Source: Scyliorhinus canicula | Taxonomy: Eukaryota | Direction: 5' to 3' | Assembly (NCBI RefSeq): GCF_902713615.1 | Contig: NW_024055487.1 | Location: 267,500 to 331,499 of the forward strand | DNA length: 64,000 bases | Shown here: positions 1-64,000 of the stretch, piece after piece | Position numbering within the stretch: position 1 is the stretch's first letter | Layout of the letters: each line of letters opens with the position of its first letter | The notes under the pieces: generated by a model | Seen by the model: the letters and a program-made list of their open reading frames with translations, nothing else | Told to the model about the DNA's origin: nothing | Database searches by the model: none | Position numbers and translations under genes: made by a program

Positions 1-277
1 CTATTGCCTTGCCCTGGTGAGTCATCTCCCCCAACAGTATCCAAAACGGTATACCTGTTTTGGAGGGAGATGACCGCAGGGGACACCTGCACTACCTTCC
101 TGCTCTTTCTCTGCCTTTTGTTCACCCATTCCCTGTCTCCCTCACCAATCCTAATCTGCGGTGTGACCAGCTCACTGAACGTGCTGTCCACGACCTCCTC
201 AGGATCGTGGATGCTCCAAAGTGAGTCCACCCGCAGCTCCAGAGCCGCCATGCGGTCGAACAGGCGCTGCAGCTGGT
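1..277 (-). mobile_element. CR1-type LINE ORF1 fragment
   Basis: Minus strand reads QLQRLFDRMAALELRVDSLWSIHD...ISLQNRYTVLD, resembling vertebrate CR1 ORF1; runs off the window start. Confidence 0.6.
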
Positions 278-779
278 CCAAACCACTTAATATCTTCTCA
301 CAGGGATTTACCTCAAGTGTATTTGCTAAATTACCTCCCAAGCATTTCGATAATGTCTTAATTAAAAAGACCAAACATTGCACAGAATTCCAGACCGGAC
401 TCCATTTCAGTCTTTCCCTCCACAAACCTCCCAATCCACCCTTGTATCTCATTGTGCTTTGCGCGTTTCCCAGAGATCATCCAATCTTTCTCTGCCTTTC
501 AATGAAATGTTTCTTCCTGGTTCTGTATTAACTTTCTCCAGGTTTATATGGGTTCCCTAAGTTCCTGTTTCCCTCTGTTAAATTAGTATATAATTTCCAC
601 TCTCCCACTGCACTGCTTCAAAAGACCATAAGGCGATATGAAATTGGAACATAATTAGACCAATCGGCCCTTCAAGCCTTCCCCCCATTCAATCATGATT
701 GATATTTTTTCTCAACCACATTCCCCTCCCTTCTACCTAATCCCGTTATTAATCAAAAACCTATCTACCTATCATGTCT

Positions 780-1530
780 CACCAAATTGAATGAGTTTTT
801 TAAAGTGGTGATAAAGAAAGGTCTGTGGATGCAGTTTAAATGGACTTCAGAAAGGCCTTTGATAAGGTCCCACATGGCAGACTGTTACAAAAACTAAAAT
901 CACATGGGATTCGGGGTGGGCTGGCTGGCTGGATACAGAAGTGGCTTGGTTATGGGAGTCAGAGAGTAGTGGTGGAAGGGTATTTTTCTGAACAGAGATA
1001 TGTAGCTAGTGGTATTCCGCAGGGGACAGTGCTGGGACCTCTGCTGTTTGCAGTGTATGTAAATGTTCTGGAGGAAAACGTGGATGGTCTAATCAGCAAG
1101 TTTGTGGATGACACGAAGATTGCTGATAGTTCCGAAGATTGGCAGATAATAAAACAGGATATGGATAGATTGGCGAACTGGGAACAGAGATGACAGATGG
1201 AGTTTAATTCGGACAAATGCGAGTTGATGCATTTTGGAGGATCTAATCTAGGTATAAATTATACTATAAATGGCAGAACCATTATGAACATTAACATACA
1301 GAGGGATCTGGGCATGAAGGTCCACAGTTCCGTAAAAGTGGCAATACGTGGGTTTGGAAAAGAGCAAGGTGATCATTGCTCGGCACAACATCGAGGGCCG
1401 AAGGGCCTGTTCTGTGCTGTACTGTTCTATGTTCTATGTAATATAGGTGGCCAAGGTGTTGAAGAAGGCATGTGGCATGCTTGCCTTCATCAGCCGGGGC
1501 ATTGAGTACAATGAGTTGGGAAATGAAGTT
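780..1530 (+). mobile_element. CR1 LINE reverse transcriptase fragment with a SINE/LINE tail piece inside
   Basis: ORF 840..1193 has MDFRKAFDKVPH, SGIPQGTVLGPLLF, SKFVDDTK; continues MEFNSDKCELMHFG and MLAFISRGIEY. Confidence 0.9.
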
Positions 1531-1531
1531 G

Positions 1532-1730
1532 CAGAGCACGGAGAACTGTACAGAACTCTGAACATGGTGAGGATTATCGACACAGTGGTACAGCGTACAG
1601 ACAAGCTATGCAAAACAGCCGACAGGGCGAAGATCATAGACACAGTGATACAATGCACAGTGAATGCTGTGCAAAACACTGAACAGGGTGAGGATTACTG
1701 ACACGCTGTGGTAAAGACATAGGGTGATGT
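1532..1730 (+). repeat. Degenerate ~60-bp tandem array of 23-type RSS units
   Basis: cacagtg at 1581 and 1641, 22-23 nt spacers, gcaaaaca(g/c) nonamer-like ends, and linker tgaacatggtgaggatta shared with the array at 17633-18155. Confidence 0.7.
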
Positions 1731-1784
1731 AAATCCAGCGGAGATTTCAGCAACTTTACCATTTTGGAAATTCAAGACACACAT

Positions 1785-2005
1785 TTGAAAGTACAGCACG
1801 AACACACACACGAACACGCATATAACACAGAAACTCACACGAACAAACACATACATACAAAAGCACAGAAGTGCGCACACATTAACAATCACAAACACAC
1901 ACAAGCAAATACACAAACATAAGTAGAGACATACACACAAACTCACACACACACACACAAACACAGACAAAAATGCACACAGTAACACACACAGACAAAC
2001 ACACA
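1785..2005. repeat. Imperfect (CA)n-rich tract
   Basis: Direct reading. Confidence 0.85.
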
Positions 2006-3744
2006 GAATATATTTATCTAGAATAACGTATTTACAATTAGCCTTATGTGTTTGCAGGGCTGAATATAATAATTAAACACTCTGGGTTTTGACGTTCGTT
2101 CTTCTTTACTTGGGGAATTCATATTCGTCTTTCTGTCCCCCCAGAATTATTACTTCTGTTAAAGTTTCCAACGAATGAAGGAACAAGGAGCCCTAGAGTA
2201 TTTGGGTGAGGTTCATTTCAGGTGGATCAGCAGGTTATGAAAGTGGTGATCAAAGCACATAGTTTCCTGACCTCCATAACAGAGCTGAGTGATACAAAAG
2301 AGAGGAAGCGTTGGCGATGCTGCATAAAAAAGAATGGTTCGCCCATTGGGGGGATTGTTGGGTTACGGGTTACGTGGGTTTAAGTAGGGTGATCATTGCT
2401 CGGCACAACATCGAGGGCCGAAGGGCCTGTTCTGTGCTGTACTGTTCTATGAACTGGAGTGCTGTGTACATTTCCGGGAATCGCACATTGGGAATGTTAA
2501 GAACGCTTCAGCAAGGGGGCCGAGAAGTTTTCCACAATTTTCCAGTGATTAAAAAAAACAGTTACTTGGAGAAGTTGGTGGTTCTTCTCTATGTCGGAAG
2601 CAAGGTTCAGATGAGATTTTGTAGAGCTGTTCAAAATCAAGTTTTTTTCGGGACCGAGTAGATAGAAATAAACGATTCCATTTTTTGGAAGATTCGAGAA
2701 GCAGAACAGGACGTTGTGTTTCCATTCACCTCCTTAGTGAATGGGCCGTGGCTCCAAAAACCCACTGTGGCACAAGGCGAATTGATCACACATTTTGCCG
2801 TTTACCAACTGCACTATTTTACCCATTTGGTGGTACCTTCATTTTGAAGTGAGTTGTCATATACTTTTTACCCAAAAGGGACGGCAGGTGTCCCCTCCCA
2901 CAGAATGACACAAACATGTCCTATCATACGTCAAAGATACGTATCTTTACCGTTCTATCTTCGATGCAACATCGCAAAACACTGTCCGAACTTCGGGAGC
3001 ACGGCGATCAGCTGTTTCTGTCATTAATGTGTGGTCAACAGGCGACAGATTATCTTCAAATGCGCACAGCATTAAAACAACCAGTTTCCAAAACCTAGTT
3101 AGTCTTGATCGAAATCTTGAAGGGGGCATAGACTCGGGTACCTGAACATCTTGTTCTCGTTTTTAAAATTATGTCAAAGGTGTCAGGAATGGTTTCAAAA
3201 CGATTCGGAAGAACGTAATCTTTTTAATGCATTCACTCAGAAAGCAGGCTGAAGGTGAAACCCTTCTGTCGGCCAATTTAACATGATTTCATACAACAGT
3301 CAAAGCGGGATCAAATATCTTCAAGGAGTACATTTGATTTTGTAATAGCGCCACAATAGACAAACCTGATTTAATTTATCAATGGATCCGAAGAAAACAA
3401 AGCCTCAGGATTTGTCATCCAATAACAATCTGGTCATGGAGAGAATATAAAGTCAGAGCCCAGTGTGTTAATCAAGGACACAGAGACAGTAACACAATAA
3501 TTAAGACCTTAAAACCATCAGAGGACAAGTCGAGAGTAAGAACCAAGGAAACGTATCCAGCTCATTAATTATGTGAATTCGGTGAAAAGTGACAAGAGAA
3601 CGGGCCAGATGAAATAATCAAGGGACCTTGGACTTCGAAGAATATTCTAATATTTCCCTCAGTAATTTAGTCTCAATTTTGGTTGCCTGCTCCCATGTGA
3701 ATTAAACTGGTCAGTTTTATGATAGTTAACGAGTTTTGTAAATA

Positions 3745-4550
3745 GAACATAGAACATAGAACACTACAGCGCAGTACGGGCCCTTCGGCCCTCGATGTTG
3801 CGCCGACCTGTGAAACCATCTGAAGCCTATCTGACCTACACTATTCCATTTTCATCCATATGTCTATCCAGTGACCACTTAAATACCCTTAAAGTTGGCG
3901 AGTCTACTACTATTGCAGGCAGGGCGTTCCACACCCCTACTACTCTCTGAGTAAAGAAACTGCCTCTGACATCTGTCCTATATCTCTCACCCCTCAATTT
4001 AAAGCTATGTCCCCTCGTGTTGGTCATCACCATCCGAGGAAAAAGACTCTCACTGTCCACCCTATCTAACCCTCTGACTATCTTATATGTCTCTATTAAG
4101 TCACCTCTCAGCCTTCTCCTCTCTAACGAAAACAACCTCAATTCCCTGAGCCTTTCCTCGTAAGACCTTCCCTCCATACCAGGCAACATCCTAGTAAATC
4201 TCCTCTGAACCCTTTCTAAAGCTTCCACATCCTTCCTATAATGTGGTGACCAGAACTGCACGCAGTACTCCAGGTGTGGCCACACCAGAGTTATGTACAG
4301 CTGCAGCATGACCTTGTGGTTCCGAAACTCAATCCCCCTGCTTATAAAGGCTAGCACACCATATGCCTTCTTAACAGCCCTATTAACCTGGGTGGCAACT
4401 TTCAGGGATTTATGTACCTGGATGCCGAGATCTCTCTGTTCATCTACACTACCAAGAATCTTGCCATTAGCCCAGTACTCTGCATTCCTGTTACTCCTTC
4501 CAAAGTGAACCACCTCACACTTTTCCGCATTAAACTCCATCTGCCACCTA
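3745..4550 (-). mobile_element. 5'-truncated CR1 LINE, RT C-terminus and 3' tail
   Basis: ORF 3836..4621 ([39 protein letters not shown]); (agaacat)n tail near 3744-3765. Confidence 0.95.
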
Positions 4551-4592
4551 CAATGTAAGTTGTTTTTGATAATACACTTTGTATGATGTGGG

Positions 4593-4935
4593 GGGCAGCG
4601 CGGTAACACAATGGTTAGCACAGTTGCTTCACAGCTCCAGGGTCCCAGGTTCGATTACCTGCTTGGTCACTGTCTGTGTGGAGTCTGCACGTTCTCCCTG
4701 TGTCTGCGTGGGTTTCCTCCGGGTGCTCTGGTCTCCTCTCACAATCGAAAGACGCGCAGGTTAGACGGAATGGCCATGATGAATTGCACTTAGCATCCAA
4801 AAAAAGGCTAGCTGTTGGTTACTGGGTTACGGGGACAGGGTAGAGACGTGGACTTAAGTAGGGTGCTCTTTCCAGGAGCCGGTGCAGACTCTATGGGCAG
4901 AATAGCCTCCTTCTGCACTGTAACGTCTATGGATA
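4593..4935 (+). mobile_element. HE1-like tRNA-derived SINE
   Basis: tRNA-like head (tggttagcac...ggttcgat), body cactgtctgtgtggagtctgcac, CR1-like tail ggcctccttctgcactg. Confidence 0.85.
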
Positions 4936-5089
4936 GCCGCTGGTGTCTCCCGGTAGAATTTGTGTTGTGTGGGTATAATTTGCATTCTGTGAGGAACCTG
5001 TTTTTTGCATGCCAGTCTAACTTCTGTTATGTGAGTAAGTCCGACAGCATGTTGCTAACACTGTGTCAGGCTAATTCTCCCTGATTACA

Positions 5090-8000
5090 CCATAAGACAT
5101 AGAACCATAATTAGGCCACTCGGCCCATCGAGTTGCTCCGCCATTCAATCATGGCTGATATTTTTCTCATCCCCATTCTTCTGCCTTCTCCCCATAACCC
5201 CTGATCACCTTATTAATCAAGAACCTATCTATCTCTTCCTTCAAGACGTTCAGCGATTTGGCCTCAACAGCTTGCTGCAGCAAAAATATCCACAGATTCA
5301 CTACCCTCTGGCTGAAGAAGTTCCTCCTCATCTCTGTTTTAACGGATCGTCCCTTTGGTCTGGGATTGTGTTCTCTGCTAATTTTTCCTACAAGTGGAAT
5401 CATCCTCGCCATGAGCACTCTATCCAGACCTCGCAGTATCCTGTAAGTTTCAACAAGATCCCCCCTCATCCTTCTAAACTCCAATGACTACAGACCCAGA
5501 GTCCTCAACTGATCCTCATACGACAAGGTGTTCATTCCAAGGATTGTTCTTGTGGATCTCCTCTGGACCCTTTCCAGGGGCTGCACACCTTTTTTTTTGG
5601 TGGCAGCTAATTAATTTTTTTCAGGCAGGAACATAACATAAAAACAGCAGAAACCAACACTGAGCACTTCCCTAAGTGCCGAACTGAATGAAAAAAAACA
5701 ATAAATTAAAAATCTGTCACCAACTTTTAAATTCCTCCCCTCCCACTTTTACAAGTTCCTCACTGCACATCTTCCAAATTGCGACTTTTTGGCAGGGAGG
5801 AGGGATGGTGGGGCGGGGTGGAGAAAAGAATGGCCCCAAAAAATGGCCCCTGGCTCACTCAAAATGGCCACTGCTTCATTTAAAATGGCCAGCCCCTCCT
5901 CACTCAAAATGCCCACCAACCCGCTCGCTCAGGTGACGAACGCGCTTTGCTTTTTACAAAAGAAAAGGGAACAAACATAGCAGTCATGCTCGAGCACCAC
6001 CTAAAAAATGGGCGTGATTCTCCGAACCCGTGAGAAATCGTGAGGCTGGCGTCAAAAACGGGCGGGTTTGACGCCAGCCTCCGCCCCCCCCCCCCCCCCG
6101 ACCGAGAACCGATTCTGGTCCCCGGTCGGGGCTAGCATAGAATTTCGTTAAGCCCGCTTGCCAGAGTTTGCGACGGCTGACGCGTCACATGACGTCAGCC
6201 GCGCATGCGCGTATTGGAAGACGCCACCCCGCGCATGCGCGGATGACGTCATCACGCATTTGCGTGAAACCGGCGCATGCGCGGGCCGGTATGCGCCTCA
6301 GCCGCCCCGCGAATGGATACAGCGGGGCAGCGGAAGGATAAAGAGTGCACGGGGTAAGTACCCGCTGCCCGCGATCGGTGCCCACCGATCGCGGGCCCAT
6401 GGCACCCTTGGTACGGCCATGGTACTGCCATGCCAATCGGTGCCATGGTTCCCCAGAGCGCGACTTTATGGCCGTTTTAACGAACGGTCAGACCAGGTAT
6501 GTTTGACGTTCCTAAAAACGGTCGTAAAGGGCTTGGAATTCGGCCCATCGGCCAACTGAGAATCGCTGCTCGCCGTAAATAAACGGCGGGCAGCGATTCG
6601 TGTTGGGAGGCGGGCGTGGGGGGGGGGGGAGGGAGAACAGCGGGAGGGCGTCAGACCAGCGTGGCCGTAAAAATTTACGACCCCCGCTATTCTCCGCACC
6701 GTCATGAGTGCGGAGAATCTCCCCCAACTTGTACTTCTCAGAATAAAAGGAGGAAAGCAATGTTGAATGGATGGGCTTCGAACCGTAACCCCGGGACGGG
6801 AATCCTGATGTGCGGCTCAAAATGGCCGCCACCCCTGCTCAAATCGGCCGTCAGCTCTCCCCCTGTCCCTTACTCCTGCTTAAAATGCTCATCTTTCCTT
6901 AGATACGGGGTCCAAAACTTCTCACAGTACTCCAAATGGGGCATGACCAGGGCCTCATACAGCCGCAGAAGTACGTCCCTGGTCTTGTATTCTAGCCCTC
7001 TTAACATGAATGCTGACATTGAATTTGCCTTCCTAACTTCTGACTGAACCTGCACGTTAACCTTAAGAGAATCGTGAAAACGGACAGCCATGTCCCTTTG
7101 TGCTTCTGGATTCCTGAACATTTCCCCATTTAGAAAATAGTCTATGTCGAAATTCCTCCTTCCAAAGTGCATAACCGAACTTTACCACGTTATATTTCAT
7201 CTGCCACTTCATTGCCCACTCTTCTCGTCTGTCCAAATCCTTCTGCAGACCCCTTATTTCCTCAATGCTACCTGTCCCTCTACAGATAGTTGTATCATCT
7301 GCAAACTTAGCAGCAGTGCCTCCAGTTACTTCTTCCAGATCATTAATGTATATTGTGAAACACAGCACAGCACAGATCCTGCGGCAGACCACTAGTCACA
7401 GGCTGCCACCATGCATAAAAGTTATATCCCTCAATTTTACTCTACATTTAATGTCGGAGACGTACACCTGGACATGGGTTAAAAGTACACAATGCAATTA
7501 TAGGATAAAGGAAATGCCTCTTACACACAAAGAGTGCTAAATGTGTGAAATTACCACTAGTCATCGGTTGCCATCCTAAAAAAAATCCTTTATCCCCACT
7601 CTCTGCCTTCTGTCAGTCAGTCAATCCCGTACCCATGCCAGGATCTGAGAATTAACACCATGGGCTCTTAACTTAATGATCAATCTCCTATGTGGCACCT
7701 TATCAAAGGCCTTCTCGAAATCTAAATAAATCACGTCCATTGGTTCTCCTTTGTCTCACTTCCTTGTTACCTCGTCAAAGACTCTAACAGATCTGTTAGA
7801 CGTGACCTCCTTTTGAAAAAGCCATGCTGACTCGATCTTATTTTACCATGCACTTCCAAGTACTCCGCGATCTCATCTCTAATTATGGACTCTAAAATCC
7901 CACCAATGACTGAAGTCAAGCCAACCGGCCTCTAATTTCCCGTCTCCTGCCTCCCTCCCTTCTTAAACAGCGGTGTTACATTAGCCACCTTCCAGTCCTC

Positions 8001-8530
8001 TGGGACCCTTCCTGCCTCCAGTGATTTCTGAAAGATCACTACCATTGCCTCCACAATCTCCTCAGCTATCTCTTTTGGAACCCTGCGGTGCAGTCCATCC
8101 GGTCAGTTGACGTCTCCACTTTCAGAACTTTCAGTGTCCCCAGAACCTTCTCCTTCGTGATGGCCACTGCACTCACCTCTGCCCCTGTTTCTCCTGGAGC
8201 TTTGGCATTCCACTGGTATCTTCCACCTTGAAGACTGATGCAAAGTAGCTATTCAGTTCGTCTGCCATTTCTTTGTTTCCTATTATTACTTCTCCAGCCA
8301 CATTGTCCAGTGGTCCAATGTCTATTTTTGCCTCTCTCTTTATATTGAAAATACTCTTCCCATCTTCATTTATATTAGTAGCTAGCTTGCACCCATATTT
8401 CATCTTCGCTCTCCTTATTGATATTTTAGCTGTCATCTGCTCGCTCTTAAAGGCTTCCCAATCCTCTGGCTTCTCACTAATCCTCGACACTTTTTATGTT
8501 TTTTCTTTTGCGTTTATACTGTCCTTGAGT
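5090..8530 (-). mobile_element. Fragmented CR1 LINE ORF2 interrupted by an insertion at about 5581-6887
   Basis: Minus ORFs 8173..8490, 7063..7392 (AKFADDT), 6870..7172 (PHLEYCEKFWTPYLRKD) and 5167..5484 are colinear CR1 ORF2 pieces. Confidence 0.85.
6010..6724. mobile_element. CpG-rich MITE-like element with terminal inverted repeats
   Basis: Starts gggcgtgattctccg, ends cggagaatctcccc; internal palindromes such as gcgcatgcgc, tgacgtca and aggctggcgtcaaa...tttgacgccagcct. Confidence 0.7.
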
Positions 8531-9339
8531 TTAATGTCACTGAGATAAACTGGCTTCTGTGTGATTGCTATAATACTTCTTCATTGAGTCACAATAGTGA
8601 ACATTCCACATGACTAAACAGGCCTTGCTATTGATCAATTCAATTACAAACTACGCTGAGCTGCACGAGATGTCGATACCCGCTCGGCGTCTCCCTGGAG
8701 TCACTCAACATTCTAACCCCCAACCAAACGAAAATGGAAAATGAATCCTGTGTCTGTTTTTCAAGTAACTGTGAATCACTCCTTTAATAAAAGTGGACGG
8801 CTGTTGCTGGAATCAGACTCAGAAAGAGAAAATACTGGGCACGGTACATCACATCCTTTCCCTCTCCACAGCTGCTGTAAGACCTTCTGGGATTGTCCAC
8901 TCCTCAGCAGGTTAGTGTTGTCCGTGGTAACTAACCACATGATAGAATTATTTTAGAAAGCTGTGGTTCCTGGGCATCCTGCTAGAGGGACCAACTTGAG
9001 TATATATTTCCAAAAATCCAAACATTTGGCAGTTTCTGACTTTGCGTCTAAATCGGGCAGTATTGTGTGGATTACAATGTGTCACAATTGTGTTGAATTA
9101 TTTTACCATTGTTTTGAGGTCGATTACATTCCTGTAGGAATGCGATATGTTCTGCAGATTCATTCTCAGCTATTTCACTTTCGCTTAAATTTAACATTCT
9201 CATGCTTGCAACAGTGGCGGACTGAGGTTGGATCCAAGCTGCGAAGGAACCTGACGGACAGTTTTACAGTCGATGTGGTTTTCTGTCCCAGAGGAGAAGT
9301 TAACCAGACTGAGTGTAAAACACGTGGCTCACTCACGCC

Positions 9340-9740
9340 AGCATGAAACCAATTTCATCCCCATGTTCGCGAGGCACTTGCCCAGCATCCGTATCACTAG
9401 GCCAGTGTCATAGCCACTTTACGAAAGTTTCTTATGGGTTCGGGAGTAGCAGTATTGTGCCTTGCAATCACTATTTCATGTTCTGCACTGTCACTGGGAA
9501 AGACAGCTCTTTTGACTCCCTCACAACCTGTCTCAGATACAATCCAGCAGCTATGTCCTTTAAGATTCGGCCTACTACGTCTATGCTGGTGCTTCCCGAG
9601 GTATTCTTGATGATGGACATTGAAGTCCCCCACCCAGAGTACATTTCGTCCCCTTGCCACCTCAGTGTTTCCTCCAAATGAATTTGGGCTCTCCCAGGGG
9701 AACACCCTCCCGGATGTATAGCGTTGTGCCGCCACCTCTG
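9340..9740 (-). mobile_element. LINE apurinic-endonuclease fragment (not the main CR1 family)
   Basis: Minus frames give LWVGDFNVHHQEYLG then STSIDVVGRILKDIAAGLYLRQVVRE across a frameshift. Confidence 0.65.
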
Positions 9741-11574
9741 CTGAGTCTGTTCGACTGGTGGGACAAGGCATACGCAGGGATGGGAAGGACACGTTTCTAA
9801 CCTTCTCTGTGTGTGAGGAGAACACTTGTTAACCGATTTGCTGATCACTTTCCCAGTGCCAAACAGAACAGTTAATCCAGGGGTTCCTGAAGTGTCGTTC
9901 TTCACAGTTTGATGTCTGTCAATCAGAAAATTCGTGTTCAGTCACATTGAAATTGCAGATTGGGACAAGATGACAAGCACAGTTTACTGGAAATCAAAAA
10001 CCCATTCGGACTTTAAGCAATGTGTGGCCAACTCTCCCGCTTTATCTGTATGTTTCACTTCAAACTGAAGGAACGATCAGATACTCGGCGTGTTGAAGAA
10101 AATTGGCCTTTGTTTTCTCTGCTTCTCCTTCAGAACTCATCTGATTAAAACACAGCCTCCTCCGTCCTTGCTCGATACCAGATCTGGGCACCTGTCTGTG
10201 GAGTATGAACTAGGAAAAGCCATACCTTCTTTCTCCAAACATTCTACTGACGCCATAGGTTTCTGAACTGCATTACATTAGCACAGCCTTCGAAAAGTAA
10301 TTGCGCAGGGAATAGGTAAATATTTGTATACTGGGATCATCAAGAACTTCGTGTTCCATTCCCTCATCATTCAATCTCACAAAGATGTCATTCAGCACAT
10401 GGTGCCTGACTGACCTCTGAGGGGAGCGTTCAAATTACTCTGCCTCTATTGCCCCTGCCCCGCTGCCTTGCTGAAGGTTCGAAGTCAGGACGTTATCCTA
10501 TTCCATTTTTGACATTTAAACCCGCTTCCACATGCCTTTCAGTCAGTGAACACGTCTCAAATTCACACATTGCAAAGCAAATACCAGCTCAAATTGTCTC
10601 TGGTTCTTTAGCAAATGTCAATCCTTCACATGCAAGTTCTCTGGTGACTGAACCTTCTGCCACTAGAGGCAATATCTCCTTATTTATTCAACCGGAATTG
10701 TTGACAGCTGTCAATATCAATCAAATCTTCTCTCAGACTTCCCAGTTTTACGGAGAACACATTCCCCAGTCTTTCCACAAAGCGGAAGCATTTCTTCATT
10801 GGTTCCATTTTAATGATGTCCCACCCCTCTCCATGGCCCTCAATCATTCATCAGATGTGGTGCACAGATTTGAACAATAATCTAGCCCAGATATTATCAA
10901 CGTTATACAAATGTATAGCGTAACATTTTCACCTTTTGTATTGATAAAGGCAGTAATCTCAAATGCATTTCACAGAAGTCTCAACCTTCCCTCCCATCAC
11001 ATCACTTCTCTCGCTCTTTCCACAGTGCCTATAAAATTGTATAATTTACTATATATTACCTCTCCTCGTTCTTCCAAGCCCCTAACCCGATCCGACAATG
11101 TGCATTGTCCTTCTGAATATCTGTCCATTCTCTGTCACTGCAAATTAGAATTCTGAATATGACAGAACTGGAAAGTAATCGTTACTAAATTGAAGCATTG
11201 TTAGAATTGAAAAAAAACATAGACGGCGATGGTGCAGTAATCATTGTGTATATTGTAAATATCTACCTGGATATTATCAGTGGTCTGTATCATATTGTAA
11301 CCTGATCATCAGTTTCTGGATTGAAGGAAGCTGCCGGCTCTGAGGCGTCGGCATTCTGATCAGTCATTTAAGCGAGGTTCCATGAACCGTTTCAGAGTTT
11401 TGTTAAAGGTATTACCGGCACCATTGCAATAATAGTGTAAATACGACCACCCAACAAAATCACATGGACCGATCTCCCAACTCATTTCTGAAATGAAAAG
11501 GGGGCGAGAGCATCTACTGACAGAACAACTCGTCCACCGAACCCCTGTTCAATAGACTGAGGTGGGAGAGGTTG

Positions 11575-11920
11575 GTTAATAATAATCATAATAATCGCTT
11601 CATTGTCAGAACTGGAAAGTAATCGTTACTAAATTGAAGCATTGTTAGAATTGAAAAAAACATAGACGGCGATGGTGCAGTAATCATTGTGTATGATTAC
11701 TGGCGCCTGTTCAGGTACACAGAGGGATAATTCAGAATGTCCAATTAACCTAACAGCACGTCTTTCGGGACTTGTGGGAGGAAACCGGAGCACTCGGAGG
11801 AAACCCACGCAAACACGGGGAGAACGTGCCGACTCCGCACAGACAGTGACCCAAGCCAGGAATCGAACCTGGGACCCTGGCGCTGTACAGCAACGGTGCC
11901 AACCATTGTGCTACCATGCG
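11575..11920 (-). mobile_element. HE1-like SINE with a modified 3' tail
   Basis: Reverse complement of HE1-like head and body; tail partly replaced by a copy of 11163-11251. Confidence 0.8.
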
Positions 11921-12196
11921 GCGCAGTTTGAGCTCCGTTTAAACTGCAGCTCACAAAACTAATGAAGCGATAGGCAAGTGGAGGCTCCGTGGTAGCAAGA
12001 GCTGTGGATGTTCACAACCGGCTGCCCCGCTTAAATACTCAAGTTCTGTTGTGAGCTGCACTGTGGGCGTGGCCTAATTTACCGATTTAAGGGCGTAATT
12101 TAGTTTTAGTTCAGCTCTGAGGAGCAGTCTCCCAGAGCAGTCCAGGTTTGCAGTCTCCCGATCCCCGTCACTAAACCATCAGCTCCAGGCAGCAGA

Positions 12197-12242
12197 ATGA
12201 CGGGAATCCTCCTTGTTTTCACCCTGTATGTCTGTTTACCCC
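12197..12242 (+). pseudogene. Leader exon of NAR-TCR V gene
   Basis: ATG MTGILLVFTLYVCLP plus one base, donor gtgagt at 12243; phase 1 joins in frame to acceptor ttccag ending 12391. Confidence 0.85.
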
Positions 12243-12391
12243 GTGAGTACCGATCAGACTAACCCAGATTGTGTGGATTTAATATAAAGCTGCCCGAGTC
12301 CATCCCAATTACAGACCCTGTCTGGGGTTTTAGCCCTGATCTGTGTTTCTGGCTGTGATGGTCCATTAAACTGTCTCTGTTTAATTTCCAG

Positions 12392-12672
12392 GATGTTTGA
12401 GTCAGTCAGTGACACAGGACCCAGAAGCGGTGACCAGCGAGGAGTGTCAGACTCTCACCGTTAACTGTGTGTATTCCGGTTATTATTTCGAAAATGGACA
12501 TTTCTTCAGTCAAACCCAGCCCGGGGCAGATTGGGAGGTGATCTCCAGCGGAGAGATTTGTTGTGTCGGTGAATAAAGCAGAAAATACATTTTCGCTGGA
12601 AATTCGGGATGTGAGAGTTGAAGACAGCGCCACCTATTTCTGTAAAGCTCATTATAAATACTGGTACACAGA
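12392..12672 (+). pseudogene. NAR-TCR variable segment (IgNAR-like V), frameshifted
   Basis: CLSQSVTQDPEAVTSEECQTLTVNCVYSGYYFENGHFFSQTQPGADWEVISSG, shift near 12553, then RFVVSVNKAENTFSLEIRDVRVEDSATYFCKAHYKYWYT. Short C'-C'' region as in NAR V domains; the unshifted frame stops at 12574-12576. Confidence 0.85.
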
Positions 12673-12710
12673 CACAGTGATGGGTCTCGGCTTCCCGCGA
12701 TACAAAATCC
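12673..12710 (+). other. Recombination signal sequence, 22-nt spacer
   Basis: cacagtg + 22 nt + acaaaatcc directly after the V exon. Confidence 0.9.
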
Positions 12711-13033
12711 CTCACTGCGGATTATCACAGAAACAAATGTAAAAGCGGAGTTAATCTGCCCTGAAACCCCCACAGTTCCGCCTCACACTGTCTGTCCCGT
12801 GCTCTGGTTTATAACGAGACTGGATCATTCCCGTTAACATCTTGAGTTTTATAAACGCCGAGTTTGTGCGGATGTTGATACTTTTCCAGAAATTAGTGTC
12901 AGTGAATGGAGATTGGGAATAACTGATCTCAGTGACGAACCCTCAGACCATCCGGATCCTGTTCCAACAGAGGGAACTGGGAACCGCAGTCCCCACTGTT
13001 GAAGTTATGTCCCCACGTTCACCATATAGCCGG

Positions 13034-13103
13034 TGATTTTATATTGACTTGCCATACGGTGCTACAATGGATATTCACAGTGACAGAGACCGGGTCAATT
13101 TCC
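13034..13103 (+). other. D segment (13062-13075, ctacaatggatatt) with flanking RSSs, probably 12/12
   Basis: 5': tgattttat + 12 nt + tacggtg; 3': cacagtg + 12 nt + tcaatttcc. Nonamers are degenerate. Confidence 0.7.
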
Positions 13104-13415
13104 TCCGCACAAAGCAAGTAACAATTCGCCCGGCCTGGTGGCGAATTATCGGGATGATGTTATCATGGCTGTAACCTGGTTACGTTTCATTGTCATTTCC
13201 ACCATTTCCATCTTTCTTTATCATTTTCGTCGGTTTATATGAAGCGAATATTTCCTGCCTCCGGCCATTTAGTCATAGCTCAGGGCCTCACAGAGAACGG
13301 TTTAAATCAACACAGTCTCTGAAACATTGGATGTTGTTTATGTATTTCAACCCCCCGAATAATTGGGCAGCTTCGAATGATTGGTGATCATTTTCTTGCT
13401 GTTTGAGGTGTCGGT

Positions 13416-13496
13416 GGTTATTGTACCGGGGAGTCTGAGAGCCGCGTCACTGGGGATATGCAGATGGATACGGGACGGTGGTGACTGTCACAGCCG
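13416..13496 (+). other. J segment (13455-13496) with 23-spacer RSS
   Basis: ggttattgt + 23 nt + cactggg; encodes YADGYGTVVTVTA (G-x-G-T motif); phase-1 donor gtaagt at 13497. Confidence 0.85.
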
Positions 13497-14259
13497 GTAA
13501 GTGTCTCCAAACCCCGCTATTTTACAGAGCGTGTCCGCGAATGTTAACCCTCAGTTTATTATTATGATCCGTACTTCTTAAAACCGATTGAAACTGGAGC
13601 TGATCTGCTTTCTAAGTAATATTCTTGGCGGCAGATTTTGATTTCCGAGCAGAATATGATTCTGGAGTTGGGTCCAGGTCTTTCCTGTGGAAACTGTATA
13701 TGGAGCAGGAGGTCAGAGGGATAGGGGTAGTGGTAATTGGGGTTGGGTGGTGGTGTTGGTGGGAGTTGACAGTATGTGGACCATTACTAGTTTAATGGCA
13801 CATCATGTCCATGCTCAACATCACAGGCTCTCTCATTCCGAACTGTTTTTAATGAAAGCAGATTGTCGACGGTCCGGACTCCGCTGTCGGAGTTGGTCTG
13901 TGAGGGGGCTCTGTGTCTGTCCGTTTGGTCACCACATCGGCTCTTAGAGCTCTCTCCACGGCAGCCGTTCGTTCTCCGAACTGCGCAATGTGATTGATGC
14001 ACCATGTGAAGAAACGCAACATTTGCGGAAACGCATGTACCGACATTTGAAACAGTCCAGAGAAAATTCACGAGGTTGGCCCCGTCTTTGGAGGTAATTT
14101 CTATAAAGGAGATTCGAAGAAAGAGACTTGACCTTATTGAGACAGATAGGATAATCTGGGGGTTTGACAGGCTGGATCCTGAGAGGATTTCCTTTTGTGT
14201 CTCGAACCAGAGGGCATAATCTCTGAGTCAAGGGGCGCCATGTAAAACAGAGATTACAT

Positions 14260-14587
14260 AGAACAGTTCAGGCCCTTCGGCCCTCGATGTTGTGCCGAGC
14301 AATGATCACCCCTCTCAAACCCACGTATCCACCCTATACCCGTAACCCAACAACACCCCCCCCCCCCCTAACCTTACTTTTTAAGGACACTACGGGCAAT
14401 TTAGCATGGCCAATCCACCTAACCCGCACATTTTTGGACTGTGGGAGGAAACCGGGGCACCCGGAGGAAACCCACGCACACACGGGGAGGACGTGCAGAC
14501 TCCGCACAGACAGTGACCCAGCCGGGAACCGAACCTGGGACCCTGGAGCTGTGAAGCATTTATGCTAACCACCATGCTACCGTGCTG
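14260..14587 (-). mobile_element. HE1-like SINE
   Basis: Reverse complement of SINE head, body and CR1-like tail. Confidence 0.85.
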
Positions 14588-14754
14588 CGGGACGGTAGGA
14601 GGAATTACGATTAGGAGGAATTTGTTCTCTCAGACGGCCGTGAAACTGTGAAATATTGGCGCTAAGCATGTTCAAGGCTGAAAGAGACAGACATATATTC
14701 AGTGAGGGCGTCGAGCGTTAGGGGTATAAGGTGGGATAGTAGAGTTGAGGATTA

Positions 14755-15370
14755 TCGTCATGAAAAATTTTAAGGTGGAAAAGTCCCCAGGGCCTGATGG
14801 GATCTACCCCAGAATACTGAAGAAGGCTAGCGAGGAAATTGCTGAGGCCTTGATAGAAATCTTTGGATCCTCACTGTCTTCAGGTATGTTCCAGAGGACT
14901 GGAGAATAGCCTATGTTGTTCTATTGTTTAAGAAGGGAGCAAGGATAATCCAGGAAACTACAAGCCGGTGAGCCTTGCATCAGTGGTAGGGAAATTAGTG
15001 GAGAGAATTCTTCGAGACAGGATCTACTCCCATTTGGAAGCAAGTAGATGTATGAGTGAAAGGCAGCATGGTTTTGTGAAGGGGAGGTCGTGTCTCACTA
15101 ACTTAATAGAGTTTTTCAAGGAGATCACAATGGTGGTTGCTGCAGGTAGTGCAGTGGATGTTGTCTATATGGACTTCAGTAAGGCCTTTGACAAGGTCCC
15201 TCATGCAGACTGGTACAAAATGTGAAGTCATACGTGATCAGATGTGAGCTTGCAAGAAGGATACAGAACTGGCTAGCTCATAGAAGGCAGAGAGTAGCAA
15301 TGGAAGGGTGCTTTGCTGAATGGAGGACTGTGACTACTGGTGGTGTTCCGCAGGGATCAGTGCTGGGACT
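14755..15370 (+). mobile_element. CR1 RT fragment
   Basis: KSPGPDGIYPR; QHGFVKGRSCLTNLIEFF; YMDFSKAFDKVPH; GVPQGSVLG. Confidence 0.9.
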
Positions 15371-16307
15371 ACGGTCTGAAATGCTGCATAGGGTTCTGTC
15401 ACCTCAGTTCAGAAATTATCTCCATGCTTGGGAGGAAATTTAACAAATATTCCTGAGATAAATTACTGTGAGTAGAAATTGAGTTATTTAGACCGAGATT
15501 CCATGTAATGTAGAGCCCTGAGATGTAACTTCATCAGAACATACCATATGTTCAAAGGGCTTGGCAGAACAGATACTGGGTAAGTGTATCCAGGCTGGCT
15601 AGGTTATAACTTGGGATCCCAGTTTCAGAATATGTGTTTCGGCAGTAGAGTTAAGAAGAGGACACATTTCTTTAGTTAACCAATTCTTGTGAATCTTTGA
15701 TTTCTGTTTCTCAGAGAGTTCTGGATTCTCAGATGTGAGTTTATTCATAGACGTGTTCAATAGGTTATTAGATATAAAAGTAACAAAGGTTATGGCGACA
15801 ATGGGGGGACTGGTTGTTGAGTAAGGGGATCAGCGAGCATATAATGAATGGCGGGTCAACTTTGAAAGGTGGTCTCGTCGGTATTACTTCTACCCGTTAG
15901 AAATTGTCTTTTGAATCTTGCGGTTCTGAGGACGGAAATCAGCTGCAATGCAAATCTCTCTGGAAAGGTTCAACATGTTGGGTCCACTTTCGCCGAGGGA
16001 TGGAGAATCACGAGGAGGATTTCTAGGTGAATTAAATTATGAACATAAATCTGAATGGTGATTTGTGCGTTTTTCCAGAGAAAGGGACGGTGAACATGTA
16101 ATAGTCATTAACAGAAAACAGACACAAATTGGAAACAGATATTTCTACACAGAGACATCAGGGTATACCAATCGCTGCCACATTGAGTGGTTGGCGCAGA
16201 GACTATTGTTTCAGAAATGGGTTGGATGGAAAATAAAGGAGGGGAAACAGAATGGAGCGACACAACGTGCTGGATTGAATGGCCAACTCGATTTCGGGTG
16301 GGTTAGG

Positions 16308-16732
16308 CTGACCTGGAGTATGCACAGACATAAATCAGTTGGGCCAAATCGTTCATTCCTCTTCAGTAGATTATACACAATATAAAACTTACAGAAATGT
16401 TCGCTCAGAGAACCCGAGAGACAATCAGTTAATAAACTGAAAGAATTGTAATTGTCAGAGTGCCGGAAGAGGCAGTTCCCAGTGAATAACAGTGAAACCC
16501 ACTGCGGAAACTGAACAGACTGAACCCAACCGACAACTGAGAGACTTTGGGACAAGTTCCCACGATCACGAAAAGCACAAACAGCACAAAGTAAATGTAG
16601 AAATAAAATTAAACTAACAGTAAATGATTCAATTTAAAGAGAAACGGAGACAAATATTATTGATTGAAGAAAATAGACAGAGTAAAAGGCAATCAGAAAC
16701 TCCGGGAAATGTTAAACTGCAGTCAGTGATTG
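16308..16732 (+). repeat. Left arm of long inverted repeat (partner 18801 to about 19230)
   Basis: e.g. ggcagttcccagtgaataacagtgaaacccactgcggaaactg is the near-perfect reverse complement of about 19020-19070. Confidence 0.85.
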
Positions 16733-17326
16733 ACATCTAACTACGGATGTCCAACGTCGGTTTGTATCCATAGCCAATGAATCGCAATCATTTTCTGTTG
16801 GATCTTGCTGTGCTAAGTGATGAATGCAGTTCGGTTAAACTCGGCCAATTATATCAGGAAACAGATTGTCTCACTGATATGAAAATGTTCCCTCGCGTCT
16901 GGTCCTCAGCAAGGACAATAGGAGTAGAAATGTCACACCCATGGTAGAACCATGCAGAAGTAAGGATTGCATTAGGCCCCACGGGCAGATGCTGCCCTTT
17001 GTCAATGAAATACACTTCTTCCCATGAACCATTTAATTTTCCTATAACTCTGCATTTTCCTATTCCGGTCATTGACCATTGCCCGTTTATAAGTCTTTGT
17101 GGAATCAGTTCCCACCACATATATCGTGTGTGCATTGCGGAACTTTCGAGCTTGTGGCGGGAAAGATAATAACCACTCATTCCTCACTGGTTCATATTGC
17201 CATAAAAGTTAATACAGTTCAAGCAGAATTAAAATAAAAACAATACCACAAACAACTGAGCTGTTCACGTGATTAACAAATAATGGCTCTCCGAATAAAA
17301 CAAATTACGTTTTTTTCATCCGCCAG

Positions 17327-17632
17327 ATTCCAGTTCCTCGGTGTCCAAGAACCCGCCTATCCAAAACTCTGCTGCCGGTGACACAGTTACTTTAAATTGG
17401 GAATATTCAGGGTTGTGTCAGTACACAGTACACTGGTACCGTCAGTCCCCAGGACAGGCTCCGGAATTCCTGCTTCAGAGACACACTTCAGGAGGCGCGA
17501 ATAAAGAAAACGCTGCCGGAGGGAGAATTTCTGCTTCTATCGACACTGCCAAGAAAACCAGCCGTTTAAAGATCTCCAAACTTCAACCGAGCGACTCTGC
17601 TGTGTACTACGCTGCACTGAGCCGGCACACAG
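17327..17632 (+). pseudogene. Leaderless supporting TCR-delta V exon; open frame but both canonical cysteines replaced
   Basis: Acceptor ccag ends 17326, phase 1 matches the J donor. DSSSVSKNPP...TVTLNWEYSGLCQYTVHWYRQSPGQAPEFLL...DSAVYYAALSRHT. Has the CDR1 Cys; FR1 C>W and FR3 C>A. No leader exon seen. Confidence 0.85.
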
Positions 17633-18155
17633 CACAGTGATACAGAGCACGGAGAGAGCTGTACAGAAACCTGAACATGGTGAGTATCACACACACAGTG
17701 ATACAGAGCACGGAGAGAGCTGTACAGAAACCTGAACATGGTGAGGATTACACACAGTGATACAGAGCACGGAGACAGCTGTACAAAAACCTGAACATGG
17801 TGAGGATTACACACAGTGATACAGAGCACGGAGAGAGCTGTACAGAAACCTGGACATGGTGAGGATTACAGACACAGTGATACAGAGCACGGACAGAGCT
17901 GTACAGAAACCTGAACATGGTGAGGATTACACACACAGTGATACAGAGCACGGGGAGAGCTGTACAGAAACCTGGACATGGTGAGGATTACACACATAGT
18001 GATACAGAGCACGGAGACAGCTGTAGAGAAACCTGACCATGGTGAGGATTACACACACAGTGATACAGAGCACGGAGAGAGCTGTACAGAAACCTGAACA
18101 CGGTAAGGATTACACACACAGTGATACAGAGCACGGAGACAGCTGTACAGAAACC
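17633..18155 (+). repeat. Nine-copy tandem array of 23-spacer RSS (59-61 bp unit)
   Basis: Heptamers at 17633, 17694, 17753, 17812, 17873, 17934, 17995, 18056, 18117, each with a 23-nt spacer and mostly acagaaacc; copy 3 is the perfect consensus. Confidence 0.95.
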
Positions 18156-18544
18156 TGAGCATGGATCAAGAAAATGGTTTAACCACTGATTAACCTGGAG
18201 TATATGCCAATCGCGTGAATTGCTCAGTTTTTGTGGCAATGTTATCACTTTAATTGCATTTTAATTGTATTCACTGTTACAATACAATTGATACAATGCA
18301 AACCAATGGGGACTGAGGTGATGTTTTATTCCACCCAGTAAACTCTAACGATCTGAAATGCACTGTCAGAATGGGTGGTGGGAGCTGATTGAACAGTGAT
18401 TTACAAACGGGTAAAGGTCAAATATGGGAAAAGGATAATAACAGGACTATGGGAAAATCATGGTCGAATAGTATTTCATTCATGAAGGAAAGGCATTCAC
18501 CCGAGGTAGTGAATGTCATCCTTATTTCTGTTTGATTCTACCAT

Positions 18545-18800
18545 GGATAGAACATAGAACAGTACAGCAACTGTACAGCACAGAACAGGCCCTTCGGCCC
18601 TCGATGTTGTGCCGAGCAATGATCATCCTACTCAAACCCACGTATCCACCCTATACCCGTAACCCAACAACCCCCCCTTCCCCCTTCCCCCCCCCCTCCC
18701 CCCTTCCCCCTTCCCCTTCCCCTTCCCCCCTTCCCCCCCCTTACCCCCTTCCCCGCCCCTTCCCCCCTCCCCCCTCCCCCCCTCTTCCCCCCCTTCCCCC
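18545..18800 (-). mobile_element. SINE/CR1 tail followed by a C-rich tract
   Basis: ggcccttcggccctcgatgttg tail, then (ccccctt)n-like run from about 18671 to 18800. Confidence 0.75.
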
Positions 18801-19230
18801 CAATCACTGACTGTGGTTTAACATTTCCCAGAGTTTCTGATTGCATTTTCTCCGATTTGACCATTTTCTTCTTTCATTAATTTTTTTCTCCGTTTCTCTT
18901 TAAATTTATGTATTTACTGTTAGTTTCGATTTGTTTCTAACTTTAAACTTGCTGTTTGTGTTTCTTGTAATCGTGGGAACTTGTCCCAAAGTTTCTGAGT
19001 TGTCGGTTGGATTCAGTCTGCTCAGTTTCCGCAGTGGGTTTTACTGTTACTCACTGGGAACTGCCTCTTCCGGCTCTCTGACATTTTCACTTCTTTCCGC
19101 CCATGATTGATTCTCTCCGTGGTTGTCTGTACGCAGTATTCTCTGTGGTTTACATAGTATAGAAATTGGGGGAGAGGAATAGATCATTCGGCCCAACTAA
19201 ATTGTGTCTGCGCATATACTCCAGACCAGA
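18801..19230 (-). repeat. Right arm of long inverted repeat
   Basis: caatcactgactg... is the reverse complement of ...cagtcagtgattg ending 16732. Confidence 0.85.
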
Positions 19231-19469
19231 CTGTCCTCCCCCCCCCCCCCCCCCCCACCCGATATCTAATTGACCATTTCCATCCAACTCCCTGTGTCGG
19301 TCTAGACTGTTCTCTTTCCAGTATTTCCAAATCTGCCCATAAATGTATCAATACTCTCTGCTCCAAGCTCCATGTGGCAACAGGTTCCATTTTCTCACAA
19401 ACCTGTGTTTAAATCTCTTCAACTTCATATCTGCATTTGTTCGGTCACTGATATATATCAACATGGAAA

Positions 19470-20250
19470 CATAGAAAACCGGTGCAGGAGTAGGTCATTC
19501 GGTTCTTCGAGCCTGCACCACCATTCAAATGTTCATGGCTGATAATGCAAATTCCGTTTCACACTCCCACTTTCTCTCCATTCCCCTGCTCCCTTTAGCC
19601 ACAAGGGCCACGTCCAGCTCCCTCTTGAATATATCCAACGAACTGGCCCCCACGGCTTTCTGTGGTAGAGAATTCCACAAGTTGACAACTCTCTAAGAGA
19701 AGAAGTTCTGCCTCATCTCAGTGCTGAATGGCTCATTCTTTATACTTAGGCTGTGACCCCTAGTCCCAACATCGTGAACATTCGTCCCGCATCTGGCCCG
19801 TGCAGTCCCATCAGGATTGTATATGTTTCTATGAGATCCCCTCTCATTCTTCTCAACTCCAGTGAGTGCAAACCCAGCCGATCCAGTATTTCTTCATATG
19901 TCAGGCCTGCCATCCCGGAAATTAGTCTGGTGAACTTTCGCTGGACATGCTCAAAAGCAAGAATGTCCTTCCTCAAACTAAAACTACACACAATACTTAA
20001 GGTGCGGCCTCACCAAGGCTCCATATAACTGTTGAAAGCAATCCCATCTCCTATGCTCAAACCTTCTCTATCTGAAGGCCAGCATATCACAGGCTTTCCT
20101 CGTCGCCTGCTGTACCTGCATGCCAATCTCCAACGAATGTACATGTGAGGTTACCCTCCTTGGTGGCAAAGACAAAAAGGCAGATTATTCTCTGAATGAT
20201 GGCAGTTTAGGAAACTGGGAAATGCAGCGAGACCTGGGTGTCCGGTGGGA
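19470..20250 (-). mobile_element. Degenerate CR1 3' region
   Basis: ORF 19746..19991 LRKDILAFEHVQRKFTRLISGM...MRGDLIETY. Confidence 0.8.
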
Positions 20251-20411
20251 CAGTTGTTATTGATACTCCACGAGGGCGACATGCTGGCGCAGTGGTTAGC
20301 ACTGCTACCTCACGGTGCCGAGGACCTGGGTTCGAACCGCCGGGGCCACTGCTGTATAGAGTTTGCACATTCTCCGCGTGTCTGCGTGGATCTCACCCCA
20401 ACCCAAACAGG

Positions 20412-20585
20412 GGCGGATTTAGCTCACTCGGCTAAATCGCTAGCTTACCAAGCAGGTCAGCAGCACGATTCGATTCCCGTACCAGCCTCCCGAACAGGCG
20501 CCGGAATGTGGTCACTATGGGCTTTTCACAGTAACTTCATTGAAGCCTACTCGGGACAATAAGCGATTTTTATTTCATTTTCATT
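20412..20585 (+). mobile_element. Short SINE (ggtttagc...gctaaatcgctgg family); further copies at about 42850-43050 and 43735-43920
   Basis: Repeated about 180-bp unit ending aagcctact...caataagcgattttcatttt. Confidence 0.75.
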
Positions 20586-20831
20586 GCATGTGCAGGATAG
20601 GTGAATTGGCCATGCTAAATTACCACTTGATTTGAAAAATTTAAAATAAAGTCCACGAGACCATATGTATTTTTATATTGCATTAGATCTTGTCACCACC
20701 ATGCCTCCTTCGTGGAGTATTAATAACAACGTTGCACAGTGTAGTATAAACAGTGGCCAAATCAAGTGCGATATGAGCAGTGGCATGGTGTTACAGCAGT
20801 AACTGATACTGCACCTACGATAATGAAATAA

Positions 20832-21007
20832 AAGAGAAAATGCTGGAAAATCTCAGCAGGTCTGACATCATCTGTAGGGAGAGAAAAGAGCTAACGTTTC
20901 GAGTCCAATGACTGCTTTGACAAAGAGTCATTCGACTCGAAACGTTAGCTCTTTTCTCTCCCTATAGATGCTGCCAGACCTGCTGAGATTTTCCAGCATT
21001 ATCTCTT
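20832..21007. mobile_element. Near-perfect hairpin element with about 80-bp arms
   Basis: aaatgctggaaaatctcagcaggtctg...aaagagctaacgtttcgagtc versus gactcgaaacgttagctcttt...cagacctgctgagattttccagcatt. Confidence 0.85.
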
Positions 21008-22058
21008 GTGTTTCAGATTGCAGCATCCGCAGTAATTTGCCTTCATACTACAATGAAATGATACACTAAGCCAGACAATGCCTCTGTAGTTTACGAGGTG
21101 CAATCTCAGGTAATACCACACAGCACCGTGCATCATCGAAATATAAAAACATTTTAGATAGTAGTAGGAGAAGGAGAAGTAGGAATAGATGGAGGTTCCT
21201 CCATCCAACGTGATCACAATGGGTTCTCTATCAAAACCCCAATACATTTTCCACACACTTTGACACATTTAGTGTTCTATTTCCTTCTTAAATATATTCA
21301 GTAATATTGCCTGAAAAATGTTCATTTTTAGATTTTATGGATCGTGCCTCCATTTTCACTGCACTTCTTGTTATTGCTTCTGAGTCATGTCTCGGTAATT
21401 ACTTGCCCAATGTTATCGAAATTGATATTCCACCAGCCACCTATCAATTGTTTATTCACTAGAAACTTTAAACTCATACTGGAACATCTGAAGGCACTTT
21501 CAGAATGGATGGTTTCCGAGGAGAAACAAGGGGGTCTGCTGTGTGCACACGGTGCAGCATTTGCCTGCGATCGGCTCGATCTCATACGTCCTTCCATGTT
21601 TGTGATTAGTTATTTCAAGTTCTTTCCTCGCAAATATATTTCAATATTTGTGTATCAATACAGCACTAAACACCAGAACACTTACAAATACGCAAACCAC
21701 GTCAACGTATCCGTCAACTAAAAGCACAATATGTCAGATATTGAAAGAGACAGATTTTTATCATAGATCAGACTTCAGCTCAGAGTTAACAAGAGGTGTT
21801 TTGATTGATGGAGGGGCACAGAATTATCTTGGGGCTGGGAGGGACCGCAAAAGTTGCAGTCAGCAGTTCACCCCAGGGAACAAATTAAAGGCATGGACTC
21901 GTCTCTTAATTTGTTTATTCACCGATCTGTAACTAAAGGGCATGTTGGAATTTAATTGCCCCTCTGGAGACTCTCACTGGTATAAATGAGGGACCCTTTG
22001 GAAGTCTTGCAGACCTAGTATGTGCACCTTGCAGAATTCAATTGGTTCCTGAAAGACG

Positions 22059-22128
22059 ATGCATGGACCAGCGAATGGACCATTTTATGCCATTTATTAC
22101 CCGGCACTCGCTATTATTGGTGTCCCAG
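22059..22128 (+). pseudogene. GPR139/GPR142-like GPCR exon 1
   Basis: MHGPANGPFYAIYYPALAIIGVP plus G, donor gtaag at 22129; joins in frame to exon 2. Confidence 0.8.
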
Positions 22129-23653
22129 GTAAGAGCGGAATCTCAACTGCAATATTTATTTTTCTTCTGAATCTTCTTAACTCTTCCCTTTAAGGATCGT
22201 GCTGAAAGGTTTATTGCATTACGATATATTAGAGTGCATCACTTAATTTTGTATTACAGAGCAGGACAATAAATAGTCAATAAGTTACCCTTCACACTTA
22301 TAGAACAATTGTTTATTAGACTGCAGAAATATGAGTTATAATGTTTAGCATTGTACGGACGTTATATTGTTAAACAGTGCAACACATTTGCTACAAATCG
22401 TTATTGAGCTGCAGGATGGCACAGGAATGGGGAGGGACTAGTCTAATAAGCCGCATGAGGTAATGGAGGCGATTCGAACATGTACCAAACTCTGAAAAGA
22501 GTACTGCGCACAGGCTCAGTCCCCTGCGCTTTCCCAATAACCCCTTCGCCTCACCTAACCTACACATCTGCTTTAGACACTGAGGGGCAATTTAGAATAG
22601 CCAATCCAGCTAAACTGCACATTGTTGGGCTGTGAGAGGCACCCAGGGGAAACCAGACAGATACAGGGAGAAAGTTAAAAATCTCCACACAGACAGTAAC
22701 CCAAGGTCATAATTGAACCCAGGGCCCTGGCACTGTGATCGAAGGCAGTACATTTGCAATGGCTGAACGGGATGTGGTATGCGTTATTCATTAGGAAAAA
22801 CAGTTTTGGATCATTGAATCATAACATTTACAGTGCACAAGGAGGCCATTCGGCCCATCGAATCTGCACTGGACCTTGAAAAGAGCACCCCACCCAAGCC
22901 CACACCTCCACCGTATCCCCATAACCCAGTAACACCACCCAACCTTCCTGGACACGTAAGGGCAATTTCGCATGGCCAATCCACTTAACCTGCACATCTT
23001 TGGAATGTAGGAGGAAACCGGAGCACTTGGAGGAGACCCACGCACACACATGGAGGATGTGAAGACTCTGCACAGACAGTGACCCAAGCCGGGAATGGAA
23101 CCTGAGACCCTGGAGCTGTGAAGCAACTGTGCTAACCACTATGCTACCGTACCGCCCCTTTCAGTTGAGTTCACTGGCGATGCAAATTGGGAGTATAGAC
23201 ATATGAAAGTGGTAAATAAGGGTTTGAGCAGCTCTTAAGCTAAGGCAGACTTTCAGACCGGCGATAAAATGGGCTGTGGAGAAATGTCGAAATATGCAGT
23301 GTCGGTGCTTATGACCGACGGGTTTGGGAATGTGGGCGTTTGGAAGTTCAGCCCACCGTCAAACAAGACTTGAATATTGTAAATGGTCTCTAACTTTAGA
23401 GGATGGCCAGCCACGGGAATCGACCCAGTGGCCAGAGAGCGGAGTTTGTTGCAGGGACTGATTGAGATATTTTATGAATTGACAAACGTTTAATCCAGCA
23501 TTGGATTTGCATCAAGTAGTAATGGTTTTGGAATAATTGAAATCTGGAGGTGCGAAATGGACAGGTCAGGAGGGTTTCGGTAGCGGAATGTATCAGGGAG
23601 TCGCTGGTTTTTGGAGTCTGCTCAGTGACGCCATTCTCTTTTCTCTTTTACAG

Positions 23654-24567
23654 CCAACTTGATGGCGATCATCATCCTATCCCGAGGACGGTGCGGACTC
23701 TCTCGGTGTATCACCTACTACCTGGTAGCGATAGCAGTGACTGATTTCCTTGTCATGGTCACCGCTGTTATCCTCAACCGGATTGGTGGCATTTACTGTA
23801 GGTACAGCGTCCTATCGATCACCCCCGGATGCGCTGTCAGCACCGTGCTCGTTTATGCGACCCGTGATGGTTCAGTCTGGCTGACCGTGGCCTTCACCTT
23901 CGACCGTTTTGTATCCATCTGCTGTCAGAGACTGAAGACCCGATACTGCACCGAGAAAACTGCATTGCTGGTCATAGGAATGGTCATTACCTTGAGCTAC
24001 GTCAAGAACATCCCTTTTTACTTCACCTACCAGCCCTTGTACGTATTGGACGAGATTTCCTGGTTCTGTGATATTAAGTCCAGCTATTACACGATCCCGT
24101 CGTGGCAAGCTTATGACTGGCTCGACCACATATTAACCCCCTTTCTTCCGTTCTTCTTTATTCTGATGCTCAACGCCCTGACTGTAAGGCACATTGTAGA
24201 GGCCAGCAGAGCCCGCAGGAGGCTCAAGGGCTCAGAGAGTGACGGAGATCCAGAGATAGCCAACCGCAAGTAGTCGATTGTCCTGCTCTTCGCCATCTCG
24301 CTCAGCTTCCTCCTCCTCTGGGTCACATATGTTGGACATTTCCTGTACGTTCGGGTTACAGCTGAGGTCTACTTCACGGGTCTGGATTTCAATGATCCAC
24401 ACTTCATCTTTCAAGAAACGACCAACATGCTTCAGTTACTCAGTTCCTGCAACAACACCTTCATCTATGCAGTAGCGCAGACCAAGTTCCGAAATGAGCT
24501 GAAGAAGTTTCTCATTTTTCCCTTCGCCATTATCACTGGTTGCTTTAGGTTGAACAGTGCTTCATGA
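23654..24567 (+). pseudogene. GPR139/GPR142-like class A GPCR exon 2 with one in-frame TAG (24271-24273)
   Basis: NLMAIIILSRGRCGLS...AVTDFL...VWLTVAFTFDRFVSICC...FLPFFFILMLNALT...NRK*SIVLLFAIS...LLSSCNNTFIYA; 7TM layout, natural stop at 24565-24567. Confidence 0.85.
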
Positions 24568-24999
24568 TCATGTTAAAGACTATTAATATATTTAGATGTC
24601 GACAGAATCTGAAATCATATTTGTTTACAAAGATGTTACAGCCACACTATTTCATGCTCCTGAACAAAATAAACTATTTGCAAGACAATTTTATACTCCA
24701 GCTTTCGGAATTAACAGGAGGTACATATGAAATAGCAGGCAAAGAGTGGTCGAACAAACCACACTGCACGTTCAATGGCAGATGTAACAATTTTTTAAAA
24801 ATGCTTATATTACAGTTTTTTATATCATACATTGTACAATGGACAAGGTTATGTGATGCGATTACAATATACAAGGACTTTACACCCACCCGCACCCACT
24901 CCTTGACCACCTCTGGCCCCTGTTTTTGTTGTTTAGAGATACTTTATTCGATCAGATAACGTAAAATAGGTGAAAGTCATCTATTTACATCAATGCAGC

Positions 25000-25790
25000 T
25001 CTTTCCCCTTCGCCTTCTCTTCTCCCACTTTTTAGATTGGCCCCGCTCCCCCTACCCCCGCCCCCATCCTTCGTCTCTATTTTGGTGTTTCTTTGGGAGT
25101 TCTTTTCTTTGTGGCCTTGCTCTAGGCCCCCGATTATCCGTTCTGGTGTTGCTCCAGCCTCCCCTCCTCTCTCCCTAACCTCCCTCCAAATCTCGTCCCC
25201 TCCCTATTTGTTCTCTGTTGTCTCGTTCGTTCGGTCCGCCCCCCCCCCCACAAACACACACACACATGCACAAACTTACCCTCCCCGCGCTCTTTTGGCT
25301 GTTGGCTTCGTAAAGATGTTGGAACGCGTGGTGAATTGTCTCCTCGTTTTTTGGAAGCCCTCCTCCTACCCTCAAATGGCAAATTTTATTTAATCCAGGT
25401 GGAGAAATTACGACACGTCTGCCACCCAGTCTGCTGTTGTGAGTCATGCTGTTGATCTTCAGCTGAGCAGGATTCCTCGGCGGACGATTAGGGAAGCAAA
25501 GGCAAGGGGGTCGACCCCTTTCCCTATGAATAGTTCTGGCTGGTTCGATACACCGAAGACTGCCATTCACCGGGCACGCGTCCACCCTCACAACCTTGGA
25601 CATTGCCTCAATGAAGGCTGTCCAAAATCCGTCAAGTCTGGGGCATGCCCACAACATGTGGGTGTGGTTGGCTGCGGCTCCCTGGTGCCGTTCACATTTG
25701 TCCTCCACCTCCTTATTGTGGTTCTTGTCAGGTGCGATCTGTGCACTACTTTCAGTTGCATGAGGTTTAGCCTTGCATAAGCGAAGTTGG
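25000..25790 (-). mobile_element. L1/Tx1-like ORF2 C-terminal fragment
   Basis: ORF 25175..25822 contains CERHQGAAANHTHMLWACPRLDGFW; similar sequence on the plus strand at about 39110-39780. Confidence 0.65.
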
Positions 25791-25849
25791 CCCTGTTCAG
25801 AGCTTCGGTCCAGAGTCTCCACTCGATTTCTGGTTTAGCTGACTCGGCT

Positions 25850-26145
25850 AAACTGTGGGTTCACCGCGCCAGGATCCCAGGTTCCATTCCTCGCTGGGTC
25901 ACTCTCTGTGCGGAGTCTGCACATCCTCCCCGTGTGTGCGTGGGTTTCCACCGGGTGCTCCGGTTTCCTCCCACAGACCAAAGACGTGCAGTGTAGGTGG
26001 ATTGGGCAAGCTAAATTACCCTTAGTGACCACAAAGGTTAGAAGGTTTATTGGGTTACGGGGATAGGCTGGAAGTGAGGGCTTAAGTGGGTTGCTGCAGT
26101 CTCGATGGCCGACTGGCCTCCTTCTGCAATGTATGTTCTATGTCC
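25850..26145 (+). mobile_element. HE1-like SINE
   Basis: Typical body and tail. Confidence 0.8.
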
Positions 26146-26147
26146 AG

Positions 26148-26316
26148 ACCAGGTTAAAGTCCAACTGCTTTGTTTCAAACACTTGCTTTTGGAGAGCAGC
26201 TCCTTGGAGCAGTGCTCCGAAGGCTAGTGTTTGAAATAAACCTGTTGGACTTTAACCTGGTGTTGTAAGACTTCTTACTGTGCTCACCCCAGTCCAACAC
26301 CGGCTTCTCCATATCG
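26148..26316. mobile_element. Hairpin element built from the Penelope terminal sequence
   Basis: accaggttaaagtccaac...gttggactttaacctggt hairpin (26148-26261); 26208-26316 matches the reverse complement of 62083 to about 62195. Confidence 0.85.
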
Positions 26317-26764
26317 ATGTTCCAGTGTTTGTTCCCGTTGGCAGCTGCAGCCTCTCTGTCAGTTCCGCTAAGATCGCTCGCCTGTCCTCTGTGTAGAAGT
26401 CCCCAACGGTCCCTGAGGAGATGGAAACAAGGCAGATCCCATGGATGCTCAGTTATTTTAGGCAGATGGTATCAGAGGGTTTTGAGCAGGCAGAGCATCC
26501 CGGAATTATGTCCAGTAAGTTCGTACGTTCATGGAGATGGTAGCAGAGTGAATGTGTCGATAGTTCAGTTGGCTGGCTGGCTGGTCGTGAAGCACACAGC
26601 GTGAGTTCAATTCCTGTGATTCATGCCCTCTCAACCTTGTCCCTCTGCTGAAGTGCATAGAACATAGAACATTACAGCGCAGTACAGGCCCTTCGGCCCA
26701 CGATGTTGCGCCGTCCTGTGAAACCCCTCCAAAGTCCCTCTACACTATTCTGTTATCGTCCATA

Positions 26765-27570
26765 TGTGTAGTGCAAATCTAAAGAGCTGGTCATCGACTT
26801 CAGGAAGCAAAGTACTGTAGACACCCCTGTCAGCGTCAACGGGGCCGAGGTGGAGATGGTTAGCAGTTTCAAATTCCTAGGGGTGCACATCACCAAAAAT
26901 CTATCCTGGTCCACTCACGTCGACGCTATCACCAAGAAAGCACAACAGCACCTATACTTCCTCAGGAAACTAAGGGAATTCGGCATGTCCACATTAATCC
27001 TTACCAACTTTTACAGATGCACTATAGAAAGCATCCTATCGGGCTGCATCACAGCCTGGTATGGCAACTGCTCGGCCCAGGACCGCAAGGAACTTCAGAG
27101 AGTCGTGAATACCGCCCAGTCCATCACACGAACCTGCCTCCCATCCATGGACTCCATCTACACCTCCCGCCGCCGGGGGAAAGCGGGCAGCATAATCAAG
27201 GATCCCTCCCACCCGGCTTACTCACTTTTCCAACTTCTTCCATCGGGCAGGAGATACAGAAGTCTGAGAACACGCACGAACAGGCTCAAAAACAGCTTCT
27301 TCCCCACTGTCACCAGACTCCTAAATGACCCTCTTATTGACTGACCTCATTAACACTACACCCTGTATGCTTCAACCGATGCCAATGCTTATGTAGTTAC
27401 ATTGTATATCTTGTGTTGCCCTATTATGTATTCTCATGTATTTTCTAGAATTTTGTTTAATTCCCTTTTCTTCCATGTACTGAATGATCTGCTGAGCTGC
27501 TTGCAGCAAAATACTTTTCACTGTATCTCGGTAAACGTGACAATAAACAAATCCAGTCCAATCCAAACTC
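26765..27570 (+). mobile_element. Rex1/Babar-like LINE RT C-terminus and 3' UTR
   Basis: ORF 26850..27344 FKFLGVHIT..LSW...KKAQQHLYFLRKL...SGRRYRSLRTRTNRLKNSFFP. Confidence 0.8.
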
Positions 27571-27689
27571 TCAGCTAAAATCACCATGAATCAGCTCTCT
27601 CGCAAAACGAAAGAGCAGCCATGGCCCTCGGGAACTTTTGTTACCTTTGATCGGAGGGAATTGAGCATCAAGAGAGGCACCCTGGAGTG

Positions 27690-29070
27690 AGTGCAGGGGG
27701 ATGGTGTCAGAGGGAATGTAGCCGGGAGAGAAGATCCCTGGGGTGATATTCAGTGAGTTCAGGGGATGGTATCAAAGTGAATGGAGCAGGGAGAGAGGAT
27801 CCCTGGTGTGATGATCAGCGAGTTCAGCGGGATGGTATCAGAGGGAATGGAGCAGGGAGAGAGGATCCCTGGTGTGATGATCAGCGAGTTCAGCGGGATG
27901 GTATCAGAGGGAATGGAGCAGGGAGAGAGGATTCCTGGTATGATGATCAGCGAGTTCAGCGGGATGGTATCAGAGGGAATGGAACAGGGAGAGAGGATCC
28001 CTGGAGTGATGGTCAGAGAGTTCAGGGGGATGATATCGGAGGGAATGGAGCAGGGAGAGAGGATCCCTGGGGTGATGTTCAGTGAGTTCAGGGGGATGAT
28101 AGCAGAGTGAATGGAGCAGGGCGAGAGGATCCCTGGTGTGATGTTCAGTGAGTTCAGGAGGATGGTATCAGAGAGAATGGAGCAGGGAGAGAGGATCCCT
28201 GGTGTGATGATCAGTGAGTTCAGGAGGATGGTATCAGAGGGAATGGAGCCGGGAGAGAGGATCCCTGGTGTGATGATCAGTGAGTTCAGGAGGATGGTAT
28301 CAGAGGGAATGGAGCAGGGAGAGAGGGTCCCTGGGGTGATGATCATTGAGTTCAGGAGGATGGTATCAGAGGGAATGGAGCCGGGAGAGAGGATCCCTGG
28401 TGTGATGATCAGTGAGTTCAGGGGGATGGTATCAGAAGGAATGGAGCCGGGAGAGAGGATCCCTGGGGTGATGTTCAGTGAGTTCAGGGCAATGGTATCA
28501 GAGGGAATGGAGCAGGGAGAGAGGATACCTGGGGTGATGCTCAGTGAGTTCAGGGCAATGGTATCAGAGGGAATGATCAGGGAGAGAGGATCCCTGGGTG
28601 ATGTTCAGTGAGTTCAGGATGATGGTATCACAGTGAATGGAGCAAGGAGAGAGGATATCTCGGGTCATGCTCAGTGAGTTCAGGGGGATGATAGCAGAGT
28701 GAATGGAGCCGGGAGAGAGGATCCCTGGGGTGTTCAGTGAGTTCAGCGGGATGATATCAGAGGGACTGAAGCCGGGAAAGTGGATCCCTGGGGTGATGTC
28801 CAGTGAGTTCAGCGGGATGATAGCAGAGTGAATGGAGCAGGGCGAGAGGCAGGAGAATGGGGATGAGAAAACATCAGCTATGATTGAATGGCGGAGCAGA
28901 CTTGCTGGGCCGAGTGGCCGAATTCTGCTCCTATGTCTTGTTGTTTTATGGTGTTATACCTGGGGTGATGTTCAGTGTGTTCAGCGGGATAGTATCAGGC
29001 AGAATGGCGCAGGGAGATGCCTGGCTGATACTCAATGAGTTCAGGGCGATGGTATCAGAGGGAATGGAGG
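27690..29070. repeat. 66-bp G-rich minisatellite, about 17-18 copies plus about 2 after a CR1-tail interruption at about 28850-28950
   Basis: Unit atggagcagggagagaggatccctggtgtgatgatcagcgagttcagcgggatggtatcagaggga (starts at 27781 and 27847). Confidence 0.95.
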
Positions 29071-30230
29071 TTATTATCGATCAATGCATCCTCGAAAATG
29101 GAGACAGTGTCAGTTTTAAATGGGCCAAAATGTAAAGTTTGAAGCAGTCAGTGATTTTGTTTGAACCAGAAAGTGCAGTTTGCGCATGTGCCAGGACAGG
29201 GCGATAAAGTGTCTATTTGTATGTTTCAAAGGGAATTTCGAGTTGATTCTCTCTATTGGATCGGCCATATTCTCTGGCCGTTTCTGCTCTCTAGTGTATC
29301 TTTTCGGCCCCAAACTCAAGTAATATTTGGAAATTCGTACTCGATTTTATGTTGTGTGCGATATACTTTCTAGCCTTTACGGCTCTCCCAAGGGTTTACG
29401 CCCTCTGTTCTGTCTGCCTTATATACATAGCCTGCCTTGGGATTATTTATTCGGTCAACATGGAGAATGTTAACCCGTGCTGCAGCGACCCTGGAAGTGT
29501 TTAATGAGACAGTGTGAAGGAAACGTTTCTTCTCCATTCACTGGCTTGATTCGGTGTCTGAAGAAGCAGAGCCCCCTCTCTTCAGAATTACCTGACATGT
29601 GACTGTGACTGACCAGAGTACGACTGAAATCACCTCGATTCTCCTCGCTCTGCAATGATTCTGTCTCCGGGGTACACGCAGGTGATGCAGTGATTCTTTC
29701 ACAACAGGGGAAATATTTGTCTGGGAAAGCGAAACACTGCAATAAGGGGAATGGGCCGTCGTCAGGGGACTTTGGAGAAAGGAGTTCAGAAAAGTCACAT
29801 TTGGTTCATTTTTCATTCAGGATTTATTGAAAAATTTGGAGAAAGTTTAACAGAAATGTTAATTTTCAAGTTAACAAAGAGCAAGATTACGATTGAGCGT
29901 GACATTGAGAAGAGAACACATCAGCTCTGAGCTGCCAAATGAATGTACAACAGACACCAGAAAGAGGGAACAGGAGCTCAAAATATAGGGAAGGCAATAA
30001 TTGAGAATAAGGAATTAAAAACGTTACTTATTTTCAAATGGAAATCAAACTACAGGACAATTATAATCGAAAATTGCAATACGTCCATATTATTTCGTAT
30101 TTTTCAAACAGAAAAATATTATAAAGTCACCAGAGGGCATTTCATGATTTCGTAACAGAGATCTTGATAAACAGCTGAATAAAATGTACGACATCCATAT
30201 CAATAAATACGACATCCAAAATTCAGCCGA

Positions 30231-30239
30231 TCACTTGAT
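30231..30239 (-). CDS. IGHM: IgM heavy chain TM2 exon (IK-stop)
   Basis: Minus strand tttctgtttttacag then ATC AAG TGA; phase 0 matches the TM1 donor. Confidence 0.8.
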   Translation of the reverse strand: MK

Positions 30240-30369
30240 CTGTAAAAACAGAAAAAACAATGAAGCAGATGTTTGTGATCTGGGACATTAATATTTTATA
30301 TATGAAAAGTTCAGTGAGTTGTCAAACTGCTTCGATCAGCTAAAGTGTGAGTGGATCGAATGCTCTCAC

Positions 30370-30488
30370 CTTCACTAGGGTGACTGCAGCGCTGTAGGAC
30401 ATGCTCAGGAAGAACAGGGTGATGAATGTGGAAGCGGTTGTCAAGATGTTACCATTATCATCCTCATAGTCTTCAGTCCGGATGCTGT
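30370..30488 (-). CDS. IGHM: IgM heavy chain TM1 exon
   Basis: DSIRTEDYEDDNGNILTTASTFITLFFLSMSYSAAVTLVK; ag/gt boundaries; conserved antigen-receptor TM residues. Confidence 0.9.
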
Positions 30489-31049
30489 CTATAGAATCGA
30501 AGGGGATATAGCCGAAAATTGTTAAATTGCACTTTCATTCAGGGTATCTTTCAGAATTATATATAAATATTATCCTTTATCTTTCTGAAGTAATTTTAGT
30601 AATTTACTTTTCATTGTACATTGTTAAATTCGCGATACTCAGAAACCGATCTCTGCATCAATCTCCACAGCCGTTCGTCCTTTACGTTGCTCAAACAGTC
30701 CGTGTCACAAAACACAGCCGCTTTTGTTCAATTTCAGTTTGTTTTAGAACAATTTGGTATAATTGGAGATTATTATGATTGATACTGAGGGACGTTCATT
30801 CAGCTTCTTATTTCGACACTGTGAATGTTGCCGCTAAGAACCCGGACGTCAGTTCCCATCTTATTTGTTTATTTGCGATGGAAACATTTGTTATGTCGTT
30901 TACTGCAGCCAATTTCTCAGTCAGAACATTGTTTCAGTGCGTCGTGGGATCATTATGGAATGGGGATATGTTTTGATTGGTATGCCCATTCAAACAGTTA
31001 CATTAGAAATAAACTGTCATCTTGTTGTTTCTTTTTGTGCTTAAGTAAC

Positions 31050-31870
31050 TCGTGATTTGCCTTTATCTGTTTGTCTCTCGCAATGTGTGTTTGAACATTA
31101 ATGTGAGTGTTGATGTGCAATGTGTTTTCATCTGTGATTGCCTGTATATTTTGTGATTCTATCAATGTGTATGTACGAATGAGTTATTTTTGTCTTAAAA
31201 CCTTTGTTTATTTACGAATAGTTGTGTTAATGCGTGCTTATGTGTTCATGCCTGCTAATATATGTAGTAATATGTTTATTTGTGCGCCATCTATCTATCA
31301 ATGTGTGTATGCACATGCGTGTGCATGTGTGTCTCCGTGAGTGCATTCATGTGTATATTAACGTGTTGATAGATTTATATGCCTATGTTTGTAAATGTGT
31401 TTATGTCCCCTTGTATGCTACTATGCATTTTAGTGTTCTTGAACATAGAACATAGAGTCCCTCCAATGCAGAAAGAGGCCATTTGGTCCTTTGAGTCTGT
31501 ACCGACCCTCAGAAAGGGCACTCTACACTCTGTGTTTGTGCGTCCATATAGGCCATTAATGTGCGTGTTCATGTGTTTATACATTTGTGTTAATGTGTAT
31601 GACAGTGGACGTCATTGTGTCTGCACGAATGTATCAGACAGCGTGTGCTAATGTATATTTTCATGGTTACATCTGTGTTTCGGTCCTTTTGTGATTCTGC
31701 TTCTCTTGCAAATAATATATTTGCTTTTGCGTCTGTTCGTACGCATGTGTGAATCTGCATGATGGTTATTACTGTGTGAGCGAGCGTGTGTTTGTCTGTG
31801 TGCGTGTGTGTATTTTATGCGGGTCTGCATGTGCTCGCATACGACAAACGCACTGTGTTAGCATATGAGG
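31050..31870. repeat. GT-rich low-complexity region with a SINE tail fragment
   Basis: Direct reading. Confidence 0.8.
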
Positions 31871-32160
31871 CAGCATGGTAGCACAGTGGTTCTCAGCACC
31901 AGGGTCCCAGGTTTGATTCCCGGCTTGGGTCACTGTCTGTGCGGAGTCTGCACGTGCTCCCCATGTCTGCGTGAGTTTCCTCCGGGTGCTCCAGTTACCT
32001 CCCACATGTCTCGAAAGACGTGCTGTTCGGTGAATTGGACATTCTGAATTCTCTCTGTCTCCGCGAGCAGGCGCCGGAATGTGGCAACTAGGGGATTTTT
32101 ACAGTAACTTCATTGCAGTGTTATTGTAAGCCTACTTGTGACAAGAAAGATTATTTTTTT
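31868..32160 (+). mobile_element. HE1-like SINE with the alternative (ggcgccggaatgtggcgactagggg) tail; similar copies at about 32490-32770 and 47240-47530
   Basis: Shared head and body, tail ends gtgacaataaagattatt. Confidence 0.8.
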
Positions 32161-32883
32161 AAAACAGTAAATGGGGCATTACACGTTTGAAAAATTGTGT
32201 TGTTTGAAGGTATATTTACACCATGGTTTGTCTGATGCAAGGTTACAACCTATGACCAGTAAGTAAGAAACGACTTGCATTGTTGAAAGCTGAGTCCTTA
32301 CATTAAAGACTCACTCCCTTCCGAATTCTCCGCTCGGGGAATGGGAGGGGAGAAATATTGAAACATTGAAAACAGGTGCATGAGGCGGCCACTCAGCCCT
32401 TCGATCCTGCACCACCATTCAATATGATCATGGCTGATGATGCAAATTCAGTATCCCACACCCGCTTTCTCGCCATTATCCTTGCATGTTAGCACAGTGG
32501 TTAGCACTGTTGCTTGCAGGTTCGATTCCCGCCTTGGGCCACTGTCTGTGAGAAGTCTGCACGTTTTCCCCGTGTGTGCATGGGTTTCCTCCGGGGGCCC
32601 CAGTTTGCTCCCGCAAGTCCCGAAAGACGTGCTTGTTAGTTAATTTGGACATTCTGAATTCTCCCTCTGTGTACCCAAACAGGCGCCGGAATGTAGCGAC
32701 TAGGGGCTTTTCACATCAACTTCACTGCAGTGTTAATGTAAGCCTACTTGTGACAATAAATATCATTATTATCCCTTTAGTCGCAAGGGCCACGTCCAGC
32801 TCCCTCTTGAATATATCCAAGGAACTGGCCCCAACAGCTTTCTGTGGTAGAGAATTCCACAAGTTCAGAACTTTCTGAGAGAA

Positions 32884-33061
32884 GCTGGATTCTCTGTCGG
32901 ACGGATGCTCCGTTTTGCTGGCAGCTTGGGGGGGGGGGGGGGTTTCCCGACGGCGTAGGACAGCACCACAATGGAAAACCCCATTGACCAGCCGGCGTAA
33001 CAAAGCATCCGGCCGGCGGGATGAAACAGAAATGTGACACGGCAGGGTGGATAATCCACCA
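32884..33061. mobile_element. Short MITE-like element inside a CR1 fragment
   Basis: Ends gctggattctc...gataatccacc, similar to the termini of 6010-6724. Confidence 0.55.
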
Positions 33062-33064
33062 TTC

Positions 33065-33740
33065 TTCCTCACCTCAACCCTGAATGGCGTCCTGCTTATT
33101 CTTAGGCTGCGACCCCTATTTCTGGACGTCCCCAACATTGGGAACTTTCTTCACGCATCTAGCCAGTCCAGTCCCATCAGGATATTATATGTTTCTTTGA
33201 CATTCCCTCTCATTCTTCTAACCTCCAGCGAGTACAAACCCAGTTGATCATGTCTTTTTTCATATGTCAGTCCTCCCACCCCGGTGATTACTCTGGTGAA
33301 CCTTCGCTGGACACCGTCAGTAGCAAGAATTTCCTACCTCAAACTGGACCAAAACTGCACACAATGTTCAAGGTGTGGTTTCACCAAGTCCTGTATAACT
33401 GCAGCAATACATTCCAACTCTTATACACAAATCCTCTCGCTATGAAGGCTAGCTTGCCATTAACTTTCCTCACCTGCTGTACCCGCGCCACAATCTTAGG
33501 CGACCATTCCACCATGACACCCAGGTCTCGTTGCAATTCTACTTTTCCTAAACTGCCACAATTCAGATAATAATTTGTCTTTCTGTTTTTTCCATCAAAG
33601 CGGATAACCTCACATTTAACCACATTATATTGCATTTGCCAAGTGGTTTCTCACTCATCCAGCCTGTCCAAGTAACCATGAAGCCTCTCTTGACAGCACA
33701 CACTGCCAGCAAACTTAGTATTCTTTGCAAATCTTGAAAT
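33065..33740 (-). mobile_element. Degenerate CR1 RT fragment
   Basis: MQYNVVKCEVIRF...LAFIARGFVYKS. Confidence 0.8.
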
Positions 33741-34279
33741 ATTGCCTGCAATTCCTTCGTCAAAACAATTAATGAATATTGGGCAGTGTGGTAGCACAAG
33801 TGGATCGCACCGTGGTCCCAGGTTCGATACCCCGCGGGGTCACTGTCTGTGCAGAGTCTGCAGGTTTTCCCCATGTCTGCTTAGGTTTCCTCCGAATGCT
33901 CCGATTTCCTCCCACAGTCCAAAGGTGGATTGACCATTCTATATTGCCCTTAGTCAACAAAAAGGTTAGGAGGGATTATTAGGCTACGGGACAGGGTAGA
34001 CGTGAGGGTTTAAGTGGGTCGGTGCAGACTCGATGGGCAAAATAGTCTCCTTCTGCACTGTATGTTCTATGTATTCTGAACAGCTGGGGGTCCCAGCACT
34101 GAAACCTGCGGTAAATAACCTGTGAGTTCATTGTTTCTTTCTCCCTGCTGGGTTCAGCAGTTTCCTTTTCGATTCGCGGCTTTGAGGAGATGGCCATACA
34201 ATCAGCTGCCTAATGCACTTTCTCCTCTCTTTCTTTGTGACGTGCAGCAAAATAGTTTCAGGCTTTGCTCTTCAGTTTT

Positions 34280-35560
34280 CTCTGTTGGGGAAGTGGTGTA
34301 CGATGGATTAGCTAATACCCCTCCCCTCCCTCTGTTGGGGAAGTGGGGTACAGTGGATTAATTTATGCCCTCCCACGCTCTTTTTTGGGGAAGTGGGGAT
34401 ACAGTGGATTAACTAATGCCCCTCCACTCTCTGTATTGGTGAAGTGTGCGTATGGTAGATTAACAAATGCCCTTCCCTATCTCGTTGTTGGGGAGTGGCG
34501 GTCTAGTAGATTAACAAATTTCCCTCCGGTTCTCTTAGTTGGGGAAGTATAGTGGATTAACTATTGCCCCTCCACCTCTCTTTGTAGTGGTGTGCGGGTA
34601 CTATAGCTATAGATTAAGTAATGCCAATCCCCCTTTCTTTGTAGGGGATATGGCGGATCACTGGCTTCTCTAATGCCCCTCCCCCTCTCTATACTGGGGA
34701 GTGTGGGTCCAGTAGATTAGCAAACGCCCTCCCCCTCAATTTGTTGGGGAATTAACTACATTAAATACAGTGAATGAACTGGTGCCCCTCCTCGAGCTCT
34801 GTTGAGGAAGTTGTGGTACAGTGGTTTAAGCATTTACCCTCCAATTTGTTTGTTGTGGAAGCGGAGATACAGTGCAAAGCTAATGGCCTTCACCGATATA
34901 TTTTGTGGAAATGGAATTACAGTGAGTTAACTAAAGCCCCTCATCCTCCCTTTGTTGGGGTACAGTGGGGGTAAGTGGAATCACTAATATCCCTCGCCTC
35001 TCTATGTTGGGAAAGTGGGGTTACAGTGGATTAACTAATGCTAATCCCCAGCTCATTGCTGGTGACGTGGGGTAAAGCACAACTAAAAATGCCCCTCCCA
35101 CGCGCTTCTGGGGAAGTGGGCTATATTTGGTTAAATAATCCCCTTCCACTATCTTTTTTGGTGAAGGGGGCACAATGGATTGTCTAGTTATCCTGCCCGT
35201 CTCTGTGTCGGGGTAATGGCGGATCAATGGGTTAACTAATGGCCCTCCCCAGCTCTTTGTTGGGGAAGCGCGGGTACAGTGGATTAGCTAATGTTCCTCC
35301 TCCCTGTATTTGTTGGGTGAATGGGGGGACCGTCGATTAACTAATGCCCAACATCTTTCTTGGGGAAATGTGGTTACAATGCATAAAGTAATACCCCTCC
35401 CCATCTCTTTGTTGGGGAAGCGCAGATTTGTGAGGCAAGCGGGTTACTACGGAGTAGGTAATGTCCCTCTCCCTCTCTTTGTTGGAAAAGTGGGGAGCAG
35501 TGCATTAACAATTCCCCTTTCCCCTCTCTTTGACGGTGGATTGATGGTCCATGTTTCTGT
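34280..35560. repeat. Degenerate ~50-bp minisatellite in the CH4-TM1 intron
   Basis: Recurring ggggaagtggggtacagtggattaactaatgcccctccc about every 50 bp. Confidence 0.85.
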
Positions 35561-35594
35561 TTGATCCTCAATTCAATTCCAGTGGGTGTGATGC

Positions 35595-37076
35595 AACATA
35601 GAACATAGAACATAGAACGATACAGCGCAGTACAGGCCCTTCGGCCCTCGATGTTGCACCGACATGGAAAAAATCTAAAGGCCATCTAACCTACACTATG
35701 CCCTTATCATCCATATGCTTATCTAATAAATTTTTAAATGCCCTCAATGTTGGCGTGTTCACTACTGTTGCAGGTAGGGCATTCCACGGCCTCACCACTC
35801 TTTGCGTAAAAAACCCACCTCTGACCTCTGTCCTATATCTATTACCCCTCAATTTAAGGCTATGTCCCCTCGTGCTAGCCACCTCCATCCGTGGGAGAAG
35901 GCTCTCGCTGTCCACCCTATCTAACCCTCTGATCATTTTGTATGCCTCTATTAAGTCACCTCTTAACCTTCTTCTCTCTAATGAAAACAACCTCAAGTCC
36001 ATCAGCCTTTCCTCATAAGATTTTCCCTCCATACCAGGCAACATCCTGGTAAATCTCCTCTGCACCCGTTCCAACGCTTCCACGTCCTTCCTATAATGAG
36101 GCGACCAGAACTGTACGCAATACTCCAAATGCGGCCGTACTAGAGTTTTGTACAACTGCAACATGACCTCATGGCTCCGGAACTCAATCCCTCTACCAAT
36201 AAAGGCCAACACACCATAGGCCTTCTTCACAACCCTATCAACCTGGGTGGCAACTTTCAGGGATCTATGTACATGGACACCGAGATCCCTCTGCTCATCC
36301 ACACTACCAAGAATTTTACCATTAGCCAAATATTCCGCATTCCTGTTATTCTTTCCAAAGTGAATCACCTCACACTTCTCCACATTAAACTCCATTTGCC
36401 ACCTCTCAGCCCAGCTCTGCAGCTTATCTATGTCCCTCTGTAACCTGCAACATCCTTCCGCACTGTCTACAACTCCACCGACTTTAGTGTCGTCTGCAAA
36501 TTTACTCACCCATCCTTCTGCGCCCTCCTCTAGGTCATTTATAAAAATGACAAACAGCAACGGCCCCAGAACAGATCCTTGTGGTACGCCACTCGTAACT
36601 GAACTCCATTCTGAACATTTCCCATCAACTACCGCTCTCTGTCTTCTTTCAACTAGCCAATTTCTGATCCACATCTCTAAATCACCCTCAATCCCCAGCC
36701 TCCGTATTTTCTGCAATAGCCGACCGTGGGGAACCTTATCAAACGCTTTACTGAAATCCATATACACCACATCAACTGCTCTACCCTCGTCTACCTGTTC
36801 AGTCACCTTCTCAAAGAACTCGATAAGGTTTGTGAGGCATGACCTACCCTTCACAAAACCATGCTGACTGTCCCTAATCATATTATTCCTATCTAGATGA
36901 TTATAAATCGTATCTTTTATAATCCTCTCCAAGACTTTACCCACCACAGACGTTAGGCTCACCGGCCTATAGTTACCGGGGTTATCTCTACTCCCCTTCT
37001 TGAACAAAGGGACCACATTTGCTATCCTCCAGTCCTCTGGCACTATTCCTGTAGCCAATGATGACCTAAAAATCAA
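35595..37076 (-). mobile_element. Young 5'-truncated CR1 LINE, uninterrupted RT domain (461 aa)
   Basis: ORF 35691..37076 with QHGF, KAFDKVPH, PQGSVLGP, KFADDTK; (agaacat)n tail. Confidence 0.95.
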
Positions 37077-37814
37077 AATTTGAAACTACCATCAATTATA
37101 ACGAGATAGACAATGAGAGTAGGAGGAACACGGAAATCTAAATGTGATGTGTTTATCTGAAATGGGATTTTTAAAAAAATAAGCTTAGAACACTCAACTT
37201 TTTCCCAATTAAGGGGCAATTTAGCTTTGCAAATCCATCTATCTTGTAAACGTTGGAGTTGTGGGGGCGAAACCCACGCAGACACGGAGAGAATGTGAAA
37301 ACTCCACATGGACAGAGACGGGATTTGAAACCTGGTCTTCATCATTGCAGGCAGCAGTGCTAACCACTGCACCACTACGCCACCGTGCCACTCGCGCCTA
37401 AAATGGGAACTTGTCTGATTTCCCATCAATAAATATACTTTGCGCAATCCTGTTATGAATTAGTTTGACTCTGCCTGTACACCAGGTGATTTCTATTTTT
37501 TTCATGTACCCACTTGTTTATGTTCCAATCTACCGGCTCGTATATCTTTGGGCTGTGGGGGTGAGACCCACACAGATACGGGGAGAATGAGCAACTCGAC
37601 ATAATAGTAACCCGAGGTGGGATAGAACAGGCTCCTCGGGACCGTGAGGCAGCAGTTCTAAACATTACGCCACTGTGTCATTCCCTGCACTGAACATGGG
37701 TCCGAGATCTGTACAAATCTGAGTCTAATTGAAGATGTCTGACACCAGGAAAGCGGATGCACTATTAATAAAACGCTGTGTCGTTCAATCACATTTGGAG
37801 GGGGATCAAAAAAA

Positions 37815-37921
37815 TCTTTATTCTTTCTATTGTAGTTCGAAATATAACCAATAGTTTCTCATTTACATTAATTAACGGTGTCAATTAGAGCCAAGGGAAA
37901 CGCTTAAAAAACTCAGTTTAC
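37815..37921 (-). pseudogene. IGHM: Disrupted IgM secretory tailpiece and polyA signal
   Basis: Reads [13 protein letters not shown] (stop 37881-37883). The shifted frame gives ALIDTVN*CK*, the remnant of the usual shark tail. AATAAA on the minus strand at 37817-37822. Confidence 0.85.
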
Positions 37922-38251
37922 CGCTGGATTTATTAACCGTTCTGTTGATGATCTTCAAGGGGATGGCTTCATGTCCCACCACACAGGAGTAAGAAGCGCC
38001 GCTGGCCCACTCCTCCGCTGCAATGGATAACAGGCTGTACATGAAGAAGGAGCTATTGTCGTTCTCCGCCATCACCTCGGTGTTCTTGTAGTTCCCGGGA
38101 TTCACCGGCATGTCATTGACGGTCCACTTGACGAAGATCTCTCGGGGGGAGAAACCTCTCACTAAGCAGCTGAGGGAGACGAATCTCTGAGCGGAGACGT
38201 CTTCAGTCGGGGGCAGGAGGACAGAAACGGACGGTTCCCGCGGGTTGGGAT
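37922..38251 (-). CDS. IGHM: IgM CH4 exon
   Basis: [15 protein letters not shown]...[17 protein letters not shown]...[23 protein letters not shown]; 330 nt, phase 1/1, intact donor to TM1. Confidence 0.95.
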
Positions 38252-39109
38252 CTGCAGAAATGTACAATAAATGTTAATAAAATGGGGAATTCCGGAGACA
38301 ATGGAACCGCGGGTTAGATGTGGGAGAAATGTGTTTTGTGTTGGATTTTAAAGGTTTCCATTTCCCACTTTGGGATCTGTCCGGTTTCCCAGCTCGGAGC
38401 AGAGGTGGACACAATCCTTTTCCCTGAGAATTTACGGACTGGAACAGAAAGTTTCAGAAAGTGTATGGCATGGAAACAGGCCATTCGGACCCACTGTCCT
38501 GTGCTGATGTATCAGCTCCACACACCGGAACCCCGCCCGCCCCTACGCCACCCCCCCCCTCCCCCCGCCCCCCGCCATCGCCGCCACCACATTACTCCCA
38601 GAGGATTGTAAAACTGCCAATGGAACACCCTGATTGATTCCAAAAGGGAGTCAAGAGCATGTAACTGTAGGCCACTGACATTAACATCTGTCAGTGGCAA
38701 TCCCTTAGTGTCCATTATAACGATGTAATAGCACAGCATTTAGAAATACACAATATCATCAAATGGAGTCAGCACAGTTTCCTGACACAAAATTGGCAGA
38801 GTTGCTGATAGTGCCGAGGATGGTTTAGCACAGAGGGCTAAACAACGGGTTTATAATGCCCATCAATGCCACCGGAGCGTGTTCAATTTATTACCGGCCT
38901 CTCTGAACAGCCGCCGGAATGTGGCGACTAAGTGCTTTTCACAGTAACTTCAGTGAAGCCTACTGGCTATTATTATTATGAAGGGGAAATCATTCTCAAC
39001 AAATTGATTGCAATTAATTGAGGTGATAACAAGCAGCCTAGAGAAAGCGGAGCCAGTAGATATAATATACATTAATTTCGAAACAGCGTTTGATAAGTTA
39101 ATGTACTAT

Positions 39110-39780
39110 TGCCACGTTTGCAGGGGGTAGGTTTTCAGGACTGGAGGTAATCGATGAAGTATACGGATTGCCTAAGAGAAATGGGTTCAGATACCTGCAG
39201 GTAAGGTGGTGGTGGCGGTGGGGCGGGGGGGGGGGGGGGGTCGGGGGGTTCCGGTGGGAGGAGCGAGGTGTGGTCCTTCCCAGAGCTGCCACCTCCGGTG
39301 TTGCACGATAAGCTGCTGACTGAGGATAATATTGGAGAGGGGAGTGTCCAACATGTATGAAGAGCTGATAGACATAGAGGCCGTTCTGGAGGAGAAGATC
39401 AAGCGCAAATGGTAGGAGGGGTTGGTGAGGGGGTGCGGTCCGGGGCATGGAAGGTACCTTCAGGAGGGTGAGCGCATCCTCGTCGTGTGCAGGTTGAGCC
39501 TCATCCAATTTAAGGCGGTGCACAACCCCCACATGAGGGTCACGAGGATGAGCCGTTTTTTTGCTGCGGTGGACGAAGAATGAGTGGCCCACCTTGGCAT
39601 TTGCCTCCCTGATAGCCCGGGGACGGATTTTGCTCAGCTGGCGATTCTGACCGCTGCCATAGATGGGGATGTGGTTGAGCAAGCTGGCAGATTTCCTGCA
39701 TTTGGAGAAGATAAAGTTCGCCTTACGTGAAGCTGAACAGGGGTTCACCCGGTGTGGAAGGCATTTATTATTTCTTCATG
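39110..39780 (+). mobile_element. L1/Tx1-like ORF2 3' fragment
   Basis: Similar to the reverse complement of 25000-25790; degenerate. Confidence 0.55.
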
Positions 39781-41343
39781 GTGAATTAAAGTTTCAGCCG
39801 GAGGAGAGTTAGGGGTTGTTCTCGTTGTGCGGGGGTGGGGGTGGGGGCAAAAATTGAAGGGGCGGGTAGATTGGTGGGATGGGTGTTAGGGAATATGGTA
39901 GATCTGGGGTGTTTATTGTACCTGGGGGGAGTTTTTTCCATCTTTTAATTTCTTACAATTAAGGGCCAGTATAGCGTGGTCAACCCACCTACCCTGCAAC
40001 CTTGGGGTTGTGGGGGTGAAACTCACGCAGACGCAGGGAGAATGCGCAAAATCCACACGGACAGTGACCCGGGTCCAGGATCAAATCCAGATCCTCTACA
40101 CCATGAGAAAGCCGTGCTAACCACTGCGCCACCATGTCACCCTTGGAGTTATTTCTATCATAATGTTATTGTGATGTTTTCTATGATTTTTATATTTGTA
40201 TGCAAAACGCCCTTTACTGAAAATATTTTTTTAAATAAGGAAAGCAAGTGGCGAGAATGACACAGGTAATCTACACAGGGATAGTCAGATTAAGTGATTG
40301 GGGGGAAACTTACCAAAAGGAACATGATGTAGGAAAATGTGAGATTATACCTCCTTCGATAGGAGGAATAAAGGAGCTGAATGTTATTTAGATGGAGAAA
40401 GGCAGCAGAAAACTGTACCGAAGAAGGATTTGTCATCCTCCTGCAGACATCGCAAAAAGCTAGCATGATAGTTGTTGGGTAACAGGGAAGGTGCATTGAA
40501 TGTTGAGCTTTATTTTGAAGGGAATGCTATATAAAAATAGCGAAGTGTTGATAAAACTACACAGTGCACCAGCAAAATCACACCTGATGTTCTTTGAACA
40601 CTTTGGGAAGGATGACATATTGGTTTTCGAAGCAGTCCAGAGAATGTTCATGATGTTGATCCCGGGTATGGATTTTCTTATGAAGAGTGGCTGAGTAGAT
40701 TGGGCCTATACTCACTGGAGATTAAAAATATGAAGGCGACCTAATTGCGACATAAATCATTCTCAGACGGTTTGACAGGGTAAATGCCGAAAGGTTCCTA
40801 TCCCTTGTGGAAGATTCTTGGACCTGAGGATTTAATCTTAAATGAAGGCATCGCCATTTAAGGCAGACATGAGGAGGAATTTTTTTTCTCGGTTGGCAGC
40901 GTATCTGTGGAATTCTGTGGTGCGAAAGGTGTAGGAATTGCATCGTTCAGTGTGTTCAAGGCTGAGATAGGTGGATTTTGAATCAGTAAGGAAATAAAGG
41001 GATATGGGGTTAAGGCAGGAAAGTGGAATTGAGGATTGCCTGAGATCAGTCACGGTCTCGCTGAATGCCAGCCAGTCTCAATGGACCCAATGGCCTTGAT
41101 CTGCTCTTACATCTTCTAGTCGATGGCCTTGCTCCATCTAAACCCAATATCACCGCCTTCAATTCACTGTTCAGTCGTCTGCATATTATTTTCCACCTTA
41201 TCGTCTGCCACTCCAGATTGTTTAGTTAGTGGAATTATCAATCAAAGTAGATCAGAAATACACTGAATGCGAAATATTGACCGTTGCACTGACACTAGAA
41301 ATAGACACAATGGCTCACTTATTGCTTTAATCTCAACGCTCAC

Positions 41344-41652
41344 CTATTTTCTTATGGATCGAATTACTCAAAGGAGTTGGCAGGTCCTGATGTCTCGCCA
41401 CACAGTCAAACACAGCCCCACTTAGCCAAGCTTGTGTCGAGATGTTTAATTTGCTGACCACGCTCTCAGTATCTGCCCCAGGCTGGTCGGCAATCTCTGA
41501 TTTCAGCGGCTTCTTCGCTTCACTCCAGGACACGTTGACTCCATAAGGAGCATTCGAAATGACGCAGGTTATGGTTACAGTCGTCTCCAGTAAGACCTGT
41601 TCTATTGGTGGTGGCAGTATTGTTACTGAGGCAATAGTGCAAAGGGAAGGAT
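41344..41652 (-). CDS. IGHM: IgM CH3 exon
   Basis: [43 protein letters not shown]...[22 protein letters not shown]; 309 nt, cag/gtgag. Confidence 0.95.
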
Positions 41653-41799
41653 CTGTGAATGAAAACATGAAAATCAACCCACGTTTCATCTTCAGAATCA
41701 GGACAGTGGTATTCAACCTTGACTCTCTAAATGGGAATGAATCAACTTCGAAATAACAACCTCGAAAGATCGTCGATGAACAGAACTGGCTTTGTTATA

Positions 41800-42780
41800 G
41801 AAGACACAGAGTAATGGTGGAAGGGTTTTTTTTCTAAATGGATATCTGTAATTAGTGGTGTTCAGCAGAGATCAAAGATCTGGAGACAAATGTGGGTGGT
41901 CTGTTAACAAGTTTGCGGATGACACAAAATTGGCGGAATTGCCGATTGTTCCGAGGGTGGTCAGAGGGTATAAGTGGGATAGATAGATTGGAGACTTGGG
42001 CACAGAAATAGCAGACGGAGTTTAATCCGGACAAATGTGAGGTGATGCATTTTGGAAGATCATATGTGGTTATGAATTATACCGTAAATGGCAGAACGCT
42101 TGGACCATTAACATACAAAGGGACCTTGGCATGCAGGTCCACAGTTCTCTAGTGGCAACATAGGTGGCCAAGGTGATTATGAAGGCAAATGGCATGCTTC
42201 CCTTCATCAGCCAGGGCATTGAGTGCAGGAGTTTGGAAATCATGTTGCAGCTATATAAAAGTTTGGTTCGGCTGCATTTGGAGTATTGCATGCAGTTCTG
42301 GTCACGACATTATCAGAAGAACGTGGAAGCTTTGGAGAGAGTGCAAAGAAGGTTCACCAAGATGTTGCCTGCTCTTGAAGGTGTTGGCTATGAGGAGCAT
42401 TTGAAAAAAACTAGGAATGCTTTTACTGCCAAGACGGAGGCTGAGGGGACACCGGATAGAGGTCTACAAAATTATGAGAGAATTAGGCAGGTTTGCTGTC
42501 AGAGGCTTTTTTCAAGGATGGAGTGTCAATTACAAGGGGCCACAGGTTAAAGATGAGAGAGGGAAAGTTTACGGGAGATGTGCGGATAGGTTTTATCGCG
42601 CAGAGAGTGGTGGATGTCTGGTATGCACTGCCAAAGGATGTGGTGGAACCCGGCACATTAGCAACATTTAAGAACTATCTGGATGGATACATGAATAGGG
42701 AGTAAATAGAGGGATATGGACCGAGTAAGGACAGAGGGTTCTTTTTAGATAGGGCACATTGAGCGGCGCAGGCGTGGAGG
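41800..42780 (+). mobile_element. Degenerate CR1 RT 3' part
   Basis: ORF 42164..42550 [28 protein letters not shown]. Confidence 0.85.
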
Positions 42781-43559
42781 ACTTTGCTGTACTTTTCTTT
42801 GTTCTTTGTACAGTGGTAAGCAGCGTGTCTGTGAAACCTATTATAGAATAGGGGCTGGTTTAGCTCACAAGGCTCACAAGCTCACAAGGCTAAATCGCTG
42901 GCTTTTAAAGCAGACCAAGCAGGTCAGCAGCACGGTTCGATTCCCGTACCAGCCTCTCCGGACAGGCGCCGGAATGTGGCGACTAGGGGCTTTTCACAGT
43001 AACTTCATTGAAGCCTACTCGTGACAATAAGCGATTTTCATTTTCATTTCAGAATCACTACCGTGAAGAAGTGCACCAATCGGTCCATCGAGTCTGCACC
43101 GACCCTCGAAAGAGCACCCTACCAACAACCACTCCCCCGCCCTTCCCCATAACCCTATGGCCCCATGGAACCGTTAGACTCTAAGGGACAATTGTGCACG
43201 GCCAATCTACCTAACCTGCCCATCTTTGGACTGTGGGAGGAAACGGAGCACCCGGAGGAAACCCAAGCAGACTCGGGGAGAATGTAGAAACTCCTTACAG
43301 GCAGTCAGCCAAAACCAAAATCGAAACCAGGGTCGTGGCGCTAAGATGTAGCAGTGCTAATCGCTATTCTCATTGTCAAAGTCGTTCAGCCCTGGAATCC
43401 TTCTAACAACTGCATTGCAGTATTCCCAATGCAGAATACACTGTTCCTGATCTCTGGAATGGAGTAATGAAGGCTGATTTATAAATAGGTTGGATGAACT
43501 TTCCAACACTTTCCCCCGGAGCTGTCAGCAGTAAAGCGTTCCAGACACCCGCTGCCTCT

Positions 43560-44450
43560 CAAATCCAAGATTCTTGGTAGTGAGGATGAGCAGAGAGATC
43601 TCTGTGTCCATGTACATAGATCCCTGAAAGTTGCCACCCAGGTTGAGAGGGTTGTTAAGAAGGCGTACCGTGTGTTAGCTTTTATTGGTAGAGGGATTGA
43701 GCTTCTGAGCCATGAGGTCACGTTGCAGTTGCAGGGGCTGTTTAGCTCACTGGGCTAATCGCTGGCTTTGAAAGCAGACCAAAGCAAGCCACAAACATGG
43801 TTCGTATTCCCATAACAGCCTCCCTGAACAGGCGCCGGAATGTGGCAACTAGGGGCTTTTCACAGTAACTTCATTTGAAGCCTACTCGTGACAGTAAGCA
43901 ATTTTCATTTTTTTCATTTCCGTTGTACATAACTCTGGTGCGGCCGCATTTGGAGTATTGCGTGCAGTTCTGGTCACCGCATTATAGTAAGGATGTGGGA
44001 TCATTGGAAAGGGTGCAGAGGAGATTTACCAGGATGTTGCCTGGTATGGAGGGAAGATCTTTTGAGGGAAAATGAGGGACTTGAGGCTGTTTTCGTTAGA
44101 GAGAAGAAGGTTAAGAGGTGACTTAATTGAGGCATACAAGATGATCAGAGGATTAGATAGGGTGGACAGTGAGAGCATTTTTCCTCGGATGGAGATGTCT
44201 AGCACGAGGGGACATAGCTTTAAATTGAGGGGAGATAGATATAGGACAGATGTCAGAGGTAGGTTCTTTACTCAGAGAGTGGTAAGTGCGTGGAATGCCC
44301 TGCCTGCAACAGTAGTGGACTCGCCAACATTAATGGCATTTAAATGGTCATTGGACAAACATATGGATGTTAAGGCAATAGCGTAGATGAGCTTTAGAGT
44401 GGTTTCACAGGTCGGTGCAACATCGAGGTCGCTGTAATGTTCTATGTTCT
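43560..44450 (+). mobile_element. CR1 3' end interrupted by a SINE (about 43735-43920)
   Basis: RT frame resumes after the insert; gttg appears on both sides of it. Confidence 0.85.
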
Positions 44451-44716
44451 AATCCGCTGTCTCAGGATAAAGCTGATATCAAGTCCACCTCACTCACTAA
44501 AGGTCTTCAAAGTAAAGGGAAGTATTCTTTGCTGTTCTGATAAAATCTTGAATGGTGAGCAAGTCCAATGCAGCTCTTACATTAGAATGAATCACAAAGT
44601 ACATGGCAGTAAATTAGAAATTGATCTGTGCTTTGCATTAACTTCAATACATTTCTGGTGTTGATTAACATCAGAGTGCAGGATGATCTATAGTTTCCCC
44701 TGTCTGTGTCTCTTAC

Positions 44717-45028
44717 CCGACGAGGCGAGGTTGAGACTTTGGGTGACCTCTTGATGAGTGACCTGGCAGGTATAGACCGCTTTGCTGAACCATTCCCCAG
44801 CGGAGACTGTCAGCCGACTGCTCGCCGAGAAGTTCCCGTTCACTTCACAGGCGGGAGAGGTGACAATTCCTGAACCCACGGATTGTCCATTCTTCAGCCA
44901 CTTCACCGTGATTGAATTTGGCTGGAAATCGATGATTGAACAGATGATGGTTGCAAATTTCTGTCTTGTGATTTCTTCATTGGGACTCACGGTGAGGAGA
45001 ACATGTGGATGGATGTCATTTCTAGGAA
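44717..45028 (-). CDS. IGHM: IgM CH2 exon
   Basis: [15 protein letters not shown]...[23 protein letters not shown]...YTCQVTH...LASS; 312 nt; acceptor is a weaker ...ccttgaag. Confidence 0.9.
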
Positions 45029-45227
45029 CTTCAAGGACCATAAGTTAGACATTATTGCAGAAGATGTTGTAACAAATAAACTGACTTATTATTTTTTCAC
45101 AGTTACTCTGCGCTCAATATTATTTTCTGGAATCCGAACTGTGTAATGTTCCATAAATGTGTCATAACCAAAGTTATAAATAAATTAATCACAGCGTTTC
45201 TGTTTTCACATGTTCGACAACACTTAC

Positions 45228-45524
45228 GCATTTCAATGCTCTTGTCTGAGCCGCTGTGTCGAACCTCACAGCTGATGTTGCTGCATCCCCCCTCTGACTC
45301 GGTGATGGTTAACTGGCTGCTCAGGGTGTAGGTTCCCTTCTTGTTTCTCACTGACGGATATTTCTTAACTCCAGTGGTGATCGGCTGCCCATCTTTCTTC
45401 CAGGAAAGGCTGGTGATTTCTGGGGAGTAGTCCATCGCCAAACAGCCGTAGGTCACGGAGCCGTCGGTGTTGTGTTGTTGACAGGAGGAGACCAGGCTGT
45501 AGAGAGTGGGCGGAGTCGGTGTCG
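45228..45524 (-). CDS. IGHM: IgM CH1 exon
   Basis: [17 protein letters not shown]...[10 protein letters not shown]...LSWKKDG...[16 protein letters not shown]; 297 nt, cag/gtaag. Confidence 0.95.
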
Positions 45525-46014
45525 CTGGGAGAGAATGGCCCATTCAACAAGTTAGACTCTATATTTGAGTTTAAGTAACCAAACATTTCAAAATGTGCCT
45601 CAAGCTATGCGTTTATGCTAACATTTCCCCATTAAAAGTTACATCGACATTTAAGCTTCTATTAGTCTCTCATTTGAGATTCATACCTCTTTGCCTCCTC
45701 ACTCGGAGCTCACATCTTACTCCTGCTCTCCCACAGGATAAAAAATGGCATTTTGGTGCCATATGAATGGGGTAACGTTTATTAAAATGAAAGAGAAGCA
45801 GGAGGTTTCCCCACTATTTCAACAATGCAAATGGTGCCGTAGTCACGGAGACTGCGCTCTCCTTTTGAGAGCTGACTAGTGGTGCTTTAACCTGAGGGTC
45901 ACTATACCTGAGGTGAGTGGCAAGGTTGAGAATGGGGCCCTTTATGAATAAGGTCAGCTGGTACAATAATCGAACCCGCGCTGTTGGGATCGTTCCTCAT
46001 CACGAATCAGCCGT

Positions 46015-46335
46015 CCAGCTAACTGAGCTGTGTACGTCACAATCCAGCTAACTGGGTTGTGTGTACGTCACAATCCAGCTGACTGGGTTGTGTGTACGTC
46101 ACAATCTAACTAACTGAGCTGTGTACATCACAATCCAGCTAACTGAGCTGTGTACGTCACAATCTAACTAACTGAGCTGTGGACGTCACAGTCCAGCTAA
46201 CCGAGCTGTGTACATCACAATCCAGCTAACCGAGCTGTGTACGTCACAATCCAGCAAACAGATGTGTACGTCACAATCCACCTAACTGAGATGTGTACGT
46301 CACAATCCAGCTAACTGAGATGTGTACTTCACAAT
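46015..46335. repeat. Eleven-copy 27-31 bp tandem repeat, AGCT-rich
   Basis: Unit ccagctaactgagctgtgtacgtcacaat. Confidence 0.95.
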
Positions 46336-46339
46336 CAGC

Positions 46340-47120
46340 AGCACTTGTGATAAAGAACGGTGTGAGGGAGTGAGATAGCGTCCGTCTGTAAGTCAGTATG
46401 CGTCTCTGGGAGAGAGAGTAGGCGTGGATCTGAGTCTGTCTGTATGTGTTTGCGTGGTCGGGAGAGTATGCATGTGAGAGAGTGTTTAATGGAACGTGTG
46501 TGTGGTAGGGAGTGTGTGAGCGAGATACTGTTTATGTGAGGGATGTTGTGTGAGAGAGACCCTTTGTGTGAGAGTGTGTCTGAGTAAGTGTGTGAGAGAG
46601 ACCGAATGTGTGTGTGATAGAGTGTGGGAGAGAGCGGGCGGATGAAAGACAGAGATAAATTGTGTGCGTTTGTCCCTGAGAGTGTGCATGTGGGAGAGAG
46701 AGCACGTGAGAGGATGTATTTTATATGAAGAGGGCATGTGCCTAGCAGAGAGTCTGTGAGAGACGGGTAGTGTGTGTGAGAGGGAGAGTGAGAGAGAAAA
46801 TGTGTCGGTAAAAAGGTGAATTTGTGAGAGTGTGTCTGTTTGTAAGAGAGTGTGAGTATGTGCGTCTGTGCTTTCTCCGTCACCATGTGAGTGTATGGGA
46901 GAACGTGATTACATGTTTGTGTTTTGAGAGAGAGTGCGTGTGAGAGACAGAAGCACAGGTGTAATTCATAGTCTGTGCGGGGGTGCGTGAGGGAGGGAAT
47001 GTCTAAGAGTGAGAATGTAACTGTGATAGGATGAGTGAGTGTGTGTAAGGGAGAATATGTCAGAGTATGAGTGTGTGTGTGTGTTTGCGGGTGAGAGAGT
47101 GTAATGTGTGTGTGTGTGTC
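46340..47120. repeat. (GT/GA)n-rich low-complexity tract
   Basis: Direct reading. Confidence 0.85.
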
Positions 47121-48399
47121 AGGATGGCTCACTCCCAGTTTCCATAGTCTCATTCACCCGCACACTCCACACATACTCGCATCCACTCTCACGGTGAGCA
47201 TAATCCGGCTTGCAGAACATGAGTTGGAGAATCATTTCGGTCTTTGGCAGCTGCGGCACGGTCGTATGGTTGCTTCACAGCTCCAGGGTCCGAGGTTCCC
47301 TGGCTTGGCTCACTGCGCGGAGTCTGCACGTTCTCTCCGTGTCTGCGTGGGTTTCCTCCGGGTGCTCCGGTTTCCTCCCACAGTCCAAAGACATGCTATG
47401 ACGTGAATTGGACATTCTGAATTTTCTCTCAGTGTACCCGAACAGGCGCCGTATTTTGGCAACCAGGGGGTTTTCACGGTAACTTCATTGCAGTTTTAAT
47501 GTAAGCCTGCTTGTGACAATAATAAAGATTATCGTTATCAAAATGTCGTCCACTGACTTATTGTTAAATAAGAAAGATTGTTAAAATGCGCGTAATTTCA
47601 CCCAGCAATGGAACAATTTATTTCCCGATATCTGATTGGATAACTCCAGCTCGTTAGTTCGATGTTCCGCCTACTTGACCTCTGCGGGGAAAGGCTCTCA
47701 TGTCAGGTACAGGCCACGTTAAGATATAGAGTAAAATTTCCACCCCATCCCACAAAAGTTCCTGTCTCTTACTGCAAGAATGGAGACACGACATTGGTTT
47801 GATACAAAATGCAACATGGACTCCCTCCAGCGCAGAAGGAGGCATTCGGCCCATTGAGCCTGCACCGACCCTCTGAGAGATCACACTACCTAGACACAAT
47901 TTCTCACCCTATCCCCGTAGCTCCACCTTGGAACAATTTAGCATGTCCAATCCAAATAGCATGCATATCTTTAGATTGTAAGAGGAAAGTGCAGCACCCG
48001 GAAGAAGCCCACACAAACACTGGAAGAATGTGCAATCTCCACCCGAGGTCTGAATCGAACACGGGTCTCTAACACTGAGGCGGCAGTACTAACCCCTGTG
48101 CCACCGCACCTCCGATCTTTAACATTATCACCTAAAGGAACGTCACCACCTACACGTCAGGTCTGTGATTGAAGATTTGGAACTTGCTGCACTGAGTGAA
48201 ATTCTAAAAAAACTCAAGAAATTCAACACGGTCGAGGACAAAGCGTCCCGCCAAATTAGCCCCCATTCACCGTCTTAAAAAATCACTCCCCCATCACCGA
48301 CAAGCAGTGGCAACTGTGTCTATGATGTACAAGATGAACTGCAGCAACTTTCCAAGACTCCATCGAAAGCACCTTCCAAATTGCAATGTCAACCACCTA

Positions 48400-48725
48400 C
48401 CGCCGAGGCAGCACGATAGAACAAGTGGATAGCATTCTGGCTTCACAGCGCCAGGGTCACAACTGGATTGCATTCTGGGTCACTGTCTGTGTGGAGTCTG
48501 CACGTTCTCTCCGTGGCTGCGTGGGTTTCGTCCGGATGCTCCTGTTTCCTCCCACAGTCCAAAGATGTGCAGGTTAGGTGGATTGGCCATGATAAATGCC
48601 CTTAGTGACGAGAAAGTTCAGGAAGGGTTATTGGGTTCCGGGGATAGGGTGGAACTGAGAGCTAAAGTGGGTCGGTGCAGACTCGATGGGCCGAATGGCC
48701 TCCTTCTGCACTGTATGTTCTATGT
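48400..48725 (+). mobile_element. HE1-like SINE; other copies or variants at about 22830-23155, 43060-43360, 47820-48110, 49200-49410, 49750-49930, 52900-53095, 54305-54500, 54690-55035, 56465-56650, 56940-57230
   Basis: Recurring head, body and tail motifs on either strand. Confidence 0.8.
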
Positions 48726-51700
48726 TGCAGAACGACAGGAACACCAGATGCACGGGAGCACCAGCAATTGGTTGTGCCCTTCCCTGCCACACACTATCCA
48801 CCCTAACTGGAAACTATACTGCCGTTCCTTCACTCTCGTTTGGTCAAAATCCTGGAACACTCTCCATCACAACACTGCGGGTGTACCTGCGCCATATGGA
48901 CTACAGTTATTCAAGAATTATTCAAGTCACCACTTTCTCAATGGGCAATTAAGCAGAGACAGCAAATGTTAGTCATACCACAGACTCTACAGTTCCTGAA
49001 TAAGATGATCATTAATATTCAGACTAATTGCCCCCTTTCCACTGCCCCAGTAAATAGGTCAAGGACTGGTGCAGCACTGAATAAAATAGAATAAAGCTCC
49101 ATCTGCATTGCGTCGTCTAACATTCCAAAGCTAGATACATCAGTGGTTAAAATGTACCCACATCTCCTCCAGTCTGTATTGAGTTTCTTCTTCTATCAAT
49201 TTAGAGTACCCAATTCTTCCTGTTTTCATGAAGGGGCAGTTTAGCGTCGCCAAACCAACTACTCTGAACAGCTTTGGGTTGTGGGGGTGAGGCACGCGCA
49301 GACATGGGGAGAATATGCAAAGTCCACACAGACAGTGACCCAGGGCTCGGATCGAATGCGGGTCCTCAGCCCTGGGAGGCGGCAGTGCTAAACACTGCAC
49401 CACCATGCCACCCTTGTCTGGTGTTGCTGAGTTGTTCATTATGACTGTCACAATCTGGGGTAAGGATCTCAGTTCAGAGGCGGCTTAACTAACATAAAGT
49501 CAAATTTTCGCAATCCTCACAGATACACGTTTTTGAAGAAATAAATCAAAGCACAGTCCCTGAAATACGAGACGATGAATTATTCACACTGCTTTATTCT
49601 AATTGATAAGTGGTCAACTTTAGACAACAACAATAACCTCTTTGAAATTAAACTGATATTTATTAAAAACTCCCTTTGCCTTGTAACTAATTCTGTCTGT
49701 CCGAACTGTGCAACATTTATATTGGCTGAAAACAATCACATCAAATATTCTTTTCCAATTAAGGGGCACTTTAACGTGTCCAATTCCCCTATCCTGCACA
49801 ATTTTGGAGCCGTGGATCTCCACCTAGACACAGGGTGCACGTGCAACTCCAAAGCGGAGCGACTCAGGGCGGAGATCGAATCGAGATTCACGGTGCTGTG
49901 AGGCAGCAATGCTGCCCACTGCACCACCATGCCATCCTGTTCCTATTGACGATAACAGATTGCATTCAGTTTAACGTCATTGATAAAGATTCGAAGATAT
50001 GAAAGAAACAAACAAAAGAGTAACCCGATTACCTGATTGACCTAATTTCTTAAGTAAATGTAACCACAAAATAATCGAGACAAAGCACATCATCGGCCTG
50101 AGCATAGAAATGTATTGCTTTCTAAATTAATTTTGGATACAATAAAAATTTCTCTAAAAGCTGAACTGTAGCATTTATGTTTGATTTGTTCGAACTGTCA
50201 TTGCATTGCACGTTGTTTTTAATTGCCAGTTAGCCTTGTTGGATGATTTGTACTCTATAATAAAAAAATGAAAAATTTATATAATTCAAAGCGAGATCTT
50301 GCCTGGAACTTTGCTTATAAATTGCGTTTAATTAAATGTCAAGCAATGCTAAACAATAAACCTCAAATAACCGGATGGAAACATTCAGACCAGGATATTT
50401 TAAATTAAATCTAATAACATTTAACATTTTACTTTTTGGTAATAATCGTCCTGTTTGAACCTGCAAAAATGTGAAATATGAATATTTCTGAACTCATGGA
50501 ATTCCATCTATTGACAGAGTCTAATTCGCACGATAAATCTATAAGCGTCTCGCTCTTTATATATACATAAATATATCTTACTTTCAGCTTGGATACATAA
50601 AGTATGTATATCTATCTATATATATATATAATGTGTGTGTGTATTTCTGACAATAATTTTGACAATCCAGACAACTGAATTATTAAAACTGCTGCTCAAT
50701 GAAAGGAGATCCAAAATTAATCTGTGTAAAACACAGTTAAAATTGTTCATTCAGATCCTCTCCAAAACTGAAACATAATAAGCAAATGGAGCAGAGATTT
50801 TGTTGTTTAATTTAATATTCAATATAAATAAGCTTGAGAATCAGATATAATCTTTTCTTTATTCTGTCATTTGTTTTTACTATAATTCTATACTGTGTAC
50901 AGCACAGTTATGCCAGACTGGCTGTTGTTAATTATTGCAAAGCTCATATTGGCATTTTCGGATTAAATTAATCTCTTTGAATTTCAAGCTGTTACTTGTC
51001 AATCTCCAGCCCTGCGCAGTCTGAACATTCCTACAATTTAAATAGAATCATTAGAAAAATGTCTTCACTGTCAGCGACTTCCAGATCACAGAAAACTGTT
51101 TATGATTAGATTAGCGACAATTATCTCACTATCCATCTACAAATGACATTGAAGGAATCATGAATCACAGTGAACAATATGGAATCATATTGTTGTGGCT
51201 GCACAGAAAGAATATAATAACCGGATACATAAATTGCCAAACTGAAATATAAAATTCCTATTTAAGTAACTGCAAACGTAATCAGGGATCTAAAAATTAA
51301 TCCAAAATCTCTTGTGCAACTGAACACCTGTGTAGAATCAGTATGTTATTGTTAAAATAGTTCCAGGCACAATTAGATTATATTTTCAGGCTAGAAAATG
51401 TTCCGGTCATGCAAATAGTGTGCAGCGTGCAGCAGAATTGTGAAAGGCGATTGCTGATTAATTATATTAATATGAAAACATCTTTGGATAATATGGGGTT
51501 ATATTACCACATTATAATAACTACTCTCCAATTTGAACAATTGTTAAATAAGAAGTATGAGCTTGCAGTAAATTGTTATGTTCTGAATGACGCAATCTTT
51601 TGGTTTAATCATCATAGAATTTACAGTGCAGAAGGAGGCCATTCGGCCCATCGAGTCTGCACCGGCTCCTGGAAAGAGCACCCTACCCAAGGTTAACACC

Positions 51701-51759
51701 TCCACCCTATCCCCATAACCCAGAAACCCCACCCAACACTAAGGGCAATTTATCATGTC

Positions 51760-52900
51760 CATAAGGTTTCCCATGGCAGGTTGATGGAAAAAGTGAAGTC
51801 GTATGGGGTTCAGGATGTACTAGCTAGATGGACAAAGAACTCGCTGGGCACCAGGAGACAGAGAGTAGTGATGGAAGGGAGTGTCTCAAAATGGAGAAGG
51901 GTGACTAGTGGTATTCCACAGGGATCCGTGCTCGGACCACTGATGTTTGTGATCTACATAAATGACCTGGAGGAAGGTATAGGTGGTCTGATTAGCAAGT
52001 TTTCAGATGATACTAATATTGGTGGAGTTGCAGATAGCGAGGAGGACTGTCAGAGAATACAACAAAATATAGATCGGAGAGTTGGGCAGAGAAATGGCAG
52101 ATGGAGTTCATCCAGGCAAATGCGAGGTGATGCATTTTGGAAGATCAAATTCAAGAGCGGACTATATGATCAATGGAAGGGTCTTGGGGAAAATTGATGT
52201 GCAGAGAGATCTGGGAGTTCAGGTCCATTGTACCCTGAAGGTGGCAACGCAGGTTGATAGAGTGGTCAAAAAGGCATACAGCATGCTTGCCTTCATCGGA
52301 CGGGGTATTGAGTACAAGAGTTGGCAGGTCATGTTACAGTTGTATAGGACTTTGGTTCGGCCACGTTTGGAATACTGCGTGCAGTTCTGGTCGCCACATT
52401 ACCAGAAGGATGTGGATGCCTTGGAAAGGGTGCAGAGGAGGTTCACCAGGATGTTGCCTGGTATGGAGGGTGCTAGCTATGAAGAAAGGTTGAGTAGATT
52501 AGGATTGTTTTCGTTGGAAAGATGGAGGTTGAGGGGGGACCTGATTGAGGTCTACAAAATTATGAGAGGTATGGACAGGGTGGATAGCAACAAGCTTTTC
52601 CCAAGAGTGGGGGTGTCAGTTACAAGGGGTCACGATTTCAAGGTGAGAGGGGGAAAGTTTAAGGGAGATGTGCGTGGAAAGTTTTTTACGCAGAGGGTGG
52701 TGGGTGCCTGGAACACTTTACCAGCGGAGGTGGTAGAGGCGGGTACGATAGCATCATTTAAGAAGCATCTAGACAGTTATATGAATGGGCGGGAACAGAG
52801 GGAAGTAGGCCTTGGAAAATAGGAGACAGGTTTAGATAAAGGATCTGGATCGGCGCAGGCTGGGAGGGCCGAAGGGCCTGTACCTGTGCTGTAATTTTCT
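51760..52900 (+). mobile_element. CR1 RT 3' part
   Basis: ORFs 51781..52197 and 52082..52822. Confidence 0.9.
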
Positions 52901-55115
52901 TTGTTCTTTGTTCTTTGTTCTAATCCACGTAACCTGCACATCTTTGGACTTGCAGAGGAAACTGGAGCACCCGGAGGAAACCCACGCACACACGGGGAGG
53001 ATGTGCAGACTCCGCACAGTCAGTGACCCAAACCGGAATCGAATCTGGGACCCTGGAGCTGTGAAGCGATTGTGCTATCCACAATGCTACCGTGTAATCA
53101 TCAGTTAATAAAATACTAATATACCTTTATTCCATTCTGAATTTCCAACGCCTGCTTGTTTTCTACCTGTAATCGTGTTTCAAGCAGATTTAAACACGTA
53201 GACCGTTGGCATTTAACCACAAATCATGTAACCGCTTAATATCACTGAGTATAAACAATGCAGAGACTCCAAACCTCTTCACAAATTGTACTTAATCAAA
53301 GTCACCCAGACACACATTATCCTCAGCAGTTAAACATCAAACTCATCATCGAGGAGTCGAACCCCGTTTCATGGAGAAGCAGGTCAATTCTACATTGAAC
53401 AGAATAAAACTTAACATTTCAAAAACATCTCAACATCGAGTCCAGCTCGCCACCAAATGTATCAATTTTCAAACTAAATAAAAATCTGTAATAACAGCAA
53501 TATAATTGTGAGGAGCTGCAATGTGTCCAAAACAAATATTGAAAGTTTACCGCGTTTTATTCATATTGGACCATATTTTAAACATATTTAAACACTTAAT
53601 ATTTGCAGTAGCTGTAACCATCAATCTCACCTAGACGAAACATTGCAGAAGCCACAGGCTGCGATTGCAGTAATAATTTATGTTCAGAAAGAACGCCTTG
53701 AACCCTGCCTTAGTTTAATGTCCAAACTGCTCTAAAATCCTGCTTTTTTTCTGCCGACAATCATGCATCAAGCAACTTCAAACATTCCATTCAAAAACAT
53801 GGAACTGCTCAATGTCACCGAGTTTGAACAATGCAGAAACAATGCAGAAACGGCAAACCGTTTCAAACATCTTATTTATTCAAAGTCACCCAGATACAAT
53901 CTATTCGTCAGAAAACCACCAAATCACATCACCAAAGGCCTGGGACTCGTTTCATGGAGAAGCAGCTCAATTCAAAACACTTCCAACAAAATCAAACATA
54001 ACGTTTTAAGAAATTATCAATCCAGAAGCCACCAAATCCACCTGTCATCAAATGAATGAATAATTAAACAGAAACTTAGAAGAATATCATCAGCATTGTG
54101 AATACGCAGAACATGTTCAATAAAGTAACACATAAACCTCAGCATATTTTGTTGGGTTCGATTTCTAACACTTGTGCAGGAGGTGGTAAAACTTGCAGCC
54201 ACCAGATGTCACCGAGATTAAACATTGCAGAAACGCTGCGTTGGGTATTTAAAATAACCCGGCCACACAGTACCCTCAGCAAATAAACACTAAATCACAG
54301 CAACCGGGGGCAGCACGGTGGCGCAGTGGTCAGCCCTGTTGCCTCACAGTGCCGAGGTCCTAGGTTCGATCCCGGCTCTGGGTGATCGTCCGCGTGGAGC
54401 TTGCACATTCTCCCCATGTTTGCGTGGGTTTCACCCCCAGAACCCAAAGATGTGCACATAGGTGGATTGGTCATACTGAATTGCCCCTTAATTGGAAATA
54501 AATGAATTGGATACTCTAAAACATTTTTTTAAAATCACAACAACCATGGACTGAATCCCTGAGCAGCGACTTTTGTCAAGAGGCAGAGTAATTCTATAAC
54601 CTTTTTCATCAGAATCGCATGAAACATTGCGACAAAATCCCAATACAGAATCACCAAACCCACGATTCAGTGAACGAATTAATTGTTTTTTTAAATTTAG
54701 AGTACCCAATTGTTTTTCCAAACAAGCAGCATTTTACTATGGCCAATCCATTTAGCCTGCACATCGTTTGGTTGTGGGACTGAGACCCACGCAGACACGG
54801 CGAGAATGTGTAAACTCTTGCGTGGGTTTCGCCCCCACAACACAACCATATGCACACTGGGTGGATTGGCCACGCTAAATTGCCCCTTAATTGGAAAAAA
54901 TCAATTGGGTACTCTAAATTTACTTTTAAAAAAGAGAATGTGTAAACTCCACACAGACAGTGACCTGGGGCGGGGTTTCAATCTCGGACATCTGCGCCCT
55001 GAGATATCCGCTAACAACTGCGCAACCGTGTTGCCCTGAATAAATTGTGAATATACAAAAAAGTACAAAACTACGACTGAAATAAAACAGTTGGAAATAA
55101 TTGACTGGTGCTTAC

Positions 55116-55475
55116 CTGCAGGCACCGTCACCATGGTCCCCTGTCCCCAGTAGTCCATCCCACCCACTATGTCCACTGTACAATAATAGATGGCGGTATC
55201 TTCGGCCTTCAGGTTCGTCATGGCCAAAGATAAGATATTGTTCGAAGTGTCTGTGGAAGCAGTGAATCGATCTTGAATTCCTGCGGCGTAGCCATTGCTG
55301 GAAGAAGTGTCGTACCAAAGCAGCCACTCCAGCCCCTGTCCGGGAACCTGTCGGATCCAATGCATGGTGTCGCTGCCAAGGCTGAAGCCGCTGGTTTTAC
55401 ACGTCAGTGTCAGGGAGCCTCCGGGACGCCCGGTCTCTGCCTCTGGCTGAGTCAACACAACATCCGACTGGACAC
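55116..55475 (-). CDS. IGHM: Joined, in-frame VH-D-JH exon of IgM
   Basis: [25 protein letters not shown]...[16 protein letters not shown]...[29 protein letters not shown]; 360 nt, acceptor tacag, donor gtaag; no RSS or intervening DNA between V and J. Confidence 0.95.
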
Positions 55476-55601
55476 CTGTAAAAATATATCAAAAAGCCCG
55501 AGGATTAATGCTGGTGAAATGATTGGTGACTCTGGAACATTCCATAGAGACTAACACTGAGACAGTAACAGTGAGAGACTTGGACAATAAAAACTACTCA
55601 C

Positions 55602-55647
55602 GGGATAAGAAAGTCAGCAACAAACTGAGAGAAATGGCCCACCTCAT
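55602..55647 (-). CDS. IGHM: IgM VH leader exon
   Basis: MRWAISLSLLLTFLS plus C, donor gtgagt; phase 1 joins in frame to the V exon. Confidence 0.92.
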
Positions 55648-55738
55648 CCTTCTGGTAATTTGGGGGAAATGGTTGTGTCAGGAACTCAGTGAACAAACCA
55701 GCTCCCGGACTGTTGGATTCGGGTCCCAGTGAGCGGCA

Positions 55739-55810
55739 TTTAAATACCCGGCAGAAGGGGGCGGCTTTCCAGGCGCCGCCTGTTGATTCCCTGGTGGAGG
55801 CGGCGCCTGG
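55739..55810 (-). promoter_or_regulatory. Putative VH promoter: TATA-like box, GC box, 13-bp perfect inverted repeat
   Basis: TATTTAAA (minus, 55739-55746) about 92 bp upstream of the ATG; ggggcgg at 55757; ccaggcgccgcct (55769-55781) pairs with aggcggcgcctgg (55798-55810). Confidence 0.55.
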
Positions 55811-58599
55811 ATCCACATCCCACCTTCCACACCCCCAACAGAATGGACTCAGAGATTTTTTACAGATTATTGTTAAAAGTTAGCATTTATCTGTATTGAG
55901 GCATTTATTTGTCTGAATGGATAATTTGGAATGTCTGCATTGGTTCTAATGGTGAAATTACATTTGAGCATCTGTTAATATAATAGAATAATCTTTTTTG
56001 TCACAAGTAGGCTTACATTAACACTGCAATGAAGTTACTGTGAAAAAACGAATTCCATTGTAAGCTAAGTCCCTTTTTTTCTACTGTTCAACATAATTGG
56101 ATGAACAGAAATAAATTCAACTATATTAACAGTGAATAAGTCGACTGTTCGTCTGATTTGAAACACGGCGAGTTTTTAATCCGTGACAGCAATAAAGTAT
56201 AATTCATCAGTGGAATTTTTTTTTCGATTTCTGTAACCAAATGCGGGAGATGAACAAAGTGATTCTCTTGCAGTGTAGGTGGCTATCCGTGTACAATGTG
56301 GGTCTGTAGAAACGAAAAAATGTCACATTATGCAATATCACTCCTGGAACTTCTCAACCTCCCCCTGAGCCTAGGACACTGAACATTCGCGGTAAAAGAA
56401 GCCGCTTGCCTGATAATGAAGCAGTAAATTGACCGAGAAACATAAAATTCACATGAAGTTTTGACAGAGAAAGGACGGCAGTGGTTTGCCCAGCTGCCTC
56501 ACGGCGCCGAGGATCCGGGATTGACTCCCGTCCCGGGTAACCGTCCGTCAGTAGTTTGCACATTCTCCTGTGTGTCTCACCCTCACAACCTTAAGATGTG
56601 CAGCGTAGGTGGATTGGCCGCACTAAAGTGCCCCTTAAGTTGAAAAATAACTTTCAACTCAAAAATAAATTTAAAACCTTTTGACAGAGAAGTTAATGAA
56701 TCAGAAAGGACACGGCGACCAGCAAAGTTATCCTTCAGCATCCAAATCATTGCAGCTAATTTTACTGACCACCGGCTATCTAACATTCACTGGTGTTGGG
56801 AACACAGGATATCAGGACTTTGCGGCATATTACACAATATCACAGGAATAAATGTTTTATTCTCCACTGAAGCAGGAACCAGGTCATAAACTGGTCATTT
56901 CTCTGAGCGGGACTGTCAAATAAAGGAAATCAGCACAAATTAGAACATAGATTGCAGAAGGAGGCCATTCGGCCCATCGAGTCCGCACCGACCCATTTAA
57001 GCCATCACTTGCACCCTATCCCTGCAACCCAAAAATCCCTCCCGAAGCTTTTTGTTGATTAGGGGGAATTTAGCAGGCAAAACCACCTAACCTGCACGTC
57101 TTTGGACTGTGGGAAGAAACCGGAGGAAACCCATGCAGACACGTGCAGACTCTGCACAGTGACCCAACAGGGAATCGAACCTGGGACCCTGTGAAGCCAC
57201 AGGGCTAATCACTTGTATTACCGTGCCGCCAAATTAAACTGTACAGAGCGGGGAGTTCATCAGGTATAAGAGACGCGTCCACTTAAATGACTCGGAGAAT
57301 ATTCCAGGAATTCCCGCGGGTTCAAGGCAGATTCATGATTTTCTTTTTATTTAATTAAGTTTCTTTGTAATTACAATCAAATGATTAGGCTTGTGGATTG
57401 GGTCCATCAATACCACTCACTCTCACTTCATTAGGTTCTTAACAAACGGACTTCAATAACTAGAGTGACCTTTACTCAGAACTAATATAAATGGAATAGC
57501 ATCTGATCAGTTCACTATTTTCCGATCATGTTTAATCTCAGAGTGAACAGAACATTAACTGAAAATATGTATTTCGATGCAACACAATTTAAAACGTTTA
57601 CTTAACGTGCGATTGAAACATTTAATGTTCGAATTGCTTAATGCCATCGTGTCCATTCATATTCAGGCTAATCTGTCCCACACAGTATTTGGCAGCAATC
57701 CAGCCGCCTGCTGTCAGGGAGGCTCGAATGTTCAATGTTGTTTACAGGAAACATCTGGATTTTCTTTCAAAGATCTGTTTTCTCAGTACTGACCGCTTGG
57801 CTGCAAGTCAACTTGTCAATGAGGACTATTTATAAACAAATCTACCCAGCAACAATACTGGAGATAATTTTAGGTTTTAGAGCCTATTTGAACTGCTCCC
57901 ATCACAAAGGAAAGGAGAGGTATCCAGCTTCTCTGACCCGTCTTAGCAACAATAGCCGGCTGGAGGATCCCTCTCACGTCTCATAATATGAACATAGAAC
58001 ATACAGTGCAGAAGGAGGCGATTCGGCCCATCGAGTGTGTACCGACCCACTTAAGTCCATGCTAACACATATTAACATGAAAACAGAAATATTGTGAAAC
58101 TCAGAGGCCATCTGCAAATGTTGAATTACTTCCCAAACAGTGTAACTTATAGCCCATTAAAGATATTACATTTACATTAGGTATAGCTAACTTTAAAAAT
58201 CAGTGCAAAATCCAGTTACAGATCTGATGTTTCTGTGTGACGATGATGCAATTACTTGTCAATATCGCTCAGAGACTGCTGGGTGGCTGCTCATTATCCT
58301 TGCTCTGGTTTAATTCTATTCACATTGAATTATGGGACAGATGTGATTCCTTACTGGCAGAATGGTCAATGCTATCTTAATAAAGATCAATCTCAATAAA
58401 TTATATTAAATTAATTGCAATTACATTTTGCATGAAATAAAATGCTGAAAATAATTGGTGAATACAACAGTTTATGTTTGTCGACGATAATTGGTGAATA
58501 TATTTTTAAATTTTTGTTGGTTGATGATAATTGAATATAATTATTTAACTTCGTGAATTGTTTCAATTGATAATATTCACGCTACAGAAGGGCCAGGCA

Positions 58600-59300
58600 A
58601 TGCCCATCTCCAGCAAAATGGAATGTAACCATTGCCCCATGACATTTAGTGATATTGCCATTGCTGAATCCCTCGCTATCCAAACGCTGTCGTTATCATT
58701 GACCAGAAAATGAACTGCTCTGGCCATCTAAATGCTCAGGCTACAAGAGCCGGTCGGGACTCGGAAACGTGCGGTGAATAACTCCCCTCTGCTTTCCTTG
58801 TTCACGAATTGCAAGTCAGGAGTGTAACTGAATAACCTCTACTTGACTGGCTGGGTGCAGCTTGAACAACTTCCGAGAAGCTTAACATCATCCAGGCCAA
58901 AGCTTGATCGTCACCCCCCGTGCAAATATTCAATCCACCCATCACCAACGAAAAATGGCTACACTGCATTAATTGCAAGATGCACTCCAGGAACGTAACA
59001 AGGCTCCTTTTGAAACACCTTCTACACACAGGACCATTATATTGTCGAAGAAAAAGCCAGCTGACAGATGGGAATCGGCACCTGGAAAACTCCCGGACCC
59101 TAAAATCGCTCACTATCCCGACTTGGAGGCGTATCGTAATTTCTTTAATTTCACTGGTTCAAATGTATAGAAACTACTCCCTAATAGTACTGTCAGCACC
59201 TCTAAACCTGGGGGTCTGGAGAGTTTCACACAGGCAGCACACCACCACGTTCTCAGGGGCAATTGTGATACGCAATAAATTACAACCTCGCCTGAGACGC
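58600..59300 (+). mobile_element. Degenerate LINE 3' fragment, non-CR1
   Basis: Decayed RT C-terminal-like sequence; related pieces near 48160-48420. Confidence 0.4.
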
Positions 59301-59959
59301 CCACATCGTTTAACACAATTTAAATCTGTGTCAAACTGTATCAATGGATGCGAATTGGTGAATATAATTATTTATATTCGTGAATGGACGAGAATTGGTG
59401 TATGTGATTACAATATTTCTGAACATTTGTGGCCTGCTCCTTCTCTGCCAGAAAGTATGATCCATTCCACAGGAGACACATGATGCAAAGACATCACCAC
59501 TATCTGTAAACACCTGCAGACATATCTCACTCATAGCATCACTGATAGCATCACTGGGAAGGCCATTGCTAGGTTCACACTTTGAATACTTCATCTTCTT
59601 TCAGACCGAATGTAACCAAAAGCAAGATGTGGTGTTTCTGTCGGAAGAATTACCCTGGACATGATCTGCCTCCTCTGACACATGTATACCTCGCCACCTT
59701 ACTTTCATAAATCTCACTAATACATTCGATGCTGTAAACAGAGCCGGGACTACAAGATTTTGGGAAAAATTGGTTGCCCATCAAAGTTCCCCAGGCCATT
59801 CACGCCTTCCGTGACAACATGTGCTGCACTGTACAGATTGATGATTCTACTTCTGACAGATTGTAAGTGAAGAATTGAGTGAACAGGACCATGTTCGAGA
59901 TTAAACTCTATTCGACATCATCTTCTCCATGCTACTGATCTTCACCGTCCCTGGTGATA

Positions 59960-62082
59960 TAGCTGGAATGCACAGGCCCGCTACGTGAGACCACAAGCTG
60001 TACAATCTTTCAAGTTGAAGGATAAAGTCGCCGACTGGGAGAACCGATCGCGTCGGCAAAACCTGAGAATCGCGGGGCTGCCGCAGGGAATGGAGGGGAG
60101 AAACTGCACAACATCTGCAGCCTCGATGCTCGGGAAACTGATCGGCGAGGAGGACTTCGCCAAACCCCCGGGAGTAGACCGCACCCACATGTCGCTTTTT
60201 TCCATGGCTGCGAAACCACTGTGGGCGATAATCGTGAGGCTCCACAGGTACCAGGACTAGGCGCGGATCCTGAGGTGGGTGAAGAGTGCGAGAGGGGGCA
60301 AGTGGGACGGACATTCCATTCGCCTGCACCAGGACATTGCTGCTCACTTGGGCAGAATGGAACGGCGTAAAGCCACCCTGTTCGAAGGTGGGGTGCAGCT
60401 TGGTGTCCCCCATCCTGCAAGTTGTGGGTGACATTCCAGGGTAAAGAACACTACATTGACACCCCGGAGGAAGCCAGTCCAGACAAATGGACTGGACAAC
60501 CAACGATAGAGGTCAATGGCCAGAACGCGGGTGGAAAGACATCGAGAGAGGCAGGGCGAACACAGGCAGAGGCGGGGAGAGAGGGGGAGGGGAGAGAGGC
60601 AGACGGAGATTAAATAGAGGAACCCAACTCTTAGGAGAGCCGTTACACTGGCGAGCAAGCTGAAGTACCGAGGTACAGGGAAGGAGGAGGCCTCGGGGCG
60701 CCGCCCGAGAGGGAGGGAGCTCTTGGTATGAAAAACAGAACTTCGGGGGAATCAACGAACAAAAGGGGGGTGGTCGAGGAGGGGGTAAAGCCAAACGGGA
60801 GGGGGACTAGGAGCGGATAACAGATGGGTAGGCCGTACAGTGGGTGAAGCAGAGCGGGTAGGGGGTTAGAGTGGGGAGGGGAGGTCGCTGGTTGCAGCTG
60901 ACAACATGTGGAGATGGCGCAAATAAGGAAGTCGTGGGCGGTCATCTTGAATGGCCCGTGAGCAAGCGCAGGCCGGGACGAACAGGGCCAGGCCCACAGG
61001 GTAAGTATGGTTGACCCCACAGGAAGTGGTGGCAGGCCCAGGCCATCCACCAATCTGGATAGTAACATGGAATGTGAGGGCCCTCGAGGGGCCGGTGAAG
61101 AGGTACAGTGTCCTCGCCGATTTCTAGAGTCTGAGGGTGGACGTAGCCTTCCTGCAAGAGACACAATTAAGACTGTGGGTAAGGACGGGCTGGGTGGGAC
61201 AGACGTTTCACTCATGTTTCGGCATTCGGACAAGGGTGGAGGGGGTGCATACTAATCAACAGGACAATTTCATTTATGGTGATGAGCACCGTGAGGGACC
61301 CGATGGTAGAGGGGGGTTGGGGTGAAAGGTTATGGGGAGCCTGACCATGGAAGGGACTCTGGTTGTCTTGGTAATCATATATGCCCAGAACTGGGACGAT
61401 GCAGATTTCGTCAAGAAAGCAATGAGCGAATTCCCGAACCTAGACACCCAGTGACATATCGCACAGGCGGACTTTAACTGTGTACAGGACCCGACAATGC
61501 ACAGATCCAACCCCAGGGCAGGAACCGTGCCAGGCATGGCACCAGAATTGAACCCATTAATGGAGCAGATGGGGGAGAGGGGCGACCCCCAGGGTTACAA
61601 TCACCCGAGAGTAAAATAATCAATCTTCTCCCATGAGCACAAAGCCTACTCACGTGCGGACTTCTTTGTCGCAGGGGTAAAATGTGGGAATACTCCACGA
61701 TTCTAATCTCCGACCACACGCCACGAGGCTCGAGAAGGGTCCTGATGCTAGAGATGGGCAGGGCCCAAAGCCCCCTATGGAGGCTGGACGCAGCTCCCTT
61801 GCCCGATAAGGAATTCTGTACAACGGTACCCAAGCCATCGACGGTTATGTAACCTTTAACCAGAACGGGGAGGTCTCACCTTCCACGTTCTGGTAGGCGC
61901 TGAAGGCGGTGGTCACAGGCGAAATCATAGCTCATGGGGCCCTTCGGGTCAGGAAATACATGTCAGCCAAGCAGCGGCTGATTGACCCCATGCTGGGTGT
62001 TGATCGGCAGCGGATAACCGTGGAACTGCTGGTGGACAGTGAAAAGCTGCAGATAGAATTTGATCTGCTCTCCAGAAGGAAT
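59960..62082 (+). mobile_element. Degenerate L1-like LINE (ORF1 plus ORF2 endonuclease)
   Basis: ORF1-like ENRSRRQNLRIAGLPQGMEG...IIVRLHRYQD; endonuclease-like TWNVR, DVAFLQETQL. Confidence 0.8.
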
Positions 62083-64000
62083 GATGTGGAGATGCCGGCG
62101 TTGGACTGGGGTGAGCACAGTAAGAAGTCTTACAACACCAGGTTAAAGTCCAACAGGTTTGTTTCAAACACGAGCTTTCGGAGCACGGCTCCTTCTTCAG
62201 GTGAATGGAGAGGCTTGTTCCAGAAATGTTTATATAGACACAGTCAGAGATGCCCCGGAATGCGAGCACCTGCAGGCAATCAAATCATCAAAGATGCAGA
62301 GAGAGAGGTAACTCCAGGTTAAAGAGGTGTGAATTGTCCCAAGCCAGTTCAGTCGGTAGGCCTCTGCAAGTCCAGGCTTGTTGGTGGGGGCCGAATGTAA
62401 TGCGACATGAATCCCAGATCCCGGTTGAGTCCGCATTCATGCGTGCGGAACTTAGCTATAAGTTTTTGCTCAGCAATTTTGCGTTGTCGCGTCTCCTGAA
62501 GGCCTCCTTGTAGAATGCTGACCCGGAGATCAGAGGCTGAATGTCCTTGACTGCTGAAGTGTTCCCCAACTGGAAGGGAACAGTCCTGCCTGTTGATAGT
62601 CGCACGATGCCCGTTTATTCGTTGTCGCAGTGTCTGCATGGTCTCGCCAATGTACCACGCTTCGGGACATCCTTTCCTGCAGCGTATGAGGTAGACTACA
62701 TTGGTCGAGTCGCACGAGTATGCGCCGCATACCTGGTGGGTGGTGTTTCCACGTGTAATGGTGGTGTCCATGTCGATGATCTGGCATGTCTTGCAGAGAT
62801 TACCCTGGCAGGGTTTTGTGGTGTTGTGGTTGCTGTTCTGAAGGCTGGGTAATTTGCTGCAAACAATGGTTTGTTTGAGGTTGCGCGGTTGTTTGAAGGC
62901 CAGTAGTGGGGGTGTGGGGATGACCTTGGCAAGATGTCCATCCTCGCTGATGATGTGTTGGAGGCTGCGAAGAAGATGTCGTAGTTTCTCCGCCCCAGGA
63001 AAGTACTGGACGACGAAGGGTACTCTGTCAGTGGTGTCCCGTGTTTGTCTTCTGAGGAGGTCGGTGCGGTTTTTTGCTGTGGCGCGGTGGAACTGTCGAT
63101 CAATGAGTCGAGCGCCATATCCCGTTCGTACGAGGGCATCTTTCAGCATCTGTAGGTGTCTGTTGCGCTCCTTCTTGTCTGAGCAGATCCTGTGTATACG
63201 GAGGGCTTGTCCATAGGGGATGGCTTCTTTAATGTGTTTCGGGTGAAAGCTGGAGAAGTGGAGCATCGTGAGATTATCTGTGGGCTTGCGGTAAAGCGAG
63301 GTGCTGAGGTGACCGTCCTTGATGGAGACGAGTGTGTCCAAGAATGGAACTGAATTTGGAGAATAGTCCATGGTGAGTTTGATGGTGGGATGGAACTTAT
63401 TGATGTCATCGTGTAGTCGTTTCAGTGATGTCTCGCCGTGGGTCCAAAGGAAAAAAATGTCATCGATGTATCTGGTGTATAGCATCGGTTGAAAGTCCTG
63501 TGTGGTGAGGAAGTCCTGTTCAAACTTGTGCATGAAGATGTTGGCATATTGAGGTGCAAATTTGGTCCCCATGGCTGTTCCGTGCGTCTGGATGAAGAAT
63601 TTGTTGTCGAAGGTGAAGACGTTGTGGTCTAGAATGAAACGGATGAGTTGCAGAATTGCGTCTGGAGATTGGCAGTTGTCGGTGTTGAGGACTGAGGCTG
63701 TTGCAGCAATGCCGTCGTCATGGGGGATGCTGGTGTAGAGTGCCGAGACATCCATCGTGACGAGGAATGTTCCTGGTTCAACTGGTCCATGGGTGCTGAG
63801 TTTCTGTAGGAAGTCCGTCGTGTCGCGACAGAAGCTGGGTGTACCTTGTACGATGGGTTTCAAGATGCCCTCGATGTGGCCACAGAGGTTCTCACACAGG
63901 GTCCCATTGCCTGAAACGATAGGACGGCCTGGTGTGTTGGCCTTGTGTATTTTCGGGAGGCAGTAGAGATCTCCAATGCGGGGATTACGTGGGATGAGAG
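62083..64000 (-). mobile_element. Penelope-like retroelement (RT plus GIY-YIG endonuclease), runs off the window end
   Basis: ORF 62349..63863 has MDVSALYTSIP, GTAMGTKFAP, RYIDDIF, then CKTC...VVYLIRC...YIGET..TLRQRINGHR; frame stays open to the window end. Confidence 0.93.

Follow-up and report, generated by a model that had tools for sequence, protein, structure and literature searches.

Germline-joined VDJ immunoglobulin heavy-chain (IgH) miniclusters have been described in cartilaginous fish, in the horned shark (Kokubu et al., 1988) and in the clearnose skate. In the nurse shark, the gene IgM1gj encodes a mu-type chain whose VDJ is joined in the germline and from which, as the gene is described, CH2 is absent; it is reported as a single, highly expressed neonatal gene whose product occurs in serum as monomers and dimers, not pentamers (Rumfelt et al., 2001). 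The NS4 light-chain genes are attributed to recent RAG-like joining in germ cells, with the regulatory motifs of split genes kept and with some joined genes in frame and some out of frame, and a receptor freed from RAG has already been proposed for joined genes (Lee et al., 2000, PMC2193156). Such antibody genes are of interest both as a sign of RAG action in shark germ cells and as candidate hard-wired receptors. They have been known since the 1980s, and the gene described here, from Scyliorhinus canicula, is a further member of this class.

The gene lies on the minus strand of the window, the whole stretch of 64,000 nucleotides that was analyzed. Its eight exons (46+360+297+312+309+330+119+9 nt) sum to 1782 nt and encode 593 amino acids followed by a stop codon, with AG...GT at every exon boundary of the membrane IgM chain. 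The exon sizes, sum, reading frame and GT-AG boundaries in the first-pass annotation of this DNA were all reproduced. The features are, in order of transcription:

55739-55746, minus strand: TATA-like box TATTTAAA, within a ∼250-nt block of promoter, 5′UTR and leader
55602-55647, minus strand: leader exon, 46 nt, with ATG at 55647 and donor GTGAGT
55116-55475, minus strand: fused VDJ exon, 360 nt (Pfam V-set, 1.2e-18), with J donor GTAAGC and a 10-residue CDR3
45228-45524, minus strand: CH1 exon, 297 nt (Pfam C1-set, 7e-15)
44717-45028, minus strand: CH2 exon, 312 nt (Pfam C1-set, 6e-20)
41344-41652, minus strand: CH3 exon, 309 nt (Pfam C1-set, 2e-9)
37922-38251, minus strand: CH4 exon to the internal membrane-form donor G/GTAAAC, 330 nt (Pfam C1-set, 1.3e-21)
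37881-37921, minus strand: degenerate secretory tailpiece, 13 residues then stop, identical in all six copies of the gene family described below
37817-37822, minus strand: AATAAA, 3′ of the secretory stop, a putative signal read from the sequence
30370-30488, minus strand: TM1 exon, 119 nt, carrying the transmembrane motif of antigen receptors, TTASTFITLFFLSMSYSAAVTLVK
30231-30239, minus strand: TM2 exon, 9 nt, ATCAAGTGA (I, K, stop)

Four C1-set constant domains together with mu-type TM exons identify the product as an IgM heavy chain, and its CH4 shows 92% identity to over 100 conventional CH4 exons in the same genome. The four CH domains and the capacity to encode a membrane mu chain, both claimed previously, are confirmed by the exons, the open reading frame and the Pfam matches. 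Since the leader intron (126 nt) and the J-C intron (9591 nt) are both kept, a retrocopy can be ruled out, as had been argued: along with these introns the locus has a promoter and C exons of its own, the layout of a minicluster. The promoter/5′UTR/leader block shares >97% identity with its counterparts in other IgM clusters, both conventional and joined, and there is no perfect octamer within 1 kb of it.

The most striking feature of the gene is its fused VDJ exon. The earlier observation that V runs straight into J without a recombination signal sequence holds, with V, D and J contiguous in one exon. Compared with the unjoined clusters of the genome, V homology ends at exon position 299 and J homology starts at 318–321, the J match running from ATGGACTAC onward; between them lies a D1 footprint, ATAGTGGGT, which matches D1 at eight of nine positions. 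The junction therefore derives from the cluster's own D and J elements, at a divergence (∼10%) that blurs any N or P nucleotides. Conventional clusters of the same genome are organized as V/CACAGCG-23-nonamer, D1, D2 and J over about 1.2 kb, and their V genes are 88–90% identical to the joined V; V-D-D-J, VD-D-J and VDJ cluster forms are all present.

Six paralogous clusters in the genome start with this VDJ and share its CDR3; all six have the full eight-exon layout, including a CH2 exon with good splice sites, and a common tail. The 119-amino-acid VDJ is identical at four of these sites, and in the two remaining, near-identical copies it is damaged. Four copies are open; the broken ones have three stops in one case and a 4-nt insertion in the other. 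There is also a seventh CH4 fragment. Intron divergence among the copies is 1.2–2.7%, with differing large insertions and with kilobase indels private to individual copies, and two of them lie 128 kb apart on the contig that carries the gene studied here; these are therefore paralogs, and a reading as haplotigs is ruled out. The IgM cluster adjoins TCR-type and NAR-type V segments, and in three copies a TCR-type V lies 11.5–12.6 kb beyond TM2. Because six diverged paralogs share one junction and CDR3, the support for a V-D-J joint in inherited DNA, as first proposed, is strong, albeit indirect; with one joint inherited by six paralogs, the genome itself supplies a clean proof that the joint is germline.

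The gene had also been called intact. This is true of the membrane form but not of the secreted form, because the tailpiece shared by the family is degenerate. From chimaera to sharks, the conserved canonical tail reads GKPSFVN(I/V)SLALMDTVNSCQ, with an NxS glycan site and a penultimate Cys. In the family tail the NxS site is gone, one extra base causes a frameshift, and a TAA stands before the polymerizing Cys codon. Tail mutants of the mammalian mu chain offer an analogy for a secreted chain that stays monomeric.

We tested the proposal that an intact frame among decayed neighbors hints at selection by comparing the six copies. Variable columns make up 4.09% of exons and 4.86% of introns, and the coding sequence has acquired 66 singletons since duplication, against 71.7 expected under neutrality. 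These coding changes divide into 18 synonymous, 45 replacement and 3 stop (neutral expectation 27/69/3.9%), and the open copies alone show 10 synonymous to 30 replacement changes. Exon indels number 1 against 3.95 expected, a shortfall that is not significant (P=0.095). Selection since duplication is thus undetectable among the six copies in either the number of substitutions or their synonymous, replacement and stop proportions, and the proposal is unsupported: two of six copies are broken, and the coding changes fit the neutral expectation. The locus is a worked example of how an open reading frame alone would over-suggest selection.

Considered together, these data make it probable that the gene is one copy of a six-member germline-joined IgM family that has drifted neutrally since its amplification. 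The exon was made by a single V-D-J joining, presumably of RAG type, in line with what has been proposed for genes of this kind. This joining is older than the duplication of the cluster and lies in inherited DNA, because the six clusters have one junction and one CDR3 in common. The secretory tailpiece had also decayed before amplification. Segmental duplication then multiplied the unit, at least three copies being carried along with the neighboring TCR-type V segment, after which the copies changed like neutral DNA, leaving four open and two broken. The present copy probably stayed intact through youth and a slow mutation rate, or through redundancy, and its intactness is no demonstration of selection. 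An open copy whose promoter is indistinguishable from conventional ones could yield, with no need of RAG, a membrane mu chain whose VH is fixed; it could also yield a secreted chain without the tail Cys and glycan, monomeric by analogy.

A RAG-independent fixed receptor is possible, and a further reading holds that such a receptor is maintained: membrane IgM of fixed specificity, or secreted IgM that is obligately monomeric, serving early life or innate-like B cells, under family-level selection masked by redundancy. Six-fold redundancy could indeed hide selection acting on the family as a whole. In favor of this reading, the promoter is intact, four of the six clusters remain open, and the ancestor was open at duplication, though its tail had long decayed. 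The VDJ exon has no replacement changes in the four open copies and 3–4 in each broken copy, a pattern that points toward some constraint on V, in numbers too small for a statistical test. On the branch that separates the family from other VH genes, the V exon has 8 synonymous to 8 replacement changes; the resulting omega of about 0.3 shows what appears to be past constraint on the V exon, along a branch that is unpolarised. Polarization of these changes by other joined V genes fails, because they may not be true outgroups. Precedents exist in IgM1gj, with its monomers and dimers, and in the early-life expression of joined genes. Against a maintained receptor, the coding changes since duplication are neutral in number and kind, the open copies included; two copies are broken, and there is the seventh CH4 fragment; and joined heavy-chain genes of the horned shark were not found to be expressed (Lee et al., 2000, PMC2193156). 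We therefore regard maintenance as rather unlikely. More doubtful still is an extended form, in which the six copies form an IgM lineage of their own that abandoned polymeric secretion, providing an invariant membrane receptor or obligately monomeric antibody without RAG as an innate-like B-cell receptor that parallels IgM1gj yet is independent of it, and travelling with TCR-type V segments in a TCR alpha/delta neighborhood.

The k-mer shares of sequencing runs were dropped as a measure of transcription because they are not specific to the family: 41% of the leader and VDJ 31-mers are shared with conventional clusters, the shared words stemming from FR1, the leader and the leader intron. Small contig sets, presumed to be RNA, contained 0.14–0.42 of the leader and VDJ words and hardly any from the upstream flank, a pattern that resembles transcription but is discounted for this reason. 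When the VDJ and CH4 exons were searched against proteins, within a length window that excluded full-length chains, no near-identical protein was returned, a result that bears on neither annotation nor expression.

The fused VDJ might instead have a non-coding role, as a gene-conversion donor or another substrate for DNA-level exchange in the Ig/TCR region. Its setting among TCR-type V segments fits such a role, and the fused VD donors of the chicken, discussed by Lee et al. (2000, PMC2193156), provide a parallel; yet the promoter, leader, splice sites and C exons are all complete and the conventional V genes are merely 88–90% identical to the joined V, so that we consider this very improbable. 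A somatic rearrangement caught in the assembly, or an assembly artifact, is effectively refuted by a junction shared among six diverged paralogs, each with its own later mutations and insertions, two of them 128 kb apart on one contig.

As a germline-joined family, probably drifting neutrally, the six clusters resemble the joined IgH miniclusters of other cartilaginous fish in their fused V-D-J in inherited DNA, their retained leader and J-C introns, and their coexistence with split and partly joined clusters. They differ in that one joint is found in six paralogous clusters and the secretory tailpiece is degenerate. The NS4 genes, in contrast, are light-chain genes with a VJ joint, for which a TCR-locus context is not described. 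Linkage has been published at chromosome scale, whereas here the cluster and a TCR-type V segment are co-duplicated on unplaced contigs. IgM1gj also has a joined VDJ on a mu chain, and loss of the tail Cys would predict a non-pentameric form here too. Judged by the published description of IgM1gj, the present gene differs in its four CH exons and six copies, and the presence of CH2 argues that it is not an IgM1gj ortholog. Only if the family is expressed would its shared loss of the polymerizing tail bear on the balance between monomeric and pentameric IgM in sharks.

The window carries an eight-exon IgM heavy-chain gene on the minus strand, whose exons were read around each proposed boundary and then joined by script:

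55602–55647, minus, leader exon (46 nt)
55116–55475, minus, VDJ exon (360 nt; V-set, Pfam)
45228–45524, minus, CH1 exon (297 nt; C1-set, Pfam)
44717–45028, minus, CH2 exon (312 nt; C1-set, Pfam)
41344–41652, minus, CH3 exon (309 nt; C1-set, Pfam)
37922–38251, minus, CH4 exon, up to the internal donor G/GTAAAC (330 nt; C1-set, Pfam)
30370–30488, minus, TM1 exon (119 nt)
30231–30239, minus, TM2 exon (9 nt)

These sum to 1782 nt, encoding 593 amino acids and a stop, with GT...AG at every intron and the antigen-receptor motif kept in the TM exons. The exon lengths, overall span, and open frame of the first-pass annotation were reproduced exactly on re-reading and assembly. Leader and VDJ exons are 126 nt apart, and the J-C intron spans 9591 nt. 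The intron between CH4 and TM1 contains a retroelement with a 461-aa open reverse-transcriptase ORF (window 35691–37076, minus), oriented like the IgM gene itself.

In the conventional IgM clusters of this genome, where V, D1, D2, and J are unjoined, V ends with TGTGCAAGAGAC, after which come CACAGCG, 23 nt of spacer, and a nonamer; D1 (ACTACAGTGGGT, heptamers on both sides), D2 (ATAACTGGGG), and J (e.g., ACGCCATGGACTACTGGGG...) lie ∼1.2 kb past V. The fused exon comprises V homology up to position 299, then GTGGAC-ATAGTGGGT-GGG, then J homology from ATGGACTAC on. Its D1 footprint retains 8 of 9 bases, with a second, partial D1-like run, ACAGTGG, upstream. Because the V exon is only 88–90% identical to conventional V genes, N/P additions at the joint are not resolvable. 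In a six-frame VDJ search of the genome, V matches ran through J in ∼15 of 150 cases. Three other VDJ-joined genes (loci L009/L013, L012, and L026) have different CDR3s, and a VD-joined cluster (L022, G000:C623:36829–40128) retains the D1 3′ RSS. The genome is a classical mixture of joined, partly joined, and split configurations.

The same six-frame search placed the 119-aa VDJ, 100% identical, at four sites: on contigs C84 and C99 and twice on C95, one of these being the window copy and the other C95A. These four copies are open, with GTCAGC as the J donor in the C84 copy. Two further sites, on C92 and C90, are 96–97% identical and carry lesions: the former has three stop codons, and the latter has 4 nt duplicated within its VDJ exon plus an altered internal CH4 donor. 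Comparison of 30 kb per copy revealed one and the same eight-exon layout, CDR3, and short secretory tail in all six. Haplotigs are ruled out by divergence of 1.2–2.7% between copies (∼21.6 kb aligned intron), by private insertions/deletions of up to 1.5 kb, and by the presence of two copies 128 kb apart on one contig. A somatic joint, in turn, is incompatible with one junction and CDR3 common to six diverged paralogues; joining therefore occurred in the germ line, once, before the duplications, which bears out the first-pass proposal of a germline joint. The family arose by a single V-D-J joining followed by duplication of the joined cluster. We also note a partial CH4 with the family's truncated tail (G000:C84:141766–142050; 94% identical over residues 28–122), 42 kb from the C84 cluster, which looks like the remnant of a seventh copy.

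The intactness of the window gene had been taken as a hint of selection. This is unsupported, as coding changes since duplication fit neutrality in number and kind. Variable columns make up 4.09% of exons versus 4.86% of introns, and the CDS holds 66 singleton changes versus 71.7 predicted from the intron singleton spectrum. These are 18 synonymous, 45 replacement, and 3 stop, versus a neutral expectation of 27%, 69%, and 3.9%; in the open copies only, synonymous to replacement changes stand at 10:30, with the same expected proportions. Pairwise pN/pS over the whole CDS is 0.30–0.91 (neutrality = 1), and there is one small exon indel versus 3.95 expected (P = 0.095, low-complexity contexts excluded). 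No purifying selection since duplication is detectable in the family, and the open frame of the window copy is unremarkable at this divergence. Two weak signals stand against neutrality. Changes in the VDJ exon are synonymous only in the four open copies, with 3–4 replacements in each of the two broken copies, and the branch between the family and the remaining VH genes, which could not be polarised, carries 8 synonymous and 8 replacement changes (omega ∼0.3). Six-fold redundancy could relax single copies while the family stays useful.

The secreted form, omitted from the first-pass annotation, ends at a stop at 37881 with a 13-letter tail, and AATAAA is still present downstream. Relative to the canonical tail, GKPSFVN(I/V)SLALMDTVNSCQ, kept from Callorhinchus to sharks, the NxS sequon is gone, one added base causes a frameshift, and the old frame has TAA in place of the codon before Cys. 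These lesions are common to all six copies, so tail decay predates the duplications. The tail Cys of mammalian mu chains drives polymerisation; by analogy, the family's secreted product would be monomeric.

Because ∼250 nt spanning the TATTTAAATGCC box, 5′UTR, and leader are >97% identical to conventional clusters, we infer that the family would be transcribed where those clusters are. Word shares in sequencing runs, suggestive at first of family transcription, were rejected: the queried sequence has 41% of its 31-mers in common with conventional clusters, so ordinary IgM transcripts could explain these shares. Of 10 clusters inspected, 9 had no perfect octamer (ATGCAAAT) in the 1 kb upstream. 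Across all IgM clusters, proximal promoter, 5′UTR, and leader are >97% identical, with V exons 10–12% apart (window 55650–55900; loci L007–L030 from the same genome, positions ∼1080–1500).

On the strand opposite the IgM gene lies a TCR-delta-like V (window 17332–17619, plus), followed by heptamers, in which both canonical cysteines are replaced (LNWEY, YYAAL); it has 17 genome copies at 75–100% identity, 15 of them without stops. Three of the six IgM copies have this TCR-type V at a distance of 11.5–12.6 kb past TM2, and the duplicated unit therefore includes both it and the IgM cluster. A NAR-like V (…RFVVSVNKAENTFSLEIRDVRVEDSATYFCKA…; window 12400–12700, plus), also opposite in strand, ends at a CACAGTG heptamer (RSS) and has a frameshift between its halves. 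Best protein matches were to Scyliorhinus torazame. VH-like V groups between the two C95 IgM copies (G000:C95:231326–236367) and at C108:126221–128885 have only 49–55% identity to IgM VH; TCR delta may use them as Ig-like V segments. In catshark and other elasmobranchs, IgH clusters are described as linked to TCR alpha/delta (PMC12227049).

Knowledge of joined IgH clusters goes back to Kokubu (1988), and Lee (2000) has both germ-cell joining of a RAG-like type and the idea of a receptor no longer dependent on RAG. The nurse-shark germline-joined IgM, IgM1gj, is the expressed example; it has no CH2 and occurs as monomers and dimers. By its defining features the window gene is a germline-joined IgH cluster, a new member of this already known kind, but it is not an IgM1gj, which is defined by the lack of CH2, because CH2 is present. 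What sets the family apart is one joint amplified six-fold, together with a polymerising tail lost in common.
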